NCBI GenBank assembly: GCA_964508905.1
Contig: CAZDVO010000004.1
Span: 11,956 to 75,955 of the forward strand
DNA: 64,000 nucleotides
Direction of reading: 5' to 3'
Source: an uncultured bacterium
GTDB taxonomy: Bacteria; Omnitrophota; Omnitrophia; Omnitrophales; Aquincolibacteriaceae
Shown here: piece after piece, positions 1-64,000 of the stretch
How the letters are laid out: every line of letters starts with the position of its first letter
Position numbering within the stretch: the first letter of the stretch is position 1
Program-made: the position numbers and the translations under genes
Notes under the pieces: generated by a model
What the model saw: the letters and a program-made list of their open reading frames with translations, nothing else
The model's database searches: none
Told to the model about the DNA's origin: nothing

Positions 1-310
1 GGATGGTCCCCGACTGAGGACGGATCCCCGGAAGGGTCTCGTCAAAGATCTCACCGGGGGTCCCCTGGGAAGCGACTTTCTGGCGAAGCTCGGCGACCGA
101 GGACTCCAGCCATTGCTTGACCCGGTTCAATTCCGCGCCAACGGACTTCTTTTCTTCGGAGGAAACGGATCCCAGACCTTTGAAAAGCTCCGTCAGCTTC
201 CCCTTTTTCCCGAGATAAGACACACGAAATATCTCGACCTTTTCCGCCGAATCGATCTTGGCAAGGTCTTCGCGAGCTTCTTTCTCAACGAGGTTGATAG
301 AATCTTTCAT
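1..310 (-). CDS. pheS: Phenylalanyl-tRNA synthetase alpha subunit, N-terminal part (runs off the window start)
   Basis: Reverse-strand ATG at 310..308 opens 'MKDSINLVEKEAREDLAKIDSAEKVEIFRVSYLGKKGKLTELFKGLG...', typical of the PheS N-terminus; it follows rplT as in the canonical infC-rpmI-rplT-pheS operon. It is absent from the ORF track because the window truncates it. Confidence 0.65.
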   Translation of the reverse strand, partial: MKDSINLVEKEAREDLAKIDSAEKVEIFRVSYLGKKGKLTELFKGLGSVSSEEKKSVGAELNRVKQWLESSVAELRQKVASQGTPGEIFDETLPGIRPQSGTI

Positions 311-385
311 GAGTGGCGATCCTGTTGCAAAAACAACGCCCGGTGCCGGCGCGAGGCCAACACCGGGCGAAACGATCTCGGTCTT

Positions 386-745
386 TTACGCTTTTTTGAC
401 GTTCTTCACAAGAGCGACAAGCTCCTGGAACGTCTTTTCATCGCGAGCCGCGATCTCGGCAAGCGACTTGCGGTTCAACTTGATCTTGGACTTGTTCAGC
501 GCATCGATGAACCGGGAATACGACATCCCTCCGGCGCGGCACGCCGCGTTGATACGGGCATTCCACAGAGCGCGGAAATGGCGCTTCCTCTGCTTCCGGT
601 CACGGGTGGCGAAGGCCATCGCGCGCGCGACGGTCTCTTTCGCTGTACGAAGAAGCTTCCCGCGGCCGCCGACAAAGCCCTTGGCTCGCTTGAAGATCTT
701 CTTCTTTCGTTTACGTGTGGCTACGGTATGTGTTGACCTTGGCAT
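386..745 (-). CDS. rplT: 50S ribosomal protein L20
   Basis: 119-aa basic protein 'MPRSTHTVATRKRKKKIFKRAKGFVGGRGKLLRTAKE...' fits the L20 family; operon context with rpmI and infC. Confidence 0.95.
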   Translation of the reverse strand: MPRSTHTVATRKRKKKIFKRAKGFVGGRGKLLRTAKETVARAMAFATRDRKQRKRHFRALWNARINAACRAGGMSYSRFIDALNKSKIKLNRKSLAEIAARDEKTFQELVALVKNVKKA

Positions 746-785
746 AAATCACTCCCTTGTTAAATCGTTCGGATACTTATTAAGA

Positions 786-986
786 TCAGCTGTCGTACGG
801 CATGCAAAGCTTGATCGCGCCGACGTACATCTTTTCGACCTGGAGCCCGCGGCGAAGCTGACGCTTCTTCTTGGGGCTACGATCGGTCATCATGTGACGG
901 CGGAGGGTCTTGCTGGCAAGAACCTTGCCGTTCTTCGTGATGCGATAGCGCTTTTTCATGGCCTTTTTCGTCTTCAATTTCGGCAT
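786..986 (-). CDS. rpmI: 50S ribosomal protein L35
   Basis: 66-aa protein 'MPKLKTKKAMKKRYRITKNGKVL...' is the L35 signature; lies between infC and rplT. Confidence 0.93.
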   Translation of the reverse strand: MPKLKTKKAMKKRYRITKNGKVLASKTLRRHMMTDRSPKKKRQLRRGLQVEKMYVGAIKLCMPYDS

Positions 987-997
987 AACATTTTCCT

Positions 998-1597
998 CTA
1001 TTCTGTCTTCGCCGGCGGAACACTGGGATTTGCCGGAGCTGTTGATGATGAAACCGGTACGGCTTCTTTCTTTTTCACGGGGGCAGTTTTGGTCAAGTAA
1101 AGCATGATCGCCTTCCCTTCCAACCCGTCATTACGCTCGACCATCGCGACATCCGCGAGGTCCTGCACAAACCGAGCCACAAGTTTCCGTCCCTTGTCCA
1201 CATAGACGATCTCACGTCCTCGGAAAAACACGACCAACTTGACCTTGTCCCCGCGCTCGATGAACCGGCGGGCGTTCCGCAGCTTGGTCTGATAATCGTT
1301 CTCATCGATCTTCGTCGTCATCTTGACTTCTTTGATGTCGATCGTCTTTTGTTTCTTGCGGGATTCCTTTTCCTTCTTTTCGAGGGAATAAAGGTATTTC
1401 CCGAGATCCATGATACGGCAAACCGGCGGCACGGTCGTTCCCGCGACTTCCACGAGATCCAACCCCGCTTCCTGCGCTTTCAGCAGGCCTTCCTGCGACG
1501 TCACAATGCCAAATTGTTCTCCGGCAGCTCCGATCAAGCGGATCTGCGGCGAGCGAATACGCTCATTGGCCCGAACTTTTTGTGGACTGAGTGACAA
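998..1597 (-). CDS. infC: Translation initiation factor IF-3
   Basis: 'RLIGAAGEQFGIVTSQEGLLKAQEAGLDLVEV...' and 'KEVKMTTKIDENDYQTKLRNARRFIERGDKVKLVVFFRGRE' match the IF3 N and C domains. The true start may be a non-ATG codon. Confidence 0.92.
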   Translation of the reverse strand: MSLSPQKVRANERIRSPQIRLIGAAGEQFGIVTSQEGLLKAQEAGLDLVEVAGTTVPPVCRIMDLGKYLYSLEKKEKESRKKQKTIDIKEVKMTTKIDENDYQTKLRNARRFIERGDKVKLVVFFRGREIVYVDKGRKLVARFVQDLADVAMVERNDGLEGKAIMLYLTKTAPVKKKEAVPVSSSTAPANPSVPPAKTE

Positions 1598-1618
1598 TGA
1601 TCCTCCTTGTGGTTAAAG

Positions 1619-3346
1619 TTACTTCTTTTGCGCGATCTCTTGCTTGATCCGTCCGGTGATCGCGTCCACGGCCTGGGCTCCCAGGTCCTGACGCCCGCGC
1701 ATACGCACCGCGACTTGCTGGGCTTCCATCTCTTTATCGCCGACGATAAAAACGTAAGGGATCTTCTGCATCTCCGCCTCGCGGATCTTGTAGCCGATCT
1801 TTTCGGTACGAAGATCTGTTTCGACGCGAAGCCCTTCTTTCTTAAGGCGTTCCGCTAATTCCGAGGCGTACGCGTTATGGCGCTCCGCGATCGTCGCGAT
1901 ACGGACCTGGACGGGCGAAAGCCACACGGGAAACGCTCCCGCATAATGCTCGATCAGGATCCCCACGAACCGTTCAAGGCTTCCGAAGATCGCCCGATGC
2001 AGCATGATCACGCGGTGCTCCCGGCCGTCTTCCCCCACATAATTCATATCAAAGCGTTCGGGAAGGCTCATATCCAACTGAATGGTCCCGCACTGAAGCG
2101 TCCGTCCGATCGCGTCCTTCAAATGGAAGTCGATCTTGGGGCCGTAAAAAGCGCCGTCCCCCTCGTTGACCTTGTAGTCGATCTTCAGTTCTTCCAGAGC
2201 TTGGCGTAGACCGTTCGTCGCGATCTCCCACTGCTCATCGCTCCCCAGCGACTTGGCGGGGCGCGTCGAAAGTTCCACATGATAATCAAAATCAAAGGTT
2301 TTGTATACCTCATCCGTAAAGCGAATGATCTCAACCACGCTTGCTTGCAACGCCTCAGGCGTTGTGAAGACGTGCGCATCGTCCTGCGTGAAGCCGCGAA
2401 CGCGGAAAAGCCCCGCCAACACGCCGGAGCGCTCATACCGGTGCACCTTACCGAACTCCGCGACCTTCATCGGCAATTCCCGATAAGAATGTTTCTCTTC
2501 CTTGTACATCAACATGCCGCCGGGACAATTCATCGGCTTCAGGGCATACACTTCCTCTTCCCGCTCGAGAAAGAACATATTCTCGCGGTAATTATCCCAA
2601 TGTCCGGAGGTGCGCCAAAGTTTGTCGCGAAGGATCGTCGGCGTTTCGATCTCGACGTAGCCGAACGCCGCCAACTTCTCACGCATAAAAGCGATCAAAA
2701 GATTCTTGAGGACGAGCCCCTTCGGTTTCCAGAACGGAAGCCCCGGGCCCTCCTCGTGGAAGCTGAAAAGCCCCAACTGTTTACCCACCTTGCGATGATC
2801 GCGTTTTTGGGCCTCCTCCCGCTGGGTCACATACGCGTCCAACTCCTTCTGCGACGGGAACGCGGTCCCATAGATGCGCTGGAGCATCGGGTTCTTCTCA
2901 TTCCCCCGCCAATAAGCGCCGGCGACGGAAAGCAATTTGAAAGCCTTCAGTTCCTGGGTGTTTTCGATATGTCCGCCTTCGCAGAGGTCGGTAAAAGGGC
3001 CATTCTGGACGAAATTAACCGAATCGCCTTCGATCCCGTCGATGATCTCGAGCTTGTACACCTCGCCTTTTTCCTGAAAAAACTTGCGGGCTTCGGCCTT
3101 ACTCACCGCCCAGTGTTTGAACGGCTGGCGCTCCTTGACGATCTCGCGCATCCGCGCTTCGATCTTGGGAAGATCTTCGTCCTGGAAAGCGACCTTGGAG
3201 TCAAAATCGTAGTAAAAGCCCTCATCGATCACGGGACCGATCGCGAGCTTGGTTCCTGGATACAGATCAAGGACAGCTTGAGCGAGGATATGTGATGCGG
3301 AGTGCCGCAACCGGTAAAGCGGTTCGTACTGCTTGGCGTCTGACAT
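1619..3346 (-). CDS. thrS: Threonyl-tRNA synthetase
   Basis: 575 aa with class II aaRS motifs and an anticodon-binding C-terminus ('LRHSASHILAQAV', 'FTQDDAHVF'); located upstream of infC. Confidence 0.95.
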   Translation of the reverse strand: MSDAKQYEPLYRLRHSASHILAQAVLDLYPGTKLAIGPVIDEGFYYDFDSKVAFQDEDLPKIEARMREIVKERQPFKHWAVSKAEARKFFQEKGEVYKLEIIDGIEGDSVNFVQNGPFTDLCEGGHIENTQELKAFKLLSVAGAYWRGNEKNPMLQRIYGTAFPSQKELDAYVTQREEAQKRDHRKVGKQLGLFSFHEEGPGLPFWKPKGLVLKNLLIAFMREKLAAFGYVEIETPTILRDKLWRTSGHWDNYRENMFFLEREEEVYALKPMNCPGGMLMYKEEKHSYRELPMKVAEFGKVHRYERSGVLAGLFRVRGFTQDDAHVFTTPEALQASVVEIIRFTDEVYKTFDFDYHVELSTRPAKSLGSDEQWEIATNGLRQALEELKIDYKVNEGDGAFYGPKIDFHLKDAIGRTLQCGTIQLDMSLPERFDMNYVGEDGREHRVIMLHRAIFGSLERFVGILIEHYAGAFPVWLSPVQVRIATIAERHNAYASELAERLKKEGLRVETDLRTEKIGYKIREAEMQKIPYVFIVGDKEMEAQQVAVRMRGRQDLGAQAVDAITGRIKQEIAQKK

Positions 3347-3515
3347 ACTAATTTATTCTATGGCCGCACGGCGTCGAGGCAGGCAACTGACCGACAAAAA
3401 CGCTTGAGACCGATAAGATTCCCCCATTGATTTTAAAAGAGTGCGTATTGTACCCGCCCTTTGAAAAAGCCGCAACCCTTTTCCTAACCCCTTGTCACGG
3501 CTCCAATTACATCCG

Positions 3516-3998
3516 TCAAAGGCGCTCCCCATCCCAGGATTCCGATGAGAGCGCGTTACGCCGAAGCCTCATGTGGTGACGTTTGATGACGAGAACAGCA
3601 AAAACAAGCTGGCTATAAACAGCCACTCCGATCGTCGCATAGAGACCATCCAAAAAAACCGTCACAAGACGCGCGGATCTCCCGGGAACAAAACTCTGCC
3701 GCCATTCGTCGAAAGCGGCAAAAGCCACGATCAACCCCACGGAAAGCAACGCGAGCTTCCAAACATTGAGCCGGATCCGAAGATGCGCAAAGGCCCGCGC
3801 CAGAAGGATACCAAAAACAGAGTACTCGATCAGATGCCCGATCTCATGTATTAGAAAGAGGTTGGGGATATACCGTCCCGGAATAGACGACATTAAAAAA
3901 ATAGCGACCATCCACAGGATCGGCGGAAATCCAAAGATCCAGAACCGTTTTTTCCATTTCTCCATGAAAGCGCCTTTGCCCGCGGGAAGTATTTTCAA
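3516..3998 (-). CDS. VanZ-like integral membrane protein
   Basis: 160 aa with four predicted TM helices and a 'FDEWRQSFVPGRS' motif reminiscent of the VanZ family. The start may be the internal Met at ~3965. Confidence 0.45.
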   Translation of the reverse strand: MKILPAGKGAFMEKWKKRFWIFGFPPILWMVAIFLMSSIPGRYIPNLFLIHEIGHLIEYSVFGILLARAFAHLRIRLNVWKLALLSVGLIVAFAAFDEWRQSFVPGRSARLVTVFLDGLYATIGVAVYSQLVFAVLVIKRHHMRLRRNALSSESWDGERL

Positions 3999-4006
3999 GA
4001 AAACAT

Positions 4007-4080
4007 GGGCCCGACAGGATTCGAACCTGTGACCCCTACCATGTCAAGGTAGTGCTCTAACCAACTGAGCTACGAGCCCA
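4007..4080 (-). tRNA. tRNA-Val (anticodon GAC)
   Basis: Reverse complement reads GGGCTCGTAGCTCAGTTGGTTAGAGCACTACCTTGACATGGTAGGGGTCACAGGTTCGAATCCTGTCGGGCCCA. It has a 7-bp acceptor stem, D-loop AGCTCAGTTGGTTAGAGC, anticodon loop CTTGACATG (GAC) and T-arm GGTTCGAATCC. CCA is not encoded. Confidence 0.85.
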
Positions 4081-4152
4081 TGAAGTGTTCGGAGGGACGC
4101 ACATCATAAGCTTTCGTTCTTTGGAATTCAACGAAAAACATGAGGTGTCTTG

Positions 4153-4608
4153 TTAAAGACGGAGAATGCGGGTCGAGCGGTCCTGCGTATCTCTCAGCGT
4201 TACGGAATCCGGCGTGATCTTTTCAACTTCCAACGTCCCGATCTTGCCTTTCAGCTCAAGCATCTTGCCATTAATGATCGCGAAAGGCTGCGCCGGATTA
4301 TAGATGATTCCTTCCAGCGTATAGTTGTCCCCCGTCGAACGGATCACCGGGACACTCGTCTTTTCCACAAGCGGGCCTTCGTACAACTTCATCACCGGCT
4401 TCATGGCCTGAGGTGCCCCAACAATAAAAAAAAGAACCAAGGCGAACGAAACAACGATGGCGACAGCCCATAAGATCCTTTTCCAGCGGATCGTTTTCGT
4501 GGGAACGGATTTTTCGCTCGAAGCGACGGGGGCATTGGGAGCGGAAGGAACAGCTGAAGGCTCTTTCTTGTCCCGGATCTGTTTTAAATAATCATACACA
4601 ATACTCAT
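4153..4608 (-). CDS. GspB/ExeB-like secretin-assembly accessory protein (single TM)
   Basis: 151 aa with one TM helix (WKRILWAVAIVVSFALVLFFIV) and a periplasmic C-terminus; translationally coupled (4-nt overlap) to the ExeA-like ATPase upstream. Confidence 0.4.
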   Translation of the reverse strand: MSIVYDYLKQIRDKKEPSAVPSAPNAPVASSEKSVPTKTIRWKRILWAVAIVVSFALVLFFIVGAPQAMKPVMKLYEGPLVEKTSVPVIRSTGDNYTLEGIIYNPAQPFAIINGKMLELKGKIGTLEVEKITPDSVTLRDTQDRSTRILRL

Positions 4609-5408
4609 CGGATCTCTTCCATCGCGGCGATAAAGATCTCAGGGCTCAAAGACTTTTCCTTTCTAACAAAGCCGAGCAACAAAGCTCGATCGCAGAGCAG
4701 ATTCACCAGCCTCGGTATCCCTTTCGAAAACTCATGGATCATCCGATACCCTTGCTCAGAGATCGTCACTCCGGAAGAGCCGGACTGTTCAAGGCGAAAA
4801 TCAACATACGCCTTCACATCTGAGAACTCCAGGGGGCGCAATTCATACTTCACGGCCACTCGCTGGTAGATCTGTCTAAGCTCGAACCGCTGAAGGCTCA
4901 CCTTCAGTTCCGGCTGGCCCACCAGCACGATCTGCAGGAGCTTTCCATGTTTCGTTTCGAGATTCGAAAGAAGCCGTATCTGCTCCAACTGTCGGGGTTT
5001 CAGATTTTGAGCCTCATCGATGATCAGCACCGCGTTCCCCTGATTCAAACTCAGGTCGATCAAAAAGGCGTTCAGCTTTTTGACGATATCAAGACGCGTC
5101 TTCTTCTCTGGTTCCAGGCCAAAATCCTCCACGATCGCCTGCAGCAGCTGGATATCGCTAAAATAGGGGTTCAGAATCAGCGAGGTGCGGACGCTCGAAG
5201 GCAACCGGCCCAACAGAGCATTACAAAGCGTCGTCTTGCCCGTCCCAACCTCTCCGGTGATCAAAATAAGCCCTTTGCGCTCTTCGATACCATACAGCAA
5301 AGAAGCCAAAGCCTCCTGGTGGGAACCGCTCTCATAGAAAAGTTCGGCGTCCGTGGTGATATTGAAAGGCTGGGTTTTAAAACCGTAGAATTCCTGAAGC
5401 GCCGTCAT
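4605..5408 (-). CDS. ExeA/GspA-like AAA+ ATPase
   Basis: Walker A 'GEVGTGKTT' and Walker B 'LIIDEAQNL'; the ExeA-family layout sits next to the secretin gene. Confidence 0.7.
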   Translation of the reverse strand: MTALQEFYGFKTQPFNITTDAELFYESGSHQEALASLLYGIEERKGLILITGEVGTGKTTLCNALLGRLPSSVRTSLILNPYFSDIQLLQAIVEDFGLEPEKKTRLDIVKKLNAFLIDLSLNQGNAVLIIDEAQNLKPRQLEQIRLLSNLETKHGKLLQIVLVGQPELKVSLQRFELRQIYQRVAVKYELRPLEFSDVKAYVDFRLEQSGSSGVTISEQGYRMIHEFSKGIPRLVNLLCDRALLLGFVRKEKSLSPEIFIAAMEEIR

Positions 5409-6955
5409 ATTTTGGCTTTCGCATCGATCTTCGTACGATCCAGCACATCCGAAGGCAGAACCGTCGAAGGCTTCACGATCTTCACGGTCAAAAAGATCAA
5501 AAGATCCGTCTTGGCGGAATTCTTCGTGTCCCGATCGAAAATCTTGCCGAGATACGGAATAGCACTTAAAAAGGGAACGCCTGCCAGATCTTTAGTCTTA
5601 GAATCGCTCAAAAGTCCGCCCATGACAACAGTCTCGCCGTCGTTCACCACCATTTGGGCTTCGGCCTCTCGCGTATCAATGATCGGGTATGACGCAATAA
5701 TAGTTGTATTGCTAGACCCATTAATATCGACCGTACCCGACTGGCTGGAAACAGTAGGATGGACGATCAGATTGACCATATCCTCATTTTCCCCGCATAT
5801 CTGAGGCACCACGCGAAGTTGGATCCCAATATTCTGGTAATAATCCAGATTCCCTCCCACCACATAGTCGGAGGTGGTCGTACTGGAATCCGTCCCAATG
5901 ATCGGATACTGCTGACCGACCAGGATCGAGGCTTCCCGGTTATCCATGGTAAGGATCGTAGGCGTTGACAACGTGTTGGTATCTTCATCCTCTTGCAAAG
6001 CATGGAGAACAACCTCGAACTTGGTTCCTGTCACTTTCGAAAAATTAAACTCGAACCCCGAAGTGGCAGTGCTCATGTCGGTCGTAGGCGGAGTAAAACC
6101 GCTGGGCGTCGTTGGAAAACGGCTCCCCAGACCAGACGTGAAGGTTTTACCAAAGATCGAATCGCTTCCAGGAAGCGTTGTGGGAGACCCCCAATCCAAT
6201 CCCAGATCAAAAACTTTATTCTGATTCACTTCCAAAAGGATCGCTCGGATCAATATTTGTTTTGGCGCAATATCGACTTCTTCGAGAAGCTTTGCGATTT
6301 GACGGACCACACCGGGCGTATCCGAGACAGCCAACATCTTTGTTCGGGTCATTCTCGTTGTGGTTTGCGGCTGGATTGGCTGATTGTAATTCCCCCCAGT
6401 CGAGGAACCATCCCCCACACTGATCAGTCCACTGGTCGAAGCCGAAAAACCCCAACCAAGCTTGTTCACGGCGTCCAAGACAGAGACTTTTCCCTCTTTC
6501 GTAAGAAACGGCTGTATCAATTTCGCGGCATCCGCCGCCTCGATATGTTTCAGTTTAAAGGCCTCGATCTTCATTCCTCCGGAGGCAAAAAGAGCATCGT
6601 CTTCTTTTTTCTGGTCTTCCTGGATCTTGGTCAGCGAAGAAACGGTCAGGATATTCCCGTCCTGAAGATAGCCAAGGTCATTCATTTTAAGAATGACCTT
6701 GAAGGCGGTTTTCCAATCAACATTCTCAAGGTCGACGGTCACCAGGCCGAACACCTCGGGCGTCGTCACGACCGTGATCTTTTTCCCTTCAAGTTCCGCT
6801 TTCTTTTCGATCGCCTTGAGCACCGTCGCGATCTCGGTGTCCTTGAACTTCAGACTGCTGACCGCGGCGGGGGCCGCCCAAACGGACACGGACAGGCTCA
6901 TGATCACAAGCCACATTCCGAAAATGACTCTCGCCTTCATGAGACCTCCCCTCAC
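5405..6955 (-). CDS. pilQ: Type IV pilus / type II secretion secretin (PilQ/GspD family)
   Basis: 516 aa with a signal peptide, N-domains and a C-terminal secretin region ('NTLSTPTILTMDNREASILVGQQYPI', 'GGLLSDSKTKDLAGVPFLSAIPYLGKIF'). Confidence 0.85.
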   Translation of the reverse strand: MRGGLMKARVIFGMWLVIMSLSVSVWAAPAAVSSLKFKDTEIATVLKAIEKKAELEGKKITVVTTPEVFGLVTVDLENVDWKTAFKVILKMNDLGYLQDGNILTVSSLTKIQEDQKKEDDALFASGGMKIEAFKLKHIEAADAAKLIQPFLTKEGKVSVLDAVNKLGWGFSASTSGLISVGDGSSTGGNYNQPIQPQTTTRMTRTKMLAVSDTPGVVRQIAKLLEEVDIAPKQILIRAILLEVNQNKVFDLGLDWGSPTTLPGSDSIFGKTFTSGLGSRFPTTPSGFTPPTTDMSTATSGFEFNFSKVTGTKFEVVLHALQEDEDTNTLSTPTILTMDNREASILVGQQYPIIGTDSSTTTSDYVVGGNLDYYQNIGIQLRVVPQICGENEDMVNLIVHPTVSSQSGTVDINGSSNTTIIASYPIIDTREAEAQMVVNDGETVVMGGLLSDSKTKDLAGVPFLSAIPYLGKIFDRDTKNSAKTDLLIFLTVKIVKPSTVLPSDVLDRTKIDAKAKI

Positions 6956-7419
6956 CCCTGTTTTAAACGAAGTTCAAATTGCCCGCGAAGATCCTGCAAT
7001 ACCACACTCGATTCGCTGATCGAAACGACCTTACACTGATCGATCGCGTCCCCCACGCCAAGGAATTGCCCCTCGATCACCGCCACAGGCTTCCCCTGGT
7101 TCCAAAGGATCCCTGTCAGATCGAGATCGTCCCGAGCGCCCGACGTTCCGATCCCGGAAAACGTAAAAGGGTCGCGCTGGAACGGCAGAGCATCCGCCAC
7201 GCTATTCAACCTCACAAAGAAAGTATCGTCCTTCATGGGAATTACCTTGATGGCATCTCCCTCGAGAGAAACCGGAGCGGACGCTCCGGGTGCCACCGTA
7301 GACTTCGAAGCCTTTTCCCAAGGAGCCTGGCGGACCAGCGACATCGACGCAAAGACCAACGCGACACTCAGGACGCCGATCACTCCCAACTCAACCATTG
7401 TTTTTTTCTTCATCATCAC
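6952..7419 (-). CDS. pilP: PilP-like pilus assembly lipoprotein
   Basis: 155 aa with an N-terminal signal/TM and a C-terminal beta domain ('PVAVIEGQFLGVGDAIDQCKVVSISESSVVL'); position between pilO and pilQ; 4-nt overlaps on both sides. Confidence 0.55.
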   Translation of the reverse strand: MMMKKKTMVELGVIGVLSVALVFASMSLVRQAPWEKASKSTVAPGASAPVSLEGDAIKVIPMKDDTFFVRLNSVADALPFQRDPFTFSGIGTSGARDDLDLTGILWNQGKPVAVIEGQFLGVGDAIDQCKVVSISESSVVLQDLRGQFELRLKQG

Positions 7420-8021
7420 TCCAGAATATACAGAACGAGCCCCAAGGTCCCTGAAAGTTTCGGAACCGTAGTAACCCCGTTATGGATCTCAAGGTCCTCG
7501 ATCACAGGATACGCGGGCAGGACCTTGCGAAGCGTCTCAATATATTTGACCAGATTTTGGTATTCCCCCTTGAAATTGATGCGGACACGAACGCCTTTAC
7601 ATGTACGGCCTTCGACCGAAACAGGCTTGCCCCGCGGGTCGATGACCTTTTCAGGACTCCCCGCCTGAACCTGTTCGACCCGGACCTGGAATTTATGAGC
7701 ATATTCCGTGATCGCCAGGAGCGATTTCTGTTCGGCATCCGGGAACCTCCAGCTTAAAGCCCGCGCGCTTCCGGCAAAGTGATCAAACACCTGCTGGGGG
7801 TCCGGGTATGAATCAATCACATGGGTCACCCAACGAAGATGGTCACCGAGCCGGTCCACAACCGCTTTTTCGTCCAACATCCGCTCCACGGCCGGACGGT
7901 AGATCGCGCTGACAAAGACAACGACTCCAAGAACCAAGGCGCAAAACCACGCCAGGATCATGATCTGGGCCGGGGTTATGTTTTTTTTCTGGACGTTAAT
8001 CATGGCTGAACACCCCCTCAA
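7416..8021 (-). CDS. pilO: PilO-like pilus assembly protein
   Basis: 201 aa with a single N-terminal TM followed by a periplasmic domain; position between pilMN and pilP. Confidence 0.55.
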   Translation of the reverse strand: MRGCSAMINVQKKNITPAQIMILAWFCALVLGVVVFVSAIYRPAVERMLDEKAVVDRLGDHLRWVTHVIDSYPDPQQVFDHFAGSARALSWRFPDAEQKSLLAITEYAHKFQVRVEQVQAGSPEKVIDPRGKPVSVEGRTCKGVRVRINFKGEYQNLVKYIETLRKVLPAYPVIEDLEIHNGVTTVPKLSGTLGLVLYILE

Positions 8022-9579
8022 CCCGATACACCGAAACGGCGTAGCCCGAGACCGACTTCACCCGAACCGATTTAAAAAAACGAGTCTCTTTAAGACGGCG
8101 CACAAAGTCGGTTACCATCGGGTTCCCATCCTCATCAACCCCCGATGTTTCAAGCTCCAGGATCAGGGTTCGATCCGAAGAATCCAATTTCCATTCCCGT
8201 ACAGAGAGTCCCGAGGGGATCAAATGACCGATCAGGCGGAGCACTTTATCGGGAGGGACCGTCCCTTCTTCCATCATTCTTGCCAATTGAAAACGGATAA
8301 AAGGCTTTTGGGAAACCTCCGCAAACCGACCGAGGGCCTGAAGATATTTCTCCTGGATCTTCACGTGGTCCCGAAGCGAGGCGATCCGGAATTGGACCAA
8401 GAGGAACGCGATAAGGCAGATCGCTGCAACCGCCACGGACAACACGCGAAGAGAACTGCGCTGATAAGCCTCCGCCTTCCGGCATTGGATCTCAAAAGGA
8501 ATAAAATCGACACTTGCCGGTCCCCCGGGAAGGACTCCCGCTAATGCGCTCACGCACTGGCCGAGCCGGGGAGGATCATTCGTCGCGGAAGTTTCGCCCC
8601 AGCGGACGGACTCCGGCCACGGAAGATCGGAAACAGTCATGCCCAATTCCCGAGACAGATAATCACCTAGCCCACGTAGTTTCATGGCATGTCCCGTTAG
8701 AAAACACCTCTGAGGGTCGCGCATCCTGAGATTCGTCGTAAAATAGTTCGTAGAGTATCGGATCTCCCGCACTAACGTTTCCAGGAACGGCCGCAACAAG
8801 CTGAAAAATTGCGCCGCGGACCTGTCCAGACTCCCCACCGCCTGAGGATCCTTCGGGATCTGAAGCGTCTCGAGCGCCTGGTCGATCTCTTTTTCGGCGT
8901 CCGGTGTGCGAAATTTGGGGCCCAAAAAAACAGCGTCATTCAGCCCCGAACGGACCCGAGCGTAAGAGATCGAGAGCGTCCGAAGGAAAAGAAGTTTCCC
9001 TTTAAAGTAGATCGCAAGGGTCGATCCGGCATATCCCAGATCGAGGACCACCGCTGCCTCCTGGGGATCACCCAAGCCCGCAAGGACCTTCGCCGTATTG
9101 AGCGGCGCGGCGGTCACCTGCACGACTTCCAGCCCGAGTTTCGTCAGAAGCCGGATCGAAGCATCGAACAGATTCCTGTTCACGATCGAAAAAGTGACCG
9201 CCCATTTTTTCGACTCATCCGCACCCATAAACTCATAGGCGATCTCATAATTAAAAAGAAGGGTATCGTCTCCCCAAAGCCCTTCTTCCTTGGCATGCCA
9301 CTGAAGCGCGGGAACGATCTCCGAGGGAGCCATCACGGGCAGAACCGTATTGCGGAGCATGATCACCCCCGGATCCGAGAGAGTCAAAAAGACCTTGTGA
9401 TCCGTGATGCCAAAACGGTGAATAAAATCACGCAGGGATTCAGTGACGCGGACCTTAAAATCTTCGTTCGGAAGAACGGTCAGGCTCAGGTCGTGGAGGA
9501 CGGTCAGCGACTCCTTCGTCCGCTCCAGGGCAAGGACTTTAAAACGGTGTTTTCCCAATTCGATCGAAAGAAAAGGCAT
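7996..9579 (-). CDS. pilM: PilM-PilN fusion protein (actin-like ATPase domain plus TM/PilN-like C-terminal region)
   Basis: The N-terminal ~350 aa resemble PilM ('VVLDLGYAGSTLAIYFKGKLLFLRT'). Then a TM helix 'LRVLSVAVAAICLIAFLLV' and a PilN-like periplasmic segment. Confidence 0.7.
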   Translation of the reverse strand: MPFLSIELGKHRFKVLALERTKESLTVLHDLSLTVLPNEDFKVRVTESLRDFIHRFGITDHKVFLTLSDPGVIMLRNTVLPVMAPSEIVPALQWHAKEEGLWGDDTLLFNYEIAYEFMGADESKKWAVTFSIVNRNLFDASIRLLTKLGLEVVQVTAAPLNTAKVLAGLGDPQEAAVVLDLGYAGSTLAIYFKGKLLFLRTLSISYARVRSGLNDAVFLGPKFRTPDAEKEIDQALETLQIPKDPQAVGSLDRSAAQFFSLLRPFLETLVREIRYSTNYFTTNLRMRDPQRCFLTGHAMKLRGLGDYLSRELGMTVSDLPWPESVRWGETSATNDPPRLGQCVSALAGVLPGGPASVDFIPFEIQCRKAEAYQRSSLRVLSVAVAAICLIAFLLVQFRIASLRDHVKIQEKYLQALGRFAEVSQKPFIRFQLARMMEEGTVPPDKVLRLIGHLIPSGLSVREWKLDSSDRTLILELETSGVDEDGNPMVTDFVRRLKETRFFKSVRVKSVSGYAVSVYRVEGVFSHD

Positions 9580-9593
9580 CGGATTTCCAGTCG

Positions 9594-10187
9594 TTACAGA
9601 TACTTATTCACTTTAACGGAGGTGCCCTGCTCGCTCAGCCCCTCATATTTATCGGACGAACCTCCGCCTTGCTTAGCGATTAAATCAATGTTAATACGCC
9701 GGACATTCGCGGGAACAGCCGTCACGGCCTCGGCGGCGTCATAATAGGTAAAAAGCGAGCCCCCGCCTCCCGACAAGTCCATATCCGAGGCCATGAAATA
9801 AGGGATCATCGCCGGTCCCCCGGGAGCGATCGTCCTGCGGATTTCTCCGCTGGTCAATCGATACGTGATCGTCTGATCGTCCTGGTTGGTGAAAACGATC
9901 CGATTGGCCAAAGCGGTGGTCACGGCCTTGCAGAAACGGAGTCCCTTCGCCTGGTTATCCCCCTCCACCATGATCTCCAACGCTTCCGCCGCGACCAGAT
10001 CGGCCTGCACCTGATTGGGAAGATAGAACGAATGCTGGAGCATATAGCGCATTAAATGCAATCCCGCGACCGAGAGAAGCGATGCAATGAGAATGACCAT
10101 CACCAACTCGACCAGCGTAAACCCTGCTCGAGACAGGAAACGCATTTTAGGGCGCCTCCGCATGGTCTGAAAAACTCGATTGGTCAT
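9594..10187 (-). CDS. Minor pilin / pseudopilin with prepilin-type N-terminal methylation motif
   Basis: 'RAGFTLVELVMVILIASLL' is a class III signal (G|FTLVE). Confidence 0.7.
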   Translation of the reverse strand: MTNRVFQTMRRRPKMRFLSRAGFTLVELVMVILIASLLSVAGLHLMRYMLQHSFYLPNQVQADLVAAEALEIMVEGDNQAKGLRFCKAVTTALANRIVFTNQDDQTITYRLTSGEIRRTIAPGGPAMIPYFMASDMDLSGGGGSLFTYYDAAEAVTAVPANVRRINIDLIAKQGGGSSDKYEGLSEQGTSVKVNKYL

Positions 10188-10262
10188 AACAAGCTATCCT
10201 TCATAGAAACTTGCCTCAAAAAAATCTCCCGGTCTCTAACGGGGTAAATCCTTGATCTTTTT

Positions 10263-10670
10263 TCATGGCGCGTACGTCACATCTTTCGCGATCGACGCAT
10301 ACAACGTCACAAGGATATCGGAGGTCCCCGTGCGCTTCGCCGTCATCGTAATATCTTTTCTTTCGGCCCCGTTGGCTCCAGCCACCGTCACAACCGTCCA
10401 GACGATATGGTAGGCGGCAATCGTTGAGCTCCCGGATGCGAGCGACGCGTAAGAAATATTGTGAAGACGTTCCATCTCGCGACGCGCAAGATTCCCGGCT
10501 CCGGTAAGATCGGTCGAGGCGATCATCCCCCGGATCTGCGCCCCGACCATGGCCGCCGCGGGGATCGAGATCGCGAGAAGGATCACCATTGCCATAACAA
10601 GTTCGACGAGGGTCACGCCCCCTTGAGATCTCTTCCGCATGAACACTCTCCGGATCATGGCCGCGGGCAA
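10263..10670 (-). CDS. Minor pilin / pseudopilin (GspI/PilV-like)
   Basis: 'SQGGVTLVELVMAMVILLAI' prepilin motif; 135 aa. Confidence 0.7.
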   Translation of the reverse strand: MPAAMIRRVFMRKRSQGGVTLVELVMAMVILLAISIPAAAMVGAQIRGMIASTDLTGAGNLARREMERLHNISYASLASGSSTIAAYHIVWTVVTVAGANGAERKDITMTAKRTGTSDILVTLYASIAKDVTYAP

Positions 10671-11737
10671 GGCGTCGCGCCGCTTCCCGCGCAGGTGGAA
10701 TTATAATAAGCCTTTATTTCGGCGGCGGTCTTTTCACAAGGGTAGGCATAAACCTCATCCACCGTACCAATAAAGCGGGTTGTGGCGCTATTCGTAACAA
10801 GCGTTCCGATCTGCAATGCACCGGTCGTCGTTCTCGCGACGCGAACGGTAGAATTGTTCGCTAACGGCCCCCCATTTAAATACAGGCTCAGCCCATCCGC
10901 CCCCCAGGTCGCCACGACGTGATACCAGGTATTCAGCGACAAATTCGTCCCTCCATTTAATGTCCGGCGAGTGCCCCCGGCATCCCGAAGCACCAACTGA
11001 AGGCGACGATTGCCACCATTCCGCCGGATCCCGATCCCGTAGGCCTCATCTGCCTGACTCGAAAGAGCCCCCTTATGCACGATGCCGGTCCCGGTATTAA
11101 CCTGGGCGGTGTTGTAGATCCAGGCCATCAAAGTCCCGGCCGTTGTAAAATTCAGGCCGGCGGTATGCGGCACGGTGACGTAGCGATGCGCAGGGGTCGT
11201 GTTGAAACTGAGCGCGGTCCCAACGCGGCCCGCGACCCACGGAGGACTGTTGACGAGCGTCCCCACATACGGCGCTGTCCCAGTGGTGTTTCCCGAGCCC
11301 TCGCTGAACGACCACGAGATCGGATCGCAGCACACCGGCGGAGGGATGCCTGTGCCATCGCCTTCGCGATAGATGCTGAATTGACTGGAGGCGGGATACA
11401 CTTCCGCGAACACCGTGCGGGAAACGGAGTTGCCGGCTGCGATTGAAGTCCCAACCGACTTGAGCTGATAAACATTCGAGCATTGAGCAACGACCGTCAC
11501 GGCGATCTGGTTATTGGCGTCCCAGTGGGGCACGGGAAGCGGGGTCCCCGTCGACTTAATGTTGAAGAGCGCTTGATGGATCCCCGCCTGAGCGAGGTAC
11601 AACGCCTTCATGTTCCGGGCTTGAGTGTCATGGCGGGTGACCGAGGCGGTAATGAAGAAGGTAAGTCCAAAAACAACGATAGGGACGATCATGACGACGA
11701 TCAATACCGTCATAAGAGCAAAACCATTGCTCTTCAC
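10655..11737 (-). CDS. Large pseudopilin (GspK/PilX-like N-terminus) fused to a LamG/concanavalin-like lectin domain
   Basis: N-terminal 'MKSNGFALMTVLIVVMIV' hydrophobic pilin-like segment. The C-terminal ~200 aa contain 'TLMAWIYNT...WYHVVATWGADGLSLYLNGG...IGTVDEVYAY', typical of LamG_3/laminin-G jelly-roll domains. Confidence 0.55.
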   Translation of the reverse strand: MKSNGFALMTVLIVVMIVPIVVFGLTFFITASVTRHDTQARNMKALYLAQAGIHQALFNIKSTGTPLPVPHWDANNQIAVTVVAQCSNVYQLKSVGTSIAAGNSVSRTVFAEVYPASSQFSIYREGDGTGIPPPVCCDPISWSFSEGSGNTTGTAPYVGTLVNSPPWVAGRVGTALSFNTTPAHRYVTVPHTAGLNFTTAGTLMAWIYNTAQVNTGTGIVHKGALSSQADEAYGIGIRRNGGNRRLQLVLRDAGGTRRTLNGGTNLSLNTWYHVVATWGADGLSLYLNGGPLANNSTVRVARTTTGALQIGTLVTNSATTRFIGTVDEVYAYPCEKTAAEIKAYYNSTCAGSGATPCPRP

Positions 11738-11825
11738 GAAAGCCCCCTTTAAAAGGAAAAAAGAACCGATGGCGTCCTCACGGCCACCACCGGTTCAAGA
11801 TCACGAACAAACAAAGAACGCGAGT

Positions 11826-12215
11826 TTAATCGACAAAGGCACCCGTTGCCGCCGTGTACGTATAAGTGTTCCCTGCCGGCCCCGTATAAGTCGTCGCGGA
11901 GGCCTTGGTCCAATCCTGCTGGATCCCGTCCTGATCGAGCACTGTGGTAAAACATTTATTGCTGGCCGAACAGGCCGCCGTGGAAGCGGCATCCAGCGTC
12001 GCGGGATACGCTTTATTCTTGGCAAAATACGTGTAGATCCCGGACCGGACCCCGCCGACCACACCTTTTTCAGCAGCTTCCTTGGCATCGGTCTGAAGAT
12101 CGTAATATTTCGGAATGGCCACGATCGCCAAAAGCCCCAAAAGCACGATCACCATGATCAGTTCAATAAGGGTAAAACCTTTTCGATTCTTGAACATCGG
12201 GATTCTCCTTTGCAC
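11826..12215 (-). CDS. Type IV major pilin / GspG-like pseudopilin
   Basis: 'KGFTLIELIMVIVLLGLLAIVAIPKY' is a canonical prepilin leader plus N-terminal helix with E5; 129 aa. Confidence 0.82.
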   Translation of the reverse strand: MQRRIPMFKNRKGFTLIELIMVIVLLGLLAIVAIPKYYDLQTDAKEAAEKGVVGGVRSGIYTYFAKNKAYPATLDAASTAACSASNKCFTTVLDQDGIQQDWTKASATTYTGPAGNTYTYTAATGAFVD

Positions 12216-12228
12216 TGGTTGTTAAATC

Positions 12229-13443
12229 TTAGCCTCGAAAGATTGCGATCATATTCCACATCGGGAGGAACATCCCGAGAGCCATCACAAAAACCATACC
12301 GCCCAACACCACGATCAGCATCGGCTCGATCAACACCATCAAATTGCTGACCGTGTACTCCACCTGCATATCATAATAGTCCGAAACTCTTAAAAGCAAT
12401 TCATCAATTTTCCCGGTCTCCTCACCGACCCGAACCATCCGCACCACCGATGGTGGAAAAACACCGCTTTCTTTCATCGGTTCGGTCATCCCGGTCCCTT
12501 CGGTCACACTGACCCGGATCTTGTCGATGGCTTGCGCGACAACGCTGTTATCGGCGCTTCCAGCCGAAATCTCAAGCGCTTTCAACGCAGGGATCCCGCT
12601 CTGAATGAGCAAGGACATCACCCGGGCAAAACGCGACATATCCGCCTTGAGCACCAATCCCCCAAAGACCGGAACCTTAAGCAGTAGCTGATCCTTGAGC
12701 CATTTCCCATGGGGGGTCTTTAGGAACCGAACCAAGGCCACCCCCAGCACGATCGTGAGTATCCCGATCAAAAGACCGTAATGAGCGAACGCATCATGGA
12801 TACCCAGTAAAATCCGGGTCGGAAGGGGTAACGCGACACCGCTCTTGGCGAAAAGGGCCGCGAATTTTGGAATAATAAAGTTCGTGATCGCCAGGAACGC
12901 CAAAACGATCGCCGTCAACACCAAGGCCGGATAGCGAAGCGCTGATTTCACGCGCAACTGGAGTTTTTCTTCGGCTTCGCCGAGGAAGATCAACCGTTCA
13001 AGGATCTGCTCCAAACGCCCCGAAGCCTCACCCGCCCGGATCATATTCACATAGAGAACGCTAAAGATCTTGGGATAGCGCGCCATACTGTCGGAAACCG
13101 AGGCACCGCCTCGGATACTCTGGATAAGGCCATCCACGATCTTCTTGAGCACCGGGTTCCGGTCCTGCTCCCCGATCACTTCGAACGAGGCCAAGATCGT
13201 CAGCCCCGCTTTCGTCAGCGTGTAGAATTCCCGGGTAAACGCGTTGACATCGCTCAATTTAAATCGCCTGAAACGATCAAGGATATGGATATCGAGCTTC
13301 TCTTCGACCGGCGCGACAAAAAAAGGGGTGCATTCTTTCTCACGAAGTTTGACAGAAACTTCGGCTTCGGAAGCCGCGGTCATCTGCCCTTCCGCAAGTT
13401 TGCCAAACTTGTCGCGCGCCTTATAGCGGTAGAGGATCTCCAT
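12229..13443 (-). CDS. pilC: Type IV pilus platform protein PilC / GspF
   Basis: 404 aa with duplicated GspF domains and three TM segments; immediately downstream of pilB. Confidence 0.9.
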   Translation of the reverse strand: MEILYRYKARDKFGKLAEGQMTAASEAEVSVKLREKECTPFFVAPVEEKLDIHILDRFRRFKLSDVNAFTREFYTLTKAGLTILASFEVIGEQDRNPVLKKIVDGLIQSIRGGASVSDSMARYPKIFSVLYVNMIRAGEASGRLEQILERLIFLGEAEEKLQLRVKSALRYPALVLTAIVLAFLAITNFIIPKFAALFAKSGVALPLPTRILLGIHDAFAHYGLLIGILTIVLGVALVRFLKTPHGKWLKDQLLLKVPVFGGLVLKADMSRFARVMSLLIQSGIPALKALEISAGSADNSVVAQAIDKIRVSVTEGTGMTEPMKESGVFPPSVVRMVRVGEETGKIDELLLRVSDYYDMQVEYTVSNLMVLIEPMLIVVLGGMVFVMALGMFLPMWNMIAIFRG

Positions 13444-15116
13444 TACTCGATCTCGGTCACACGGAGCACTTCTTCGAGGGTCGTCACCCCGCGCAGAGCT
13501 TTCTCAAGACCATCCTGACGCAGTGTTTTCATCCCTTGCTCCACAGCCTTTTTCCGGATCTCGGGAGCCGAACTGCGCGCGTCCACAAGCGACTTGATCT
13601 CATCGGTAATGAAAAGAAGTTCGAAGATACCGATCCGGCCGGAAAACCCCGTTTGGTTACATTTCGAGCACCCTTTCCCGCGCATCAGCTGGGTGTCCTC
13701 GGGAATCCCGACGCTCTTGAGAACCGCCGGCGACGGGCGAAAGGGCTCACGGCATTTGACGCAATTCACGCGCACAAGACGTTGGGCGAGAACGCCGATC
13801 ACCGAACTGGAAAGGAGGAACGGTTCGGCTCCCATATCGATCAAACGCGCGAGCGCGGAAGGAGCATCGTTCGTATGCAAGGTCGAAAAAACCAGATGAC
13901 CGGTCAGCGCCGATTGGATCGCCATTTCCACTGTTTCCCGATCACGGATCTCACCCACCATCATGATATCGGGGTCCTGGCGCAAAAAACCGCGCAACCC
14001 GTTCGCGAAGGTGATCCCGGCCTTGGGATTCACCTGGGTCTGACGGACCCGCGGCAGCACATATTCGACCGGATCTTCGATGGTCACGATATTCTTCTCT
14101 TCGCTGTTGATCTTGGAAAGTGAGGCGTAGAGCGTCGTCGTCTTCCCGCTGCCGGTCGGACCGGTCACCAGGATGATCCCATGCGGTTGCGCGATCAGCT
14201 TCGTGAAACGGTCGAGATGCTCCTTTGAAAAACCGAGGTCCACCAGATTCGGCAGCATCGCGCGCTTGTCGAGAAGACGCAATACCACATTCTCGCCAAA
14301 CAGCGTCGGGAAGGTCGAAACGCGAATATCCAGATCCTTCCCCTCAAGGTCCAGGCGGATCTTTCCATCCTGGGGCTTCCGTGTTTCCGTGATATCCATC
14401 CCCGCCAGGATCTTGATGCGGGAAACTACGGCGCTCTGGATGGTCAAAGGAAAGGTCGTGATATGTTTCAGGAGACCATCCACCCGAAACCGGACGGAGA
14501 CGATCGTTTCTTCCGGCTCGACATGGATGTCGGACGCGCGAGTTTGAACGGCTTGAAGCATCAGGCTTTCAACAAGCTTGCTGACCGGGGTCTGTTCCGT
14601 GATCTCCCCAAGGAGCGTCTCGCTCATGCTTGGGGTCTTTTCCTTCTCCAGTGTTTTTACGATGTCCGCCATCGACCCGTAGGCGCGATAATACGTATTG
14701 AGGGCTGCCTGAAAACCGCTCACCGAGATCAGGATCGGGTCCACCACATCAAAATTCGTCAACTTGCGAACCTGATCGATCGCCACGATGTTCTGAGGAT
14801 CGACCATGCCAAGGGACAACGCCGTCCCGGTAGAAAAAAGCGGCATCACGCTGTATTTGCGCGCCACCTTTTCGGGAAGCAATTTGACCAATTCTTTGTC
14901 GAGGCGATAGTTATTGAGGTCCACATAAGGAACGCCAAGGAGAGAGGCTTTAGCGCTGGCGAGTTCTTCATCCGTAACGAACCCGCTTTTGACAAGCACC
15001 GACTCAAGCGGCTGAGTGACGCGAAAAGCTTCTTTTTTCGCCTGCTCCGCTTGGTCCGGCTGAAGCATTCCCTGTTTCACGAGCAATTCCAGCAGCTTCA
15101 CGTCTGGGATCATCAC
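13443..15116 (-). CDS. pilB: Type IV pilus assembly ATPase PilB / GspE
   Basis: 557 aa with a GSPII N-domain, Walker A 'GPTGSGKTT', Asp and His boxes, and a tetracysteine motif 'CVKC...CSKC'. Confidence 0.92.
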   Translation of the reverse strand: MMIPDVKLLELLVKQGMLQPDQAEQAKKEAFRVTQPLESVLVKSGFVTDEELASAKASLLGVPYVDLNNYRLDKELVKLLPEKVARKYSVMPLFSTGTALSLGMVDPQNIVAIDQVRKLTNFDVVDPILISVSGFQAALNTYYRAYGSMADIVKTLEKEKTPSMSETLLGEITEQTPVSKLVESLMLQAVQTRASDIHVEPEETIVSVRFRVDGLLKHITTFPLTIQSAVVSRIKILAGMDITETRKPQDGKIRLDLEGKDLDIRVSTFPTLFGENVVLRLLDKRAMLPNLVDLGFSKEHLDRFTKLIAQPHGIILVTGPTGSGKTTTLYASLSKINSEEKNIVTIEDPVEYVLPRVRQTQVNPKAGITFANGLRGFLRQDPDIMMVGEIRDRETVEMAIQSALTGHLVFSTLHTNDAPSALARLIDMGAEPFLLSSSVIGVLAQRLVRVNCVKCREPFRPSPAVLKSVGIPEDTQLMRGKGCSKCNQTGFSGRIGIFELLFITDEIKSLVDARSSAPEIRKKAVEQGMKTLRQDGLEKALRGVTTLEEVLRVTEIE

Positions 15117-15134
15117 GCCTCCCGGTCAGGACTT

Positions 15135-15512
15135 TTATGGGTTTTGGGGGCCGAGCAACCGCAGGATGGTCTTGTTGAACGTTTCGACGTCAAAGGGCTT
15201 CACAAGGTAGGCATCCGCGCCCACCTGTTCGGCAAGTTTTTTGTCCGCGTCGCTTCCCTTCGCGGACAAAATAATGACCGGCATATTTTCAAAGGACTTG
15301 TCGAACTTAAGCATCCGGCAAACCTTGTAACCATCGAGCTTCGGAAGCATCAGATCTAAAAGGATCGCGTCGGGAGCTTCCGAACGTGCCAGGTTCAGCC
15401 CCTCTTGCCCGTCGCGGGCGCTGACCGTCTCATACCCCAAAGCCCCCAACCGGGCGCAAAGGATCGCCACGATCTCAGGCTCATCATCCACCACAAGGAT
15501 CTTCCGTTTCAT
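15135..15512 (-). CDS. Single-domain response regulator (CheY-like receiver)
   Basis: 'KILVVDDEPEI...LLDLMLPKLDGY...LSAKGS' carries the receiver-domain D/D/K residues. Confidence 0.85.
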   Translation of the reverse strand: MKRKILVVDDEPEIVAILCARLGALGYETVSARDGQEGLNLARSEAPDAILLDLMLPKLDGYKVCRMLKFDKSFENMPVIILSAKGSDADKKLAEQVGADAYLVKPFDVETFNKTILRLLGPQNP

Positions 15513-15591
15513 TTCACACTCGCTCTCTCCAAAAATAAATAACTCGGCACAATCATCAACCTGCTGAGATTATCGGCATAACCCTTCTTCT

Positions 15592-16215
15592 CTAAACTTG
15601 ACCTCGGCCCCGAAGATACTCCATTAAAAGCTTCCGCAGCTTACCCAAAGCCTGGCCGCGATGTGAAACGCGATGTTTCATGGCGATCGGAACTTCACCA
15701 AAGGTTTTTTGATAAGGGGGATAATAGAAGAGAGGGTCGTAACCGAACCCCCCGCCCCCCTGGAGGTCCCGGGTAATGAGCCCATGGACCTGCCCTCTCA
15801 CCGTCCCGATCAGCTTCGCAGGTTCCGCCAGGGCGATCGCGGACTCATAATAGGCCGTCCGCTTTTCATCGGGAACATCCTTCATCAGCTCCAGAAGCTT
15901 CGAGTTGTTCGCCTCGTCACTGTGGAACTCGCCGCAAAACCTGGCTGAGAGTATCCCCGGCGTGCCGTCCAGCGCGTCGCAGCAGATCCCGGAATCTTCG
16001 CCCAAGGCTAGCGTCCCCGTTTGCTCGGCGTAGCTCATCGCCTTGATCTTGGCATTTTCTTCGAAAGTACGGCCCGTCTCATCGACGATCTGGATCCCGG
16101 GAAAATCCTGAAGCCCCAGGCATTCAACCGGAAGATCGGCAAGAAGATCGCGCAGTTCCTTGAGCTTCTTGGCGTTGGTCGTCGCGACCAGAAGTTTCGT
16201 TTTTCCGCTAGGCAT
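15592..16215 (-). CDS. rdgB: Non-canonical purine NTP pyrophosphatase (RdgB/Ham1)
   Basis: '[14 protein letters not shown]...FGYDPLF...HRGQAL' Ham1 motifs. Start taken at internal ATG 16215 (MPSGKTK), overlapping the rph stop; the ORF track extends it to 16260. Confidence 0.85.
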
Positions 16216-16918
16216 GCTTCTTCTGCATCGCGGCAAGTTCACGGATGCCCTTCTTGGCAAGTTTGAGAAGATGGAGAAGCGTGGCTTCGCTGAAGGGCGC
16301 GCCTTCGGCTGTTCCCTGGACCTCCACCAATTTTCCGGAGCCGGTCATCACCACGTTCATATCCACTTCCGCTTTGGAATCCTCCTTATAACAAAGATCT
16401 AACACCGGAGTTCCATTCACAACGCCGACGCTCACAGCCGCGACGGAATCAAGAAGAGGTGTTTTCTCGAGCTTACCCGCTTTCAGCAACTTGCCGATCG
16501 CTTGCGCCAACGCGATATAACAACCCGTGATCGATGCCGTCCGCGTCCCGCCATCACCCTGGATTACGTCGGCATCAAGCCATATCGTCCGTTCCCCGAG
16601 TTGTTTCAGATCGACGATCGAACGAAGACTGCGGCCGATCAGCCTCTGGATCTCCTGGGTGCGCCCCGAGAGCTTGCCTTTTGACGCCTCACGGGCGATG
16701 CGTTCGTTGCAAGAGGCCGGAAGCATCCCATACTCAGCTGTGACCCATCCTTTCCCTTCAGCCTTGCAGAAAAACGGAACTTTTTCTTCCACCGTCGCGG
16801 AACACACTACCTTAGTATCCCCCATTTCGATCAAGCAGGAGCCCGCCGCGTTTTTAAGATAGTTCGTCCGAATGCTCACCTTGCGAAGTTGATCGCTCTT
16901 GCGTTTATCGATCCTCAT
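16208..16918 (-). CDS. rph: Ribonuclease PH
   Basis: 236 aa, '[15 protein letters not shown]', 'GTRTASITG'; classic rph-rdgB adjacency. Confidence 0.93.
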
Positions 16919-16927
16919 AAGTGCCCC

Positions 16928-17641
16928 CTATTGGATGTTCATTAATTTGTGAAGCTGGATCCCGACACGAACATCGGGAAGATACTGAGTCCCGATCCGT
17001 TGCAGCCGGTTCAGAAAAGACATCAAAGGTAGATCCGGATATTTTCCACGGCCGCTCTCGCAAGGCTGCAAAAAGAGAGTCGCGCGCGGCGCGATCCGCG
17101 CCGCCATGCGGACATGTCGCTCAAAATCCCGGACATCCACGCCGCGGCTGATCACAGCCTTGAGATAAACGGTCCTTTTAGCCGCAAGCTGAAGGAATTT
17201 CTTGTGCGCGTCAAAAAAATCGCACTGACGCGTTACACTCGCGAGTTTCAAATCCATGGCGATCATATCGCAGCATTTGAGAACTTTCGAAAGTTGCCGC
17301 CACAGAACCCCGCTCGTTTCAAGAAGGACCGGAAACCCTTGCCGCCGGAGTTTCGCGCAAAAAGGAATGATGAAATCCGCATAAAGGAGCGGTTCGCCGC
17401 CCGTGAGGCTCACGCATGCGTGCGGCCCTTCACGGCGTTCGAACCTCTGAACCTCGTTCAGAACTTCTTCAAGCGACATCCTGCGGCCCTTTTTCCGGGA
17501 TTCATCACAATAGGCACAGGCCATGTGGCAGGATTCAAAGCGGACGAATAAATGACGCTGACCCGCGAGAGGGCCCTCGCCTTGAAGCGAGGAAAAGATC
17601 TCGGTAATGCGCGCGGCCGGAGGATTCGGGCGGGATCTCAT
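16928..17641 (-). CDS. queE: 7-carboxy-7-deazaguanine synthase (radical SAM)
   Basis: CxxxCxxC 'CHMACAYC' near the N-terminus, 'LTGGEPLL'; 4-nt overlap with queC. Confidence 0.8.
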   Translation of the reverse strand: MRSRPNPPAARITEIFSSLQGEGPLAGQRHLFVRFESCHMACAYCDESRKKGRRMSLEEVLNEVQRFERREGPHACVSLTGGEPLLYADFIIPFCAKLRRQGFPVLLETSGVLWRQLSKVLKCCDMIAMDLKLASVTRQCDFFDAHKKFLQLAAKRTVYLKAVISRGVDVRDFERHVRMAARIAPRATLFLQPCESGRGKYPDLPLMSFLNRLQRIGTQYLPDVRVGIQLHKLMNIQ

Positions 17642-18321
17642 GCCAGGAGCGGATCCGGGATCCCGGCTTCACGAAAGCCTTTGGCGCGCAAGACGCACGA
17701 ATCACAGGTGCCGCAAGGCTTGTCATCCCCGGCATAACAGGACCAGGTATTCTGAAAAGGAACGCCCAACTTCTGTCCCAACAAAACGATCTCTTTCTTG
17801 GTCATCGCGATAAGCGGCGCCTTGATCTCGATCCGTTTCCCTTCCGCGCCGGCCTTGGTTCCCCGCCACATCGCCGCGGCGACGGCCTCCAGATATTCGG
17901 GACGGCAATCCGGATACCCGCTGTAATCCAAGGCATTCGCGCCGATAAAGATCGCCTCAGCATTCACCGTCTCGGCGCACGACATCGCCATCGAAAGGAA
18001 CACGCTGTTCCGGCCCGGGACGTAGGTGACGGGGATCTCTTGCGCCATAGCCCCTTCGTCACGGTCCTTGGGCAATTTGATCTTCGGATCCAGGAGAGCG
18101 CTTCCTTTCCAAGGCATACTCAACGCCGCGAAATAATGCGGGATCACAAGATGCTTCGTCAGGACCCGCGCCGATGAGATCTCACGAAAATGCCGCTGTC
18201 CGTATTCCACCGAAAGCGCGATCGGCGAGTAACCTTCGGCCCGAGCCACATAGAGGCAGACTGTCGAATCAAGTCCCCCGGACAGCAGGCAAACGGCGTT
18301 CTTCACGGGACCCTCACACAT
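17638..18321 (-). CDS. queC: 7-cyano-7-deazaguanine synthase
   Basis: 'AVCLLSGGLDSTV' PP-loop and a C-terminal Zn motif 'CGTCDSC'. Confidence 0.88.
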   Translation of the reverse strand: MCEGPVKNAVCLLSGGLDSTVCLYVARAEGYSPIALSVEYGQRHFREISSARVLTKHLVIPHYFAALSMPWKGSALLDPKIKLPKDRDEGAMAQEIPVTYVPGRNSVFLSMAMSCAETVNAEAIFIGANALDYSGYPDCRPEYLEAVAAAMWRGTKAGAEGKRIEIKAPLIAMTKKEIVLLGQKLGVPFQNTWSCYAGDDKPCGTCDSCVLRAKGFREAGIPDPLLA

Positions 18322-19175
18322 TTGACGACTCTGAGCCTCTCGCCCAAGAACGCCTCGCCGATACGGGAAAAATTCCTGACAAAGTCCGTCACAAAGATCC
18401 GAAGCGGAGCGCGACGGGACTTCGGATACAAAAGGCCCTTCTTTTCAAGCAGCGCTTTCAGCCTCAGGGCCGTTGGAACGGCGGAATCGACTAAATGCAC
18501 GCGGGGCCCCATCACCTTCGCGATCACTTTTCCGAGCAGCGGATAATGCGTGCAGCCGAGGATCAAGGTATCGACCCCTTTCTTTTTGATAGCCGCAAGA
18601 TATTTCCGCGCCGCGCCAAGGGAAACATCGTCGTTGAGCCAGCCCTCCTCGGCCAAAGGCACGAAAAGAGGGCAGGGCTTCAAAAAATACTCGGCGTCGG
18701 CGCACCGGGATTCCAGACTTCGGGCATAACTGCCGCTTTCGATCGTGGCATTGGTCGCGATCACTCCGATACGCTGATTGCGCGAAGCTGCGAGGGCAGC
18801 TTCGACCGCGGGGCTGATCACATCCAGAACGGGGATCGGAAGCTTCTGACTCAATAGCTTAAAGGCCACGCTCGATGCGGAATTACAGGCGATCACCAGA
18901 GCCTTTATTTTTTTCTTCAAGAGGAAGGCCGCGCAGACAGAGGAAAGACGCCGGATCTCCGCGGTTGATTTTGTCCCATAAGGAAGATGGGCTAGATCGC
19001 CCAGATAAAGGATCTCTTCGCTGGGCAGCAGGCGCCGAAGCGCGCGAACCACGGTCAGCCCCCCCAACCCGGAGTCAAAGACACCGATGGGAGCGCGGGA
19101 CGACGGAAGAGAAGTCTTTGATCTTTTGAGCGAAGCGTTTTTCATATTGGGTTGGACTCTCACGGTTTTTTTCAA
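18303..19175 (-). CDS. murI: Glutamate racemase
   Basis: 'IGVFDSGLGGLTV', 'LVIACNSAS', 'LGCTHYPLL' motifs. Confidence 0.9.
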   Translation of the reverse strand: MKKTVRVQPNMKNASLKRSKTSLPSSRAPIGVFDSGLGGLTVVRALRRLLPSEEILYLGDLAHLPYGTKSTAEIRRLSSVCAAFLLKKKIKALVIACNSASSVAFKLLSQKLPIPVLDVISPAVEAALAASRNQRIGVIATNATIESGSYARSLESRCADAEYFLKPCPLFVPLAEEGWLNDDVSLGAARKYLAAIKKKGVDTLILGCTHYPLLGKVIAKVMGPRVHLVDSAVPTALRLKALLEKKGLLYPKSRRAPLRIFVTDFVRNFSRIGEAFLGERLRVVKCVRVP

Positions 19176-19196
19176 GCCTACAGCAACTGCCGAGAC

Positions 19197-20264
19197 TTAA
19201 AGCACCGCGACCTTTTGCATGGCTTCCTTGATGCGCCCCAGCCCTTCTTCGATCTGTTTAATATCGAGAGCGTAACTCAAGCGGATCCGATCGGGAGCAC
19301 CAAACCACTCACCCAGGTACGTGATCACTTTGAAATCGTTATAGAGAACCGATAAGAATTCCCGCGCATTCTTGCACTTCGGGAGCACATAGAACGCGCC
19401 TTCCGGCTTCCAAAGATCAAACCCGAGATCGACCAAGCCCTTGTAGATGTAATCCCGACGTTCCCGCCAGATCTTTTGCTGCTTCAAGATATACTCCTTG
19501 GGCGCCTTCATGGCGGAAAGGGCCATGTCCTGTCCCACTAGGTTCGTATTCATCGACGTATGCGTTTTCATTTCGCAAATCGTTTCAACGATCCGCTTAT
19601 CCGAACTCCAGAGGTACCCCACCCGCACGCCGCACATGCAATACGTCTTCGAGAACGAGTTGACCGTGATCACATGGCCGCCTTGGATATGATAATTCTC
19701 GCGTTCATAGATCAAGTCCTTGTAGACCTCATCCGAAACCACGTAAACGCCTAGCTTCTGGGTGACTTGTTCGATCTCCTTCAACGTCTCGATCGCCTCG
19801 ACTCGGCCCGTCGGGTTGGACGGCGAATTGATCAACACCGCGCGGCAATCCTTGATCTTTTTATTGAAATCATCCAGATCGATCCGCCCATCAACGAGCT
19901 CGGTAAAAACCGGGATCATACCCGCCATCTCAATGATGGGAAGATAGGAATAATAGAAAGGACGAGGCAGGAGCACTTTCTCGCCTTTTCCCCAGGCCCG
20001 AAAAATGAGGTCCAGCGCTTCAGAAGCTCCGTTCGTGATCACGAAGTTATCCGCGGTCGAACCGGCATATTCCCGAGCCAGGCTTTCCCTCAGCTTCACT
20101 TCTCCCTGGATAAGCCCATAGCGGAGATCCCTCGTAAGATCGATACCCTGGAAGGCTTCCGGCGGCGGCGGGAGGTCCGGTTGTCCGGAACCAAAACTAA
20201 TAACGCCATTGCCTTGTTTACCAATAAAATCGGCGGGACTTTTGAGCTTTAATATTTGGGTCAT
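19197..20264 (-). CDS. PLP-dependent aminotransferase, class I/II
   Basis: 'SFSKTYCMCGVRVGY' lysine-containing PLP site; 355 aa. Confidence 0.85.
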   Translation of the reverse strand: MTQILKLKSPADFIGKQGNGVISFGSGQPDLPPPPEAFQGIDLTRDLRYGLIQGEVKLRESLAREYAGSTADNFVITNGASEALDLIFRAWGKGEKVLLPRPFYYSYLPIIEMAGMIPVFTELVDGRIDLDDFNKKIKDCRAVLINSPSNPTGRVEAIETLKEIEQVTQKLGVYVVSDEVYKDLIYERENYHIQGGHVITVNSFSKTYCMCGVRVGYLWSSDKRIVETICEMKTHTSMNTNLVGQDMALSAMKAPKEYILKQQKIWRERRDYIYKGLVDLGFDLWKPEGAFYVLPKCKNAREFLSVLYNDFKVITYLGEWFGAPDRIRLSYALDIKQIEEGLGRIKEAMQKVAVL

Positions 20265-20390
20265 GAGAGGTCATTCGACTTTCTGTTCTTGATCCGACAG
20301 GCCTTGCCGGGGATGCAAAGGGACACATCAAACCTGCGAAGCGATCACGCGGAATATGAAAAGATCGGTTTAAAAAATAAAAAGCCGGGG

Positions 20391-20666
20391 CTAGGCGTCC
20401 TCGTCTTCCTCGTCCCCGCCCAGATCACCTTCTTCATCATCAATAATGCAAAGGAGTTCATCGCGTTGGACCGCATCGTCCTCATCGATGCAAACCTCGG
20501 CCAGAACACCCGACGCAGGCGCCGTGATCAATACGACCGAGTCCTCCGTCGCCAATTCCACAAGGTCATCGCCTTCCGTCACGGTATCCCCTTCTTCAAA
20601 AAACCAGGTCTTCACCGTCGCTTCGTCAACATGCTTGCCCAACCCTTTTGCCAAAACCTCCAACAT
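20391..20666 (-). CDS. Small acidic lipoyl/biotinyl-attachment-like domain protein lacking the modifiable lysine
   Basis: Start taken at 'MLEVLAKGLGKHVDEATVKTWFFEEGDTVTEGDDLVELATEDSVVLITAPASGVL...'. Hybrid-barrel motif with Ser where the lipoyl-Lys is expected; poly-acidic tail; directly downstream of lipA. The ORF-track version (to 20810) overlaps lipA and is likely over-extended. Confidence 0.4.
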   Translation of the reverse strand: MLEVLAKGLGKHVDEATVKTWFFEEGDTVTEGDDLVELATEDSVVLITAPASGVLAEVCIDEDDAVQRDELLCIIDDEEGDLGGDEEDEDA

Positions 20667-20700
20667 GGTCCTTGCTCTCCCTATGAATAAAAGTAGTAAT

Positions 20701-21603
20701 TTAGATCCCTGTACAAGTTTCAGACTGACCGCTCGTCCGCGAATCGCCCAGCCCCGAGAAGGTTTCCCTCGCGTGGTAGGAACTCCGAACGTAAGCTCCC
20801 GACTGCACATTCTCGAACCCCATCGCCCGCAACTTCCGGGCCAAGTCCGCGAATTTTTCCGGTGTCACATACTCCTGGACTTCCAGACTCTGCGCTTTGG
20901 GCTGAAGGTACTGTCCGAGGGTCATGATGGAAACACCCACAGACAAAAGATGACGCCCCGTTTCGAGGATCTCAGGGACCGTCTCACCCAGCCCCAACAT
21001 CAGGCCGCTTTTTGTCACCCGGGCCGGCGCCAAACGTTTTGCGACCTCCAGAGTCTTCAAGGAACAATGATAATCGGCCTGAGGCCGAACGACCCGCTGA
21101 AGGCGTTCCACGGTTTCCAGATTGTGATTAAACACTTCGGGGCCGGCATCCACCACACAGCGGACCAGCTCTTCCCGAGAATGAAAATCCGGCGTCAGCA
21201 CTTCCACCTCGGCCCCGGGGATCTCGCGTTTGACCGCGCGCACCGTGCTCGCGTAATGCCCCGCGCCTTCGTCTTCAAGATCGTCCCTCGTGACCGAGGT
21301 GACCACCACATAGCGCAAACCCAATTCTTTGGCCGCAAACGCGACGCGCTCGGGTTCATCGCGGCGAAGCGCCTCGCCGGCGCCGGTCGGGACCGCGCAA
21401 AAACCGCAGTGACGCGTGCAAACGCCGCCGAGGATCATGAAGGTCGCTGTGTCTTTAGCATAGCACTCGTGAATATTCGGGCACATCGCGGCACGGCAGA
21501 CGGTATTCAACTCATATTTATTCAAAATGGCGTGGGTCCGCTGGGAAGAATTTTCTGGCAAGGAACGTCGCAACCAATCCGGGAAGCGCCTGAAAGTTCG
21601 CAC
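20701..21603 (-). CDS. lipA: Lipoyl synthase
   Basis: 'CPNIHECY' and 'CTRHCGFCAV' cysteine clusters. Confidence 0.92.
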   Translation of the reverse strand: MRTFRRFPDWLRRSLPENSSQRTHAILNKYELNTVCRAAMCPNIHECYAKDTATFMILGGVCTRHCGFCAVPTGAGEALRRDEPERVAFAAKELGLRYVVVTSVTRDDLEDEGAGHYASTVRAVKREIPGAEVEVLTPDFHSREELVRCVVDAGPEVFNHNLETVERLQRVVRPQADYHCSLKTLEVAKRLAPARVTKSGLMLGLGETVPEILETGRHLLSVGVSIMTLGQYLQPKAQSLEVQEYVTPEKFADLARKLRAMGFENVQSGAYVRSSYHARETFSGLGDSRTSGQSETCTGI

Positions 21604-21730
21604 GAGAGACCTTTCTCAAAGCAATTTTAAAATGAGCTGAAAGTGGGAGCGTTTTTATCAGAAAGCACGCGGAGTGTCAAGCCTCACGCATCTCCACGCA
21701 ATAAAACCTAACTCGTTACAGCATCGAACG

Positions 21731-22393
21731 TTAGTCGAGAAAAGGACGCATCAAAGCAACGGGGATCCCGATATCCACCACATCAATCGTTCCGGCATGC
21801 TCGGGCCCCTCACCCTCGAAGAGCCCGGCCTTCGGAAGCGCAAGCGTGATGGTTCGGGTCGCCTTGACGGCATCGCCCAGCACGCGCCCGGAATCGGCGT
21901 CTAATCCGGACGGGACATCAATGCTGACAACCGGTTTTTCGCTCTGATTGATCGCTCGGATCACGGCTCGGACGCTGCCACCAACCGGTCCGTGGAGCCC
22001 CACACCAAAGATGGCATCCACGATCAGTCCGGCGTTTCGGAGCTCTGCCCCCAAATTCAGGCCGCGGTCTTCGGGCAAGAGGATCGGCACTTTCATCTTC
22101 CGGAGAATGTGGTAATGGAGAAGCGGATCGGGCTTCAGCACCGAAGGGACGTCCAGAAGGATCACCCGGACCGAAAAACCCCGGTTGGCAAGATGGCGCG
22201 CGACGACCATGCCGTCCCCGCCGTTATTCCCTTTCCCGACCAGGACAAGCACTTTCCCCGGGGAGAAATGCCGTAGCATAATATCCCCCGCCGCTCGCCC
22301 GGCGTTCTCCATCAGCAAAAGCGCGGGGATCCCAAAATCACGGATCGCTGCCTCATCCAACCGCCGCATTTCTTCGGAACTAACGCATCGCAT
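21731..22393 (-). CDS. NAD(P)H-hydrate epimerase (YjeF N-terminal domain)
   Basis: 'VLVLVGKGNNGGDGMVVARHL', 'DAIFGVGL'. Confidence 0.8.
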   Translation of the reverse strand: MRCVSSEEMRRLDEAAIRDFGIPALLLMENAGRAAGDIMLRHFSPGKVLVLVGKGNNGGDGMVVARHLANRGFSVRVILLDVPSVLKPDPLLHYHILRKMKVPILLPEDRGLNLGAELRNAGLIVDAIFGVGLHGPVGGSVRAVIRAINQSEKPVVSIDVPSGLDADSGRVLGDAVKATRTITLALPKAGLFEGEGPEHAGTIDVVDIGIPVALMRPFLD

Positions 22394-22402
22394 AGACGAA
22401 GC

Positions 22403-24040
22403 TTATTGATCCGGGTTGGGCGCTTCCGGCCCGCGCGGGAGCGGCGAGCGGAGCTGAAACTTCTTTTCGGTGTCCAGTACGGCCGATTCGCTTCCAAGGA
22501 ACAGGATCAACTTCTGCAACCCCTGGCGCACGGTATCCACACCTCGGACCCATTCTCCTAACTCCCGGGTCGCGGCTGCATTCTTGCGATCCGCGCGGCT
22601 CCGGTATCGGCGGTGTTCATCTTCGACCCGGGCAAAACGGACTTCCTGTTCGGCGAGCTTCGCGTCGTACTCTTTGCGGATCGTCGCGCGCTCCTGCACG
22701 AGCTTCGCGTGTTCCTGGCGAAGGTTCTCGGATTCGCTGACTTTCTCGGCCAGCTCCAACACTTGCTTTTCAAACTGCGCCAGCGCGGCATCCCGGGAAC
22801 GCAGCGACTCATCCATCGCTTCAATACTCCGCTCAAGTCCAGAAGCCTTCTCCTTTAATTCCTGCTCGCGCTGCCGCGCGGATTCGATCTCCCGTCCGGC
22901 ATCCCCCGCGTACTTCTCAAGTTCACCGATGCGGGAATGAAGACCGTTCTTTTCATTCTCCTTAGCGGCGATCGCTTGTTCGAGTTCCTGGATGCGCCGC
23001 CCTCCCTCAGAAGCCTGAAGCGACAGTTCCTGCTCATGCCTACGGACCTCTTCCAACTGACGCAGGATCTCGCTCGTATTGCGTTCAAGCTCGGCGATCC
23101 GATTCCCCATCGCCGCTTTTTCCGAGTCCTTCGTAGCACAACCCGCTTCCAGTTCCGCGACACGACGGGCCAGCTCTTCCGCTCGTTGGGCACGCCCGGC
23201 GAGCTCATCCTTTTCATGGACCAGGTGTTCGATCGCGGAATTCTTTTGCATCAGGTCTGTTTCGATCTCCCGGACCTTCTCGCCAAGGGCCATCGCCTTC
23301 GCACGCCATTCTTCCCCCTCACGCGTCAAGGCTTCCTGTTTCTGGGCCTCCTGCTGCAACGATTCATAAGCCCGCGCGATCTCTTCTTTTTTCTGGCGTT
23401 CCTGATCCAGCTTTTCCTGAAACTCATTCTTCGTTTTTTCAGAAACCTCCGCGTGTTCCTCGCACATCTGCTGCTTTTCCTGCTGGATCTTCTGAAGCTT
23501 CTCGTTCAACTCGCGGGCGCGGCGCTCCCATTCAAGGTCCATATTGGACCCGGCAGTCGGAACCGGCGGCGCTTCAACTGGCGAAGCCTCGGGCAGAGGC
23601 TCTGCGGCCGGAGCGGGTGTCTCCACCGGAGGTTCCTCCGCTCGCGGCGTTTCAGCGACCGGCGCTGGCGTTTCAGGAAGGGGCACCTCTGCTTTGGCAG
23701 AACCAACGGCAATATCTTCCTGCATGAACATGGCAAGATCCGGCATCTCCGGCCACACGACCTGAAAGCAATTCTTCTTGATCATCTCGTGATTGGTAGT
23801 CTCAACGACCGCCCCCAATTTCTGGAGGAATTTCTTAATCCGGGAAACCACCAAAAAAGGCAGATGGTCGACAAGGATCAGCGGAACGTTGGCCAGGACC
23901 TGTTCGGCGTCTTCGCGGTCCAGATGAAAGAGGGTTTCAAGCTGTTTGACGATATCTTTCTTTCGTTTGGAAGGGACGGACTGCAGCACCACACCCCAGT
24001 CTTCAGCTCCCGGGGGAAGTTTGGAATCATTCGCCGACAT
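22403..24040 (-). CDS. ClpS / L7-L12-CTD-like N-terminal domain protein with Pro/Ala linker and ~350-aa coiled coil
   Basis: The N-terminus 'KKDIVKQLETLFHLDREDAEQVLANVPLILVDHLP' resembles the ClpS core 'FxLDRExAxQ'. Then a PAPV-rich linker and a long E/R/K/A/Q heptad region. Confidence 0.45.
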   Translation of the reverse strand: MSANDSKLPPGAEDWGVVLQSVPSKRKKDIVKQLETLFHLDREDAEQVLANVPLILVDHLPFLVVSRIKKFLQKLGAVVETTNHEMIKKNCFQVVWPEMPDLAMFMQEDIAVGSAKAEVPLPETPAPVAETPRAEEPPVETPAPAAEPLPEASPVEAPPVPTAGSNMDLEWERRARELNEKLQKIQQEKQQMCEEHAEVSEKTKNEFQEKLDQERQKKEEIARAYESLQQEAQKQEALTREGEEWRAKAMALGEKVREIETDLMQKNSAIEHLVHEKDELAGRAQRAEELARRVAELEAGCATKDSEKAAMGNRIAELERNTSEILRQLEEVRRHEQELSLQASEGGRRIQELEQAIAAKENEKNGLHSRIGELEKYAGDAGREIESARQREQELKEKASGLERSIEAMDESLRSRDAALAQFEKQVLELAEKVSESENLRQEHAKLVQERATIRKEYDAKLAEQEVRFARVEDEHRRYRSRADRKNAAATRELGEWVRGVDTVRQGLQKLILFLGSESAVLDTEKKFQLRSPLPRGPEAPNPDQ

Positions 24041-24210
24041 AAGCTCAACCTTTCCGTTTAAACTGGGTTTTTCGCCCGCATGCCCCGGACAAATCCAGGG
24101 CCCGAACGCGTTCGCGGCCCATCGCCCATCGAAGAAAAACCAAGAAGGCCGGATCGAATTCGGGTATTATACCCCGACTTGTTGTTTTTTCTACCACGAC
24201 CTTTCAACCC

Positions 24211-25185
24211 GTGACGCGACCGATGATCAAACTTGGAAAAGTTTCACTTCACACGCCCGTTTTCCAGTCGCCCATGGCCGATTGCACGGACATCGCGTTC
24301 CGATTGATCGCGCGCAGCCTCGGTCTCGAGCTCGCTTTCACCGAAATGGTCTCCGCGGAAGCCCTCGCCCGCGAGAACAAAAAGACACTCCCCCTGATCC
24401 GCCGTGTTCCGGGAGACTCGCCGCTGGGGGCCCAGCTCGTCGGTCATGATCCGCGATCGATGGGAATCGCCGCCGCGATGATCGAAGCTATGGGATTTGA
24501 GATCCTCGACCTGAATTGCGGCTGTCCGGTAAGAAAGATCACAAGCCCCGGCGCGGGCTCCGCGCTGCTTCAAAATCCCGCCCTCGCCCGCCGGATCTTT
24601 GAAAGCGTCATGGCGAACGTCAAGAAGATCCCGGTCACCGTCAAAATGCGTATTGGGTTCACGGACGCAAGCGGCAAGGAAGCCCTGCAGCTCGCCCGCC
24701 ACGCTGAGGACTGCGGTCTCACCGCCGTCACGGTGCACGGTCGCACCCGCGCTCAAGGCTATACCGGCAAAGCGGACTGGACCAGGATCGGACTCATCAA
24801 AAGATCGCTCTCGATCCCTGTTTTCGGGAACGGAGATATCTTCGAACCCGAAGACGCCAAACGAATGATCGACGCCAGCGGCTGCGACGGCGTAGCCGTG
24901 GGGCGCGGGGCTCTCGGAAACCCGTGGATCTTTGCGGGGATCAAAGCCTTCCTTTCCGGAAAGAAACCGGCCGAGATCCCGTTCGAGGAAAAGAAGCGCG
25001 TGGCGCTGGAGCACGTCCGGCTCGAAGCAAAATATGAGGGCGAGAAGATCGGCATACTTCAGTCCCGACGGATCGCCACCTGGTATTTCAAAGGCTGCAC
25101 GAACGTCGCCCAATTCCGTGCCAGGATCAATCGCGCGGCATCGCTTGCGGAAATGACAGAACTGATTTCGGGATTTAACGCGTAG
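24211..25185 (+). CDS. dus: tRNA-dihydrouridine synthase
   Basis: 'LDLNCGCPVRKI', 'VTVKMRIGF', 'VTVHGRTRAQGY' Dus TIM-barrel motifs. Confidence 0.9.
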   Translation: MTRPMIKLGKVSLHTPVFQSPMADCTDIAFRLIARSLGLELAFTEMVSAEALARENKKTLPLIRRVPGDSPLGAQLVGHDPRSMGIAAAMIEAMGFEILDLNCGCPVRKITSPGAGSALLQNPALARRIFESVMANVKKIPVTVKMRIGFTDASGKEALQLARHAEDCGLTAVTVHGRTRAQGYTGKADWTRIGLIKRSLSIPVFGNGDIFEPEDAKRMIDASGCDGVAVGRGALGNPWIFAGIKAFLSGKKPAEIPFEEKKRVALEHVRLEAKYEGEKIGILQSRRIATWYFKGCTNVAQFRARINRAASLAEMTELISGFNA

Positions 25186-25205
25186 CCGGGCCCCAAGGGC
25201 CGGGG

Positions 25206-26510
25206 TCAGATCAGTTGCGACTGGAAGATCGTCGCGAAGCCCAGGAAGGCGAGGAAGCCCATCACGTCCGTGATGGTCGTCAGAATGATGTTCGAACATT
25301 GAGCCGGGTCCAGACCGATCGCTTTCATCGCCACAGGGATCGCCGCTCCGGAAAATCCTGCGACCACAAGGTTCACGAGCATCCCGAGCCCGACCACGAT
25401 CCCCAGAAAAGGATTCCCCTGCCAGGCCCAGGTCACGGCAGCCGTCACGATCCCGATAATGACCCCGTTCACGGCCCCGATCCAGGTTTCCCTCGCGATC
25501 AATTGCCAGGCTTTACGGAAAGGGATCTCCCGAAGCACAAGCCCCCTCATTACAACCGCCAGGGACTGCGCCCCGGCATTCCCGCCTTGGCCTGCGACCA
25601 CCGGCAAAAAGACCGCGAGCACCGTAATTTTGGCAATGATCCCCTGAAAACAACCGACCACAAAGGCCGCGAGAAAAGCCGTCGCCAGATTCACATGAAG
25701 CCACGGCAACCGCTTCCGCAACGAAAATCCGACCGGCGAGAACACGCGCTCATCCCCGCCCGCGCCGAACATCTTTTGAAAATCCTCCGTCGCGTCTTCC
25801 CGGACGCCTTGCAGAAGATTCCCCGCGTCGATCACGCCGATCAGACGCTGTTCCTGATCCACAACAGGCACGGCAAAAAAGCGGCGTTTTCCGCTAAGAC
25901 GCACGACCTCCTCCCGGTCCATCAATGCGTTCACGGAAAACACCTCCCGACGCATCACGTCCGCAAGCAGGGCCTCACCCTCCGCGAGCAAAAGGTCCCT
26001 CATATTCATGACCCCGATCAAACGGTTCTGCTTATCCACGACATAAACATAAAACGGCGTCTCTTTTTTATGGGCGAGAACCCGGATCCGCTGAACGGCC
26101 TCGTCCACCGAAAGATCGTCCCAGAACGCAATGAACGAAGTGCTCATGATCCGCCCGGCGCTGTTAACGGGAAAGGTCAGAAGTTCCCGGATCTGGTCCT
26201 TCGCCTTTTTGGGGAGACGCCCCAGGATATGCTCCCGGTCCGTTTCGGGAAGATGGGCAAAAATAGCCGTCCCTTGATGCGGGTCCATCTGAAGGATGAT
26301 CTCATCGAACAGTTCATGAGAAGCCCCTTTGAGTATCCCGGCGGCAAAATGCGGTTGCAGATGCCCGAAGGCCCTGCCAGCGATCTTGGGAGGCAATGAT
26401 TTCAGAACCGCGAGGGCCTTCTCTTCCGACATGGATTCGAGGCTGTGGGCGGCGGAGACCGGTTCCTTCTCGAAGTATTTTTCGGCAAGCGGCAGCAGCG
26501 CGTCGCGCAT
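25206..26510 (-). CDS. mgtE: Magnesium transporter MgtE
   Basis: MgtE N-domain, tandem CBS domains and a C-terminal 5-TM domain ('GQGGNAGAQS'). Confidence 0.9.
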   Translation of the reverse strand: MRDALLPLAEKYFEKEPVSAAHSLESMSEEKALAVLKSLPPKIAGRAFGHLQPHFAAGILKGASHELFDEIILQMDPHQGTAIFAHLPETDREHILGRLPKKAKDQIRELLTFPVNSAGRIMSTSFIAFWDDLSVDEAVQRIRVLAHKKETPFYVYVVDKQNRLIGVMNMRDLLLAEGEALLADVMRREVFSVNALMDREEVVRLSGKRRFFAVPVVDQEQRLIGVIDAGNLLQGVREDATEDFQKMFGAGGDERVFSPVGFSLRKRLPWLHVNLATAFLAAFVVGCFQGIIAKITVLAVFLPVVAGQGGNAGAQSLAVVMRGLVLREIPFRKAWQLIARETWIGAVNGVIIGIVTAAVTWAWQGNPFLGIVVGLGMLVNLVVAGFSGAAIPVAMKAIGLDPAQCSNIILTTITDVMGFLAFLGFATIFQSQLI

Positions 26511-26513
26511 CGA

Positions 26514-27401
26514 TTACATGTGCCGCCGAACCCAATCCGACGAGCGTTCAGCGGACGAGCGATAGACAATCTCAGCCATGATCTTCTTCAAAATCTGGTG
26601 CAGGATCTTGGTCAGGAGGGAATCGGCGCGAAAATCCGCCGGTGCGAAATGTTCCGCGCGATGCTCGGCAACCATCGCCTTCACTTCACGGGGAACCCGT
26701 TTTTGAGGATCATACACTGCAACCGCATACCCCTTCGCCTTTTGCGTCACGGTCATGGACGGCACATCCGTGATCCCATCCCCGATATAGATCATGTTCC
26801 GGAATGGAATACGGCGTTCAGCCTCAGGCATATGCCCGTTGATACTTTCATCCAATTTGAGCATACCTTTGTTAATGCGGAAAAGAAATTGCGTCTTATT
26901 GGTGTCATTAATAACAAGCTTGGGAAAAACAGGCCGTCCGCCCTGAAAATCAAACTCGCATGCAAAAGTCTCTTTAAAGTATTTCCGGATACTGACCCCA
27001 TCCAGGATATCCTGAAGGCCGCTGGAGATAATGTAATGTTCGATCGTGATCCCGATCTCTCGTGCTTCAGGGAACGCATTCAGAAAATCGGCCAGATGAT
27101 CAAAATAGCCTTCGTTCACACCCGGGTAATAGGTGATCCTGCGCGCGGATTCGCGAAGTGTTTTCCGGGTGAGCGGCTTCCGCCGAAAGATCGGATCGTC
27201 GATCAGCAGTTTCAGGTAGGCCAGCGTTTTCTCATAGCCGCGCTTCACGACAAGCTTCTGCGAACGTTCCCAGAATTTTTTCTTATCGATCCCGTAGGAC
27301 TGAAAGATCGTCTCTTCCTGCATATTCCCGGGCGAGAGCGTCCCATCAAAGTCGTACACGATCGCGATGATGTTTTGAGCGGCCTTTTTTTTCGCCGGCA
27401 T
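26514..27401 (-). CDS. HAD-superfamily hydrolase
   Basis: 'IVYDFDGTLS' motif I and 'YIGDGITD' motif IV. Confidence 0.7.
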   Translation of the reverse strand: MPAKKKAAQNIIAIVYDFDGTLSPGNMQEETIFQSYGIDKKKFWERSQKLVVKRGYEKTLAYLKLLIDDPIFRRKPLTRKTLRESARRITYYPGVNEGYFDHLADFLNAFPEAREIGITIEHYIISSGLQDILDGVSIRKYFKETFACEFDFQGGRPVFPKLVINDTNKTQFLFRINKGMLKLDESINGHMPEAERRIPFRNMIYIGDGITDVPSMTVTQKAKGYAVAVYDPQKRVPREVKAMVAEHRAEHFAPADFRADSLLTKILHQILKKIMAEIVYRSSAERSSDWVRRHM

Positions 27402-27496
27402 AAGGTCCTTACCTACCGTCCGCTAAAACGGACATTTCCAAAAATCCGCTCCAGGAAGGCCGCGTCAAGCGGCAATCCCGGAGCAGAAAAAACCGA

Positions 27497-27874
27497 TCAC
27501 TTCTGCTGAGATTTTGCCGCAGAAGCCCCCTCGACCGTGATCCCGAGCGTGCGGGCGCGCTCGACCTGAATGTACTGTGAAAGGGTCTTGATGTTCTGGG
27601 AAAAGCTCTTCTTCTGATCGTCCGTCAATTTATCGTTCGCCCCCGGAAGCTGGATCTGACCGACCGGGAAGAGCAGCGCGGCTTCGTTGCTGGGGACCAG
27701 CACATCGATCCGGCCGTTCGTATTGTTCAGGCGGTAGAGAACGCCTTCGTAACCATAAACGGAATAGACCTCACGCTGGGAGATCCTCTTGGCATTCTCC
27801 ATGCCCGTTTTGAGAATGAAAGACGAAACCACCAAGGCAAGTGCGACAATGGAAGCGACAACAATGTTTTTCAT
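27497..27874 (-). CDS. Small secreted protein of unknown function
   Basis: 125 aa with a signal peptide 'MKNIVVASIVALALVVSS'. Confidence 0.4.
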   Translation of the reverse strand: MKNIVVASIVALALVVSSFILKTGMENAKRISQREVYSVYGYEGVLYRLNNTNGRIDVLVPSNEAALLFPVGQIQLPGANDKLTDDQKKSFSQNIKTLSQYIQVERARTLGITVEGASAAKSQQK

Positions 27875-27939
27875 GACGGACTCCTGGGTTGACTGCGGTT
27901 GAAAAGAGTATCGGCCGACCGGGGCCGTTTTTAAAGCAC

Positions 27940-28485
27940 CTACTTAAAATAGCGCTCGCGGTAGAACTTCAGCTCAGCGATCGACTCGCGGATGTCCGAA
28001 AGCGCCCGATGGGACTTCCCTTTCGGCGGCTCCTTATCCTTCGGATACCAGCGCGCGATCAGGGCCTTGAGCGAACTGACATCCACATGCCGGTAATGAA
28101 GATAATCATCGATCTTCGGCATGTATTTGACGAGAAAGCGCCGGTCATGATGGATCGAGTTGCCGCAAAGGGGCGCCTTCTTCGGCTTGCAATACTCCTG
28201 GATGATCTCTAGCGTCAACTCCTCCGCTTTCTTGACCGTCATCGTGGAGGACTTCACCGCTTCGATCAGGCCCGACTTGCCGTGATGTTCGCGATTCCAC
28301 TCGTCCATCCCCTTCAGCACGTTCGCGGGCTGATGGATCACGAGATCCGGCCCCTCGGCCAGGATGTTCAGATTGCCGTCGGTGATGATCGTCGCGATCT
28401 CGAGGATCTTTTCTTTCTCCGGATCCAGCCCCGACATCTCCATATCGATCCAAACCATATTAAAACGATGAACCTTCGGAACCAT
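27940..28485 (-). CDS. orn: Oligoribonuclease
   Basis: 'WIDMEMSGLDPEKEKILEIA', 'GNSIHHDRRFL', 'HRALSDI' DEDDh exonuclease motifs. The start is probably the internal Met at ~28458. Confidence 0.88.
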   Translation of the reverse strand: MVPKVHRFNMVWIDMEMSGLDPEKEKILEIATIITDGNLNILAEGPDLVIHQPANVLKGMDEWNREHHGKSGLIEAVKSSTMTVKKAEELTLEIIQEYCKPKKAPLCGNSIHHDRRFLVKYMPKIDDYLHYRHVDVSSLKALIARWYPKDKEPPKGKSHRALSDIRESIAELKFYRERYFK

Positions 28486-28504
28486 GTGACCTTCTTTCCC
28501 GGCC

Positions 28505-29077
28505 CTAGCGGCCTTTGGCTACGTCTTCGTTGGCGTAATAAGTTTCTTCGAACTGCGTTTCAAAAACGTTCTTCAAGGCCTCGCTCACTTCCATCATGAA
28601 GCAAAATCCGGAGCCCAGGTTCGGCTCCGCCGAATCCTGCCCGCGAGACATCGCTTCGAGACCCAGCTTATGAAAAAGATGAACGAGCACGCCCAGAACC
28701 GGCGCCTGTTCGGGATCCGCATTCGAGGCGTACAGGCTTTCGCTGAAACGCGTCGCGTTCTCAAGCGACTTCGGGCTTTCAAAGAGAGCCATCACTTCTT
28801 TAAAGAAAATATTCTGCAACGCCTTGTCTTCGATCCGCCGCGCCGCGCAACATGCGATCCAGGCAACGCACCCCAAGGCCAGCTTCGCGGGAACATACTC
28901 AAGACAGAACGACTCGAACGGAACGCTCCGGAGCTTCGGCTCCCGGGAACAGCACTCCCGGTAGATCAGATCATGTCCGGTCGCATCCAAGACAAGATCC
29001 AGCAACCCTTTGGCCGATAATTTCAATTGATCTGCAGTGTTCATATAGAAATTCCCTCTGTTCGGGTATCCTATCAA
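28505..29077 (-). CDS. Hypothetical cysteine-rich protein
   Basis: 190 aa with 'ECCSREP...FCLEY...GCVAWIACCAARR'; no family recognised. Confidence 0.35.
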   Translation of the reverse strand: MIGYPNRGNFYMNTADQLKLSAKGLLDLVLDATGHDLIYRECCSREPKLRSVPFESFCLEYVPAKLALGCVAWIACCAARRIEDKALQNIFFKEVMALFESPKSLENATRFSESLYASNADPEQAPVLGVLVHLFHKLGLEAMSRGQDSAEPNLGSGFCFMMEVSEALKNVFETQFEETYYANEDVAKGR

Positions 29078-29221
29078 GCGGGCCCGCTGCTGGCAAGGTA
29101 GTAAAAAAGAAAAGAGCCGGATCGATCACGACGAACAACGGTTCCGGCCCACTAAAAACTTCGCCGACCGAACCAAAATCCATTAACTCCACGGACTTTT
29201 TGCCGTACATATGTTATAAAG

Positions 29222-30187
29222 GTGCACATGGCTCGCAAGAAATCCTTCAAATTCAAACTCACCAAGAAACAAAAACGCAGGATCGTCGTCGGTTTAGCGA
29301 TGACGCTTTGCGCCATCGGTGTGTTCTGGCTTTTCGCGCGTCCCGTCAAAACGCCGTCTCCCCGCGTGGTACGGCCGCGCCCCTACCCCGTAGCCACGGT
29401 CACTCCGAAGAAAACGGTCGAGCAACCCAAGCCTTTGATCCCCGCCGTAGTTCCCGCGCCCAAGGTAGCCGCCAAACCGGCTGAACCGGCGAAGCCCCGC
29501 CGGCGCTGGTTCACGTCAAAACCCAAGGTGACGTTCGTGATCGATGATGTCGGTTATCACATCCGGGACAGGGACAAGCTCGCGGCCTTAAGCGACAAGG
29601 TCACCTACGCTGTGTTGCCGCTTCTTCCTTATTCGCGCTATTTCGGCAACCTGAGCCGCACCACGGGCGCCGAGGTGATCCTGCATCTTCCTCTGGACAC
29701 GATGCAGGACAAGGTTCCGGGACGTGGACTCATTGTGGAGACCATGAGCATTGAAAACATCCTGGATATGCTCGCGCGAGACCTGAACTCGGTTCCAAAC
29801 CATGTCGGGGTCAATAACCATATGGGATCTCGAGGCACCGCGAGCCGTGAGATGATGACGGTCATATTGAAGGATTTGAAACGGCGGGGCCTCTTCTTCC
29901 TGGACAGCTACACCACTCAGGAATCCGTTGTTCCTTCCGTCGCGCGAGCGATCGGTCTCCCGATCCTGACGCGGGGCGTCTTCCTCGACAACGTCGACAC
30001 CAAGCCCGCGATCCAAGCTCAGATCCAGGAACTCCGAAAAGTAGCCCGAGCAAAAGGCAACGCCATCGCGATCGGCCACTACCGCACCAAAACACTCGAA
30101 GTCCTGGCTGAGGAGATCCCGGCCATGGAAGACGAAGGTTTTCTGATCATTACCCTGCAGGAGATGCTGGAGATCCAACGCGATTAA
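29222..30187 (+). CDS. Divergent polysaccharide deacetylase (YibQ family)
   Basis: N-terminal TM; 'VTFVIDDVGY', 'HLPLD', 'GVNNHMGS' motifs of the YibQ family. Confidence 0.8.
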   Translation: MHMARKKSFKFKLTKKQKRRIVVGLAMTLCAIGVFWLFARPVKTPSPRVVRPRPYPVATVTPKKTVEQPKPLIPAVVPAPKVAAKPAEPAKPRRRWFTSKPKVTFVIDDVGYHIRDRDKLAALSDKVTYAVLPLLPYSRYFGNLSRTTGAEVILHLPLDTMQDKVPGRGLIVETMSIENILDMLARDLNSVPNHVGVNNHMGSRGTASREMMTVILKDLKRRGLFFLDSYTTQESVVPSVARAIGLPILTRGVFLDNVDTKPAIQAQIQELRKVARAKGNAIAIGHYRTKTLEVLAEEIPAMEDEGFLIITLQEMLEIQRD

Positions 30188-30189
30188 AG

Positions 30190-30273
30190 GGGACAGGCTG
30201 AATTTCGGGGTCTGGCTCCATTTGATTTTTTGAAATGGTGCCTGACCCCTAAAATTAATTCAGCCTGTCCCTT
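30190..30273. terminator. Bidirectional nested hairpin between convergent genes
   Basis: GGGACAGGCTGAATT (30190-30204) pairs with AATTCAGCCTGTCCC (30259-30273). Inner inverted repeats GGGGTC/GACCCC and CCATTT/AAATGG flank a TTTTTT run. Confidence 0.6.
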
Positions 30274-30275
30274 TT

Positions 30276-31754
30276 TTAGATTAATTGAGCGCGAAAGGTC
30301 TCATGATAGAGACCGGTCAGTTCCATCCTCACAAATTGTCCCGATAGATCCTTCTCCGATTCAAAAAGCACGCGACGATCCTGATCAAGCCGCCCGACCC
30401 ACTCCCGGGGATTCTCGTCATTGCGCCCTTCCACAAAAACTGAAAAGGCCCTTCCAATGTATGTCTGGCTTTTGGCGTCCGTGATCTCTTTCTGGACCTT
30501 TAGCAGTTCCTGATTCCGCGAGGCCTTTACTTCCGAAGAGACATCGTCCGGAAGTTTTGCCGCGGGCGTCCCCGGGCGCACGGAATACTTGTAGATAAAA
30601 GCGCTGTCAAAGCGAATCGTCTCAAGTGTCTGCCGGGTTGCCTGGTGATCTTCCTCCGTTTCGCCCGAGAAGCCGACGATAATATCGGTGGTGATCGAGA
30701 TATCCGGGACAAGCTCCCGCAAACGATCGATCTTGGTTTTGTATTCCTCGATCGTATGGAGGCGCTTCATGCGTTTCAGCATCCGGTCGGAGCCGGACTG
30801 CAGCGGAAGATGGAACCGCCGGCCGATCTTGGGATTCCTCGCGATCACCTGAAAAAGTTCCTCCGTCGCGTCGGAGGGGTGCGATGTCGTGAACGAGATC
30901 CGTTCCAGCCCGTCGATCTTGCAAAGCCTCTCGAGCAGTTCCGGGAACGATGTTTCCCGCTCAACGCGCAACGCGCAACGGTCAACGGGATTTTGCGTTG
31001 CGCCACCCTTATAACTATTCACGTTCTGTCCGAGCAGCGTGACCCACTTGGCGCCCGTCGCGACCAACTTTTCGGCTTCACGACAGACTTCGGCGGCAGG
31101 CATCGAAACTTCATGCCCCCGCGTGATCGGCACAATGCAAAATGTGCATTCCTTGTCGCAGCCGGTCATGATCGGAAGCCATGCGTGAAAACGGCTGTCC
31201 CGTTTCGTGAAATCGCTGTATTCGATCGAGATCCCGTCCTGCTTGATCCGTGCTAAACGCGTCGGAGGAGGTTCCGTCTCAGCTAAAGCGTTCCGGCGCC
31301 GCGTTTCCTGAACTTGCCGGATCATTGCCGGAAGCTCGCGGATATTCCGCGTCCCGATCATCAGATCCAGGTACGGGAATCGCTTGAAGAGTTTTTCCCG
31401 ATATTCTTCCACCATGCATCCCATAAGACCGAGAATGAGTTCGGGACGTTCTTTTTTCTCAACCCCCAGCATCCCGAGGCGGCCCCAGACCCGCTCTTCC
31501 GCGTGATCGCGCACCGAGCAGGTATTCATCAGAACGATGTCAGGTCTTAGAGGTTGTCCCGAAACCTCACGCCCCGTGTTTGGAGCTTGGATCTCTCGCG
31601 AGGCCGGGACAAACGGAGCGAAAGCGCTTTCGTCTGTAAAAACTTCAAATCCCGCCTGCTCAAGCAGCCCCGCCGCGACTTGGCTGTCGTAAGCGTTCAT
31701 CTGACATCCGAAGGTTTTCAGGAGAACCTTTTTATTCATAAAACCTGTATCCAT
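30276..31754 (-). CDS. miaB: tRNA (i6A37) methylthiotransferase MiaB
   Basis: 'KVLLKTFGCQMNAYDS', 'CTFCIVP' radical-SAM motif and a C-terminal TRAM domain. The likely true start is MNKKV at 31736. Confidence 0.9.
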   Translation of the reverse strand: MDTGFMNKKVLLKTFGCQMNAYDSQVAAGLLEQAGFEVFTDESAFAPFVPASREIQAPNTGREVSGQPLRPDIVLMNTCSVRDHAEERVWGRLGMLGVEKKERPELILGLMGCMVEEYREKLFKRFPYLDLMIGTRNIRELPAMIRQVQETRRRNALAETEPPPTRLARIKQDGISIEYSDFTKRDSRFHAWLPIMTGCDKECTFCIVPITRGHEVSMPAAEVCREAEKLVATGAKWVTLLGQNVNSYKGGATQNPVDRCALRVERETSFPELLERLCKIDGLERISFTTSHPSDATEELFQVIARNPKIGRRFHLPLQSGSDRMLKRMKRLHTIEEYKTKIDRLRELVPDISITTDIIVGFSGETEEDHQATRQTLETIRFDSAFIYKYSVRPGTPAAKLPDDVSSEVKASRNQELLKVQKEITDAKSQTYIGRAFSVFVEGRNDENPREWVGRLDQDRRVLFESEKDLSGQFVRMELTGLYHETFRAQLI

Positions 31755-31822
31755 ATTGAATTAACGAGTCGAGTATAAGAACACCAACGATTATCGGAAG
31801 GCATGCCCTACGATTGCGATTC

Positions 31823-32515
31823 TTAGTCTTCGCACGGAGGATACTGCAGCGGCGCTTTTCCGATGATCTCCAATATCACCGATTTGGAGTCCACATTTCC
31901 GGCTTTTCGCATCTCTTTTAACTCCACGTTAAATTGCCAACCATCGCCGTAATCAAAGAGAAAAATCAACTTTTCGCCGACACACTTGAAGGCTTGAGAT
32001 ATTTTCACCTTTTTAACGCCCTTTGCCAATTCGCGCGTCGGGTCCTCACCGATATCGACAAAAAGTTCGAACGCTTTTTTACAATTCTTCATGTCTTCCA
32101 AAGTGTCGTAAAACCCAAAGCAATGGTCGAACTGAAAACCAAACGCCTGCGTTATAACCCTGGCGAAATTGTACAAGCTTTTTGATCCCGGGATCTGAAT
32201 CCTGCGTATGATCTTCTTTGCTTCCGTGCATTTTGCATCCCCATAGAGCCAGACATCAAAAGTATAAAGGCCGGACACGGCTCGCATCCTCTTCTCTGGA
32301 GCCGGAGCAAGATCATCAATAACACGTGCCACCTTGTGGCCGCAGGCGCCGCAGAACCCTTGAAGCACCACAACGCCGCGCAGTTCCGCGTGATAATCAA
32401 CAATGGTCACAGCCTTCCGGCATTCCCCGCACCAAACGCTGTTCAAAAATATCTGCCTCGTATCTGCCGGAAGGCCTATCCACAATTTCAATGCTTCTTT
32501 CGACATTCTGCTCAA
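31823..32515 (-). CDS. Hypothetical Zn-ribbon protein
   Basis: 'CGECRK...(17 aa)...CGACGHK' tetracysteine ribbon at the N-terminus; the C-terminal 'FLFDYGDGWQFNVEL' is vaguely reminiscent of the pRiA4b-ORF3-like family (uncertain). Confidence 0.4.
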   Translation of the reverse strand: MSRMSKEALKLWIGLPADTRQIFLNSVWCGECRKAVTIVDYHAELRGVVVLQGFCGACGHKVARVIDDLAPAPEKRMRAVSGLYTFDVWLYGDAKCTEAKKIIRRIQIPGSKSLYNFARVITQAFGFQFDHCFGFYDTLEDMKNCKKAFELFVDIGEDPTRELAKGVKKVKISQAFKCVGEKLIFLFDYGDGWQFNVELKEMRKAGNVDSKSVILEIIGKAPLQYPPCED

Positions 32516-32534
32516 CCCTGTGTTGTCATGGTGA

Positions 32535-33554
32535 TTAAATCCTATTGATTTCTTTTTCCACGCCCCGTAGTTTTTCTATAATCTGATCGAACGCGGGCGG
32601 TTCTTCAAAAAACATCTGTTGCATCTGGCGATAATCATTTTTAAGCACACTCATTTGATCTTCCCGCGGCAATAACCGTAAGCCTGCCGGGGTCGCTTCT
32701 TCGTAATGCGCCCAATTAGCCTTGAAAAATAAGGCTTTATGCTCAGCAACAGTTTTTAGCAGCGAAATATTCTCCAACGCCCGCTTATATATCGGAGAAT
32801 CAACCATCGCGTATATATCGTAATAATGACGCGACATTCGCGGAGGCACATTCTTTTCGGCCGGATAATGATAGATCATATGCAAAATCGTGGCCTTCTC
32901 CCAAAACGTCCTCTCCGCGGCTAAAACACGCACAGAAACCCCTTCGACGATCCGCTCCCCGGGAACATTCACGATATAGGGAACAATCGTCGCGGTTTCA
33001 ACCGGCCAGGGATCAGCTCGAGCGCCAAACTCAACCTTGACCGATGACCTTACGTAGCTCTCCACATTACTTATCATGGCATGAGGAAAAGTAAACAGAA
33101 CCGTTTGGCTGTCCGGATCATCCGCATCCAACCCCAGCCTCCATTCCTTTTTATCAGGAAGCACCGACATGATCGCTTGCCTTAAGCTTGGGACAATAAC
33201 CTCATCGATCTTCGTCCTGCAGGCCGCCTGCAATTCTTTAAGTCGCTTCTGATTTTCTTTGTTGCTTTTCTCTTTGTCCGGCTCGATCGTCTTTACCTTG
33301 AACAAAAAAGGTCTTTCTATGGAAATATCGATGTCTTCCGAAAATCTTTTTATGACGTTGTAGCACTTCGAAAGCGACGTCCCTCCTTTAAAAGTTAAAT
33401 GTTCTCCGACCTCCGGCAATGAAAAGAGGACTTTCAGTATCCAGCACACCCAAAAGTCCTTCTCGACCAGTTGCGGCATGATGTTTAAATTGGCCGCGGC
33501 CACTTCGAAGTAGGCTCGTTTATCTTTTGCGTCAAGTGATACGAATTTATCCAT
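32535..33554 (-). CDS. AbiEii/AbiGii-family nucleotidyltransferase toxin (type IV TA)
   Basis: 'EKDFWVCWIL' and 'LTFKGGTSLSKCY...SEDIDI' hallmark motifs of DUF1814/AbiEii. Confidence 0.85.
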   Translation of the reverse strand: MDKFVSLDAKDKRAYFEVAAANLNIMPQLVEKDFWVCWILKVLFSLPEVGEHLTFKGGTSLSKCYNVIKRFSEDIDISIERPFLFKVKTIEPDKEKSNKENQKRLKELQAACRTKIDEVIVPSLRQAIMSVLPDKKEWRLGLDADDPDSQTVLFTFPHAMISNVESYVRSSVKVEFGARADPWPVETATIVPYIVNVPGERIVEGVSVRVLAAERTFWEKATILHMIYHYPAEKNVPPRMSRHYYDIYAMVDSPIYKRALENISLLKTVAEHKALFFKANWAHYEEATPAGLRLLPREDQMSVLKNDYRQMQQMFFEEPPAFDQIIEKLRGVEKEINRI

Positions 33555-33557
33555 AGA

Positions 33558-34166
33558 TCATTCCTGAAGCTGTTTGAATATGGCGCCTATCCACGCGGGG
33601 GCATATCGGAAATCACGCATCAGTTGCTTTTTTTCATCCCCTTTCAACCGGGCTTTCAATCTCCTGATCACTTTATCGTCAACGTGGTTCATCCCGAGAT
33701 ATCGCAGAGCCTGAATCACCAGCCCGCTGACACATCCGGCTGTGGCCATATTCTTGGGGGTTGTTCTTTTCAATACAACCTGCTGATTCTTAACCCGCAC
33801 AATCCTGTTCGCGCCGTCGGTTAGAAAAATAATTTTCGCAGGTACCTGCTCGGTCAACCCCAGCAGATTGGCGGCATAGGCCCCGGACGGTTGAATTTTC
33901 AAGTTATCTCTTCCGGCCAATGCTTGAGCTATCCGCTCATAATTCGCCGGAAGATCGCCCAATGTCGGATGTTTCTCAGGATAATCATAGAGACCCCGTG
34001 CCAAACGACGAATGGTCCCGGATCTTACCAGCCGACCCAATGCTTGATCGATGGCTGCACGATTTCCGAGATCAAGAAAATAGCTTGGAGTAAATACCCG
34101 CCCTCTATTTTTGTCGCTAATCCTATTGAGTACTTTTCTCTCAATACTCTGTGCCATATATGCCAC
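33558..34166 (-). CDS. AbiEi-family antitoxin / transcriptional regulator
   Basis: 202 aa with an N-terminal wHTH-like segment 'AIDQALGRLVRSGTIRRLARGLY'; immediately upstream of and co-oriented with AbiEii (3-nt spacing). Confidence 0.7.
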   Translation of the reverse strand: MAYMAQSIERKVLNRISDKNRGRVFTPSYFLDLGNRAAIDQALGRLVRSGTIRRLARGLYDYPEKHPTLGDLPANYERIAQALAGRDNLKIQPSGAYAANLLGLTEQVPAKIIFLTDGANRIVRVKNQQVVLKRTTPKNMATAGCVSGLVIQALRYLGMNHVDDKVIRRLKARLKGDEKKQLMRDFRYAPAWIGAIFKQLQE

Positions 34167-34175
34167 CTCTTCTTG

Positions 34176-34205
34176 TCAGAAAAAATATATACTTTTTCTG
34201 ACAGC
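34176..34205. promoter_or_regulatory. Near-perfect 30-bp palindrome just upstream of the abiEi start (candidate autoregulatory operator)
   Basis: TGTCAGAAAAAATATATACTTTTTCTGACA ends 10 nt upstream of the abiEi start codon. Confidence 0.45.
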
Positions 34206-34639
34206 ATGTCCAGGCATTTTTCCTCATTTTTCCGCTATCCGATGCAAATCAAATCCCCGCCGTCACAGAACCGGCGGGGATTTGTAGAGGAGAGTCAGGA
34301 TCTCGATAATCGGTCGGGTATACGAGTCCCAAAGTTCATCCAAAAGTCTTTAGGAGAACTTTTTTCATTTTGAGGGTTTTCCGTGATTAATGAGCGGCGA
34401 AATTTTGGATATAAAAACAACGCTCAAAAACTGAATTTAGGGACCTATTACGTTCGAAGTTCCTAATCGTGCGGTAATCGCGAAATCTGCCGAGCCCAGA
34501 AAACCATCTGCCGATCATCTGACGTTTCCGGAGCATTAAACGATTAGGGAAAATCACTTAACGATTCCCCAGCGAATTTGTTTGCCTATATTTCGTGACA
34601 TTTTTCGTGATGTTTTCATGCTTTCGTGCTACGAGCCTC

Positions 34640-36154
34640 TCATCTTCCCTTTTTCAGCTTTTGAAGCCGGTTAATCCCCTTCTTTGTTAACCGATATTTT
34701 TGCAATCGGCTGTTCGGCTTGTCGGGACTCGTGTACTTAACGTATTTTTCATCCAGCAATCCGCGTATAACTTTGTTCAATTGACCCGAAATGCCCTTTT
34801 GGCCTAGTCCCGCAGAAATGCTGGATTTACTCGAGATCTTGTTCTCCAAAAGAAGTAATACCCGGTCATCAAGCAACTCTGGCTGTGACTCTAGCCGTGA
34901 CTCTGGCTGTAACTCTGGCCGCGCCCTTGCCATTTTTGAGGCGCTTTTTCGCCACACCGTCAGGATAAAGAAGCCGCTCTCTAAACGGAACTCCGGCGCT
35001 TTCAGCCCGGCCTTCCGGCAATTGTCGAAGATATCAACAGTGCCGGTACCGGCTTTTTCGATATATTTCGTCAGGAAAAGAGGCTCTGCGATGAGTGGGT
35101 TCCCGGGCTGTGACGAATGCGGCTTGGACAGCCCGGCGATCGTAAGCGATGGAGGCAATGTCCCGGGATTCCAGATTTCAAGACGGTCCGCAAAAAGCAT
35201 GATCTCAACACTGGCATTGCTTGTGTAATCACGATGCGCCACCGCGTTGACGATACCTTCAGCCACAACCTCTTGGGGGATATCATACTCGACAGGCGCT
35301 TGCGGCCCCTTAGCACGAGTCCCCACAAAACGGTTGAGTTTCGACATCACAAAGTCAACGGCCTGATCGACCATCTCGAAGACCGTCCCCCGGTATATCT
35401 GATACGAAGCTATCGGCTTGAGTTTCTGCAGGCCATGAAAGTGCATGCACTTGACTTCGGAAGAAATAAGGAAACGCTGGGGCTTCTTACCGAATAAAAG
35501 TATCCCCGCATGGTTCGGCTTGTCTTTATCCAACAGATCCAGATGCGCCAGAACATCCATGACCGGCGTTCTCTCATCCAAAGCGAAGTCGCGCGCGTTC
35601 TTGGCACGTGTGAGAAACCAGCGGATCTTTTCCTCTGAAATATCCGACTTTGCGGAACCTCTGGAGGCCGTGGCGTCAAAAGGTCCTGTCATAATCCTGC
35701 CTGTCTCCAAAAGATGGCTTACGAGACTGGCATATACCGCAGCATTCAATTCCGGCAACGAATTAAAACGGCGTCGGATCAACTGATCCCCTGCCGTTTT
35801 CAACAACTCAAGCATTTTGGGATGACGATCCGCATCGCTTTCGCCCTTAACAAAAATCAACCGGCATTTACCGAGTTTAGACGCCAACAGGAACTCTTCA
35901 TGCGTCGGAGACCGTCCTTCCCGGTTCTCTTTGCCGTAATCGTCGCCGAATAGCCCGAGATAAATATCGCTCGCGCCGACTTCCTTCAAATAAACCTCAT
36001 CAGCCCGGCGATCACAAGCCGGAAGGTCTTCGAACAGAAAAATATCGAAAAACCTTCCCAACAGAGGATCGCCGGATATGTAATCCTTTAATCCCCTGCG
36101 CGCGTCCTTGAATTCCTTCTGAACGCTACTGATGAATATCTTGCGCTTGGTCAT
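34640..36154 (-). CDS. DUF4062 - AlbA_2 (Schlafen-like) - HATPase_c_4 - wHTH protein (paralog 1)
   Basis: The N-terminus 'KIFISSVQKEFKDARRGLKDYI...DIYLGLFGDDYG' is DUF4062-like. The middle 'VAEGIVNAVAHRDYTSNASVEIMLFADRLEIWNPGTLP' is the RecG-C/HATPase_c_4 signature; the C-terminus has a wHTH. The ATG at 36154 carries the SD GGGGAAGG; the ORF track starts at GTG 36172. Confidence 0.75.
   Translation of the reverse strand: MTKRKIFISSVQKEFKDARRGLKDYISGDPLLGRFFDIFLFEDLPACDRRADEVYLKEVGASDIYLGLFGDDYGKENREGRSPTHEEFLLASKLGKCRLIFVKGESDADRHPKMLELLKTAGDQLIRRRFNSLPELNAAVYASLVSHLLETGRIMTGPFDATASRGSAKSDISEEKIRWFLTRAKNARDFALDERTPVMDVLAHLDLLDKDKPNHAGILLFGKKPQRFLISSEVKCMHFHGLQKLKPIASYQIYRGTVFEMVDQAVDFVMSKLNRFVGTRAKGPQAPVEYDIPQEVVAEGIVNAVAHRDYTSNASVEIMLFADRLEIWNPGTLPPSLTIAGLSKPHSSQPGNPLIAEPLFLTKYIEKAGTGTVDIFDNCRKAGLKAPEFRLESGFFILTVWRKSASKMARARPELQPESRLESQPELLDDRVLLLLENKISSKSSISAGLGQKGISGQLNKVIRGLLDEKYVKYTSPDKPNSRLQKYRLTKKGINRLQKLKKGR
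34884..34931. repeat. In-frame 12-nt tandem repeat (x4) inside paralog 1 linker
   Basis: aactctggctgt / gactctagccgt / gactctggctgt / aactctggccgc; it encodes the PELQ/PESR/LESQ linker between the HATPase_c_4 and wHTH domains. Confidence 0.7.
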
Positions 36155-36172
36155 TTTGCCTTCCCCTGCCAC

Positions 36173-36290
36173 TCGATTAAAAAAGCCATGAACCTTTGCG
36201 GATTATACCAAAGACCCTACGGGTAGAGCTTAAAAAGTATAGCGCAAAGACGGGTGTAAGCGCGAGGCCAATGGTCAGCCAAAGTCCTTA
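36173..36290. repeat. Conserved ~120-bp upstream segment shared with 63297..63417 (about 90% identical), including a recombinase 3'-end remnant
   Basis: Aligns base-for-base with the region upstream of paralog 2. In copy 2 this DNA encodes the last ~20 codons of the serine recombinase ('...HWPRVYTRLCAILFKLYP*'). Copy 1 keeps '...HWPRAYTRLCAILFKLYP*' with its stop codon, but no recombinase body precedes it. Confidence 0.7.
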
Positions 36291-36395
36291 TGGACACTTT
36301 TTTTCTATCCGTAAACAACGATTTTTCCAAAATGACTCCCTTAGTTTTAACCTTTTTGAAAAAATTTAAACGGGTAGATGATATTTCAAAGTTGA

Positions 36396-39300
36396 TTACG
36401 CGGCAATAGCAACAATGAAGTTGTTATCGTAGGTTCGCTGTAGAGCGTCCAGAAGGCTTTCTTCCACGGTCCAGAAACCGCCCTCTTGTCTTACCTCCGG
36501 CATGCGGATGTCTTCCCCTCCTGAAATGGCCCAAAGAAGCGCCATTGCGAGCGAGCCGCTCTTGTCACTATTCATTTTGAAAAATGACACTCGCTTACGC
36601 AGGCTACCGATCGACGTCCGCGAAGGCAGGACTTGTTTTGATAAATGAACGGTGGGGACATGAAATCTTGAAAAAACGTTTACTGCTTGATCAAGATTAC
36701 GCTCCGTTCTCGTAACGCGTTCAAGCTTAAGGAGCGCTGCCAGCTCTTCATCATGAACTTGCCCGTTTTCGTTATAAACAATGATGCGCGTTTCCGATCT
36801 TGAAAGCGCCACGAACAGATATTCCTGCTTCTGCGCTTCCGACAAACTCCCCCAATCCTCCGCATCCAAAAATACCGTCACCGGTTGCGTATTTCGACGA
36901 ACATTCTGAATGATTTGATCGCTTGGACCGGTGCTCACTCCGGGGATTGTCTCCATGCGCGTCTCGCTCCGCTCCCTAGGAACCCTGTTAGGGGAGCGAT
37001 TCGAAGGCACACGTTTTGGAGACCCGTTAAAACCGATCGCAACAGATTCTATGGCGGATTCGTGCTGTCCCGGAGAAGTTCTCAACGCGCGAGCTTTAGA
37101 GCGAGTTTCCCGGGCAGCTGATGCTGCAGGAATATTCCGGAGCTGTTCGGCTTCGCGGTCGGGATACTGCGCTAGAAATTCGTCACGCCACTTAATCACG
37201 TCATGCTCAGTAGGCGTCCAAAGACTCCGATACCAAGTCTTATCCTCCGGATAGTAATCCCGATGCAGGGGGTGAACTTTTTTGCCGGACAATAAAAATT
37301 GGACGCGCCTCACAAGAACCTGGACCAGCGCATAAAGCCGGTAGATCAAAGCCTCCACGCCCCTAGCCTGGCGCTTCAGATTTTTCGGTAAATAAGAGTC
37401 GTCCTTCGCGACAAGAAGCTTCCACTGTTTTTTTTCCGGCAAATACGCCACGACGTTGATACCGACATTCTGGGAGAAATCCGCAAAACCTCGCACCGCC
37501 GTATATTTTTTGACGGAAATTTGTCCAAAGGCCATCAATAGCGCAAGGATGGATCCGCCATGCGCTCCAATAGCTACGGTTTTTCCCTTAATTGAAGGGC
37601 TGTTTAATAAATCCTGAGAGAATTCCCGAAGGTCGCCCATCATTCCGGCCAATGAATCCAACTGCAAGGTGGTAACGGCTTCTGGGTATCGTTCGAAAAA
37701 ATTTTCTGGGTCAAAAATCACTTTGGCCATTTTGCCCGGAACACCTGCGACAGGGAATATACTGGTTTCAGCCAAACGAGAATCGACCGGCATGACACCC
37801 TGGCGCCCGCGACGCTTCCATAAGGGATACAGGGTTTGGTATGCCCTTTCCGAATCGCTGGATACAAAAATATCGAACGGAATTTTTGCGAGAAATTTAT
37901 CCAGGGCCTGGGCCTGTTTCTTTCCGCGAAAAGTTCCGGGGGAGAAACCATAACGTGTTTGCGTGACCTTCGTCAAATTTGAAATCGACTCTTGATGACG
38001 GATCGCATAGACCACAACCGCGTCAGGATGTGCTTCCCTCCAACCCGAATGCCAAAAATCCAGAACACTTCCATATTCCGGCGTCAGAAACGCCTTTTGT
38101 TCGGGGGTTAACTCACGATGAGGTTCCAGAGAAGTTGCCAAATCGCGCATTTCGGATCGGGGTTTTACTGCCGGCTCTTGCCCAGCAACGTCAGGCGTAT
38201 CCGCCGCCGCGCGGTCGGGCTCGGCCCCCTTCATCGCCGCTCCATCGCCCGGCGGGTTGTCTGTAGCTGTTTTTGCCTTGATAATTTTGAAAGCCGCGTC
38301 GACTTCTTCTAACAATAACGGCATCTCCTTCCCATTGAACATATCGACTATCTCACGACTAGTTATTTCTCTGCCCCTGTTTTGTTTAGTCACTTCAAGC
38401 CATTGATTAAAAATAAAGAGATCTTTGTCCGGGGAATTTATTGATAACTGTTTTATCAAAACAGGTAGCCCGATAATAAAGCCACGGTATCTATCACTGT
38501 CAAAACGAGGGTTACCTCGAATGATCTTTCTGTTTTCCGGAAGTTTCCCCATAATAGAATCTTGAACAAGTTCCGGCAAAATCATTAAAATATCCCCATT
38601 CCGAATACCAGACAACGCATCGCGAATGGCCATTGCTGAGGCGCCTTCATAATTCATGCCTCTTAAAAGCGTCTCTTGAAATAAATTTTCCTTTCTCGAA
38701 CTCTCCGCCGCGTTAACCTCTTCGGGAAGCAATTCGCTATCATGCGGCTCGCGCTCACTAAATAAAACATTGATAAAAACATTGTTAGTTTCTAAGAAGG
38801 CCTTATGCTTCCTCAAAAGTTCGGAAAACTTTAAAAGAGTATCAGGTTCTGGTTTCCCGTCTTTTATCTTCGCCCTATACTGATGCGTTCGCTCCCATAA
38901 TTCATAATCAGGCGCGAAATAATGCCTATGATCTGATCCTCCCAGATTGAAAGCGTAGAACCTTCCATTTTTTCTGCCCACGTTCAACTTAATCAGATCA
39001 ATAAAATCTGACTCTCCATCCGTAGAAGTCCCCTTTCCTATATCGCTGTATTCAAAGATATCCTTCACATAGCCCGTCATAAGAGCGATAAACTCAGCCA
39101 CAATATCATGCCTCTCTTCAATGGTCCTTCCGATGGCACCCTTCCTGTCATCCGCCCCCTGAACGCGAATAACCCCTATATCGGCCTTGCTTTGTACCAT
39201 GGCACGAAACATAGCCTCAATATGCCCGAAATGCAATGGATTGGCGGCTATAGAATAATAAAGCATTTTTGCATCCCCTGAATCCTCATCCGAACTAGTC

Positions 39301-42300
39301 AGTACGGGCGAACGATCATTGATCCGCACTCGAACATGCCGAGTTTCGCCATTGAGCCGCAACACAGCCATATTCCAAATTTGTAATTTTAAACGTCGGG
39401 CGATCAGCTCTGCTTGGGCTCTTTGAAATGAACTACGCGGCTGCCTTATCATGTCTGAGATCGCCTGATTAAGGCCAACAAAATCCCCTCCTATGAGTGC
39501 CTTTAATTTTTCCGGTCGGTAAATGCTCCTAGCATATTCAAACTCCTGATAAACCTTTTCATCCGCTGACCCACGATATAAAGCATGAATAAATGCCCTC
39601 GTGAGAGAAGCTTTGTCTTTCGATCGTTTCAAGCGTTTGAGGAACGAGGTTTCCATGTAGATCTTGCTGACGCCATTTTCCCTTACCCTTGCGATTCCGA
39701 AAGTAATTTTATCAGTCTCGATCAAATAGACCTTACTGTCTTCCTTAATTCCTAAAAAATCCTTTGCCACATTCAATTCTCTGTCAAATTCCACGGTCGG
39801 CCTTTCGGATCTTCTGGCCGCAGCCAGATTTTTCCTGAGCTCAAACAAGGACATTCTTTCATAGTAGCCATGATCAGCTAAGCGAACATTACGGTTTGCC
39901 AGCATTTCCAGAACATCCCGCATTAGACTGCGGCTATAAAACTCAATATTATCTGATCGATAAACAACCTCATGCTGATCTTCATTAAGGCGAATTGTCA
40001 GAATCGAGCTCTTCCCTGACGGGCCAATGAAATAGATCTCCCATCGATCACCCTGTCTTTGGGCCTTCTCAAAGCGCAGATCAACCCGTTTAGCGATCTC
40101 TTGCCCCAGCAATGCGGGAAATTCATCTTTGTTCTGAAGAACAACAAGATGGTCAAAAGAATCTAGATCAAAAGAAGAAATTTTCTTTTCAAGAGCACCC
40201 GGCGCCGGATCTCCTTTGTCAGACCCTTTGATAACTTTCACTACAGGCGCAAATTCAGCTCCTAGCTTGGAGAATTTCTCGTCTATTCCATCCGCTATCG
40301 CTTCGGATATCTTTCTATAAACCCATGGATCAGTTTCATCTAAATAGCCGGCCACTTCGAAGCCGCGCTCATGAAGACCGTACGATGTCGCCCCATCATC
40401 CACCGTTGTTACCAAAACCCCGTTGGGCAGTATCATTAAATATTTATAGGTCTTTTCTTCCTGCAGGGTCTTGTTCATTCGAAGGACCTGATCCGCAGTA
40501 AAAGAGCTATCTTCGCGAGCAAGGTACGCACGCACTCTTTCCCGCATCAGTTGAACAGCCTCATCATGAAGAAGGGCAAATTCATCGTAGGTTATCCCCA
40601 GAGATTTCTTGAGTTCATTCGGGAAACTTTTGAGCGGCTGAAATATATTGCATTTCCATATGGGAGGCCGTATCGACGGGTAGTGTTGTTTTGTTTTATT
40701 AAAAACATCCAAAATAATACCTTCAACATAAGGCAGGAGATCCGTCTTGACCTTATCAATGTTTTCTCTCGTAACCGTGGTGGTTATCACGATTTCTATA
40801 TCTTTATCCCTCTGAGCAGCGATTGTCTTGATGCTGGCTATTACTTCCGGCCATAACAAAGGGATTTCCCCTCTGAATGAATGCGGGTCGACCGTATCCA
40901 AAGAAAAACAAAACTGATCGACATAACTGATAAATTTTTCTAAAGGAACAAGATGCGTGCTCTTCCGGTCTTCTTTATAAAGCTCAATAAAGATCTCGCC
41001 CCCGACCTTTTTAAATTGCAGGCCGTTCGTGTTAACAAAAACCTTCATTCCTTTAGATTTTACATAAGCAATAATTTCATCAAACCGAGGGACTATAGTC
41101 GGTTCGCCGCCGCTAAAGGATATGCCTTCAATGCCTGTCTCAGCCAAAAGGTTAATGGTATGCAATATTTCTTTAAAAGACGGCTCCTTTGTCCCGTATT
41201 TAGCGATCTCTTTCTGTGAATAAAAATTTCTTGCCCAGCATTGCCGGCATTTTAATTGACACCGCAGCGAAGGAAGAAAGTCTATAAGTGAAGCGAATGT
41301 CCCTTCCCGGAAAGGGACTGCTCCCTCGGGGATACTCTTGTGTTGCCGGGCTAATAATACAGCTTGAGGCTTTGCTGCTTCCCGCATCTCGGAGCGGGCG
41401 GTTGTATTTTCCGGATTCTCTTTTTCCGCCGCAACTTTTGCTTTCAGGCGTCTGACCCGCTCGTCTATTCTCTCGATCTCCGCATCGTAGTACTCCCGGA
41501 CCTTATGATGCCTGGCCGCTTCTTTCTGGGATCTCAAGATATTTTTAACACCTTCCATGTCGATCTCATAATCCCGGAGCGCGTGCTCCCGGTCGTCCCT
41601 CCACGCCGCCTCGACCTTTCGATCGATCTTTTCTTCCTCCCCTCGTCTTTCAAAAGTTCGTTTCAGATACTCATGGTCAGCATCATGCGAAAGAGCCACC
41701 ACCTCTTCCGTGCTCAGGTCGAAGATCAATTCAGGGTTGTTACCAAAAACTTCAGGATGGGCTTTTGCGGTCTCGATCATGAGAGGATGCATCTTTTTCT
41801 GATAGCGGGTAATCAGCTGATGGGCATCCTCCATGAAAGAAAATTGTTGGACGTTGAGGGAGACAATCTTCCTGAGCGTTGGATAGCTTCCCAGGATAGT
41901 CATGAATTTCTCCTGATTTTTTTCTTCCTTAGCTTTCTCACCTCGGAGGTACTGTATCGTTTGGGATATTTCATCATCCAGCGCCTCCATGCTGACCGAA
42001 GGCTTCTCGCCGGCATTCGACATCCTGATCCTCGTAAAAAGTCGCAACGCGAGAAAAAGTTTCAGATCCAATATTCGGATCTTTTCACGAATGGTTTTTT
42101 CCGACTTAAGTTTCCAGACATCAACGGGTTCCCCATTCTTATCGCAAAGTCTTTCGATCAGCCGCAAAAGCTGGGGGGCCGCAATCGTTTCCGCTAAGTC
42201 CGAATCGGAAGCAAGGTTTGCTTGAAACTCATGCAGAAATGACACTTCATCATCACCTTTCCGGATATCTTCATCAGAAGCTTTGTAGTTATGCATATAA

Positions 42301-45300
42301 TCCGCCAGCGCCTGATAAACATCTCCCGTCCTCCGGGCGCGGGCATCTCTGACCCTTGTTTCGATGGCGCCAAGCGCTCCTTCTTCAAAAAGTTTCATGA
42401 CAGCCGCATCTTCCCGGATCATCTCCTCAATGGCGGCTACTTCTTTTACCTTATCCCAATGGGTCAACTTTTTCATCCAATGCTGTTCTGTTTCAGGCGT
42501 TAACTGAAGCGCCGCTCTCTCCAAACCGGCACGACTCATTGACAATTCGAATGCGTTAAAAAACCGCGCCTGCGGATACCAGAATTTATCCTGAAAAGTC
42601 GCGTGAAATGGTCGCGCAATGTGCATCCAAGCCAGCAATTCCACTAACCATGCCGTAGCCTGTTGCATCTGGCCACCACTTAAAAGCCCGCTGTCGGGAA
42701 GCCCACTAAAGAAGGCGTCTGCCTCCATGAACCGCTCAACACGCTTCTTGAGGACCGAATCGTAATCAACCAATTCCCGCCGATACAGCGGATTCTGAAG
42801 TCCGCTAGGTTCATTAATAAGCAACGAGTAAATGATCCTGTCCTTAAATTTTCGAGGCATGGTTTTGAATTCGTTTGTTTTGAATAAATTATTGAGCATT
42901 TCGGCGTATTTTTCAAAAGCCCGGTAATAATAATCCAGTTCAAAATAACCAAACTCTGTCTTGGGGCGCCCCCTCCACTCGCCTTCAAAATCCGGCATGT
43001 AGTTCTCTTTACCACCCTCCCTATAGAACCCTTCGAAATCTCCGTCGCTAAGCCAGACATCCCTCGGCTTAGGCGCGGGCTTAGCCAAAAGCTCCGCCGC
43101 TTGTTTCCACATTTTAAGTTCAATGCGAACTGTTTTGACCTTAACCGCGGGAGGCATTCCGTCATCCCGATAGTAGATGGTCCTTGTCCCGGAATCGAGT
43201 ACGACGGACTGATCGTCAAATTTCTTCAGGTCTTCGACCGCATTTTTAGAACCGACAACACATGCCTTATCCCGCTCACGAGCCGTTACCGCCGCATGAC
43301 TGGTCGTATTTCCGTTCTCCGTGATAACTCCCGCCATTCTGAAAAAAGCATTGTCCCAGCTGTTATCCGTCTCCTGGGTCACGAGAATATCTCCGGCCTT
43401 GATCTTCCGCGCGATTCTTTGGCTTTCGGCACGCTTCTGATTCTCTGGCAGATCCATACGAACCGGCCTTACTCTCAAAACACCGATCGCGACGCTCGGG
43501 AAACCGACAACAGCATCTCCAGGTAAAGTCATTTTTTTTACGGTGCTATCCATATCGCTCTCATCCACTGTCTTGATCTCAATAAAGCCAGCCTTGCTAA
43601 TGGTCGTTTCAGGCCGTGTCTGGACAACATGGATGACCCCCGATTTATCTTGCGCGAATTCAATATCCACGTTGGCGACATCCTTCATGGAGTTATATTT
43701 ACTCCGAATCCTCTGGGATATCTTCGCCAAACGCATAACAGCTTCCATCTCCAGAGAAGGCATCATTTGTTCATGCGGATCCGTGATCTTAACTCTCACA
43801 GTGCCATGCTCTCCCGTTATGATCTTCTCCGTCTTTGGCTGAGGCTGCTCCTCAAGAATGGTTTGCGCGTCAGGACTAATTGTCCACTCATCCGCCAAAC
43901 CAGACCCTGACACCACGCCTTCACCCAGTCCGGGCTTGGCATTGATCCTGAAAGCAGGTCGACCGGTCGTGGTATCCACGGAAAAAACATTGCCAGCCGA
44001 CTTAGCATCCACCATTTTTAATATCACAACCGGCATCATGGGAGTTTCTGTCATCTGATTCAAGATCCTGTAATTCACGAAACCACTATTAAAAAGACTG
44101 GCCCACACCTGAATAACAGCTCTGCTAACCTGCTTCGTATTATTCCTAGCCAGGACGCTATCTGCTTTTCCTGCACAAGCTGCCTTTGAGGAATCTTCAA
44201 CGCTAGCCGAACTCCTAACGGCAACACTGACCTCGGTCGCATCGCCTTGAAGGGATCCCATCATTTTCGAGATATCTTCCAAGAGTGGTTTGGGCAATCT
44301 GACCAACCACCGGATCCCAGTTCGGATCATCCAAGCCTCTATTTGAATTTCTCCTTGGAGAAACAAATCCAGGAACCAAAAGCGGGCTCCCGCAATAAGC
44401 TTTCTCCAGGCGGACAGTTCATTTTCCATCGCCTTGGCTTCCTTTGCCTTGCGATCCCTCAGAACTATCAGCTTCAAAGATAAAATTCGTAATCGTTCGA
44501 TCAGTGCTCCCAAAAACGGATTCCTTAAAACAACTTTTTTAAATACCTCAGCGCGAAGGATATAACCTTCCGGGACCCTCACAGGGTCAGAGACATTGTC
44601 CCGAGCTTCTTCAGCGGCAAGCATTCGCAGATAATGAAGATTGGCTCCCTTCCCTCCGGATACCGATTTATTGCCGCTGTCAGGATGGTCCAGATGGACC
44701 AAAGACTGACCAATCTCGAGGGGGAGATGTTCTGATACTGAAATATTCCGAACAACTTGCCTGGAAACAGTTTCGTAAATAGCATCGCTAATACTGGGTT
44801 GTAAATTCTCTTTTGCAGAAGATTCCGCTGAGAAAGGAACTGAAAGATCGCTGGCCAAAGCTGCGCCTTCTTCTCGTAGCTTGTAAAAAACATCCCACCA
44901 CAGCCTGAATCCATAGGCATCCGCGTTCAGGTTCTTCAATTCGTCCTCGGTCATAGGCATTTTTTCCCTATCGGCGAGTTTTCTCGGCTCTCTGAACTTG
45001 TCTGCCACCTTTTGATCTTCTAAAGCATTCAGGAAATAAGTGAATAAAGTGCCGGTTTCGAAGATTTCGGCCGGAGGTAATAATGGTACTGATGTTGCCT
45101 GTGCGGCTTCTTGTGCCAAACTGGCAAGCGCCTCACGTAGAGCTGTATCATTTTTTGTAACATAAATGACAAGCGCATGTTTTACAGGATCGTAATCCAG
45201 AACCAGCTCTTTACTGACAAGATCCTTTTGCTTTTCATAAAAAGAGCTCAGCTTACCGGCCTCATTCGTGTTCAAAGCCTGAAAGGTATAACTTTGAATG

Positions 45301-48300
45301 TAGCGGCTTTGTTCACCGGGTTTCCCGATCCTCTTCAGTCGTGACGCATCAGAACCGATCTCGAGATAATCTTTAAGAACCTGCTGAGCAGAATTTGTAA
45401 TGTTTGTGTCCGGTGCGATTTCACTACCTAAAGCTACTGAAAATTTGGAGGGAAATAAATCGCTGTAAGGCCCTTGTTTTTTAACTAAAACCCGTCCCTT
45501 GGTATCAAAGACCATCACTTGGACGCTTTGTCTTAAACCTTTTGCTTGTTGCCGCCTTCCATGGAGATTGATCAAATGACGCAATTGTGAGATCGCAAAA
45601 TAGGTCGAAAGGAAGTGAGGGTCGGGTTCCCCGACAATGTTCCCGTTATTCAAGATTGTGATGTCTTTTTCAATGACATTGAGCAAACCTTCCGCATCCT
45701 CATAACGGGCTTTAGCAACCATCTCCCTGACCGCGACGACTCTGTCGGGAAGTCCGGCCAGCAGACAACTGATAGCATGCGCCTGCCTCAGCATCGCAAG
45801 GACCTCGGCCGACCCGAAATAAACCGCCGTCAAATCCTCCGCATACTTCGCATGATCCGTGGAAAACATATCCGCAACGGCATCAATGGTTAGGAATTTC
45901 TTGGCATCAGAATCGATCAGCTTCAAAACACCTGAAGTGAGTGAATTCACTGAATTTTCTGCTGTTCTCCGCTGAGCTTCGTGAGATTTTACCTTCGTTT
46001 TAACCGCTTTCGCCTCGGCCTCGGTCAGAGGATAGACCAAAAGCGTGCTCTTTTCGTAAGTCACCGCGGTTAACAAAGATGGTATATGAGTTTCACTACC
46101 GATCGCCAGGACTAACCTGTCTTGATCCGCAGCAAGTTCAGCGCTGTCCTTTAGAATATAAACAGTGAGGGAGTGTTTCGTTTCTTCATCAAAATCCAGG
46201 GTGATACCCTGAGCTCCAGCCGATACTTTGTGTATTTCAAAAGCTTTCTTAAGAGATTCGGCTTCGCTCTGGTTAAAAGCCGGAAAAACATAGCTTCGCA
46301 TATAGTGCAAATGGGTATCTTCGCCGCCGACCCGCAGGATTCGCTTTGGATCCGCCTCGATTCCTATCTCCTGCCGGATTGAGGCCTTCACTTTTTCTTC
46401 AACCGCCGCGACATCAGCTCCCGCAGATGGTTTGGCATTGGCGGACACGGAATATTTGGAAGCAAAGAGTTGTTTATAAGGACCGCGCTTCTGGAGAAGA
46501 ATCTTGCCTTGGGGATCGACCGCCAGAATCTGAACACTTTGTTTCTGCGCAACATTATCGGAAATCACTTTTTTCTTAGCGACTTTCTCAAGCAACAGTT
46601 TTGCCGAAAAGTAATTCGCCAAGAGATATTTATCGACCTTGCTATAAGACCATTTCTGGACTAGCTTCCCGAGCGCTTCAACAAGAGGCTCCAACTTCCT
46701 CGCCGCCGCGGTGAAATCCATTTTCGAAAGCAGTTCTCGCGCCTCAACCAGCCCTTCATAAAGCTCTAAGGTATTCCGATCCTCTTGGGTGCTTTCAGCT
46801 TCCCGCATCTCGGAGCGAAGTTGGGCATTTCTATCCACTGTGTGCGCAGGTTGCATTGCTTGCTGAAGATCAACAAGACGACGCTCGATCAGTTGAGGGT
46901 CAGAGTTACCCGCGTCAACAGAAGAAGCAATCGCATGAAGTTTTGCACGCACAAATTCTTCGTTGCCGGTAGCGGCTAAGTAGGGGTAGCCCGGTGCTCG
47001 GTTGGCACGGGTAACAAGGAACGGGGCTTCGAAGGGGTGCAGTCCATCAGACATCAATCGTTTGTAATAATCCTGGTGACGCTTATCAATAGCCGTGATC
47101 TTGGGAGAAATGACTACATAAGAAAAACCCTGCTGCCTAAACATGTCCTTGATAGCGCTGGCGTGAAATCCCCCAAAAACCAGTATGGCGGCTTCCTCCT
47201 TGCCCTCCTGAAAGGCTCTGATGTGCTGATCGATCGCCCCATCCCGCTTCTGCGCCACATTGTAGAACCGAACCGCTTCCTTGATGTGCCGCTCCCACTC
47301 TTTGGAAAGAACTAGCGACCGGCGAGTCAGAGACACAATGAAATCCACTAATTTCTGCGTCTCAAGTTTTTCAAGCGCGTCTTTGGCCGCTTCATATTCC
47401 GATTGCGTGAGTTGGATCTGGTTGAGCCGTTTGAGCAAGCTCAAACCCTGATAATAATCAAAGATCTTTTTGTCCCGGTCATTTTGAAGGAAGGTCTTTG
47501 AAAGTCCCTGCTCCAGACGGCTCGCCTCTTCAAAAATAACGCGGGAATCCAGAGCGTTCAATTGCCCGATCAGCTTTTGGTCCCGGGTGGTTTCAGCGGC
47601 AAGAAGGATCGTAAGGGCGGGATATTCCCGGAAAAAGGAATCCGGATCCGCGACATTCTTCCGGTATAACGCTCGCAATGCTTTGAGATAATCGAGAAGG
47701 GGCCGTTCCCCTTTTGAGTATCCTTCCCGGAAGCGAAGCCAGGATTTCAGTTCCTTCGGAAAATACCGGTTGGCGAGGATCAGGATGTGCTTAAGAAGCT
47801 CATCAAGATCCGCTTCAGTGTCCTTCCGCTTCCTTGAAGAATCCCGATAAGCCTCGATATTTTTTGAATAGAGATCAAGATTTTCAACCCCGATCAGCTC
47901 AAAATCCTGTTCCCGGTTAATGTGCGCGTATTCCGCGCCTCCGATCCTCAATTTGTCCAAAAGAAAATAAGAGACCTTTTGTTTAATCTCGGGATCTTTG
48001 ATGAATCCAAAAAATTTTTCCGTGGGAACAGGGCCCTCATAGCCTTCCTCAAAAACGGTCTTGATCCCCTTTTCTTTTACGAAATTACCGATAAGCTTCG
48101 CGATGTTCTCCTGGGCTTCAAGAGAGTCGTGAGCATCCTGAATAAAAAGAATGGTCTTGCCGGAAGCTCCTTGAAAAGATTCTTCGATTTTTCCAAGTCC
48201 GGGAGGGACCGCGATCATGCCATTAAGGACTTGAGCGGTCGAAACGGAGACCGGATCACCTCCCGGAACATTGGAATTTTGCGCCTGCCGACCGGCGGGC

Positions 48301-48422
48301 ATAGCAAAACTGGTTGGTGTGGGAATAAGAATCTGCGTAGCGACAAAGGAAAGGACGATGAAAGACGCAATGGTCTTTAGAGAAAGTGAGGGCCCAGATG
48401 TTGCTTTTCGGAACAACTTCAT
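36396..48422 (-). CDS. Giant 4008-aa multidomain protein with signal peptide/TM, PEP-utilizing ATP-grasp plus phospho-His module, tandem Nudix-like repeats, radical-SAM core, HxGH nucleotidyltransferase and histidine-phosphatase domains
   Basis: A single uninterrupted 12,027-nt ORF. N-terminal hydrophobic segment 'TIASFIVLSFVATQILIP'. 'SVSGGKGANLHYL' (aa ~1253) and 'GNTTSHAAVTARERDKACVVG' (aa ~1704) are the PPDK/PEP-synthase ATP-grasp and mobile-His motifs. 'CQLKCRQC...SFSGGEPT' (aa ~2388-2441) is the radical-SAM CxxxCxxC plus GGE motif. 'ANPLHFGHIEAM' (aa ~3060) is a (H/T)xGH nucleotidyltransferase motif. 'YAIRHQES...GAHGGSIL' (aa ~3473-3625) are the RHG/HGG histidine-phosphatase motifs. Two ~130-aa internal repeats start 'SVQILAVDPQGKILLQKRGPYKQLFASKYSV' and 'SVQVMVFDTKGRVLVKKQGPYSDLFPSKFSV'. 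Confidence 0.85.
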   Translation of the reverse strand: MKLFRKATSGPSLSLKTIASFIVLSFVATQILIPTPTSFAMPAGRQAQNSNVPGGDPVSVSTAQVLNGMIAVPPGLGKIEESFQGASGKTILFIQDAHDSLEAQENIAKLIGNFVKEKGIKTVFEEGYEGPVPTEKFFGFIKDPEIKQKVSYFLLDKLRIGGAEYAHINREQDFELIGVENLDLYSKNIEAYRDSSRKRKDTEADLDELLKHILILANRYFPKELKSWLRFREGYSKGERPLLDYLKALRALYRKNVADPDSFFREYPALTILLAAETTRDQKLIGQLNALDSRVIFEEASRLEQGLSKTFLQNDRDKKIFDYYQGLSLLKRLNQIQLTQSEYEAAKDALEKLETQKLVDFIVSLTRRSLVLSKEWERHIKEAVRFYNVAQKRDGAIDQHIRAFQEGKEEAAILVFGGFHASAIKDMFRQQGFSYVVISPKITAIDKRHQDYYKRLMSDGLHPFEAPFLVTRANRAPGYPYLAATGNEEFVRAKLHAIASSVDAGNSDPQLIERRLVDLQQAMQPAHTVDRNAQLRSEMREAESTQEDRNTLELYEGLVEARELLSKMDFTAAARKLEPLVEALGKLVQKWSYSKVDKYLLANYFSAKLLLEKVAKKKVISDNVAQKQSVQILAVDPQGKILLQKRGPYKQLFASKYSVSANAKPSAGADVAAVEEKVKASIRQEIGIEADPKRILRVGGEDTHLHYMRSYVFPAFNQSEAESLKKAFEIHKVSAGAQGITLDFDEETKHSLTVYILKDSAELAADQDRLVLAIGSETHIPSLLTAVTYEKSTLLVYPLTEAEAKAVKTKVKSHEAQRRTAENSVNSLTSGVLKLIDSDAKKFLTIDAVADMFSTDHAKYAEDLTAVYFGSAEVLAMLRQAHAISCLLAGLPDRVVAVREMVAKARYEDAEGLLNVIEKDITILNNGNIVGEPDPHFLSTYFAISQLRHLINLHGRRQQAKGLRQSVQVMVFDTKGRVLVKKQGPYSDLFPSKFSVALGSEIAPDTNITNSAQQVLKDYLEIGSDASRLKRIGKPGEQSRYIQSYTFQALNTNEAGKLSSFYEKQKDLVSKELVLDYDPVKHALVIYVTKNDTALREALASLAQEAAQATSVPLLPPAEIFETGTLFTYFLNALEDQKVADKFREPRKLADREKMPMTEDELKNLNADAYGFRLWWDVFYKLREEGAALASDLSVPFSAESSAKENLQPSISDAIYETVSRQVVRNISVSEHLPLEIGQSLVHLDHPDSGNKSVSGGKGANLHYLRMLAAEEARDNVSDPVRVPEGYILRAEVFKKVVLRNPFLGALIERLRILSLKLIVLRDRKAKEAKAMENELSAWRKLIAGARFWFLDLFLQGEIQIEAWMIRTGIRWLVRLPKPLLEDISKMMGSLQGDATEVSVAVRSSASVEDSSKAACAGKADSVLARNNTKQVSRAVIQVWASLFNSGFVNYRILNQMTETPMMPVVILKMVDAKSAGNVFSVDTTTGRPAFRINAKPGLGEGVVSGSGLADEWTISPDAQTILEEQPQPKTEKIITGEHGTVRVKITDPHEQMMPSLEMEAVMRLAKISQRIRSKYNSMKDVANVDIEFAQDKSGVIHVVQTRPETTISKAGFIEIKTVDESDMDSTVKKMTLPGDAVVGFPSVAIGVLRVRPVRMDLPENQKRAESQRIARKIKAGDILVTQETDNSWDNAFFRMAGVITENGNTTSHAAVTARERDKACVVGSKNAVEDLKKFDDQSVVLDSGTRTIYYRDDGMPPAVKVKTVRIELKMWKQAAELLAKPAPKPRDVWLSDGDFEGFYREGGKENYMPDFEGEWRGRPKTEFGYFELDYYYRAFEKYAEMLNNLFKTNEFKTMPRKFKDRIIYSLLINEPSGLQNPLYRRELVDYDSVLKKRVERFMEADAFFSGLPDSGLLSGGQMQQATAWLVELLAWMHIARPFHATFQDKFWYPQARFFNAFELSMSRAGLERAALQLTPETEQHWMKKLTHWDKVKEVAAIEEMIREDAAVMKLFEEGALGAIETRVRDARARRTGDVYQALADYMHNYKASDEDIRKGDDEVSFLHEFQANLASDSDLAETIAAPQLLRLIERLCDKNGEPVDVWKLKSEKTIREKIRILDLKLFLALRLFTRIRMSNAGEKPSVSMEALDDEISQTIQYLRGEKAKEEKNQEKFMTILGSYPTLRKIVSLNVQQFSFMEDAHQLITRYQKKMHPLMIETAKAHPEVFGNNPELIFDLSTEEVVALSHDADHEYLKRTFERRGEEEKIDRKVEAAWRDDREHALRDYEIDMEGVKNILRSQKEAARHHKVREYYDAEIERIDERVRRLKAKVAAEKENPENTTARSEMREAAKPQAVLLARQHKSIPEGAVPFREGTFASLIDFLPSLRCQLKCRQCWARNFYSQKEIAKYGTKEPSFKEILHTINLLAETGIEGISFSGGEPTIVPRFDEIIAYVKSKGMKVFVNTNGLQFKKVGGEIFIELYKEDRKSTHLVPLEKFISYVDQFCFSLDTVDPHSFRGEIPLLWPEVIASIKTIAAQRDKDIEIVITTTVTRENIDKVKTDLLPYVEGIILDVFNKTKQHYPSIRPPIWKCNIFQPLKSFPNELKKSLGITYDEFALLHDEAVQLMRERVRAYLAREDSSFTADQVLRMNKTLQEEKTYKYLMILPNGVLVTTVDDGATSYGLHERGFEVAGYLDETDPWVYRKISEAIADGIDEKFSKLGAEFAPVVKVIKGSDKGDPAPGALEKKISSFDLDSFDHLVVLQNKDEFPALLGQEIAKRVDLRFEKAQRQGDRWEIYFIGPSGKSSILTIRLNEDQHEVVYRSDNIEFYSRSLMRDVLEMLANRNVRLADHGYYERMSLFELRKNLAAARRSERPTVEFDRELNVAKDFLGIKEDSKVYLIETDKITFGIARVRENGVSKIYMETSFLKRLKRSKDKASLTRAFIHALYRGSADEKVYQEFEYARSIYRPEKLKALIGGDFVGLNQAISDMIRQPRSSFQRAQAELIARRLKLQIWNMAVLRLNGETRHVRVRINDRSPVLTSSDEDSGDAKMLYYSIAANPLHFGHIEAMFRAMVQSKADIGVIRVQGADDRKGAIGRTIEERHDIVAEFIALMTGYVKDIFEYSDIGKGTSTDGESDFIDLIKLNVGRKNGRFYAFNLGGSDHRHYFAPDYELWERTHQYRAKIKDGKPEPDTLLKFSELLRKHKAFLETNNVFINVLFSEREPHDSELLPEEVNAAESSRKENLFQETLLRGMNYEGASAMAIRDALSGIRNGDILMILPELVQDSIMGKLPENRKIIRGNPRFDSDRYRGFIIGLPVLIKQLSINSPDKDLFIFNQWLEVTKQNRGREITSREIVDMFNGKEMPLLLEEVDAAFKIIKAKTATDNPPGDGAAMKGAEPDRAAADTPDVAGQEPAVKPRSEMRDLATSLEPHRELTPEQKAFLTPEYGSVLDFWHSGWREAHPDAVVVYAIRHQESISNLTKVTQTRYGFSPGTFRGKKQAQALDKFLAKIPFDIFVSSDSERAYQTLYPLWKRRGRQGVMPVDSRLAETSIFPVAGVPGKMAKVIFDPENFFERYPEAVTTLQLDSLAGMMGDLREFSQDLLNSPSIKGKTVAIGAHGGSILALLMAFGQISVKKYTAVRGFADFSQNVGINVVAYLPEKKQWKLLVAKDDSYLPKNLKRQARGVEALIYRLYALVQVLVRRVQFLLSGKKVHPLHRDYYPEDKTWYRSLWTPTEHDVIKWRDEFLAQYPDREAEQLRNIPAASAARETRSKARALRTSPGQHESAIESVAIGFNGSPKRVPSNRSPNRVPRERSETRMETIPGVSTGPSDQIIQNVRRNTQPVTVFLDAEDWGSLSEAQKQEYLFVALSRSETRIIVYNENGQVHDEELAALLKLERVTRTERNLDQAVNVFSRFHVPTVHLSKQVLPSRTSIGSLRKRVSFFKMNSDKSGSLAMALLWAISGGEDIRMPEVRQEGGFWTVEESLLDALQRTYDNNFIVAIAA

Positions 48423-48615
48423 TGGCTCAAGTCCTTTTCTTCATTGAAGTTGTGAAAAATGTAACACCTATATTTCCATGAGTCAAATTGGCGGATATGC
48501 CAATTGAGTTATACAGGTGGGATGTTATAAATTGACAGCTTATGCAAATCTCAAAAAATTAAATTTTACCCGGAGATAAAAAAAGGTGGTTGCGGGATAA
48601 GAGAATCGAGATCGT

Positions 48616-50415
48616 TTAAAAGCCTACTTGCGGCTTTTTCGCTCTACAAAAGTACTTTTCCAAGCCTCGAAACAGGCGTTGTCCATAAAAGAACCATTTG
48701 TCATCCGAAGGTTTTAATAAACACGACTGGCTTTTCGATGCCCTTTTCGTCTGTTTTTCTTTTCCTTGCTGACAAGTTTCCCACCTCCTTTCCGACAAGA
48801 CAACATTCCCCCTGGCTGCTAACGCTTTGTCATACATGCCCTGGAAGGGTTCGTAAAGCTCAAAACTTGCTATCTGCTGGTGATCGATCACGAGCTTCTT
48901 AAACACAAGCTTAAGCAGCTCTTTCCGCAAGGCCGGGTGCAGATTTTCCCGGAAAGAATCGGACGACCTTACAACATCCGCAGCCCTTTTAACATAGTCC
49001 TTCGACGCCTCCTTTTCGACAAGCTGAAGCTCCATCCGTTCGATCTTGATGCGGATCTCTCCTTCTTCGTTACGAAGCTTCTGGGCTTTGCCTTCAAAAA
49101 TGTCCTTGCCGATATTTCCGTCCAGATAGACATCCGTCAGCTTCCCGAGCTTCGCCGAACACCCCTGGAGTTCTTTCTTCAGCCTCTCAAGATCATGAGA
49201 AACTTCGCCCACCGCCTGTTCCCGGTAATGGTCCGTGATCAGGTTCCGCATTCTTTCTTTGCTGACCTCTCCGGAAGTGAAAAGGACTTCCAAAATCTCG
49301 GACACCTCGGCCTCCGGGATCTCGGCCCGCACGTCGTTATTCCCGCAATGAATGTTGCGTGTAGCGCGACCCGAGCAACGGTAATACGGCCTTTTCTCGT
49401 TCGTCTTGTGATTTTTCAAATTGGAGACGCCATTGTAGCGATAGCCGCATTTCGCGCAGGTCAGAATTCCCGACAGAACATAATCCCTTACCCGTTTGCG
49501 GTGAAAGCTGCCTCTCCGGTTCCGGTCGAGGATGTTTTGCGCGCGGGAGAAGACTTCCAACTCAATGACAGGCTGATGCAACCCGTCCGCCTCAATGACC
49601 TTGGAAGGATCATTTTTGACATAGCGGCAACCCCTCAGCGTCTTCTGCTTCCGGTCATAATGGTACGCGTTCCAGACCAGCTTGCCGGTGTAAAGCTTAT
49701 TGCGGAGGATCTTGCGAACTAGCGAGCTGTTAAAAGTCCCGCCGGAGCGGCTCAGGATCTTCTTCTGAAAAAAATCCCCGGCAATCTTCTGACAAGGCTC
49801 TCCCGCGATATATCTCTGGAATATCTCCCGCACAAGTTGCGCTTCTTCTTCAACGACAAGTAGCAGTTTGGCCGTCTTGTCATAAGAGTAGCCAAACGGG
49901 GCGTACCGCGAACCCTGCCAATGACCAGCCTGAACACCCCGGACCATTCCTGGGAACACCCGTTCAATGATCCGGTTGCGTTCAAACTCCGCAAAACTCC
50001 CTAATTGCTGAAGCATTAGCTTCCCCGAGCTTGTGGTCGTATCGTAAGGCTCGGTCGCTGATTTGAACTGGATCCCGAGTACGTCAAACTCATCCAGAAT
50101 ATTCAGAATATCCCGCAATCTACGGCTAAAACGGTCCAGCTTATAGACCAGTATCAGATCGAACTTCTTCGCCCTGGCATCTTCTAGCAGTTGATTCATA
50201 GCGGGCCGGTCAAGCGAATAGCCGCTGTAACCGTCATCCATGTAGATCGCGCCTTTGCCGTCAGCAAAACAGATCTCGAACCCTTCTCTTTTGGCGAAGT
50301 CCACAAGGTAGTCCTTCTGGACACCCAGCGAATACCCCTCGCGCGCCTGATCTTCGGTGCTGACCCGGATATAAAGCGCCGCTTTGATACGTCTTTTTTC
50401 TTCTGTCTTTTCCAT
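48616..50415 (-). CDS. Large serine recombinase (resolvase/invertase N-domain plus recombinase plus Zn-ribbon)
   Basis: 'AALYIRVSTEDQAREGYSLGVQ' holds the catalytic Ser region; 'YKLDRFSRR'; a C-terminal Cys cluster 'CAKCGYRYN...CSGR...HCG'; 599 aa. Confidence 0.9.
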   Translation of the reverse strand: MEKTEEKRRIKAALYIRVSTEDQAREGYSLGVQKDYLVDFAKREGFEICFADGKGAIYMDDGYSGYSLDRPAMNQLLEDARAKKFDLILVYKLDRFSRRLRDILNILDEFDVLGIQFKSATEPYDTTTSSGKLMLQQLGSFAEFERNRIIERVFPGMVRGVQAGHWQGSRYAPFGYSYDKTAKLLLVVEEEAQLVREIFQRYIAGEPCQKIAGDFFQKKILSRSGGTFNSSLVRKILRNKLYTGKLVWNAYHYDRKQKTLRGCRYVKNDPSKVIEADGLHQPVIELEVFSRAQNILDRNRRGSFHRKRVRDYVLSGILTCAKCGYRYNGVSNLKNHKTNEKRPYYRCSGRATRNIHCGNNDVRAEIPEAEVSEILEVLFTSGEVSKERMRNLITDHYREQAVGEVSHDLERLKKELQGCSAKLGKLTDVYLDGNIGKDIFEGKAQKLRNEEGEIRIKIERMELQLVEKEASKDYVKRAADVVRSSDSFRENLHPALRKELLKLVFKKLVIDHQQIASFELYEPFQGMYDKALAARGNVVLSERRWETCQQGKEKQTKRASKSQSCLLKPSDDKWFFYGQRLFRGLEKYFCRAKKPQVGF

Positions 50416-50468
50416 CGTCGTTCCTTTTCCGTTAGGCGGGTATTATACGCATTTATTTTTCGTACGCA

Positions 50469-50651
50469 TCAACTCCGCCGAACTTTTTTATCTGACGAAT
50501 TTCTCTTTTTCTCTCCCTCTACCAGGACGGCCATCCGCTCCTTATCCGCTTGCAGCATGAGCCTATAAAATTGTCTCAACCGATACTGATATTCGTCCTC
50601 TACTGTTTTGGCAGTCTCTTTAGCTTGCCGTGTAAATGCTTCCACGGGCAA
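50469..50651 (-). CDS. Small basic hypothetical protein upstream of the recombinase (possible directionality factor; speculative)
   Basis: 60-aa ORF ending 54 nt before the recombinase start, same strand; no recognisable motif. Confidence 0.2.
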   Translation of the reverse strand: MPVEAFTRQAKETAKTVEDEYQYRLRQFYRLMLQADKERMAVLVEGEKKRNSSDKKVRRS

Positions 50652-51339
50652 CTGACATCACCCCCTTAATATTTTTAAATTTTCAATGCAATAGCAGCAA
50701 GGCATCACTGTCTCTCCCCAATTTCTGCAGATCAACAAACCAAGCGACTCACCATCCGCGATACGCGATCCGAAATGCCCACCACAAAACGAGCCTGTTC
50801 TCGAAACATCCTGTAATCACCCTGCCTTTTCTATGCCGTTACCGCACTTCGTATCACTCAAACCGGCGCCGCCGGGACCGTCTTGGGGAGAACAGAGCCA
50901 AAACCCTGTCCTATATCCTTCGACTGACCCTGCATTACCGATCCACCGATCAAGTTCGCGCCATGAGTCAGAACGGAAAAGGTGGTCAATGCTACAAATA
51001 GCATCAAGCCAAGACCTTATCCCGCCCTAAACCATGTCACAAACTGGTGAAACACTTCTTTGGAAACCGTCTTGACGTTTGGAGAAGTCTGACGTCTTTC
51101 TTGAATTTCCATGATCTTCAGCGTGATCTCCGTTTACTTCTTGGGCTTTAGCGCCGTGTTAGCAACCAGGCTTTGGACTGGTCTTTTAATGATATGTCTC
51201 TCATGGGAGGTCGAGTTACGACATGGCCATTCACACCAAACGAACATTTCTAAGCTTAAAATAAATTTTTCAGCGGATTTTATAAGAAGAGTAAGAAGAA
51301 AAAGAGAAACTCAAAAAAAGATACTTTAGGAAAGACTAC

Positions 51340-51480
51340 GCACCCGGGCATGCCGAATATCCCGCTCGACCACGGTCTCGAGTAAAAAATTATGTTGAGA
51401 GACCGTGGTCGAGCGGGAGGTAGACCCTGCAATTGGTGTATAGGGTCACAAAAGAGGCATACCCGGGTGCGATATGCCGG
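51340..51480. repeat. Nested inverted-repeat structure in an ORF-poor 1.2-kb spacer
   Basis: A perfect 19-bp inverted repeat, CCCGCTCGACCACGGTCTC...GAGACCGTGGTCGAGCGGG, with a ~19-nt spacer. It is flanked by imperfect CCCGGG-containing arms (CGCACCCGGGCATGCC / GGCATACCCGGGTGCG) and a GACCCT/AGGGTC pair. Confidence 0.6.
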
Positions 51481-51878
51481 ACAGAAGGCGGTTTAACTAT
51501 TACTTGTCCGGAGGGCGAATTTCTTGTTCAGCTCGATCAGCACTTGATAAGGCGAATGCATCTCGCGATCTTGCCGGCAGCCTCAAGAGTCCAAGGCTCG
51601 TTCGAATACGGCTGTCAGCCCGCGGATCGTACCCTGCCGAGCCATCTTCTAAAATACAACGGACGGGCGTGAAGATGCAATTCTCGTCATAATCATGGAG
51701 TCTATATAGGATTGGACCCTTTCGTACAAAACCGCAACCGCCTGCCCTGTTTAAAAATCTAATAATTGGCAGGACTGGTCATGATTATTTTTTACTTTTA
51801 ATTGAGATCAGGGACTGAGAAAGACTGCCCTCCCGGAACCGCATGGCATAGGCTACAGATCAATTCCGGCTCGCCACG

Positions 51879-53006
51879 CTATGCAAGCCTTTTCTGGAAT
51901 CTCATTGAGCTTAAAGTGAGAATACCCACCCCCATCAGTAGAAGCGCCAGCATCTGCGGCCACAGTATCTCAAAACCGGTTCCCTTCAAAAAGAGCCCCC
52001 TTAAAATCACAAGAAAATACCTCAACGGATTTAAAAAAGTAACCCATTGGATAAGCTTCGGCATATTGGCAATGGGAAACATAAAACCCGAAAGCAACAC
52101 GGCCGGAAAATAGAAAAAGAAAGTCGTCATCATGGCTTCTTGCTGTGTCCCGGCAACTGTTGAAATAAATAGGCCTACTCCAAGGCAGGTAAACAAATAG
52201 AGACTGGAAGATACGAATAACAAAAATAAATTCCCATGAATCGGAACCTTAAACCAAAGAACACCGACTGCTGTCACCAGAAGCACATCCACCAAGCCGA
52301 TGATCGCAAAGGGAGTAAGCTTACCTAGGATCAATTCGTACGATTTAATCGGACTTACAATCAGCTGCTCCATGGTCCCGATCTCCTTCTCTCTGACGAT
52401 TGCCATGGAAGTCAAAAGAAGGGTAATCAACATCACAATCAGCGCGATCACACCCGGCACATAAAAGTTCCTCGACTCTAAATTTTCGTTGAACCAGGAA
52501 CGGCTCCGTAAATTAACGCGGGGAAACTCTGATTTTTTGAGTATGACTCTGGCGCGGCCATCTAGAATGCGCGCCGAATATTTTTCGATGATCCTGTTCG
52601 AATAACTTAAAATTACGGCGGCAGTATTGGAATCGGTGCCGTCAACAATCAGTTGGATTTGCGCCGAACGGTGGGCATTCAGATCACGAGCAAAACCGCG
52701 GTTGATCCGTAGCACCGCATTAACATGAGATTCATCAATCAGCCTCTTCTGTTCTTTGTCATGGGATATGTACTTCTTCACCCTGAAATAATTCGATGCT
52801 GTAAACTCCCGGATCAAATCCCTGCTCGCCTGGGTATTATCCAGATCGTAAACAGCGGTCGGGATATTCGTGACATCCGTGGACACGGCATATCCGAACA
52901 CCATCACCTGGATCATGGGCATAATGAAAATAATCGCCTTCATGCGCGGATCCCGGAATATTTGAATAAACTCTTTAACGAGAATATGGTAAATGCGCTC
53001 AAACAT
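51879..53006 (-). CDS. ABC-2 type transporter permease
   Basis: 375 aa, six TM segments, ABC-2 family layout; paired with a second permease and two ATPases. Confidence 0.85.
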   Translation of the reverse strand: MFERIYHILVKEFIQIFRDPRMKAIIFIMPMIQVMVFGYAVSTDVTNIPTAVYDLDNTQASRDLIREFTASNYFRVKKYISHDKEQKRLIDESHVNAVLRINRGFARDLNAHRSAQIQLIVDGTDSNTAAVILSYSNRIIEKYSARILDGRARVILKKSEFPRVNLRSRSWFNENLESRNFYVPGVIALIVMLITLLLTSMAIVREKEIGTMEQLIVSPIKSYELILGKLTPFAIIGLVDVLLVTAVGVLWFKVPIHGNLFLLFVSSSLYLFTCLGVGLFISTVAGTQQEAMMTTFFFYFPAVLLSGFMFPIANMPKLIQWVTFLNPLRYFLVILRGLFLKGTGFEILWPQMLALLLMGVGILTLSSMRFQKRLA

Positions 53007-54136
53007 CAGGCAATCCTTTTCTTGAACGTCCGGTTCGCTAAGATAAAAACGACTACGGAAAACAGGGTCAAAAAAAGCACCTCATAGAACAAAGCTTCAA
53101 GACCTATCCCCTTGAGATAAATTCCTTTCAAAATCGCGACAAAGTAACGGGCCGGGATGAAAAAGGTCAGCATTTGTATCACGTGAGGCATATTGGAAAT
53201 AGCATACATAAAACCCGAAAGCAAAAAGGCCGGTAAAAATGTAAAGACCAACGCCAGCTGGCTTGCCACTAATTGATTCTTTGTCACGATGGAAATCAGC
53301 ATCCCTAAGCTTAGGGCCCCCGCAAGGAAAACGCCGCTGAGAAGAAAAAGAAGTCCAACGTTACCTCTTAATGGAACATGAAAAAGGAACTCGCCCATAC
53401 CCACGGCGATTAGAACATCCAAAAAACCAACCGCAAAATAAGGCAGGAATTTCCCGAGAATGAGTTCATGGGATTTGACCGGCGTTGCGATAAGCTGTTC
53501 CATGGTGCCGCGCTCCCACTCCCGCGCCACGGTCAGTGACGTTAAAAGGGACGCAATGACCATCATAATAACCGCTATGAGACCCGGAATAATGTAGTTC
53601 CGGCTTTTCATATCCGCATTGAACCATACCCGCGAACGCATCTCCACGGGAGTGTGATTTTCCTCGCTCGATTTGGAAAGTAAATCTGTGATATTTTTTT
53701 TATTATAGCGCGCCACCACTGCTTCGACGTAACCGATCGCAATGGTTGCCGTATTCGAATCGCTGCCATCCGCAAGAAGCTGGATGTCGGCGGTTTCGCT
53801 GGAAGCAATCCTTTTCGAGAAGTCAGAAGGTAACACCAAAGCCAGGAGCACTTTATTTCGTTCAAGCGCATCCTCGAGTTCACTATACCGACTGGCATAT
53901 CCCATAATTTTAAAATAGGAGGAGTGCTCAAAATTAGATAGAAAATCACGAGAGACTGGAGATTTATCTTGGTTCCAAATCATCAAAGGAACCTGGTCAA
54001 CATCAAGGGTTAAGGCAAAGCCAAAAAGAATGAGCAATAGCATGGGGATCGCGATGGCCATGCCGAGACTTCTTGGATCCCTAACAATATGAACAAACTC
54101 TTTCTTTGCGAGCGCCCAGACTCTCACAAAACTCAT
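53006..54136 (-). CDS. ABC-2 type transporter permease
   Basis: 376 aa, paralogous to the previous permease. Confidence 0.85.
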   Translation of the reverse strand: MSFVRVWALAKKEFVHIVRDPRSLGMAIAIPMLLLILFGFALTLDVDQVPLMIWNQDKSPVSRDFLSNFEHSSYFKIMGYASRYSELEDALERNKVLLALVLPSDFSKRIASSETADIQLLADGSDSNTATIAIGYVEAVVARYNKKNITDLLSKSSEENHTPVEMRSRVWFNADMKSRNYIIPGLIAVIMMVIASLLTSLTVAREWERGTMEQLIATPVKSHELILGKFLPYFAVGFLDVLIAVGMGEFLFHVPLRGNVGLLFLLSGVFLAGALSLGMLISIVTKNQLVASQLALVFTFLPAFLLSGFMYAISNMPHVIQMLTFFIPARYFVAILKGIYLKGIGLEALFYEVLFLTLFSVVVFILANRTFKKRIA

Positions 54137-55119
54137 GCTACCTTTCCCCGCTTGTCGTACGACTCGATAAGAGAAACAAAAACATCCTCTAAAGACGGTT
54201 TGATTTTATGCACCACAAACCCGAACATTCCTTCGGCCGAAAATAACGCTTCAATCCGCTCGATAGCCTCCTTGGAATTTTCCACCACAGCGTGAAGTTT
54301 TGTGCCGAAAAGAGCTGTTTCCCTAACGCCTTCCACTGCCGTAACCCTTTTGATCCATGCCTGCGCATCAGGCAGTAAAATCTCAAGAACCTCTTCCTGC
54401 ATCACTTTCGTTTTTAGTTCCTCAGGCGTGCCAAGTGCAATGCGATGCCCTTTATAAATTAAAGCCACACGGTCGCAATTCTCCACCTCATCCATATAAT
54501 GGGTCGTCACGAAAACCGTTACGCCATCCTTGGCCATTGTTTTGATAAGCGCCCAGAAATTCCTGCGAGATATCGGATCCACGCCCGAGGTAGGTTCGTC
54601 CAAAAAAACGATCTTGGGCTCGTGAATGATGGCGCACCCCAAGGCCAGTCTCTGCTTCCACCCTCCGGATAAAGTAGAAGTCCGGCTTGACCTAAAATCT
54701 TCCAACCCGGCCATCTCAATAACCCAGTCTTTTCTGGCTTTCTTTTTCTGGTTGGGAATGCGGTAGATACCACTATAGAAATTAATGTTTTCTTCAACGG
54801 TGAGATCTTCATAAAGCGAAAATTTCTGGGACATATACCCAATATGCTGCTTGATCTTCTCCTGTTCAGTCAAAACATCATACCCCCCGACGTGCCCTTC
54901 GCCAGAGGTCGGAGTCAAAATACCGCAAAGCATCCGGATGGTCGTCGATTTGCCTGCACCGTTTGGACCGAGAAATCCGAAAATCTCACCCGATTTCACT
55001 TCAAAATTTACTTGATCTACAGCAGTAAACGATCCAAAACGCTTGACCAGGTCTTTTACTTCGACCGCATAATTATCTGTTTTCATAATCGCCGACAATG
55101 GCAATAAAGGCTTCCTCAA
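54133..55119 (-). CDS. ABC transporter ATP-binding protein
   Basis: Walker A 'GPNGAGKST', signature 'LSGGWKQRL', Walker B 'VFLDEPT'. Confidence 0.9.
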   Translation of the reverse strand: MRKPLLPLSAIMKTDNYAVEVKDLVKRFGSFTAVDQVNFEVKSGEIFGFLGPNGAGKSTTIRMLCGILTPTSGEGHVGGYDVLTEQEKIKQHIGYMSQKFSLYEDLTVEENINFYSGIYRIPNQKKKARKDWVIEMAGLEDFRSSRTSTLSGGWKQRLALGCAIIHEPKIVFLDEPTSGVDPISRRNFWALIKTMAKDGVTVFVTTHYMDEVENCDRVALIYKGHRIALGTPEELKTKVMQEEVLEILLPDAQAWIKRVTAVEGVRETALFGTKLHAVVENSKEAIERIEALFSAEGMFGFVVHKIKPSLEDVFVSLIESYDKRGKVA

Positions 55120-55804
55120 GGGAGGCCGCGTTTTTGCTTTTCTTGATCACATCGGGTGTGTCGCATTGCAAGAGCCGTCCCTTATGAATAAGCCCTACTC
55201 TCTTGCAGCGCTCTGCTTCGTCAAGATACGAAGTAGAATAAAAAATCGAAACTTTTTCCCGTAAAAGCTCATACAGAATCTGCCAAAAATCCCTTCGCGA
55301 AACGGGATCAACTCCATTGGTGGGTTCATCAAGAAAAAGCACACGAGGGGTATGGACTAAAGCGCACGCAAGACCCAATTTTTGCTTCATCCCACCTGAC
55401 AGATTGCGCGCCAAACGATCCTTAAAGGGACCCAATTTCGTAAAATCAAGGAGCTGTTCTATTTTGGAGGTTCTTTTACTTTTTGGAACCGTATATATGT
55501 CAGCATAAAAATGAATGTTCTCCATCACGCTCAGATCACCATAAAGACCAAAACGCTGTGACATATAGGCGATATTTTCTTTAAGGGCCTCGGCATCTTT
55601 AACAATATGCTGCTCTTCCACCCATGCGTCGCCGGCCGTTGGCATCAGGATACCTGTCAGAAGCCTCATCGTGGTGGTCTTCCCGGCACCATCCGGTCCT
55701 ACAAGCCCAAATATCTCGCCTTCTTCAATCTCCAGATCGAGTCCATCAACAACCGTCTTCTGATCAAATTTTTTTGTTAATCCCCGCGCCCGTATAGCCC
55801 ACAT
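55073..55804 (-). CDS. ABC transporter ATP-binding protein
   Basis: 'GPDGAGKTT', 'LSGGMKQKL', 'LFLDEPT'. Confidence 0.9.
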   Translation of the reverse strand: MWAIRARGLTKKFDQKTVVDGLDLEIEEGEIFGLVGPDGAGKTTTMRLLTGILMPTAGDAWVEEQHIVKDAEALKENIAYMSQRFGLYGDLSVMENIHFYADIYTVPKSKRTSKIEQLLDFTKLGPFKDRLARNLSGGMKQKLGLACALVHTPRVLFLDEPTNGVDPVSRRDFWQILYELLREKVSIFYSTSYLDEAERCKRVGLIHKGRLLQCDTPDVIKKSKNAASLEEAFIAIVGDYENR

Positions 55805-55807
55805 GTG

Positions 55808-56644
55808 TCAGACCGTTCCAAGATAAGCGTCTGCTGGCATCCCGGGTTTTAGTTCGAATTCTGGATTTTCAATTATTATTTTTACGCGATAAACGAGCTT
55901 GGTTCGTTCTTCTTTCGTTTGAATATGCTTAGGCGTGAATTCCGCCTCTTGCGAGATAAAAGAAATACGACCCTTGTAGACTTTGTCAGGATAGCTATCA
56001 ATCTTGATGTCCGCTTTTTGATTTAACTTCACTTTTCCAAGATCTGTTTCATTGATATAGGCCGTGAGCCAAACACTTTCCAGATCGGCCACCGTAAATA
56101 TCGTGCTCCCCACCTGCACGTTTTCCCCGACCTCTGCGCTTCTAACAAGCACAAAACCATTCAACGGTGCTACTAGATCCGAATACCCTAGCCTTAATTG
56201 AGCCAACTCAAGCGAGGACTCAAGTTCATCCCATTTTGATTTTGCCATATCCCGGCTCGTTTCCGTGGCATCTTTCTTATACTCGGGAACAGAACCCACC
56301 TTAAAAAGATTCTCCGCGCGCTGCAGATCTTCTTCGAGCCTTTTATAGCTGAATTTCGCTTCTGCCGCTGACGCTGCCGCCTTAGCTTTGATCTTGATTA
56401 ATTCTTCAGTGTCAAGCTTTGCAACGATGTCCCCTTTCTTTACATAATGCCCCTCGTCGACCATCATTTCCTTGATTCTCCCAGCAACCTGAAAAGACAA
56501 TCGCACCTCGGTTGCTTCGATATTACCCGAAAGACTGAGGATGGCGTGCGGATGTTGACTCCGACGCAAAAAATACCCTCCCAATTGAAATAAAATAAAA
56601 AATACAACCACGGCAGCTCCAATAATTTTGATTTTAGTTTTCAT
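55808..56644 (-). CDS. HlyD-family membrane fusion protein
   Basis: N-terminal TM, coiled-coil hairpin and a beta-barrel C-terminus; sits between the TolC-like gene and the ABC ATPases. Confidence 0.85.
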   Translation of the reverse strand: MKTKIKIIGAAVVVFFILFQLGGYFLRRSQHPHAILSLSGNIEATEVRLSFQVAGRIKEMMVDEGHYVKKGDIVAKLDTEELIKIKAKAAASAAEAKFSYKRLEEDLQRAENLFKVGSVPEYKKDATETSRDMAKSKWDELESSLELAQLRLGYSDLVAPLNGFVLVRSAEVGENVQVGSTIFTVADLESVWLTAYINETDLGKVKLNQKADIKIDSYPDKVYKGRISFISQEAEFTPKHIQTKEERTKLVYRVKIIIENPEFELKPGMPADAYLGTV

Positions 56645-58062
56645 TTTTTTGTCTCCTCGAATGGACTACGGCCTATGGACTTATCCAAGTAGGCCAGAGC
56701 AACAATGTAATCATAAATGGCGTCTGAAAGGTTCTTCTCGATCTGGCTTAAAGAAATCTGTGCATCCAAAACGTCAAGATTTGTGACTTGCCCCTCAAGA
56801 TAGCTGGCTTCAGCAATTTTCAGGGCTTCTCGTGCACTTTCAACACCCTCCTGCGCGGAATCAATAATAGTTTTCGCCTCAGACAAATCAAAGCAAGCGT
56901 GTCTGATTTCAAGAACGACTTGGTCTTCCACGTCCTCTTTCTTAATGATTGTCTGGGAATATCGCGCTTTAGCTTCATCCACTTTGACCTTTGCCGAAAA
57001 TCCATCAAAGATAGGGATAGTAACCCTTACCCCGATATTCCAATTATTGTGCTGAGAATTAAAAACATCCTTCATGAAAGCATCGGATTTAGAATAATAA
57101 TTGAATTCCCCATTTATCTTCGGCAGCCATCCGGCACGAGCGATTTTTATCCCCTGCTTATCCGCATTAATCTCAAGAGAACGCATCTCTAATTCCGGCC
57201 TCATACTCTGCGCTTGTTCCAAAAATCGATCTTCATCGATTTGAATCAAAGTATAAGCAAGCTCCCCTGTAAGCAAAATGACATCCATCCTTTCCAACCC
57301 CAAAAGTTTTTTCAACTCCTCAGCGATCAGATTCTTTGCTTTTTGGGCTCTTGCGAGTTCGGGCTCGACTTTGGAAATCTGAACCTTGGATTGAAGCAGA
57401 TCGAATCGTGAGGCAGCTCCCTCCCTGAATCGCCTCTCAACGTCCATGTAATGGGACTTTGCCTGGCTTACTAATTCCCCGTTAATTCGTTCCGTTTCAT
57501 AGGCCAGAAGAAGACCGTAATAAAGCCTTTTCGTTTCAAACTCAACGGCATGTCTACGGACCCGAAAAGACTCTTCCTGGATCTTTAATTCGATCCTTGA
57601 ACGTTTGAATAGAGCGAGATTCTTGCCTCCTTCAAAAAGCGGTTGACGGGCTGAAACTCCTAAATCATTCTGATTGTTATAGCCGACAAACACTCCGATA
57701 TCTTTCTTCGAAACTGCCGCTGGGCCGATGCTCATGACGGCGTCCTGATGAGAATAGCCTCCATTCAAGTCAATTTTAGGCAATGATTCACTGACCGCAC
57801 CGAAAATTCTGGCCCTTGCAATTTCAATTTCTTTTTCCTGGGCCAAAATTTCTTTATTGTTCTTGAAAGCTAACGCGACGGCATTCTCGATCGATAAATT
57901 ATGAATAGTACTCACACGGGACTCCCCACCGTAAGCACAGGGAGCGATTGCAACCACCATAACTAAACAAATCAGCCCTTTGTGAGAATACCTCTTAAAA
58001 ATATTTTCCACGCTTTCTTCCCTTTCTTTGAAGGCGAAAACCGGTAGCCCGAGAGGACCCAC
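56641..58062 (-). CDS. TolC-like outer-membrane efflux protein
   Basis: 473 aa with a signal peptide (AYG|GES) and duplicated OEP repeats. The annotated start overlaps the TetR 3' end; the true start is uncertain. Confidence 0.8.
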   Translation of the reverse strand: MGPLGLPVFAFKEREESVENIFKRYSHKGLICLVMVVAIAPCAYGGESRVSTIHNLSIENAVALAFKNNKEILAQEKEIEIARARIFGAVSESLPKIDLNGGYSHQDAVMSIGPAAVSKKDIGVFVGYNNQNDLGVSARQPLFEGGKNLALFKRSRIELKIQEESFRVRRHAVEFETKRLYYGLLLAYETERINGELVSQAKSHYMDVERRFREGAASRFDLLQSKVQISKVEPELARAQKAKNLIAEELKKLLGLERMDVILLTGELAYTLIQIDEDRFLEQAQSMRPELEMRSLEINADKQGIKIARAGWLPKINGEFNYYSKSDAFMKDVFNSQHNNWNIGVRVTIPIFDGFSAKVKVDEAKARYSQTIIKKEDVEDQVVLEIRHACFDLSEAKTIIDSAQEGVESAREALKIAEASYLEGQVTNLDVLDAQISLSQIEKNLSDAIYDYIVALAYLDKSIGRSPFEETKK

Positions 58063-58604
58063 TGCATCGCGATCGACTGAATAAGCCCCACAAACGTGTC
58101 TGCTGCAGCTTCCGCATCAAGATCGTCGGAAAAACAGCGACATTGGATTCCCCGCTTGAGAATATCTTTAATTTCACCGGAATACCCCATCATATGCCGG
58201 TTCAGCGCCAAGGAAATTTCAGGCCCTGCGCGATACACATTTTCGGAGAATATGATCCGCGGATAATATCTGTTCCGCTCAATAAATTTAATATGCCGCA
58301 TGAATATTTCTTCCAGAGACTCCAGAGGTGTGCGATTTTTACACGCATCTTGAACGAACTTCTGGAGAGCCGCGCCGATCCGTTCGATTACAGATCCCAC
58401 AACTGCGTCTTTCCCGGCAAAATGCCGGTAAACATTACTGTTGGTCATTCTCGTCTTTTTTGCGATGGATTCGATCGTGAGGCCCTCAAGAGCCTTTTTA
58501 TTCAAAATATCTAAAACGGCTTTTGTAATTTGCCTTTTCCGGACATGCGTTTTTGTTTTTTTAGCCATCGTGACTTTCGTCTTTATTATGTGAATGTTAT
58601 TCAC
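57972..58604 (-). CDS. TetR-family transcriptional regulator
   Basis: 'ILNKKALEGLTIESIAKKTRMTNSNVYRHF' HTH. The start may be the internal MAKKTK at ~58568. Confidence 0.85.
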   Translation of the reverse strand: MNNIHIIKTKVTMAKKTKTHVRKRQITKAVLDILNKKALEGLTIESIAKKTRMTNSNVYRHFAGKDAVVGSVIERIGAALQKFVQDACKNRTPLESLEEIFMRHIKFIERNRYYPRIIFSENVYRAGPEISLALNRHMMGYSGEIKDILKRGIQCRCFSDDLDAEAAADTFVGLIQSIAMQWVLSGYRFSPSKKGKKAWKIFLRGILTKG

Positions 58605-58851
58605 ATATTAGCACAGCCTTGAACAAAGTAAAGCAAAAGCTTTCTAACGCAAGGAGGCTCCCCGATCTTTTACCGAGGCATGCTGCTACGCTTAAGTGTA
58701 GGCTTGGCCCTGCCAAGTAGCTATGGGGTATTTGCCCTAGAAGATTGAGGAGGGGAAGTCAGGCATGCGGCCGATATCAACCGCAATTTTTCATGATTTG
58801 CCGCTATTGCTAATCATAATTGCAAATGAAATTACAAACCTGAATCTCCCG

Positions 58852-59418
58852 TTATTTTTCTAAAACAATTCCGTAATGGTAGGGCTTCAGGTCATACATC
58901 TTTGGAGAATGAAACCCTGCTTGCTCTGCCCATCTAATACACTCTTCCGGCTTGGGACGTATCTCCATCGAAGGGCCACGTGGTGTTGACGGATCGTAAT
59001 TCCAATGGATGGCCCCAAGCTTTCCACCACTTATCATTACCCGATGAGCCTCTTTGAGCAACACTACCGGGGTGTCAAGATGCAAAATATTAAAAAGCAT
59101 CACATAATCCACGCTCTCAGCAGAAAGCCCAAAGCCATCCGTGAGGACATCCCGCAACGCGGCTTCCACATTATTCAGCTTGGCCTTTTCAGCTTCAGAT
59201 TTTATTATACGGATCATCTCCTCATCAACGTCATACGCATAGATCTGGCCGCTGATCACTTTCGCAACAGGTATCGTGAACGTACCATAGCCGCAGCCGA
59301 CCTCAACGACATCACAAACTCTTGAATCCAGCTCCATATTTGGCAAAACCCCTTGGATATCAAAAAGGTTCTCCCACACGCACCGATCCGGCATACCACT
59401 ATCCCGAATCTTCATCAC
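58852..59418 (-). CDS. Class I SAM-dependent methyltransferase
   Basis: 'VVEVGCGYGTFTIPVAK' motif I. Confidence 0.78.
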   Translation of the reverse strand: MMKIRDSGMPDRCVWENLFDIQGVLPNMELDSRVCDVVEVGCGYGTFTIPVAKVISGQIYAYDVDEEMIRIIKSEAEKAKLNNVEAALRDVLTDGFGLSAESVDYVMLFNILHLDTPVVLLKEAHRVMISGGKLGAIHWNYDPSTPRGPSMEIRPKPEECIRWAEQAGFHSPKMYDLKPYHYGIVLEK

Positions 59419-59741
59419 TTTTCTTTTTGCATTTCCGACGGATTGGGCGTCTTAAACACCAAAAACGTGGCCTCAATACTACCGATGTTCTTAATAATCA
59501 TCGGCGTCTGATAAGAAACTGGCAACAGATCACCTTCTTTGACATGACTATCCAGACCGTTAAGATTAACCGCTAAATCGCCCCTTACAACCAGCAGATG
59601 AACATTTGAATTAGCGTTATGCTGAGGCACACTTTGGCCGGGCTTTAACGCTATCTGCATAACAAGCAGATGTTTCTCATCAACGACTTTGCGATTCCCC
59701 ATTTTATCGTCATTGTAGGGAATATTTTCTAATACATTCAT
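59415..59741 (-). CDS. Cupin-domain protein
   Basis: The beta-barrel motifs 'HNANSNVHLLVVRGD' and 'GDLLPVSYQTPMIIKNIG' suggest a cupin fold. Start taken at internal MNVLEN to avoid an 88-nt overlap with hcp. Confidence 0.55.
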   Translation of the reverse strand: MNVLENIPYNDDKMGNRKVVDEKHLLVMQIALKPGQSVPQHNANSNVHLLVVRGDLAVNLNGLDSHVKEGDLLPVSYQTPMIIKNIGSIEATFLVFKTPNPSEMQKEK

Positions 59742-59760
59742 CAATAACTCCTTTGTCCGT

Positions 59761-61437
59761 CTATTTTCCCGACATGATAGCAGCGACATCCTCATCAACA
59801 GTACCAATCGGCTTAATGTCAAACTTCTCAACCAATACCTTGGCAACATTCGGAGAAAGAAATGCCGGCAATGTAGGCCCTAAACGTATTCCTTTAACGC
59901 CAAGATAGAGCAAGGCAAGAAGAACAGCTACCGCTTTTTGTTCATACCACGCTATATCGTACGATATAGGCAATTCGTTAATATTTTTCAACCCGAACAC
60001 TTCTTTTAATTTCAAGGCAATAACCGCCAACGAGTAGGAATCATTGCACTGCCCGGCATCAAGGACACGGGGGATACCTCCGATTTCGCCCAACTGCAAT
60101 TTGTTGTAGCGGTACTTGGCACACCCCGCGGTAAGGATAACCGTGTCTTTCGGCAGTTTTTCCGCAACCTCAGTAAAATAATTGCGTGAGGGGTACCTCC
60201 CATCGCACCCGGCCATAACCACAAACCGTTTTATCGCTCCGGATTTAACCGCAGCAACAATTTTATCCGCAAGAGCGATCACCTGATTATGGGCAAAACC
60301 ACCGGTAAGGGTTCCTTGTTCCAATTCATCCGGAGCTTTACAGGTTTTCGCCAAGCGAATCACTTCTGAAAAATCTTTTGCCCCGTCTTTTTTCCGGTCC
60401 GAGATATGTTTGGCTCCAGAATAACTTACCACTCCGGTCGTAAACAACTTATTCAAATAGGTATTTTCCTTTTTTATCGGAATCAAACAGTTGGTAGTCA
60501 AAATAATAGGGCCGTTAAACGACTCAAATTCTTTATTCTGACGCCACCACGATCCGCCGTAGTTTCCGACAAAATTTTTATATTTTTTGAAAGCCGGATA
60601 ATAATTAGCTGGGAGCATCTCACCATGGGTATATACATCAATACCTGTACCCTCTGTCTGCTTAAGCAATTCTTCCATGTCCTTAAGGTCGTGGCCGCTA
60701 ATCAGAATACCGGGATTCTTGCGAACTCCCAGATTAACCTCCGTTATTTCAGGATGACCGTATGTAGAAGTATTTGCCTCATCCAAAAGTGCCATTGTTG
60801 TAACCGCTCCTTCCCCGGCCTTCATCACCATGGCAACCATTTCATCAACAGACAGATTACGCAACGTAGAATCCAATGCATTCATAATAAAGTCGTACAC
60901 ATCGTCTTTTTCAAAGCCTAAGACAGCGGCGTGGTCAGCATAAGCCGCAATCCCCTTACATCCGATAATAAGCAACTGGCGCAAAGACCTGACATCCTCA
61001 TTGTCGTTGACATTAATCCTGAGGTCGTCGGATTGGGCTTTTGCAAGGATCTCATCTTTTTTATCGAAGCTCCATACCGCGCAACCAGGAAAAACTTCTG
61101 AAAAATCTTGCCCATATTTCTTTTTGTGCGCATCCAAGAAAGTCTTCTTTATCTCATTCCTGACCGCAATGCCTTCCTTAATTCTAACAATTATCGCGTC
61201 ATCATCCCAAGCGGCATTAGTTATAGTAACAAACAGTGACTGGCAAATGAATTTTCCAAACTTTTTATCCACCGATTCAATTTCCTTAAGGCGCCTGCCG
61301 AAAAACGAAATCCCCTTACACACTTCAATAAGCAAATCTTGCAAACCAGCGGTTTCTTCGGGCTTCCCACAGACTCCTTTTATCGCGCAACCGATATTTT
61401 TTGCAGTTTCCTGACATTGAAAACAAAACATTCCCAT
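59761..61437 (-). CDS. hcp: Hydroxylamine reductase / hybrid-cluster protein
   Basis: N-terminal '[23 protein letters not shown]' cysteine cluster and overall Hcp length (558 aa). Confidence 0.9.
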
Positions 61438-61724
61438 AACACCCCCCTTTTTAGAAATAAATCTTTTACCACTTTTATTCAGGTCTTTGTTTTAAAGTTC
61501 TTCTCAATATTAATTCCCTTCTTCTTTCTGTCGATAGGCTAAAAACCATTTCCCAAGATTGCACAGCCAATCATTTTCACATCGAATTCGAAAATTCACG
61601 GCATTCCGCTCGCTCTCAGTTTCATATCATATCATTTCCCCGTGCTTCCGTTTCCCTTTTTCCAAGGAGACACAGCTCTTGAGGCCTTTCATCCCCCGGT
61701 CAGAATCCATACGGCCTTCATGAA

Positions 61725-63278
61725 TCACAACTTTGCCGTGAAGCACGCAGCCCTTTTGCGCCCTTGTAAATACGCAACCCCTTTTTCCGTCAACCGGTAC
61801 TTCTGATTACTGCTTTGGGGTTTGTCAGGAACCGTCATTTCGATCAATCCCGCATCTGCGAGAGGACTAAGCACCTGATGCCTGAACTTGGTGCGATCTG
61901 TCCGCCCAGTGATCTTCATGAGATCGGCTATCCTGCTCTCAGCCTGACACTTATGCAATATCTCAACTTGGTGCTGACTTAGTGCCAACTTGGTGCCGAC
62001 TTGGTGCCGACTTGGTCCCTGAACCTCGTGGGTGATGGGCCGGGCTTTCGGAGGGGCCTTCTTCTTGCGACGGATTATCAGGACGAACTGACCTCCCCGC
62101 TGCTGAAACGAAGGCTCCGGGATCTTCATTTTCTTGCACAGAGCGATCATGTCGATCGTTCCGGTTCCCGCCCGTTCAATGTATCTCGCCCAGAAAAGCG
62201 GATCACTGATCAGCGGGTTTCTCGGCACAGAGGCATGGGCTTTCCGTAGGGTCGCCGGCGTCATCCCTTCAGGAAGTGCCCCTGGGTTCCAGATCTCAAG
62301 TCGATCCGCAAACAGCATGACCTGAACGCCTGCGTTGGATGTGTAATCCCGATGCGCGACCGCGTTAACGATTGCTTCGCGGATCACCATTTTGGGTATC
62401 TCATACGATACATCACTCGCAACAGCGGTTTTGCTGGGCGTGACCGTGCGATCCAGTTTACCGAGCACGAAATCAACAGCTTCATCAACCTGTTCGAACA
62501 ATGTTCCCCGGTAGGTTTGGTACGAAGGGATCGGCTTTTGCACCTCGGTCCCGTGAAAATGCATACATTTAACCTCGGCACATAACAGGGCGCGGAACTT
62601 CTGGGGATTCCTGCAGAACAACAGGACCGCGGCATGCGTCAGCTTGCCGTTATTGAATAGGTTCAAATGAGTGAAAAGCTTTTTCGCCGAAGTGCGTGGC
62701 GGCAAGGGGAACTTGCGTTCGGCCCGGGCAGCCTCAAGAAAATTCCCAACGGCAGATTCGTCAATGTCGCCCAAAACAGCATTGCGGCAGGAAGCAGCAT
62801 CGAACGGAACGGTCTGCAAAAGACACTGCTCCTCCAAATACTGCACAAGGGCTGCATACAGTTGCGAGATCAATTCCGGGGCGTTGGAAAACCTCCGGCG
62901 AATAACCTCGTTGCCGGCTCTGTTGATCAATTTAGCTGTTTTAGGGTGACGGTCTTTTTCAGTCGTGTTTTTGACAAAAAGAAGCCGCGTCTTTCCGCGC
63001 TCCGTCGCCTCCCTGAATTCCCGCTCCGTAGCCGAAGATCCGCGGGCATCTTCAGCTCCGTATTCATTGCCGAGAAGACACACATAGATATCGCAATCCC
63101 TGACTTCATCGATATAGACGGCGTCCGGCCTGCGGTCCTGGGCGGGAATATCTTCGAAAAGAAAACAGTCAAAGTAGCGCCTGCACAAGGGATCGCCGGA
63201 GATAAAATCCCTCAAGGCGGCCCGCTCATCCTTGAACTCCTTCTGAACGCTGCTGATGAATATCTTGCGCTTGGTCAT
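61725..63278 (-). CDS. DUF4062 - AlbA_2 - HATPase_c_4 - wHTH protein (paralog 2)
   Basis: Same start peptide 'MTKRKIFISSVQKEFKD' and the same domain order as paralog 1; 'VMLFADRLEIWNPGALPEG'; ATG at 63278 with a conserved SD. Confidence 0.75.
   Translation of the reverse strand: MTKRKIFISSVQKEFKDERAALRDFISGDPLCRRYFDCFLFEDIPAQDRRPDAVYIDEVRDCDIYVCLLGNEYGAEDARGSSATEREFREATERGKTRLLFVKNTTEKDRHPKTAKLINRAGNEVIRRRFSNAPELISQLYAALVQYLEEQCLLQTVPFDAASCRNAVLGDIDESAVGNFLEAARAERKFPLPPRTSAKKLFTHLNLFNNGKLTHAAVLLFCRNPQKFRALLCAEVKCMHFHGTEVQKPIPSYQTYRGTLFEQVDEAVDFVLGKLDRTVTPSKTAVASDVSYEIPKMVIREAIVNAVAHRDYTSNAGVQVMLFADRLEIWNPGALPEGMTPATLRKAHASVPRNPLISDPLFWARYIERAGTGTIDMIALCKKMKIPEPSFQQRGGQFVLIIRRKKKAPPKARPITHEVQGPSRHQVGTKLALSQHQVEILHKCQAESRIADLMKITGRTDRTKFRHQVLSPLADAGLIEMTVPDKPQSSNQKYRLTEKGVAYLQGRKRAACFTAKL
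61967..62021. repeat. 11-nt tandem repeat (x5) inside the coding sequence of paralog 2
   Basis: cttggtgctga / cttagtgccaa / cttggtgccga / cttggtgccga / cttggtccctg. The unit length is not a multiple of 3. Confidence 0.7.
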
Positions 63279-63296
63279 TTTGCCTTCCCCTGCCAC

Positions 63297-63417
63297 ACGA
63301 TTAAAAACGCCACGAACCTTTGCGGATTATACCAAACTGCTCACGGGTAGAGCTTAAAAAGTATGGCGCAAAGGCGGGTGTAAACGCGGGGCCAATGGCC
63401 ATCCGAAGGTGCGCAAA
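63297..63417. repeat. Conserved segment paired with 36173..36290 (overlaps the 3' end of the recombinase-2 coding sequence)
   Basis: About 90% identity to copy 1 across ~120 bp. Confidence 0.7.
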
Positions 63418-64000
63418 AGCACACGTAGCTTCTTCGGGCTTTTGCCTCCGGAATCGCCTGTTCTTTCGTCTTTTCGCTCGTTTTCAACCATTTCATCCCC
63501 TCTTCATAGCAAGTCTTCCACGGCTCATTCAACTCAAACTTCACGATCTCCTGATTCTGGATAGTGATCGACTTGAAGACAATCCGCATGAACGTCTTTA
63601 TGAGATAATCCAATTGGTGATTGTCGCTCTCGGGCGTACTCCGCAATCTTAAAAGAAAATCCTGCGTCGCCTTAACCAGATTGACGGAATTGCGCTTGTC
63701 CAGAATCTTAAGATGAATAGCCTTGATATCCTGCTTTAGTTTTTTCTCCTCATTGCTTAAAAGCTCGGCTCGCTCTTTATAGAGCCCCATGTTTATTTTG
63801 TCTTCTGAAAATAACTCGTATATGGCCTTCTGTTTTTCAACATTCTTTCTAAGTAGCGCCTCTTTTTCCTCCAACTGCTCCATATATATCCGTTCCGGCT
63901 CGGATGCGTTAAGCCGGATCATGTCGCCTAATTCTTCCAGCACGTGAAGATTTTTCCTGATGACTTCAACAATATCCCAGACCTGCTTATTAACAGCGTC
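63341..64000 (-). CDS. Second large serine recombinase, C-terminal part (gene continues beyond the window end)
   Basis: The C-terminus 'FKSITIQNQEIVKFELNEPWKTCYEEGMKWL...CFCAPSDGHW' aligns with the C-terminus of recombinase 48616..50415 ('FKKLVIDHQQIASFELYEPFQGMYDKAL...CLLKPSDDKW'); the open frame continues to the window edge. Confidence 0.7.
   Translation of the reverse strand, partial: DAVNKQVWDIVEVIRKNLHVLEELGDMIRLNASEPERIYMEQLEEKEALLRKNVEKQKAIYELFSEDKINMGLYKERAELLSNEEKKLKQDIKAIHLKILDKRNSVNLVKATQDFLLRLRSTPESDNHQLDYLIKTFMRIVFKSITIQNQEIVKFELNEPWKTCYEEGMKWLKTSEKTKEQAIPEAKARRSYVCFCAPSDGHWPRVYTRLCAILFKLYP

Follow-up and report, generated by a model that had tools for sequence, protein, structure and literature searches.

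The window (the whole 64,000-nucleotide stretch of DNA from an uncultured Omnitrophota bacterium that was analysed) very probably carries, from 31.7 kb to its end at 64 kb, a genomic island in which large-serine-recombinase (LSR) elements and cassettes without a recombinase have accreted at the 5' end of a methylthiotransferase (MTTase) gene. The region between 32 and 64 kb was read as a tandem array because a recombination site recurs in it, because recombinase genes are fused to the MTTase gene in relatives, and because GC content is low, 0.44-0.49 in every array unit versus 0.55 in the core. The order in the array is rec2, E4, giant gene, DUF4062-1, AbiE/PRiA4 and MTTase gene. The target gene and the five sites are listed below; a slash marks the presumed crossover.

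30276..31754, minus strand: MTTase gene of the MiaB/RimO family, a tRNA-modification gene and the chromosomal target (Pfam UPF0004, Radical_SAM and TRAM)
31705..31746, minus strand: site S0, present 5' end of the MTTase gene and right-hand junction of the array (nhmmer); crossover about at the TG of the Cys codon (31705-31706)
34337..34374, minus strand: site S1, relic MTTase start ATGAAAAAAGTTCTCCTAAAGACTTTTGGATG/A (MKKVLLKTFG-stop), then a 'beta'-type left arm (nhmmer)
36268..36312, minus strand: site S2, decayed MTTase-5'-like arm (..AAAGTGTCCATAAGGACTTT-GGCTG/ACCATTGG) between the giant-gene cassette and DUF4062-1
48694..48739, minus strand: site S3, within the 3' end of rec1 (..CAGTCGTGTTTATTAAAACCTTCGGATG/ACAAATGG; motif and nhmmer profile)
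63392..63435, minus strand: site S4, within the 3' end of rec2 (..GTGTGCTTTTGCGCACCTTCGGATG/GCCATTGG; motif and nhmmer profile)

The MTTase gene probably starts at ATG 31739 (MNKKVLLKTFGCQMNAYDS), and its first ~11 codons (MNKKVLLKTFG/CQMN) are copied at each of the five sites, at 31705, 34337, 36276, 48702 and 63400. An 18-nt core motif, with which the repeat block described below begins, occurs three times in the window (0.29 expected), and a ~40-nt breakpoint motif recurs at the 3' end of rec1. With an nhmmer profile made from ten site instances and used to look for further sites, two more were picked up de novo, at 34336-34374 (E 5.7e-6) and, within the MTTase start, at 31705-31736 (E 1.9e-4). 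The aligned site arms read M(N)K(K)VLLKTFG. At S3 the recombinase frame is ..QSCLLKPSD/DKW... and the MTTase frame GTG-TTT-ATT-AAA-ACC-TTC-GGA-TG (MFIKTFGC); the MTTase frame of S4 is GTG-CTT-TTG-CGC-ACC-TTC-GGA-TG (MLLRTFGC). The right arm of S1 is similar to arms in the related contigs L013 (at 982) and L015 (at 1885). From these alignments we infer that crossover takes place about at the TG of the conserved Cys codon, TG being the probable dinucleotide. The earlier note had proposed a search for att-like inverted repeats at the boundaries; a recurrent site was indeed found, at five positions, but as direct copies of the MTTase start.

The units of the array and the two recombinase genes are the following.

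31707..34336, minus strand: cassette C1, without recombinase, with AbiEi, AbiEii and PRiA4_ORF3; GC 0.47 (Pfam, PADLOC)
33558-34166, minus strand: AbiEi (DUF6088) of C1 (Pfam, PADLOC AbiEi)
32535-33554, minus strand: AbiEii of C1 (Pfam, PADLOC AbiEii)
31823-32515, minus strand: PRiA4_ORF3 of C1 (Pfam)
34339..36275, minus strand: cassette C2, DUF4062-1 alone (CDS 34640-36154; Pfam, site alignment)
36278..48701, minus strand: cassette C3, the giant 4008-aa gene (36396-48422) and its flanks, 12.4 kb, without a recombinase of its own
48704..63399, minus strand: element E4, 14.7 kb, alpha left arm first and rec1 last
48616..50415, minus strand: rec1, intact large serine recombinase, last gene of E4 (Pfam Resolvase, Recombinase and Zn_ribbon_recom)
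63341..64000, minus strand: rec2, C-terminal 219 codons of a distinct large serine recombinase, whose element continues past the window

As in a tandem array, a copy of the target end bounds each unit; C1, C2 and C3 lack a recombinase, and the content differs between strains. In E4 the alpha left arm is followed by DUF4062-2, hcp, a 144-aa ORF, a methyltransferase, TetR, OEP, HlyD, two ABC ATPases, two ABC-2 permeases, a conserved ~1-kb region (50416-51471) and rec1. The intact second LSR reported in the earlier note is borne out by the Pfam matches of rec1 (Resolvase 1.2e-36, Recombinase 7e-20, Zn_ribbon_recom 1.1e-10) and by its translation (..YIRVSTEDQ..). The 219-codon rec2 fragment has no Pfam match and aligns with the C-terminal regions of rec1 and of a rec1-like recombinase in contig L005 (27%), of P0077 (34%) and of a truncated recombinase in L015 (35%). 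No tyrosine recombinase domain was found by Pfam in any ORF scanned over 31.8-64 kb. Two other kinds of system were considered and rejected: an integron-like one, there being no IntI tyrosine recombinase and the sites being direct copies of a coding 5' end, not attC-like; and a long identical core of the tyrosine-integrase type, as a gene of this type is lacking and adjacency to recombinases is pervasive.

The 25-27 kb between the two DUF4062 repeats had been put forward as possible mobilisable cargo, but it is not a single unit and consists of E4, which ends in rec1, and the recombinase-less giant-gene cassette. The giant gene does lie on an insert, as had been suggested, and this insert is separately bounded; rec1, supposed to be part of it, is not. 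The giant cassette follows rec1 at the same site, so rec1 belongs to E4.

The DUF4062 genes and the repeat that they share are placed as follows.

34640-36154/36172, minus strand: DUF4062-1 CDS (Pfam DUF4062, HATPase_c_4 and Fic-like_C)
61725-63278/63296, minus strand: DUF4062-2 CDS (Pfam DUF4062, HATPase_c_4 and Fic-like_C)
36114-36285, minus strand: repeat copy 1, conserved 'alpha' left terminus; DUF4062-1 ATG at 36154 (alignments)
63238-63409, minus strand: repeat copy 2, 'alpha' left terminus of E4 and also the last ~20 codons of rec2; DUF4062-2 ATG at 63278

The two proteins are 49% identical across 517 aa. The high similarity claimed for their upstream DNA was confirmed by exact nucleotide alignment, in which the copies share ~172 nt at ~92% identity in a block with sharp edges (83-97% per 30-nt window). 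The block spans ~125 nt 5' of the ATG and the initial ~45-50 nt (15-16 codons; for DUF4062-1, ~13-14 codons counted from the ATG at 36154) of the CDS; deeper in the genes identity is 60-67% and then lower, and 5' of the block there is no more than noise. Copy 2 overlaps, as the earlier note had it, the last ~20 codons of the recombinase ORF that leaves the window (63341 to 64000, ...PSDGHWPRVYTRLCAILFKLYP, stop at 63341-63343). In copy 1 the recombinase-tail frame starts ~110 nt past the stop of the giant gene and reads HWPRAYTRLCAILFKLYP up to a stop at ~36217-36219. These codons had been explained as a recombinase remnant left by insertion or replacement, but they are found on the same side of the crossover as DUF4062 and form a normal left arm, and the DNA just 5' of the crossover is an MTTase 5' end copy that has decayed. 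Among the five alpha arms compared (n = 5 only), 9 of 12 codon variants leave the amino acid unchanged when read in the recombinase frame, versus 2 in each other frame, third positions make up 9 of the 13 variable sites, and a stop codon (TGA, TAG or TAA) is retained. The 'last 20 recombinase codons' are a part of the element's left arm, and by these counts they appear to be under selection as coding sequence.

It is extremely unlikely that the ~172 nt represent instead a cis-regulatory unit of the DUF4062 gene (promoter, structured leader and N-terminal codons) under selection for expression. Both copies do carry the same RBS GGGGAAGG and the same perfect extended -10-like TGGTATAAT (at 36202-36210 and 63326-63334, recognized by eye only). 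Against this reading, a two-hexamer promoter scan gave no support in either repeat or 5' of the MTTase gene, Rfam placed no family on the repeat (its sole match was a tRNA-Val), and most of the variation in the first 57 nt falls on third codon positions of the recombinase frame. Moreover, a third DUF4062 paralog, in L013, has another kind of arm 5' of it, and in contig L107, where a recombinase joint is followed by a homolog of the giant gene, the first ~85 nt of the alpha arm occur without any DUF4062 gene. The conserved repeat DNA was not found among IMG/VR viral contigs.

Duplication of the paralogs followed by gene conversion or homologous recombination of the 5' end and promoter only, without site-specific recombination, would account for the step in identity near codon 15-16 of the gene, where ~92% gives way to ~60-65%, as expected of a conversion tract, and the alpha arms of L013, L015 and L108 do look mosaic, with variants of both copy 1 and copy 2. 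We nevertheless regard it as highly improbable: the upstream edge of the repeat coincides to the nucleotide with the motif that also marks the MTTase start and three further boundaries, the alpha arm is joined to other cargo (the giant gene) in L107, and the recombinase-MTTase fusions in relatives would be left unexplained. The downstream edge of the repeat may come from gene conversion.

In both DUF4062 proteins PF13271 spans residues 5-91 (E 7e-17 and 3e-22) and is followed by ~400 aa of other domains. The AlbA_2 domain (PF04326) previously assigned to them gave no Pfam match even at E<=5, and residues ~200-400 gave only partial PADLOC matches, to Argonaute-associated models. Their description as regulators is doubtful, DUF4062 having been reported as a TIR-like NADase anti-phage effector in 2026 preprints (Swarozyc / Evangelion); both proteins have the N-terminal DUF4062 and auxiliary region of that defence family. 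A Glu that is a candidate for the catalytic residue is visible in ..SATEREF.. / ..SPTHEEF... Exact-protein look-ups gave no match for DUF4062-1, the GTG-start form of DUF4062-2 or the last ABC-2 permease.

The comparison with related genomes that the earlier note had called for revealed strain contigs that differ exactly at the recombinase-associated boundaries, and its view of an island-like mobile segment driven by large serine recombinases is upheld. Ten contigs with an identical DUF4062-2 protein, together with window copy 1, all diverge 5' of window 63410/36286; 3' of the breakpoint the ten are 97-99% identical, and upstream of window 63410 all lose mutual similarity. What stands before the identical DUF4062-2 gene changes at one and the same nucleotide: depending on the strain it is a Fic gene, a type I R-M/DUF1016 cluster or another recombinase. 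Recombinases like rec1 or rec2 are fused directly to the MTTase gene in the Omnitrophota contigs L022, L102, L103, L109 and L015. In L022, a recombinase with 92.8% aa identity to rec1 passes straight into the MTTase, the point of joining corresponding to window 48695 on one side and to window 31715 on the other; the recombinase at the junction is at 86% in L102 and at 46% in L103/L104, in L109 it is likewise directly joined, and in L015 a rec2-like, truncated recombinase abuts the MTTase gene. MTTase orthologs directly follow the recombinase in L015, L022, L102 and L109. Such joining of a recombinase end to one conserved target in independent genomes (L022, L102, L103/L104, L109, L015) is what characterizes an integrative element. 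The similarity of L022, L102, L108 and L013 to the rec1 region stops at 48694/48695, and that of other strains to E4 ends at 51857.

Other contigs show further joints. L108 contains a rec1 ortholog joined to an alpha arm and DUF4062-2, as a circular E4-like element or a tandem array would give, and L005/L008 have a recombinase-DUF4062 joint like that of a circle, which would look alike in a tandem array. L013 and L109 belong to a single contig of 39 kb, in which an array extends between a Cache gene and the recombinase-MTTase junction, and in L015 a RhuM cassette has the site on both sides. When contigs were scanned with the MTTase, most matches were distant MiaB genes (36-41% identity) that had no recombinase, and L022 alone was informative. 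No unoccupied target site was recovered for the host species, and the left junction of the short recombinase-bearing L022 segment was not found; no efflux operon protein of the window was identical to the L002/L005 versions, and a look-up of the RNase_T gene gave matches only in contigs under 4 kb.

These joints also bear on the proposal of the earlier note, that a two-gene mobile module (serine recombinase and DUF4062 regulator) was duplicated and the giant gene with rec1 was inserted into, or replaced, one recombinase copy. Recombinase-DUF4062 adjacency is seen in window copy 2, L005/L008, L108 and L013, and the tail-coding frame 5' of DUF4062-1 is intact. Such a duplication is very unlikely all the same, since the upstream neighbour of DUF4062-2 switches at the same nucleotide, unrelated recombinase lineages (rec2 and the rec1-like L005, 27% identical) join the same arm, and most homologous recombinases abut the MTTase gene, not a DUF4062 gene. 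In addition, the DNA left of the copy 1 crossover is MTTase-like, not recombinase-like, and rec1 with the giant cassette behind it at the same site is a part of E4, not an insert. The recombinase ends one element and DUF4062 starts the next, an order that is found at a circle joint as well.

In the integration mechanism that we favour, the target would be the MTTase codons for T-F-G-C-Q-M-N, at which site-specific integration would have occurred repeatedly. A complete element would comprise a conserved left arm, cargo (in the Omnitrophota lineage of the window often beginning with a DUF4062 gene) and an LSR gene that comes last and points to the MTTase gene. To judge from their sequences, rec1 and rec2 presumably catalyse the integration events, and the recombinase-less cassettes may be mobilised in trans. 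The attachment site is inside the LSR ORF, ~20 codons before its end. In the integrated state this ORF would enter the MTTase gene and end at a TGA hidden in CAG-ATG-AAC (tail ..PSDVR-stop), and the MTTase gene would get its start codon and first ~8 codons back from the LSR 3' end in the other frame, such as the one given above for S3. In a circle, or with the next element integrated behind, the ORF would enter a left arm encoding a tail of ~18-25 aa (..GHWPRVYTRLCAILFKLYP-stop). The two ~172-nt repeats are alpha left arms (tail codons, promoter-like TGGTATAAT, RBS and first DUF4062 codons) heading E4 and C2. Each integration would leave the former MTTase 5' end behind as a relic, and an MTTase-start motif would therefore be expected at every boundary. 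Simple attP x attB integration does not explain why C1, C2 and C3 carry MTTase-type right arms, with ATG, and not recombinase-type ones.

The rec1 family has 1081 homologs in Omnitrophota at E<=1e-30. Among the 120 best rec1 homologs, 86 end in x[ST][DAV][VA][RK]-stop (e.g. PSDVR-stop), which is the -1-frame reading of (F/Y)GCQMN and the tail predicted by a recombinase-MTTase fusion, and 24 have longer tails with a common (G/D)(R/H)W..Y.. pattern. Because the attachment site lies ~20 codons inside the recombinase ORF, the element might encode two isoforms, a full-length one with the conserved, amphipathic (G/D)(R/H)W..Y.. tail and a truncated one ending in ..PSDVR-stop, and the tail might sense the integration state; we put this forward tentatively and think it rather doubtful. 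The full-length isoform, made from an excised circle or tandem joint, would bias toward integration, and the truncated one, next to the MTTase gene, toward inactivity or excision. Any function of the tail is conjectural.

With these assignments the repeat pair becomes a readable map that defines ends for each unit of a >32-kb island, in which the giant 4008-aa gene, the DUF4062 genes and the AbiE pair are separate exchangeable cassettes. It also names a hotspot, the FGCQMN codons of a MiaB-family gene, used by a large recombinase family across Omnitrophota, to our knowledge a phylum with almost no genetics. The layout is compact and reciprocal, the recombinase giving the target its start codon and the target giving the recombinase its stop codon, and it could matter for regulation. 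For genome engineering, the family is a source of many candidate pairs of recombinase and att site. Were the isoform reading true, it would be a serine-recombinase counterpart of the integration-dependent switches in tyrosine-integrase phages, and the Omnitrophota homologs would supply naturally paired, sequence-predictable attachment sites.

The literature search returned no papers on a serine recombinase with miaB or with Omnitrophota, and nothing relevant on an attP inside a serine integrase gene. In the SCCmec/SCC islands of staphylococci the large serine recombinases CcrAB/CcrC integrate at the 3' end of rlmH/orfX. As in the window, integration is at the end of a housekeeping gene, which is regenerated by the element, and accretion is in tandem, with a target-end repeat bounding each unit, some units without a recombinase, and accessory or defence cargo. 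In contrast, the target in the window is the 5' and not the 3' end of a different gene, the MiaB-family MTTase, in a host of the phylum Omnitrophota, and the recombinase is the terminal gene, its own ORF crossing the attachment site. Tandem islands formed by a CcrB-family serine recombinase (DsiB) and bounded by target-end repeats are also known beside the single-copy ssrA gene of Dehalococcoides (PMC3146451). They share with the window the direct repeats of the gene end, the low GC, an integrase module near one edge and units without integration genes, which were interpreted as cis-mobilisable elements gained by accretion (PMC3146451). There, however, the repeat is 20 bp at the 3' end of ssrA (tmRNA), whereas in the window it is a ~35-40-nt relic of the MTTase 5' coding end, and no overlap of recombinase ORF and target ORF was reported (PMC3146451).

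Integrons resemble the array in their ordered, mostly single-gene cassettes of the same orientation, each ending in a similar recombination site; unlike them, the window has no IntI and no attI/Pc, its sites are copies of a target-gene start and not folded attC hairpins, and its recombinases sit inside the array, at unit ends. The archaeal integrases of the SSV1 type are split by integration, and some mycobacteriophages have attP inside the repressor gene (integration-dependent immunity); both are tyrosine-integrase systems. In these as in the window, integration alters the C-terminal coding of an element protein, the integrated and excised forms of which differ, but the serine recombinase of the window would lose only its last ~20 residues, with a hypothetical consequence. 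The kind of island is already known; what is unusual is a recombination site that falls within the recombinase gene and within the target gene as well.

The two paralogous genes of the earlier note, DUF4062-1 (34640-36154) and DUF4062-2 (61725-63278), both on the - strand, encode proteins of 49% identity in which the claimed DUF4062 and HATPase_c_4 domains were found, together with a Fic-like C-terminal winged helix. The AlbA_2 domain also assigned to them was not recovered: neither protein gave a Pfam match to it, even at E<=5. The label 'regulator' is doubtful, because 2026 preprints describe DUF4062 as an anti-phage effector, a TIR-like NADase that is linked to auxiliary regions of variable kind. 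In both proteins residues ~200-400 partly matched PADLOC models of Argonaute-associated proteins (Aga_SIR2-PNTD1-PNTD2, pAgo; E 1e-15 to 5e-10).

Nucleotide alignment of the DNA upstream of the two genes, said to be about 90% identical over ~120 bp, bore this out and delimited a repeat of ~172 nt with ~92% identity and sharp edges (36285-36114 and 63409-63238), which extends from ~125 nt 5' of the ATG to ~45-50 nt (15-16 codons) into the coding sequence. Past this block identity between the genes is 60-67% or lower, and farther 5' the two sequences are unrelated. The block of copy 2 holds the last ~20 codons of rec2, a putative large serine recombinase gene that runs off the window (..PSDGHWPRVYTRLCAILFKLYP*, the asterisk denoting the stop), and copy 1 reads HWPRAYTRLCAILFKLYP* in the same frame.

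The exact DUF4062-2 protein is present on 14 public contigs. On its 3' side it is always followed by hcp, the methyltransferase, TetR and the efflux/ABC operon. Three unrelated neighbourhoods were found on its 5' side: a type I R-M cluster with DUF1016 (contigs L001 and L010), Vsr-Lipase_3-Fic (L002-4, L007 and L014) and a 591-aa recombinase (L005 and L008). In all three, as in window copy 1, similarity is lost at the same nucleotide, window 63410 (= 36286). On these alignments the breakpoint is a recurrent junction. The junction motif CYTTCGGMTGGCCATTGG has three instances in the window (0.29 expected), the third of them at 48694-48711 within the 3' end of rec1 (48616-50415), which is an intact large serine recombinase gene as the earlier note had stated.

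An nhmmer profile of the ~50 nt left of the junction, built from ten aligned instances, yielded two additional sites, neither of them among the profile-building instances. One (34336-34374, E 5.7e-6) is in the interval between DUF4062-1 and AbiEi, and the other (31705-31736, E 1.9e-4) lies among the opening codons of a gene (30276-31754) that encodes a MiaB/RimO-family methylthiotransferase (UPF0004, Radical_SAM and TRAM; hereafter MTTase) and starts with MNKKVLLKTFGCQMNAYDS. At ~31.7 kb GC falls from 0.55 to 0.44-0.49 and then remains low as far as the window end. At junctions without a recombinase the left arm is a copy of the MTTase gene start: the arm at 34337-34368 is ATGAAAAAAGTTCTCCTAAAGACTTTTGGATG, followed across the junction by A and reading MKKVLLKTFG*, and that of contig L015 is ATGAAAGTTTTGTTAAAAACATTTGGATG, again followed by A. 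The recombinase-type left arms (..CAGTCGTGTTTATTAAAACCTTCGGATG up to the junction) read ..QSCLLKPSD in the recombinase frame and GTG-TTT-ATT-AAA-ACC-TTC-GGA-TG, that is MFIKTFGC, in the MTTase frame; the latter reading probably serves as a replacement start for the MTTase. In all arms the switch of identity is at about the TG in the Cys codon.

Array of units and recombination sites (S0-S4), in - strand order
rec2: first unit, C-terminal end only
S4: crossover ~63400, between rec2 and E4
E4: element of 14.7 kb; alpha arm, DUF4062-2, hcp, 144-aa ORF, methyltransferase, TetR, OEP, HlyD, four ABC genes, conserved ~1-kb region, rec1
S3: ~48702, between E4 and C3
C3: recombinase-less cassette of 12.4 kb; giant gene
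S2: ~36276, between C3 and C2
C2: recombinase-less cassette of 1.9 kb; DUF4062-1
S1: ~34337, between C2 and C1
C1: recombinase-less cassette of 2.6 kb; AbiEi, AbiEii, PRiA4_ORF3
S0: ~31705, between C1 and the MTTase, which is followed by the core genome

Given this map, the two repeats are copies of one left terminus, the alpha arm, heading E4 and C2. What had been taken for a 'recombinase then DUF4062' module is instead the joint between consecutive elements or, equivalently, the joint of a circularised element. On the 3.2-kb contig L108 (1-3190, Logan ERR3687827) the site connects a rec1 ortholog (91% nt) with the alpha arm and DUF4062-2 (96% nt), as would be expected of a circular E4-like element; two tandem elements would look identical. 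Two further arrays follow the same grammar as that of the window. In L015 the order is HATPase_c_3, site, RhuM, site, DUF4062-2-like gene with truncated recombinase, MTTase, and in L013+L109 (one 39-kb contig) it is Cache gene, site, third DUF4062 paralog with recombinase fragment, site, DUF4062-2-like gene, site, and, farther on, ion-transport cargo with recombinase, MTTase. The recombinase-less cassettes with MTTase-type (ATG) right arms may be elements that have decayed, or may have been mobilised in trans.

L002 and L005 cease to resemble the window at 51857, ~22 nt past the last ABC-2 permease gene, and match each other beyond the equivalent point. No att-like motif is there in the window, and this divergence, just past the efflux operon, is probably one of internal cargo between E4-type elements.

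The closest MTTase locus among species-representative genomes is that of L022, a Candidatus Omnitrophota MAG whose recombinase is 92.8% identical to the rec1 protein. L022 7283-10030 matches window 51471-48695, and from the next base it matches the MTTase (window 31715-30289). In L022 the recombinase terminates in ..PSDAR*, and the reading in the MTTase is (M)FIRTFGCQMN; a left end of this element was looked for and not found. Recombinase-MTTase junctions are also present in L102 (recombinase 86% identical, type I R-M cargo, the same core genes downstream as in the window), in L109, and in L103/L104, where the recombinase is only 46% identical, the cargo is relaxase-like plus MT-A70 and the MTTase neighbourhood differs from that of the window. 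In L015 an N-terminally truncated rec2-like recombinase (..RSYVVFCSHSVVR*; 4951-6006, 351 aa) retains only the Recombinase and Zn ribbon domains. Since it is without the whole catalytic Resolvase domain, yet overlaps the MTTase start, this element is probably decayed and immobilised.

A search with rec1 gave 1081 homologs at E<=1e-30, those named being from Omnitrophota. Among the best 120 of these, 86 end in x[ST][DAV][VA][RK]*, which is the reading of (F/Y)GCQMN in a frame shifted by one base, with the TGA within CAG-ATG-AAC as its stop. In another 24 the tail is longer by 15-25 aa and has a common (G/D)(R/H)W..Y.. pattern, and the other 10 are fragments or oddities. The called product of one homolog, P0120, runs in frame into an MTTase N-terminus (..VFIRTFGCQMNDADSEV.., PF00919), either through a frameshift/fusion at the junction or as a gene-calling artefact.

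Five alpha arms (the two window copies, L013, L015 and L107) were compared over the recombinase tail. Of 12 codon variants, nine leave the amino acid unchanged in the recombinase frame and two in each other frame, 9/13 variable sites are third positions, and the stop is kept, as TGA, TAG or TAA. The ~20 codons thus seem to behave as coding sequence. The earlier claim that they survive in copy 1 holds in that the frame is intact and coding-like, but they are not the remnant of a deleted recombinase: lying right of the crossover, they are therefore part of the left arm that belongs to the DUF4062-led element. L107 has, after a recombinase, the first ~85 nt of an alpha-like arm, which lead not into DUF4062 but into a giant-gene homolog (62% aa identity over 549 residues). 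Taken together, the alpha-arm tails, that of L107 included, and the family-wide similarity of the long tails indicate that the recombinase ORF contains the attachment site. Only the joint of the element with itself would then encode the complete C-terminal tail.

The ~1 kb 5' of rec1 (50416-51471, -) is conserved in L022, L005 and L102, with TGCGTATAAT directly before rec1. It contains a 60-aa ORF (50469-50651), a candidate directionality factor; a 129-aa ORF of L022 (7611-8000) is broken by a stop in the window. The more distant elements of L104 and L105 have a small MerR/HTH_17-like gene at the position upstream of the recombinase instead. The conserved region that precedes rec1-type recombinases has at its upstream edge a ~140-nt imperfect palindrome (..CCGCACCCGGGTATGCC..CTCGACCACGGTCTC..GAGACCGTGGTCGAG..GGCATGCCCGGGTGCG..; window ~51335-51475 (-), L022 7283-7410, L102 7742-8081). 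The palindrome had no Rfam match, and its differences between the window and L022 are apparently compensatory.

As to the cargo, C1 carries an AbiE toxin-antitoxin/abortive-infection pair. The giant ORF of C3 (36396-48422, -; 4008 aa) has PPDK_N and PEP-utilizers at residues 1256-1744, a radical-SAM segment at 2385-2533, which matches PADLOC prokaryotic viperin models (E 2e-12), and His_Phos_1 at 3471-3670. Because the L107 homolog (at least 2505 aa) also directly follows a recombinase joint, giant genes are probably recurrent cassette cargo. At the same junctions R-M, Fic, Vsr/Dcm and RhuM are found in neighbouring strains; the hcp and efflux genes of E4 are not defence genes. The sole RNA gene found in the window, tRNA-Val (GAC) at 4005-4080 (-), is far from the island and uninvolved.

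This kind of island is already known. In SCCmec and the Dehalococcoides ssrA islands, serine-recombinase islands insert at the end of a gene present in single copy, which is regenerated, and units accrete in tandem, recombinase-less ones included (PMC3146451). The literature searched yielded no paper that connects serine recombinases with miaB or Omnitrophota. In contrast to the known islands, the host here is Omnitrophota and integration is targeted to the conserved Cys codon in the 5' coding end of a MiaB-family gene; the attachment site lies within the recombinase gene, and the ORF ends are swapped reciprocally, the recombinase 3' end supplying the MTTase start and the MTTase supplying the recombinase stop.

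Follow-up and report, generated by a model that had tools for sequence, protein, structure and literature searches.

The 12-kb gene studied here is real and encodes a member of an extensive family of exported giant proteins of the Omnitrophota that seems not to have been described before. Its product of 4008 aa (P0001 in our set of relatives) begins with a signal peptide and a conserved head, ends with a conserved tail, and carries three enzyme cassettes between them (Table 1); each boundary lies in a flexible linker that bears the pentapeptide R-S-E-x-R. We hypothesize, with a probability of about 0.45, that the gene product is exported as a modular polyprotein of this head-cassette-tail family and is cut at the RSExR pentapeptides, perhaps by its own head. 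A sequence-only reading of the window, that is, of the whole 64,000-nucleotide stretch of DNA analyzed, had described an uninterrupted multienzyme gene with an export signal and had pointed to the Omnitrophota, all of which holds. It had also taken the architecture for an orphan, considered an assembly-line enzyme, placed the gene in a defense island, and called an HxGH nucleotidyltransferase, and these parts do not stand.

Table 1. Positions in the window of the giant gene, its parts, and the neighboring features
Feature	Residues (aa)	Position	Strand	Basis or remark
Whole gene, 4008-aa head-cassette-tail protein	1-4008	36396..48422	-	ORF list and translation
Sec-type signal peptide: basic n-region MKLFRK, hydrophobic core aa 15-37, predicted site SFA|MP	1-40	48303..48422	-	Kyte-Doolittle, family N-termini
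Conserved head, putative TIKI/erythromycin-esterase/ChaN-fold hydrolase domain with large helical insertion	60-535	46818..48245	-	
RSEMR site 1, head/cassette-1 boundary	536-540	46803..46817	-	
Cassette 1: two Nudix-like repeats, PEP-synthase-type phosphotransferase, ~590-aa helical domain	541-2342	41397..46802	-	RSEMR on both sides
Nudix-like repeat 1, degenerate Nudix box	597-880	45783..46634	-	Repeat pair E 1e-27; NCBIfam Nud_hyd_Meth 3.6e-6, partial
Nudix-like repeat 2, Nudix box lost	934-1215	44778..45623	-	NCBIfam YfcD 5.5e-5
PPDK_N ATP-grasp nucleotide-binding domain	1256-1611	43590..44657	-	Pfam PF01326, E 1.3e-50
Phospho-histidine swivel domain (PEP-utilizers), TSHAA at 1707	1675-1744	43191..43400	-	Pfam PF00391, E 1.9e-16
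Helical domain where the PEP-binding TIM barrel would be expected	1750-2342	41397..43175	-	Homology to relatives' cassettes
RSEMR site 2, cassette-1/2 boundary	2343-2347	41382..41396	-	
Cassette 2: radical-SAM enzyme, further region, HxGH-motif region	2348-3421	38160..41381	-	RSEMR-bounded
Radical-SAM core with possible twitch/SPASM-like extension; CxxxCxxC 2388-2395, GGE 2438	2380-2653	40464..41285	-	Pfam, NCBIfam
Possible nucleotidyltransferase; HFGH 3064, TIEER, SAMAIR 3262	3040-3300	38523..39305	-	Motifs only
RSEMR site 3, cassette-2/3 boundary	3422-3426	38145..38159	-	His-phosphatase cassettes of relatives
Cassette 3: branch-1 histidine phosphatase; RHQE 3475, HGG 3621	3427-3817	36972..38144	-	Pfam PF00300
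RSETR site 4, cassette-3/tail boundary	3818-3822	36957..36971	-	Tail homology with P0003 starts exactly here
Conserved tail, Rossmann-like (HAD-like) alpha/beta domain ending ...AIAA	3823-4008	36399..36956	-	
Conserved upstream region; homology with L003 ends at ~48715		48423..48715	.	80% nt identity over 405 nt
Large serine recombinase, flanking insertion		48616..50415	-	Pfam Resolvase, Recombinase, Zn_ribbon_recom
Inserted defense-type genes PRiA4_ORF3, AbiEii, AbiEi, DUF4062-HATPase_c_4-Fic_C, between giant gene and MiaB		31823..36172	-	Pfam, PADLOC

Constant ends and exchangeable cassettes

The reading frame is unbroken and opens with ATG, a start that is consistent with the orthologues, whose alignment begins at residue 1. 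The sequence is metagenome derived and its GC content falls from ~0.55 to ~0.47 at roughly 32 kb, as might be expected of an assembly or annotation artifact, be it a chimeric join or a fusion of neighboring genes. However, the GC content is even throughout the giant gene, a stop-free frame of 12 kb is impossible by chance, and P0002 and the fragments P0191 to P0194, which come from other assemblies, are collinear with the protein over its internal junctions. Because these independent assemblies agree and the head and tail occupy the exact termini, as they do in more than 100 independent relatives, an artifact is scarcely credible.

A profile of the head retrieved 8342 cluster representatives, always with the head at the N terminus, and matched the giant protein itself at an E-value of 1e-200. 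All named genomes with the family are Omnitrophota MAGs, several of them with 4 to 6 or more copies and tandem arrays. The giant protein has every hallmark of the family: a signal peptide followed by the head, RSExR at the boundaries, and the tail at the exact C terminus. The head (~470 aa) could be aligned over aa ~60 to 535 with 119/119 relatives and is the only region common to all 119 (aa ~1 to 540), while the tails of 107/120 proteins form one homologous cluster at the exact C terminus. In addition, an 11,388-aa protein that neighbors the relative P0002 begins with a diverged version of this head, after which RSExR motifs appear.

Between these constant ends the relatives carry unrelated cassettes in any order, among them epimerases, HD, HAD, and ROK proteins, kinases, and methyltransferases. 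In the syntenic relative at L003, which occupies the same chromosomal locus, head and tail are 70% identical to ours but enclose unrelated cargo. Across the family, the identities of the two ends are correlated (Spearman 0.61). What had appeared to be an architecture without any match thus follows a strict plan of head, RSExR-delimited cassettes, and tail that is common to thousands of proteins, and the observed turnover of the cargo is compatible with the earlier proposal of a conflict or effector protein.

The same proposal had offered an assembly-line enzyme as its second option. Such an enzyme or metabolon would reside in the cytoplasm or at the inner face of the membrane and act sequentially on one nucleotide-derived substrate, with the N-terminal segment as an anchor only. 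The phosphate and nucleotide chemistry of the cargo would suit this idea, as would its need for ATP, SAM, and Fe-S clusters, which are at home in the cytoplasm. Yet the basic n-region and the AxA-like site predict N-in/C-out export, and unrelated cassettes in any order are unlike a conserved pathway. Because the same head and tail bear such unrelated, reordered cassettes behind a Sec-type signal peptide, we regard an assembly line as very unlikely.

Enzymes in the three cassettes

All motifs listed in the sequence-only reading are present (GGKGANL at aa 1256, TSHAA at 1707, CQLKCRQC at 2388, GGE at 2438, HFGH at 3064, RHQE at 3475, and HGG at 3621). Profile searches, in which a domain was called when it scored above the Pfam gathering score, returned PPDK_N, PEP-utilizers, Radical_SAM, and His_Phos_1. 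Hence, the ATP-grasp and swivel pair, the radical-SAM core, and the histidine phosphatase are borne out and the Nudix-like repeats receive weak to moderate, sub-cut-off support, whereas the HxGH nucleotidyltransferase, one of the at least five catalytic folds proposed, has no profile support. The helical regions gave no Pfam match (~300-aa tiles, E <= 10).

Cassette 1 is collinear with P0002 (38% identity over 1469 aa), and the alignment stops at the motif in both proteins. Its core resembles PEP synthase, PPDK, and rifampin phosphotransferase in the order of ATP-grasp and swivel domains and in the TSHAA motif with the catalytic histidine. It differs from these enzymes in that two degenerate Nudix-like domains precede the core, all scores lie far below the NCBIfam equivalog cut-offs (the PEP synthase model aligns with its N-terminal half only, at 203 bits against a cut-off of 598), and a helical domain of ~590 aa with no known relatives stands where the TIM barrel would be. 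As the earlier reading had noted, the PEP-utilizers_C barrel is missing: PF02896 had no match at E <= 1 in the protein and none in the tiles. The replacing domain has no Pfam or NCBIfam match and is homologous to the final part of the cassettes in P0002, P0010, and P0011, which likewise end at RSExR.

The two Nudix-like repeats are true paralogues, with 27% identity across 272 aa. Their matches to Nudix/IPP-isomerase models of NCBIfam (E-values of 3.6e-6, 5.5e-5, and 4e-3) are partial, covering the N-terminal half of the domain, and all fall below the cut-offs; no Pfam Nudix match was obtained with the whole protein or with ~300-aa tiles. Against the PDB, repeat 2 matched IDI-2 (E-values of 0.064 to 0.089) and YfcD (0.14), and PDB profile searches with the repeats matched IDI-2, YfcD, and DR0079 at E-values of 0.09 to 0.4. 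The box is degenerate, as proposed: of the Nudix consensus GX5EX7REUXEEXGU, repeat 1 retains only R-Q-E-I-G-I, and repeat 2 has neither the arginine nor the glutamate pair.

The radical-SAM core of cassette 2 was matched by PF04055 over aa 2385 to 2533 (E-value of 3.3e-11; 44.1 bits against a gathering score of 29.5), with C2388, C2392, and C2395 in the CxxxCxxC motif; Fer4_12 (1e-5) and NCBIfam N_Twi_rSAM (1e-9 over aa 2380 to 2653) also matched the region. The HxGH-motif region found no match in Pfam (tiles, E <= 10), NCBIfam, or PDB profile and phmmer searches. In hhalign comparisons with E. coli NadD and PPAT, only the expected motifs aligned, at a probability of ~1%, and an ad hoc HMM of four nucleotidyltransferases covered 15 residues only (E-value of 0.23). 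Because of these last two results we do not accept a PF01467-type nucleotidyltransferase, of which only short motifs align. A homologue search with aa 2650 to 3421 found only four close fragments, none of them with Pfam labels; fragments from independent assemblies with 66 to 77% identity span the internal junctions of the cassette. In cassette 3, PF00300 was matched over its full profile at aa 3471 to 3670 (E-value of 1.4e-13; 51.4 bits against a gathering score of 21.7).

The pentapeptide, the head, and a proposed release of the cargo

The pentapeptide R-S-E-[MLVAIT]-R stands at every cassette boundary, with 690 sites in 120 proteins and a median spacing of 372 aa. In these proteins RSEMR occurs 153 times against 0.23 expected, and RSELR (224), RSEVR (149), and RSEAR (90) each face an expectation of <=1.3. 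The median position of the first site is aa 544, and the last is found 180 to 230 aa before the C-terminal end; an equivalent of site 1 is present in 69/76 independent GTDB loci. Blocks of cargo homology begin or stop at RSExR in both partners, and the His-phosphatase cassettes of P0037 (twice), P0060, and P0003 begin at the same motif as site 3. In the window, L001, and L003, RSExR was confined to the giant genes. The flanks are unconserved and depleted of hydrophobic residues (p about 1e-33 to 1e-45), AF2 models give low confidence to the linkers beside sites 1 and 4, and the residues just N-terminal to site 1 have a pLDDT of <50 in the head model.

The codons of the motif vary synonymously, which indicates that selection acts on the peptide and for the same reason speaks against a recombination site at the DNA level, a reading that we rejected, although two of the three sites in the giant gene are identical at 28/34 nt. 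We also rejected internal translation starts, suggested by the dominance of M, L, and V at position 4, because the codons include GTA, GTT, CTC, TTA, GCN, and ACG and because alanine and threonine are common. Judged by sequence, RSExR is most likely a processing site.

The N terminus has the layout of a Sec-type export signal, in agreement with the signal or transmembrane segment noted previously. Residues 15 to 37 are the sole segment of the giant protein with a Kyte-Doolittle hydropathy clearly >1.6, and this single hydrophobic segment is followed by the AxA-like site SFA|MP, where the signal peptide is probably cleaved; the n/h/c layout and AxA-like sites are common to the N termini of the family. 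A Tat signal, which would explain the export of folded Fe-S enzymes, was rejected, with the RR motif present in 1/116 N termini.

The head is a putative hydrolase of the TIKI/erythromycin-esterase/ChaN fold. Its model is consistent with the alpha/beta fold and parallel beta-sheet core of this superfamily (Tiki1/2, RRSP, EreA-C, BcR135/136, ChaN, TraB/PrgY, and HopBA1), although the Foldseek matches are weak (E-values of 0.02 to 0.09, TM <0.2). The full 2His/2Glu catalytic set can be assigned as D96-A-H98, E126, and H420, with the spacing of BcR135 and RRSP: a histidine just past strand 1, a glutamate 28 residues on after strand 2, and a second histidine past a later strand. The invariant residues of the head are D96-x-H98, E125/E126, E164, H167, R170, H420, and H449. 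The head departs from the superfamily in that its first acidic residue is aspartate instead of glutamate and its fold is split by a helical insertion of ~230 aa. The head escapes the Pfam and NCBIfam models for this superfamily, also in Pfam searches with ~300-aa tiles at E <= 10, and phmmer and profile searches against the PDB gave only spurious BAG-domain matches in the helical insert.

The tail of ~186 aa is likewise detected by neither Pfam (~300-aa tiles, E <= 10) nor NCBIfam, and both domains therefore merit family models. Family tails end in -AA or -SA. An active HAD phosphatase was rejected for the tail because the nucleophile aspartate of motif I (DxD, at the end of strand 1) is not conserved. 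The tail-profile homologue search was dominated by short contig-end fragments.

We hypothesize that either the protein's own head or a partner protease cuts the RSExR pentapeptides, in which case a single gene would send several individual enzymes out of the cytoplasm. The head is a possible cutter because the active members of the TIKI superfamily include the site-specific endopeptidases RRSP and Tiki; for the giant protein, the basis for this assignment is the co-occurrence of head and motif. PrgY/TraB and Tiki are membrane-anchored extracytoplasmic domains that act on peptides or proteins. The superfamily also has esterases and heme binders, and hence peptidase activity of the head does not follow from its fold. 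The two conserved ends would, in addition, act as recombination handles for the exchange of cargo.

The Omnitrophota are thought to be host dependent or predatory. This lifestyle, together with the consideration that cargo dependent on ATP, SAM, and Fe-S clusters could hardly work in the periplasm, would make a host or prey cell the likely destination, in the manner of MARTX toxins. One point against export as a polyprotein is that radical-SAM and ATP-grasp enzymes that pass through Sec unfolded would have to obtain their Fe-S clusters and substrates beyond the cytoplasm, a difficulty that would fall away only if they entered another cell. We identified no translocation device in the giant protein. 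A wider proposal, which we offer tentatively and consider somewhat improbable as a whole, is that the phylum possesses an effector-delivery platform of a new type, in which thousands of exported polyproteins would be self-cut at RSExR by a TIKI-fold head protease and would release ordinary metabolic enzymes for nucleotides, sugars, and cofactors, in freely recombined sets, inside host or prey cells or at their surface; head and tail would here take part in trafficking as well as in cassette exchange. If true, this platform would also explain the build and use of the Omnitrophota giants of >10,000 aa.

Alternatively, the protein might stay uncleaved as an envelope-tethered multienzyme scaffold in the periplasm or at the surface, with RSExR serving for docking or recognition, for instance by the head, the tail, or a partner, or as a structural signature of linkers. 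The co-variation of head and tail identities would fit an interaction of the two ends, and larger multienzyme giants of the phylum are read as membrane associated in a recent preprint (10.64898/2026.06.07.730766). However, a pentapeptide conserved exactly at each module boundary, between flanks that are unconserved and contain few hydrophobic residues, is what one classically expects of a processing site, the head retains a full catalytic set, and the cofactor-dependent, cytoplasmic-type enzymes would be without substrates in the periplasm. We consider the scaffold unlikely and prefer the processed polyprotein.

Related systems and the chromosomal locus

Giants of Omnitrophota with at least 10,000 or 30,000 aa have been described by their Pfam content and topology in two preprints (Nielsen & Lui 2026, 10.64898/2026.06.07.730766; West-Roberts et al. 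2023, 10.1101/2023.11.21.568195), and the remark that the enzymatic content of such genes is largely unexplored is therefore true only in part. The multienzyme giants share with our protein an N-terminal signal or transmembrane segment and a tiling of cytoplasmic-type domains, with PPDK_N, NUDIX, Radical_SAM, HAD, and methyltransferases among them. N-terminal regions are said to be generally without identifiable domains (West-Roberts et al.), and in the sections and by the terms searched, a shared head, a shared tail, or a recurrent pentapeptide is not mentioned. Our protein fits the domain mix of the catalogue's class 1, the "multi-enzyme metabolic clusters" with many Pfam families of which none dominates, but its 4008 aa fall short of the 10,000 aa that define the catalogue, and it has a single hydrophobic segment. 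We found no paper on the RSEMR motif, the head, the tail, or polyproteins of Omnitrophota.

In its logic, the family resembles systems that combine constant parts with variable payloads. MARTX toxins are secreted giants in which conserved regions at both termini enclose a variable array of effectors, released by proteolysis between them, and the effector RRSP has the TIKI fold proposed for our head (PMC6254334). Beyond that fold there is no sequence homology. The giant protein has neither glycine-rich repeats nor a cysteine protease domain in whole-protein Pfam searches, it carries a Sec-type signal where MARTX toxins use a type I system, its cargo resembles metabolic enzymes and not known toxins, and its proposed cut site is a defined pentapeptide. 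Viral polyproteins similarly combine a protease domain with short conserved junction motifs between functional units, and polymorphic toxins combine conserved trafficking parts with rapidly exchanged payloads, as in the replacement of cargo at our syntenic locus. In contrast to both, the present family is cellular and chromosomal, with both ends conserved, a variable middle, and ordinary metabolic enzymes as payloads. No immunity genes were seen beside the giant gene.

Giant genes make up a striking share of small Omnitrophota genomes, and published surveys, in the parts available, list their domains without an organizing principle. New here are the shared hydrolase-fold head, the shared tail, and the exact pentapeptide at each module boundary, which offers both a cleavage hypothesis and a simple rule for splitting giants into functional units. 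If processing takes place, the family would represent a rare cellular polyprotein system and a large, naturally shuffled library of enzymes exported by host-dependent bacteria, with implications for how these bacteria obtain food from their hosts or manipulate them.

The surroundings of the gene had been taken for a recombinase-bounded, defense-rich island. The recombinase upstream and the AbiE toxin-antitoxin pair and other defense-type genes downstream are indeed present, but at L003 the giant gene is followed directly by a 108-aa ORF and MiaB and the defense-type genes are absent. Because the syntenic locus lacks them, the recombinase and the defense genes are later insertions beside a resident gene and their proximity is incidental; the recombinase overlaps the sequence conserved with L003 by its last 32 codons only. 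This arrangement also weakens the idea of an anti-phage or other defense effector of a recombinase-delimited mobile island. AbiEi/AbiEii, two Schlafen/HATPase_c_4-type proteins, and the large serine recombinase as neighbors would favor it, as would a weak match of the radical-SAM core to prokaryotic viperin (pVip) models. However, those neighbors are missing where the gene adjoins MiaB at the syntenic locus, the viperin match is limited to the generic cluster-binding ~85 aa (positions 9 to 97 of models 257 to 281 long; 42 bits against a cut-off of 180), PADLOC gave no other match, and abortive-infection enzymes do not usually carry an export signal. We hold a role in defense to be highly improbable. 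A T2SS/T4P-like cluster lies in the window ~21 kb from the giant gene.

Shared ends and a variable middle

The giant gene is a single stop-free frame (36396..48422, minus strand) of 4008 codons that starts with ATG, and its GC content is even (0.45-0.49). An assembly artefact would fit the data poorly, and we consider this explanation barely credible. The sequence-only reading had seen at least five catalytic folds in the product, and the motifs that it relied on are all present (GGKGANL at aa 1256, TSHAA at 1707, CQLKCRQC at 2388, GGE at 2438, HFGH at 3064, RHQE at 3475 and HGG at 3621). In a Pfam scan of the whole 4008-aa protein four families exceeded their gathering scores, which bears out the PEP-synthase-like ATP-grasp with its swivel domain (PPDK_N and PEP-utilizers), the radical-SAM core and the branch-1 histidine phosphatase. 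The PEP-binding TIM barrel is missing, as claimed: PEP-utilizers_C was not found in the Pfam scan, and NCBIfam agrees, its PEP-synthase models matching with their N-terminal halves alone at scores far under the cut-offs. Many NCBIfam subfamilies match the radical-SAM region through the cluster-binding core only, the exception being a twitch-type model spanning aa 2380-2653. The two Nudix-like repeats are genuine internal paralogues (27% identity over 272 aa, E = 1e-27) with a degenerate Nudix box; their putative Nudix fold gave partial matches to NCBIfam Nudix and IPP-isomerase models (3.6e-6, 5.5e-5 and 4e-3) and, in a profile search of the PDB, to IDI-2, YfcD and DR0079 (E = 0.09-0.4). The proposed HxGH nucleotidyltransferase gained no support from any profile method applied, and only its H-x-G-H, T-x-E-E-R and S-x-x-x-I-R stretches align with PPAT and NadD. 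Apart from this unsupported domain and the island context, which was over-read, the earlier observation is confirmed.

Features of the giant protein (aa) and of the surrounding window (nt)
Feature	Position	Remark
Head	aa 60-535	follows predicted signal peptide
Cassette 1	aa 541-2342	
PPDK_N	aa 1256-1611	Pfam E 1e-50
PEP-utilizers	aa 1675-1744	Pfam E 2e-16
Cassette 2	aa 2348-3421	
Radical_SAM	aa 2385-2533	Pfam E 3e-11
Cassette 3	aa 3427-3817	
His_Phos_1	aa 3471-3670	Pfam E 1e-13
Tail	aa 3823-4008	
RSEMR	aa 536, 2343, 3422	
RSETR	aa 3818	
Large serine recombinase	48616-50415	upstream of giant gene
300-nt direct repeat	35934-36233 and 63058-63357	76% identity
Type II secretion/type IV pilus-like cluster	4605-15116 (-)	about 21 kb from giant gene
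tRNA-Val (GAC)	4005-4080 (-)	sole tRNA of the window

A homology search recovered 220 proteins, nearly all of 2200-6900 aa and from Omnitrophota metagenome bins, whose Pfam content differs wildly (epimerases, HD, HAD, ROK, kinases, methyltransferases, radical SAM, Nudix, PPDK_N and others). What, then, do they share? Alignments mapped onto the 4008-aa query show that aa ~1-540 are the only part common to all relatives (119/119); aa ~3800-4008 are common to about 32 of the 119 at BLAST level; the stretch between these two ends is almost entirely unshared. The first block is always N-terminal and the second lies at the exact C-terminus, giving a head-cassette-tail plan. By transitive clustering the last 200 residues form one family in 107 of 120 proteins, ending in -AA (65 proteins) or -SA (42). 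Apolar C-termini of the -AA type serve as recognition signals for tail-specific (S41) proteases and for ClpX.

A head profile searched against 1.84 billion cluster representatives matched 8342 proteins at E <= 1e-3, 2938 of them also at E <= 1e-30, and always at the N-terminus. With each GTDB species represented by one genome, a scan yielded 164 head-family copies, with at least four to six per genome in several; 'uncultured bacterium' bins set aside, the named records are all Omnitrophota/Omnitrophica save one 'uncultured Planctomycetales' bin. Members also occur as tandem arrays. NCBI lists four close relatives or fragments (P0193, P0194, P0079 and P0102) under the names 'Candidatus Bathyarchaeia archaeon' or 'Verrucomicrobiae bacterium'; their contigs are probably mis-binned. 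Directly downstream of the homologue P0002, at 12300-19524 of locus L001, lies a gene whose 11,388-aa product begins with a signal-like segment, continues with a divergent head (AIQDAH...EGATGE...GPEY...GGFH) and has RSExR/RAExR motifs clustered at aa 654-794; this ties the family to much longer Omnitrophota giants.

The RSExR motif and cassette exchange

The four RSExR sites tabulated for the giant protein coincide exactly with the end of the head and the starts of the radical-SAM part, the histidine-phosphatase part and the tail. Across 120 proteins (461,283 aa), RSEMR was observed 153 times, against 0.23 expected from composition. With one change allowed the consensus becomes R-S-E-[M/L/V/A/I/T]-R (RSELR 224, RSEVR 149, RSEAR 90, RSEIR 43 and RSETR 38, each with at most 1.3 expected), and the variant RAEMR occurs 27 times. 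The same proteins hold 690 RSExR sites, with a median of five per protein and a median spacing of 372 aa; the median position of the first site is 544, and 180-230 aa separate the last site from the C-terminus. In an independent sample, 69 of 76 usable loci from the GTDB scan carry the motif no more than 300 aa (median, 100 aa) past the GGFH of the head. Six-frame translations of the window, L001 and L003, the locus of the syntenic relative P0003, contain no RSExR outside the giant genes; the upstream flanks of other loci contain six, five of which are tails of upstream tandem paralogues.

The codons of RSExR differ synonymously, and those at position 4 include ones unable to start translation; hence, the motif is selected as a peptide. 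Its context is flexible: the flanks lack conservation and are poor in hydrophobic residues (0.27-0.28 versus 0.33, p about 1e-33 to 1e-45), and in AF2 models the residues beside sites 1 and 4 are low-confidence ends.

Cargo alignments with relatives stop at RSExR in both partners. The PPDK-tail block ends there in P0002, P0010 and P0011, the histidine-phosphatase block starts there in P0037 (two copies), P0060 and P0003, and in P0048 the radical-SAM block comes after the motif. As judged from these alignments, the cassettes are the unit of exchange. The giant protein and P0003 are 70% identical in the head (aa 1-516) and, from the motif onward, 70% identical in the tail (aa 3818-4008), whereas their cargo is unrelated except for a phosphatase cassette, 26% identical and at a different position. 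The two genes occupy orthologous loci, and cargo therefore turns over much faster than the flanking genes.

A repeat finder independently recovered three RSEMR-coding sites (38126-38159, 41363-41396 and 46784-46817). Two of these match at 28/34 nt and both read RSEMREA, which hints at a shared origin of, or DNA-level exchange between, some junctions. A second RSETR (36786-36800; aa 3875-3879) falls where the tail is predicted to form a beta-strand (LSRSETRIIVY). Only close relatives share it (as RAEAR in P0003), other tails having NKALH there, and it is probably not a functional site.

The head, predicted export and possible processing

No model in Pfam or NCBIfam detects the head. Its AF2 model is confident (pLDDT 86.5, pTM 0.83) and has a hydrolase-type fold, with catalytic-type residues that are invariant in an alignment of 23 heads: Q-D-A-H-D-S (H98), E-E-G-x-E-G (E125/E126), A-E-Y-A-H-x-x-R (E164, H167, R170), G-G-F-H (H420) and H449. 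Active TIKI enzymes have a 2His/2Glu set in common, including a His-Glu pair (His-85/Glu-113 in BcR135, His-3902/Glu-3930 in the MARTX effector RRSP); the rest of the RRSP set is Glu-3900-x-His-3902 and His-4030 (PMC6254334). The head resembles these enzymes in that E126 lies exactly 28 residues past H98 and H420 is also present, and it has D96-x-H98 where RRSP has Glu-3900-x-His-3902. In the model D96-x-H98, E126 and H420 each directly follow a beta-strand.

The only clearly hydrophobic segment of the whole protein is aa 15-37. N-termini of the family begin with a basic n-region, which leads into a hydrophobic core and then an AxA-like site (SFA|, GYA|S, ALA|Q), the layout of a predicted cleavable Sec signal peptide; a twin-arginine motif occurs in 1 of 116. 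With this export signal the entire cargo is predicted to leave the cytoplasm, which is surprising for enzymes that depend on ATP, SAM and Fe-S clusters. Passages of the 2026 preprint of Nielsen & Lui (10.64898/2026.06.07.730766) raise the same puzzle for larger giants. An assembly line that stays in the cytoplasm would avoid the puzzle but fits the data poorly, and we regard it as improbable.

We tentatively favor, with a probability of roughly 0.45, an exported precursor that is processed at RSExR and acts on a host or prey. Either the head or a different protease would cut the motifs, and one precursor would give rise to three enzymes plus head and tail. We speculate that a tail-specific protease would find a suitable target in the conserved -AA/-SA end. 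The released enzymes would probably be active in or on the cell of a host or prey, which contains ATP and SAM. We propose a likeness to MARTX toxins, in logic only: conserved ends, a variable effector array and autoprocessing. The Pfam scan of the whole protein found neither MARTX repeats nor a cysteine protease domain, and lacking these and a type I signal, the giant protein is not a MARTX member. The main rival is an uncleaved scaffold tethered to the envelope, in which the same motif would be a docking or linker signature; we judge it unlikely, though deserving of serious attention.

Giant Omnitrophota ORFs are already known (PMC10066038). Giant-protein domains reported in passages of West-Roberts et al. 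(10.1101/2023.11.21.568195) include PPDK_N, NUDIX, Radical_SAM and HAD, and Nielsen & Lui, in their passages on giants, place some proteins of at least 10,000 aa in a 'multi-enzyme metabolic cluster' class and report signal peptides or transmembrane helices in most. Hence, a multi-enzyme giant gene in Omnitrophota, taken alone, is an already known kind of thing. The giant-protein passages of Nielsen & Lui and term searches of the other two works yielded no mention of RSExR or of a tail or TIKI-fold head common to such proteins, and full-text searches of open-access papers and preprints for RSEMR or Omnitrophota polyproteins returned nothing relevant, although an earlier description is possible. 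The family grammar of head, punctuation motif, tail and cassette exchange thus appears undescribed so far, and it puts the open question of giant-gene function into a concrete, testable form.

Insertions beside a resident gene

Beyond the recombinase, the upstream side holds ABC-2/HlyD/OEP efflux genes and a hybrid-cluster protein. Downstream of the giant gene lie a DUF4062-HATPase_c_4-Fic_C gene, AbiEi/AbiEii and a PRiA4_ORF3 gene, followed by MiaB, a polysaccharide deacetylase and RNase T. In L003 a 108-aa ORF comes after the giant gene, and the order continues with MiaB, the deacetylase, a small ORF, RNase T and Dus; identity to window genes at 24-31.7 kb is 65-91%. The defence genes of the window are absent from L003. 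Upstream, nucleotide homology with L003 (80%) stops at about 48715, within the recombinase's final codons. It follows that the locus is conserved, that the giant gene resides there and that insertions have placed the recombinase on one side of it and the defence genes on the other. Its supposed home in a recombinase-bounded defence island was an over-reading, and an effector of such an island, which the neighboring defence genes had suggested, fits the data poorly and is highly improbable.

At 48616-48715 the last 32 codons of the recombinase overlap upstream sequence of the giant gene that is conserved in L003 (75% aa, 80% nt), which suggests an integration junction, and perhaps the attachment site, some 300 bp before the start of the giant gene. 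Each copy of the direct repeat takes in the 5' end and the upstream sequence of a DUF4062-HATPase_c_4-Fic_C gene, and the two genes are paralogues (49% aa identity, first ~23 residues identical); between the repeat copies lie 27 kb that include the giant gene, recombinase, efflux genes and hybrid-cluster protein. GC is about 0.55 at 1-32 kb, falls to 0.44-0.49 at ~32000-62000 and recovers at about 62 kb. Because this low-GC stretch holds the syntenic giant gene as well as inserted genes, the insertions alone do not explain it. The tRNA lies away from all insertion junctions examined. The secretion/pilus-like cluster encodes a secretin, a PilM-like protein, T2SS F, T2SS E with an MshEN domain and a Laminin_G_3 protein; T2SS/T4P-like clusters occur near Omnitrophota giant genes, according to passages of West-Roberts et al.

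What the first reader, a model, noticed from the sequence alone, without database searches (positions are those of the whole stretch)
40623..41315. Radical-SAM core in the middle of the giant protein
'CQLKCRQC' (C-x3-C-x2-C) followed by 'ISFSGGEPT' and 'VFVNTNG' are the canonical AdoMet radical cluster and SAM-binding motifs. A radical-SAM module fused to kinase, nucleotidyltransferase and phosphatase domains in one polypeptide is highly unusual. It hints at modification of a nucleotide or peptide substrate within a single mega-enzyme.
Basis: partly seen in the sequence, partly recalled or inferred. Interest (0 to 1): 0.6.

Follow-up and report, generated by a model that had tools for sequence, protein, structure and literature searches.

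The report
Radical-SAM cassette in modular Omnitrophota giant protein
The cysteine motif is a real radical-SAM enzyme domain, but it is one interchangeable cassette in a large Omnitrophota family of "enzymes-on-a-string" proteins whose cassettes are separated by a short, apparently undescribed Arg-Ser-Glu-x-Arg motif.

Summary
On the minus strand, 40623-41315 encodes residues 2370-2600 of a 4008-aa ORF (36396-48422). CQLKCRQC, SGGEPT and VNTNG lie where stated. Pfam Radical_SAM scores 44.1 bits against a cut-off of 29.5. The three cysteines are kept in all five homologues that cover them. An AlphaFold model (pLDDT 84) matches solved radical-SAM enzymes, with viperin-like enzymes best at E 1e-10. 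The domain belongs to a rare, unclassified subfamily with no auxiliary-cluster cysteines.

The fusion is not a one-off. The protein belongs to an Omnitrophota-restricted family of 2,200-6,900-aa proteins, with several paralogues per genome. All members share a signal-like N-terminus and a ~480-aa head; many also share a ~190-aa tail. Between these lie highly variable enzyme cargoes.

Cargo blocks are bounded by R-[S/A]-E-hydrophobic-R. RSE[LMVIA]R occurs 659 times against 4 expected, and homology-block ends coincide with it. The PPDK-like kinase block and the phosphatase block occur in relatives without this radical-SAM domain. A nucleotidyltransferase is supported only by short motifs. The substrate is unknown. 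Whether the motif is a cleavage site is an open and testable question.

The parts
36396..48422 (-). Giant ORF, 4008 aa plus stop. It is identical to an NCBI-sourced protein (P0004).
48315..48386 (-). N-terminal hydrophobic segment, aa 13-36. It is preceded by K2, R5, K6 and K16 and followed by 'PTPTSFA/MPAG', so it reads as a Sec-type signal peptide or signal anchor. This is my reading only; no predictor was run.
46833..48275 (-). Conserved 'head' domain, aa ~50-530, shared by all 119 family members examined. Invariant motifs are QDAHDS (aa 95-100), EEGYEG (125-130), AEYAH (163-167) and GGFH (417-420). There is no Pfam or PDB sequence match. There is weak fold resemblance to erythromycin esterase/ChaN-type hydrolases.
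46803..46817 (-). RSEMR punctuation motif 1, aa 536-540, at the head/cargo boundary.
41397..46802 (-). Cargo block B, aa 541-2342. It holds two diverged tandem copies of a ~360-aa unit (aa 541-900 and 900-1255; 27% identity, E 2e-27), PPDK_N (aa 1256-1611), the PEP-utilizers mobile domain (aa 1675-1744), and a ~600-aa helical region with no Pfam match.
41382..41396 (-). RSEMR punctuation motif 2, aa 2343-2347, 21 residues upstream of the radical-SAM domain.
40197..41318 (-). Radical-SAM domain, aa 2369-2742. The Pfam core is aa 2385-2533. The C-terminal extension holds a beta-hairpin and helices and has no cluster cysteines.
41238..41261 (-). CQLKCRQC: C2388-x3-C2392-x2-C2395, the predicted ligands of the [4Fe-4S] cluster.
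41100..41111 (-). GGEP ('GGE' SAM-binding motif), aa 2438-2441. It is invariant in every homologue that covers it.
41022..41036 (-). VNTNG (end of strand beta3), aa 2463-2467. TNG is invariant in homologues.
40896..40907 (-). FSLD (beta4 'ribose' motif, as in MoaA's VSLD), aa 2506-2509.
   Evidence: the MoaA comparison is from memory
39333..40196 (-). Region X, aa 2743-3030. It has no recognisable family. It is conserved only in close relatives, at 68% identity in L002.
38160..39332 (-). Nucleotidyltransferase-like region, supported at motif level only, aa 3031-3421. HFGH is at 39222-39233 and SAMAIR at 38622-38639.
38145..38159 (-). RSEMR punctuation motif 3, aa 3422-3426. Homologous phosphatase blocks in P0040 and P0063 begin exactly at their own RSExR.
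37413..38012 (-). His_Phos_1 histidine phosphatase domain, aa 3471-3670, inside cargo block D (aa 3427-3817).
36957..36971 (-). RSETR punctuation motif 4, aa 3818-3822, at the start of the tail.
36399..36956 (-). Conserved C-terminal 'tail', aa 3823-4008. BLAST finds it in about 32 of 119 relatives. It contains a fifth motif copy, RSETR, at aa 3875-3879 (36786-36800), at a conserved distance of 133 aa from the C-terminus.

Best explanation
Shown. The interval encodes the catalytic core of a genuine radical-SAM (AdoMet radical) domain, aa 2369-2742 of a 4008-aa protein. C2388, C2392 and C2395 are placed to bind a [4Fe-4S] cluster. The GGEP, TNG and SLD motifs line the SAM site of a partial TIM barrel. 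There are no cysteines for an auxiliary cluster, so it is not a SPASM, twitch or MoaA-type enzyme. It is an unclassified, very rare subfamily whose nearest solved folds are viperin-like enzymes, SkfB and MoaA.

Shown. The domain is the first part of a 1074-aa cassette (aa 2348-3421: radical SAM, then a 290-aa unknown region, then an HxGH-motif region). Two RSEMR pentapeptides bound this cassette. The whole protein is a member of an Omnitrophota-specific, multi-paralogue family. The family is built as a signal-like N-terminus, a conserved head, a variable string of enzyme cassettes, and a conserved tail. The cassettes are delimited by R-[S/A]-E-hydrophobic-R in otherwise unconserved linkers, and they are exchanged between relatives as units.

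Inferred. The domain works like any radical-SAM enzyme. The reduced cluster cleaves SAM to a 5'-deoxyadenosyl radical, which abstracts a hydrogen from a small-molecule substrate. My guess is a nucleotide or nucleotide-sugar, given the nearest folds and the cargo types in the family. Each cassette is an autonomous enzyme, either tethered to the head or released from it, rather than a station of an obligatory assembly line.
For: Radical-SAM identity:
- Pfam PF04055 scores 44.1 bits against a cut-off of 29.5; Fer4_12 also passes.
- NCBIfam and PDB sequence hits are all radical-SAM families: MoaA, GDGT-MAS, SkfB and viperin.
- The AF2 model has pLDDT 83.9 and pTM 0.84. Foldseek against the PDB gives 50 hits at E<=1e-3, about 45 of them radical-SAM enzymes; the best are viperin-like 9dfw/9dfn/9dgw at E ~1e-10 and TM 0.65.
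- The Cys triad, GGEP, TNG and SLD are conserved in P0124, P0003, P0126, P0131 and P0002. P0003 has CX5CX2C spacing.
- dN/dS against the L002 homologue is 0.21-0.24 across the radical-SAM, X and NT-like regions.

Rarity: only 5 cluster representatives at E<1e-30 among 1.84 billion, including the protein itself.

Family:
- 216 relatives at E<=1e-10. All 119 others listed share aa ~50-530, about 32 share the tail, and almost nothing else is shared.
- 162 loci were found in species-representative genomes. Every one that carries a phylum-level name is Omnitrophota except one record titled Planctomycetales, and there are up to 6-7 per genome.

Punctuation motif:
- RSE[LMVIA]R occurs 659 times against 4.0 expected, a 165-fold excess. 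RAE[LMVIA]R shows a 31-fold excess.
- It is absent from 147 unrelated radical-SAM proteins.
- It occurs at 1.32 per 1000 aa in giant ORFs against 0.064 in flanking ORFs.
- All 5 six-frame hits in this 64-kb window fall in the giant ORF.
- Its codons differ between sites, so it is a protein-level motif.
- 44-45% of cargo BLAST-block ends lie within 25 aa of a motif, against 7.6% at random. Only 14.6% of blocks span a motif, against 45.8% at random.

Cassette autonomy: the same radical-SAM domain occurs alone (P0126, P0131), as sole cargo of a different carrier (P0124, P0003), and with X plus NT-like but without the giant context (L002/P0125, P0271, P0272).
Against: - No activity, cofactor or substrate evidence exists.
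- The N-terminus reads like a Sec signal with an N-in orientation. That would put an Fe-S/SAM/ATP-dependent cargo outside the cytoplasm, which is hard to reconcile with catalysis unless the segment is only an anchor with the opposite topology or the cargo acts in another cell. No signal-peptide predictor was available.
- The residue between the second and third Cys is Gln. The more usual residue there is aromatic (from memory), and His is found in P0124, P0003, P0126 and P0131.
- The substrate guess rests on low-identity fold neighbours (14-18%) and on an unverified HxGH region.
- Cargo sets in some relatives look pathway-like, so 'autonomous cassettes' may understate functional coupling.
Confidence: 0.75

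Rival explanations
1. Polyprotein. R-[S/A]-E-hydrophobic-R is a protease recognition site. The 4008-aa precursor is cut into a head, a kinase block, a radical-SAM block, a phosphatase block and a tail, and the radical-SAM enzyme acts as a free ~120-kDa protein. This adds to the best explanation rather than excluding it.
For: - The motif is strict and sits in unconserved linkers rich in A, S, E and P. Residues at -1 and +1 are small.
- The two Arg and the Glu are near-invariant, while Ser can be Ala. That fits a recognition site better than a nucleophile or a phospho-acceptor.
- The motifs lie 20-45 aa upstream of domain starts, where the N-terminus of a stand-alone enzyme would be.
- Median spacing is 334 aa, about one enzyme.
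- The end of the head model, which contains the motif, has pLDDT <50.
- West-Roberts et al. proposed cleavage of Omnitrophota giants but had no cleavage points.
Against: - There is no proteomic evidence.
- Pfam finds no protease domain in this protein.
- There is no conserved neighbouring protease gene upstream of 80 family loci.
- One motif copy lies inside the conserved tail in what looks like a structured strand (aa 3875-3879).
- The motif could equally be a docking or tethering element.
Confidence: 0.3
2. Single coordinated mega-enzyme. The kinase, radical-SAM, nucleotidyltransferase and phosphatase domains act in sequence on one nucleotide or peptide substrate, which is channelled along the polypeptide.
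For: - All the domains are in one ORF.
- Radical SAM, X and the NT-like region stay together in the close relatives L002, P0271 and P0272.
- Cargo of P0006 and P0007 looks like a coherent sugar-nucleotide pathway.
- Radical SAM and His_Phos_1 co-occur in 3 of the 4 listed proteins that carry His_Phos_1.
Against: - P0005 has block B (PPDK_N) joined directly to the tail, with no radical-SAM or phosphatase block.
- The phosphatase block sits right after the head in P0006, about 1,800 aa away from a different radical-SAM domain.
- More distant relatives of this radical-SAM domain (P0124, P0003, P0126, P0131) lack X and the NT-like region.
- The nucleotidyltransferase itself is unverified.
Confidence: 0.2
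3. Prokaryotic viperin (pVip)-type antiviral enzyme in a defence island. The radical-SAM domain would make a chain-terminating ddh-nucleotide.
For: - The best solved-structure matches are viperin-like enzymes with CTP and SAM bound.
- PADLOC pVip models hit at E 2e-12, and NCBIfam viperin_w_prok at E 5e-11.
- The neighbours include an AbiEii/AbiEi pair, a DUF4062/HATPase_c_4 protein with pAgo-associated-like hits, and a large serine recombinase.
Against: - All the viperin/pVip model matches cover only the first ~85 residues, from the cluster loop to beta3. This is the generic part of any radical-SAM domain.
- NF038283 scores 42.3 bits against a cut-off of 180, covering profile positions 11-97 of 281.
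- Fold TM-scores are only 0.45-0.67 at 14-18% identity, and SkfB, PqqE, MoaA and DesII score almost as well.
- The domain is cargo of a housekeeping-like, multi-paralogue family rather than of a defence operon.
Confidence: 0.07
4. Peptide-modifying (RiPP-maturase-like) radical-SAM enzyme that acts on a peptide or on the giant protein's own linkers.
For: SkfB, PqqE, SuiB and anSME are among the fold and sequence hits.
Against: - There is no SPASM or twitch match, and no cysteines after aa 2591 for an auxiliary cluster.
- No RRE-like domain was recognised.
- No precursor-peptide gene is evident.
Confidence: 0.05
5. Decayed or non-catalytic relic domain kept only as a spacer.
For: The protein is extremely Cys-poor. 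The position before the last cluster Cys is atypical (Gln).
Against: - All canonical motifs are intact and conserved down to 26-30% identity.
- dN/dS is about 0.2.
- The fold prediction is confident.
Confidence: 0.04

Closest known systems
Viperin-like radical-SAM enzymes (e.g. Trichoderma virens VLE, PDB 9dfw/9dgw/7n7i; prokaryotic pVips)
   Same: They are the best structural match (Foldseek E 1e-10 to 1e-8, TM normalised to the target 0.6-0.67). They share CX3CX2C, GGE and a partial TIM barrel, have no auxiliary cluster, and are of similar size.
   Different: Identity is only 14-18%. Viperin/pVip sequence models match only the N-terminal ~85 residues and stay far below cut-off, at 42 bits against 180. 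This domain also has an extra beta-hairpin (model residues ~110-134) and a ~100-aa C-terminal beta/alpha extension. It is embedded in a 4008-aa protein.
MoaA (GTP 3',8-cyclase) and related SPASM/twitch enzymes (SkfB, PqqE, SuiB)
   Same: MoaA is the best PDB sequence hit (2fb2/1tv7, E 4e-4, aligned over the cluster loop to beta3). The TNG and SLD motifs are similar.
   Different: TIGR02666 scores 35 bits against a cut-off of 284. There are no C-terminal cysteines for the second cluster that defines these enzymes.
Omnitrophota 'multi-enzyme metabolic cluster' very long proteins (bioRxiv 10.64898/2026.06.07.730766) and the enzyme-bearing 'Dockerin-type' giants of West-Roberts et al. (bioRxiv 10.1101/2023.11.21.568195)
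   Same: Same phylum. Many unrelated enzyme Pfams tile one polypeptide. Radical_SAM (in 90 long proteins), PPDK_N, NUDIX and HAD are listed among the domains. N-terminal signal or transmembrane features are discussed.
   Different: Those studies treat proteins of >=10,000 aa (or larger) and describe them by Pfam content. Keyword searches of the two preprints found no 'linker' or 'polyprotein', and the single 'motif' occurrence was in a cited title; none of the retrieved passages described the conserved head, the tail or the RSExR punctuation. West-Roberts et al. state that cleavage points are unknown. This protein is 4008 aa.
Eukaryotic and viral multi-enzyme polypeptides and polyproteins (AROM, CAD; picornavirus-type polyproteins). 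This is a conceptual comparison from general knowledge.
   Same: Several autonomous enzymes are encoded in one reading frame and separated by linkers. In polyproteins a short recurrent motif marks the junctions.
   Different: AROM and CAD have fixed domain order and one pathway, whereas here the order and content change between paralogues. Processing has not been shown here.
Erythromycin esterase / ChaN / TraB-PrgY-GumN / TIKI hydrolase superfamily (for the head domain only)
   Same: The top five Foldseek PDB hits of the head model are EreC and BcR135 (E 0.016-0.07, probability 0.5-0.8), and ChaN also appears. The head has an alpha/beta core split by a large helical insert, with invariant His/Glu/His-type motifs (DAH, EEGYEG, GGFH). 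hhalign lines up the head's 'RD...VFGGFH' with PrgY's 'RD...VIGQAH'.
   Different: The TM-scores (~0.2) and E-values are not significant. The hhalign probability is 0.9%. Pfam and the PDB profile search find nothing. This is a lead, not an assignment.

Membership tests
Radical SAM superfamily (Pfam PF04055) | Profile score at or above the curated gathering score | tested here: met
   44.1 bits against 29.5, E 3.3e-11, aa 2385-2533
Radical SAM superfamily (Pfam PF04055) | CX3CX2C (or a close variant) cluster-binding triad, conserved in homologues | tested here: met
   C2388/C2392/C2395. The triad is conserved in P0124, P0126, P0131 and P0002; P0003 has CX5CX2C.
Radical SAM superfamily (Pfam PF04055) | GGE SAM-binding motif and partial (beta/alpha)6 TIM-barrel fold | tested here: met
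   GGEP is invariant. The AF2 model has pLDDT 83.9. Foldseek finds 50 PDB hits at E<=1e-3, about 45 of them radical-SAM enzymes.
Radical SAM superfamily (Pfam PF04055) | Reductive cleavage of SAM by a [4Fe-4S]+ cluster | not testable with these tools
   Needs anaerobic biochemistry.
Viperin / pVip | Full-length match to the family model (NCBIfam NF038283, cut-off 180 bits; PADLOC pVip models) | tested here: not met
   42.3 bits, profile positions 11-97 of 281 only. PADLOC pVip models match positions 9-83 of 257 and 10-89 of 262 only.
Viperin / pVip | Nucleotide-triphosphate binding pocket residues | not tested
SPASM / twitch radical-SAM enzymes | C-terminal cysteine-rich auxiliary-cluster domain (PF13186) | tested here: not met
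   No SPASM hit. The only Cys after the triad are C2505 and C2591.
MoaA | TIGR02666 at or above 284 bits, and a C-terminal second cluster | tested here: not met
   35.4 bits over profile positions 19-105. There are no C-terminal Cys.
Omnitrophota head-family modular proteins (defined here; not a curated family) | N-terminal ~480-aa head with DAHDSLEAQ, EEGYEG, GAEYAH and GGFH motifs | tested here: met
   38-70% identity to the head of nearly all of the 119 relatives examined (best 73%, over a partial head). The head is always N-terminal.
Omnitrophota head-family modular proteins (defined here; not a curated family) | Cargo blocks delimited by R-[S/A]-E-hydrophobic-R | tested here: met
   Five copies, at aa 536, 2343, 3422, 3818 and 3875. 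Four are at block boundaries and the fifth lies inside the tail.
Omnitrophota 'multi-enzyme metabolic cluster' long proteins (2026 preprint) | Many distinct enzyme Pfams tiling one polypeptide | tested here: met
   PPDK_N, PEP-utilizers, Radical_SAM and His_Phos_1
Omnitrophota 'multi-enzyme metabolic cluster' long proteins (2026 preprint) | Length of at least 10,000 aa (the preprint's catalogue threshold) | tested here: not met
   4008 aa; threshold
Cytidylyltransferase-like nucleotidyltransferases (HxGH class) | Profile match (e.g. PF01467) or a solved homologue | tested here: not met
   No Pfam family at E<=5 for aa 3030-3425. The profile of 4 homologues against PDB sequences gives only chance ribosomal-protein hits.
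Cytidylyltransferase-like nucleotidyltransferases (HxGH class) | HxGH and ISxxxxR signature motifs | tested here: inconclusive
   HFGH (aa 3064-3067) is kept in two of the three close homologues; P0271 has HFGQ. SAMAIR (aa 3262-3267) is also present. Short motifs alone are not diagnostic.
PEP-utilising phosphotransferases (PEP synthase / PPDK / rifampin phosphotransferase type) | ATP-grasp PPDK_N plus phosphohistidine swivel domain | tested here: met
   173 bits and 59.9 bits
PEP-utilising phosphotransferases (PEP synthase / PPDK / rifampin phosphotransferase type) | C-terminal PEP/pyruvate TIM-barrel domain, or equivalog-level score | tested here: not met
   No such Pfam hit. The best NCBIfam score is 203 bits against a cut-off of 598.

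The most novel reading that the evidence does not exclude
The head-family proteins are exported polyproteins. The N-terminal Sec-type signal takes the chain out of the Omnitrophota cell. The TIKI/TraB/erythromycin-esterase-like head, or a partner protease, cuts at R-[S/A]-E-hydrophobic-R. The released cofactor-dependent enzymes, including this radical-SAM enzyme, act in the cytoplasm of a host or prey cell, where SAM, ATP and reductant are available. The cell would thus carry a shuffled, paralogue-rich arsenal of metabolic effectors on a string. A weaker form of the same idea is that RSExR supplies the cleavage or junction map that was missing for all Omnitrophota giant proteins.
Probability: 0.12. 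Interest if true: 0.9.

Novelty: new variant of a known kind. Interest (0 to 1): 0.55.

Why it matters
Radical-SAM domains in Omnitrophota long proteins were already on record as Pfam hits, so the domain itself is a new member of a known superfamily, though of a very rare subfamily.

What is new is the grammar around it. There is a constant head and tail. There is a recurrent five-residue junction motif, enriched 165-fold. And there is direct evidence that the enzyme blocks between junctions are swapped between paralogues.

Published work on these giants states that possible cleavage points are unknown. The motif gives exact, testable positions for proteomics and for cutting the proteins into units for structure prediction.

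The finding also sharpens a paradox that deserves an experiment: Fe-S-, SAM- and ATP-dependent enzymes sit behind what reads as a secretion signal, in a phylum suspected of a predatory or parasitic lifestyle.

Tried and rejected
- Pfam on eight separate segments (head, both duplicated units, helical region, X, NT-like, post-phosphatase, tail) at E<=5 gave only chance-level hits.
- Profile searches of PDB sequences with the head alignment and the NT-like alignment gave nothing meaningful.
- hhalign of the head profile against PrgY (TraB/GumN) from pCF10 aligned a suggestive motif but with probability 0.9%.
- The third protein-database search, with X plus NT-like, found only three close relatives with no annotation.
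- Looking up the contig of the giant protein itself failed: it is not on record.
- Contexts of the stand-alone or differently carried homologues P0124, P0126 and P0131 gave no informative partner genes. Neighbours were a transposase, a LacI-type regulator, an SDH-type protease and FolD. The L001 context of P0003 showed two large unannotated ORFs and a glycogen-branching enzyme, with no similarity to the rest of the giant.
- A search for a conserved gene upstream of 80 family loci, such as a protease or secretion partner, found no cluster present in more than 5 loci.
- A literature search for the motif strings RSEMR and RSELR returned only unrelated papers.
- A DNA-level function for the motif (for example a recombination site) was considered and rejected, because the codons differ between copies.
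- Ser as a self-cleavage nucleophile or phosphosite was considered unlikely, because Ala replaces it in about 20% of sites.
- A conserved radical-SAM/His_Phos_1 adjacency was checked and rejected: in P0006 the two domains are ~1,800 aa apart and in reverse order.
- tRNA-flanked island: the only tRNA (Val, 4005-4080) is far from the giant gene.


Full report
**1. Checking the observation**

The interval 40623-41315 has no open frame on the plus strand. It lies inside a single 12,027-nt ORF on the minus strand, 36396-48422, encoding 4008 aa. The interval corresponds to aa 2370-2600.

- CQLKCRQC at aa 2388-2395 (window 41238-41261)
- ISFSGGEPT at aa 2434-2442 (41097-41123)
- VFVNTNG at aa 2461-2467 (41022-41042)

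The protein has only nine cysteines, and three of them form the one CX3CX2C. Only 1 of 20,000 shuffles of the protein gave such a pattern.

**2. Is it a radical-SAM domain?**

Yes. The evidence is as follows.
- Pfam Radical_SAM matches aa 2385-2533 at 44.1 bits (gathering score 29.5, E 3.3e-11). Fer4_12 scores 26.3 bits against 22.
- NCBIfam returns only radical-SAM families for this stretch: tungsten-cofactor maturase, viperin, twitch-type, TrsS, Tes and MoaA. All are far below their cut-offs, and most cover only the first ~90 residues.
- phmmer against PDB sequences finds MoaA, GDGT-MAS, SkfB, SuiB, anSME and viperin.
- An AlphaFold2 model of aa 2360-2745, built on nine sequences, has mean pLDDT 83.9 and pTM 0.84.
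- Foldseek against the PDB gives 50 hits at E<=1e-3. About 45 are radical-SAM enzymes, and the last few are other TIM-barrel proteins. The list is led by fungal viperin-like enzymes with CTP and SAM bound (9dfw, 9dfn, 9dgw; E ~1e-10, TM on target 0.6-0.67, 14-18% identity). SkfB, GDGT-MAS, PqqE, SuiB, MoaA and DesII follow.

The triad is present in every homologue that covers it: P0124 CQLNCIHC, P0126 CQLLCPHC, P0131 CQLNCPHC and P0002 CQLKCPQC. P0003 has CALTKSCPHC, a CX5CX2C spacing. GGEP, TNG and SLD are equally conserved.

Against the 77-81% identical homologue on contig L002, dN/dS is 0.21-0.24 over the domain and the two regions that follow it. There is no SPASM hit and there are no C-terminal cysteines, so there is no auxiliary cluster.

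**3. How common is this particular domain?**

It is very rare. An exhaustive HMMER scan of 1.84 billion cluster representatives found 708 hits at E<=1e-3, but only 21 at 1e-10 and 5 at 1e-30, the protein itself included. Below that level the matches cover only the generic N-terminal third.

Full-length relatives occur in four settings:
- alone (P0126, 342 aa; P0131, 326 aa);
- as the only recognisable cargo of a different carrier, which has a signal-peptide-bearing N-domain and a C-terminal 'GGID...PVI...LGL' region (P0124, 881 aa; P0003, 598 aa);
- together with the next two regions of the giant but outside any giant (L002/P0125, P0271, P0272);
- in this giant protein.

These settings are documented. 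The contexts of the stand-alone genes gave no clue to the substrate.

**4. What is the giant protein?**

Pfam recognises five families:
- PPDK_N, aa 1256-1611
- PEP-utilizers, aa 1675-1744
- Radical_SAM, aa 2385-2533, overlapped by Fer4_12 (aa 2388-2474)
- His_Phos_1, aa 3471-3670

Segment-wise searches add nothing. The 'nucleotidyltransferase' is therefore not confirmed. It rests on HFGH (aa 3064-3067) and SAMAIR (aa 3262-3267) alone.

A search with the whole protein returned 216 relatives at E<=1e-10. The 120 listed are 2,200-6,900 aa long, and the sources name them Omnitrophota/Omnitrophica wherever a phylum name is given, apart from two 'Verrucomicrobiae bacterium' records.

BLAST coverage along the query shows what is shared. 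Residues ~50-530 are shared by all 119 other members, and residues ~3830-4008 by about 32. Almost nothing in between is shared. The head is always N-terminal.

The precomputed Pfam lists of the relatives are a catalogue of small-molecule enzymes: NDP-sugar epimerases, ROK kinases, HAD and HD hydrolases, methyltransferases, Nudix, glycosyltransferases, protein kinases and radical SAM. Fourteen of the 120 carry PF04055, and no two lists are alike.

A head-profile scan of one genome per species found 162 loci. Every record that carries a phylum-level name is Omnitrophota, except one titled 'Planctomycetales'. Single MAGs hold up to 6-7 loci.

The window itself is ordinary chromosome. It carries ThrRS, type IV pilus/T2SS genes, MgtE, MiaB-like, ABC/TolC and hybrid-cluster protein genes.

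**5. The punctuation motif**

While mapping domains I noticed RSEMR three times in the protein (aa 536, 2343 and 3422) and RSETR twice (aa 3818 and 3875). Four copies sit at block boundaries and the fifth lies inside the conserved tail. In all six frames of the 64-kb window the pattern occurs nowhere else.

Across the 120 family members:
- RSELR, RSEMR and RSEVR are the three most frequent pentamers of all, ahead of the invariant head motifs.
- RSE[LMVIA]R occurs 659 times against 4.0 expected. RAE[LMVIA]R occurs 160 times against 5.2.
- Substitutions of either Arg or of the Glu are near background.
- The median spacing is 334 aa.
- Flanks are unconserved and rich in A, S, E and P, with small residues at -1 and +1.
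- The codons differ between copies, so the signal is in the protein and not in the DNA.

The motif is absent from 147 unrelated radical-SAM proteins. It is 20-fold rarer in ORFs flanking 80 family loci than in the giant ORFs themselves.

The motif marks the units of shuffling:
- Among 603 BLAST blocks between cargo regions of different members, 44-45% of block starts and ends lie within 25 aa of a motif, against 7.6% for random positions.
- Only 14.6% of blocks span a motif, against 45.8% expected.
- P0005 contains the homologue of block B (the duplicated unit, PPDK_N, PEP-utilizers and the helical region) lying between its motifs at 1761 and 3136. It then runs straight into the tail, with no radical-SAM or phosphatase block.
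- The phosphatase block starts at the motif itself in P0040 (query 3422 against subject 4309) and P0063 (query 3420 against subject 1123).
- In P0006 the phosphatase follows the head, and a different radical-SAM domain lies 1,800 aa further on.

**6. Reading of the locus**

The radical-SAM domain opens a 1074-aa cassette, aa 2348-3421, bounded by RSEMR on both sides. The same three-part cassette exists on its own elsewhere, and the radical-SAM part alone exists in still other settings. I therefore regard it as an autonomous enzyme that has been captured as cargo.

Mechanistically I commit to the standard radical-SAM reaction on a small-molecule substrate. A nucleotide or nucleotide-sugar is my best guess, given the viperin/MoaA/DesII neighbours and the sugar-nucleotide and nucleotide enzymes that dominate the family's cargo. 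This step is inference and carries low confidence.

Some cargo sets look pathway-like, rather like an operon written into one polypeptide.

**7. Open problems**

First, topology. The N-terminus (K2, R5, K6, K16; hydrophobic aa 13-36; 'SFA/M') reads as a Sec signal or an N-in anchor. That would place Fe-S-, SAM- and ATP-dependent enzymes outside the cytoplasm. No predictor was available. The 2026 preprint discusses the same tension for the >=10,000-aa proteins.

Second, what the motif does. A protease site is the most economical idea: strict R/E/R, a tolerated Ser-to-Ala change, a disordered context, and a position just upstream of each domain. It remains unproven.

Third, the head. Its AF2 model (pLDDT 79.7) has an alpha/beta core interrupted by a large helical insert. 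Its top five Foldseek PDB hits are all erythromycin-esterase-type proteins, with ChaN further down, but at non-significant scores. hhalign aligns the head's 'RD...VFGGFH' with the equivalent motif of PrgY (TraB/GumN), but at 0.9% probability. From memory, that superfamily includes the TIKI protease. This would fit a processing role, but it is only a lead.

**8. Comparison with what is known**

Radical SAM, PPDK_N, NUDIX and HAD domains in Omnitrophota giant proteins are already listed in two preprints. One of them defines a class of 'multi-enzyme metabolic clusters' among proteins of >=10,000 aa. Seymour et al. note that the giant ORFs are poorly understood.

Keyword searches of the two preprints (for 'radical SAM', 'linker', 'polyprotein', 'cleavage', 'N-terminal' and 'motif') retrieved no passage describing the head, the tail or the junction motif, and I read only one section in full. 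West-Roberts et al. say explicitly that cleavage points are unknown. A full-text search for the motif strings found nothing relevant.

The domain is thus a new member of a known superfamily. The architecture around it is a new, more sharply defined variant of a known phenomenon.

**9. Verdict**

It is more interesting in another, because the fusions follow a simple and testable grammar. Interest is 0.55.

Noticed in passing
window 46803-46817, 41382-41396, 38145-38159, 36957-36971, 36786-36800 (minus strand); also proteins P0004-P0123: The pentapeptide R-[S/A]-E-hydrophobic-R recurs at cargo-block boundaries. It is 165-fold enriched in the family, is its most frequent pentamer, and coincides with the ends of homology blocks. 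I found no description of it in the searchable literature.
   Followed up: yes
window 46833-48275 (minus strand), aa ~50-530: The conserved head domain has invariant DAH, EEGYEG, AEYAH and RD...GGFH motifs. Its AF2 model weakly resembles erythromycin esterase/ChaN-type hydrolases (the TraB/TIKI superfamily). It could be a hydrolase or protease, but the scores are not significant.
   Followed up: partly
window 48315-48386 (minus strand), aa 13-36: A Sec-signal-like N-terminus precedes a cargo of cytoplasm-type, cofactor-dependent enzymes. No other strong hydrophobic segment occurs in the 4008 aa. The protein is only 0.22% Cys.
   Followed up: partly
window 44658-46802 (minus strand), aa 541-1255: There is a tandem internal duplication of a ~360-aa unit (27% identity, E 2e-27). 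It contains a Nudix-looking stretch that Pfam does not recognise. P0005 has a single copy.
   Followed up: partly
window 34640-36172 and 61725-63296 (both minus strand): Two paralogous DUF4062 / HATPase_c_4 / Fic-like_C genes bracket a ~25-kb block that holds the giant gene, a recombinase, ABC-2/TolC transporter genes and a hybrid-cluster protein gene. The first paralogue also gives partial PADLOC hits to pAgo-associated models.
   Followed up: no
window 48616-50415, 32535-34166, 31823-32515 (minus strand); GC profile: A large serine recombinase lies immediately upstream of the giant gene. An AbiEii/AbiEi (DUF6088) toxin-antitoxin pair and a PRiA4_ORF3-like gene lie downstream. GC drops from ~0.55 to ~0.46-0.49 at about 32 kb and stays low to ~62 kb. 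The region may be mobile or recently acquired; its boundaries were not determined.
   Followed up: no
proteins P0124, P0003, P0272 (loci L003, L001): A second 'carrier' architecture holds the same radical-SAM domain. It has a signal-peptide-bearing ~390-aa N-domain ('...NFAQLRQVYHSLILAVWYK...') and a C-terminal 'GGID...G(F/L)xPVI...(L/F)LGL' region. It carries no RSExR motif and has no Pfam match.
   Followed up: partly
locus L002 (ENA contig_103781), 2042-5305: The close homologue of the radical-SAM/X/NT-like cassette is split over three frames in this contig. The ~2 kb upstream has no long ORF. This could be sequencing error or a decaying copy.
   Followed up: no
proteins P0006 and P0007: These sister giants have ~65-70% identical head and tail but entirely different cargo: His_Phos_1 or NUDIX, an NDP-sugar epimerase/dehydratase, a PIG-L deacetylase and a different radical-SAM domain, plus a transketolase C-terminal domain in P0007. 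That cargo looks like a sugar-nucleotide tailoring pathway.
   Followed up: partly
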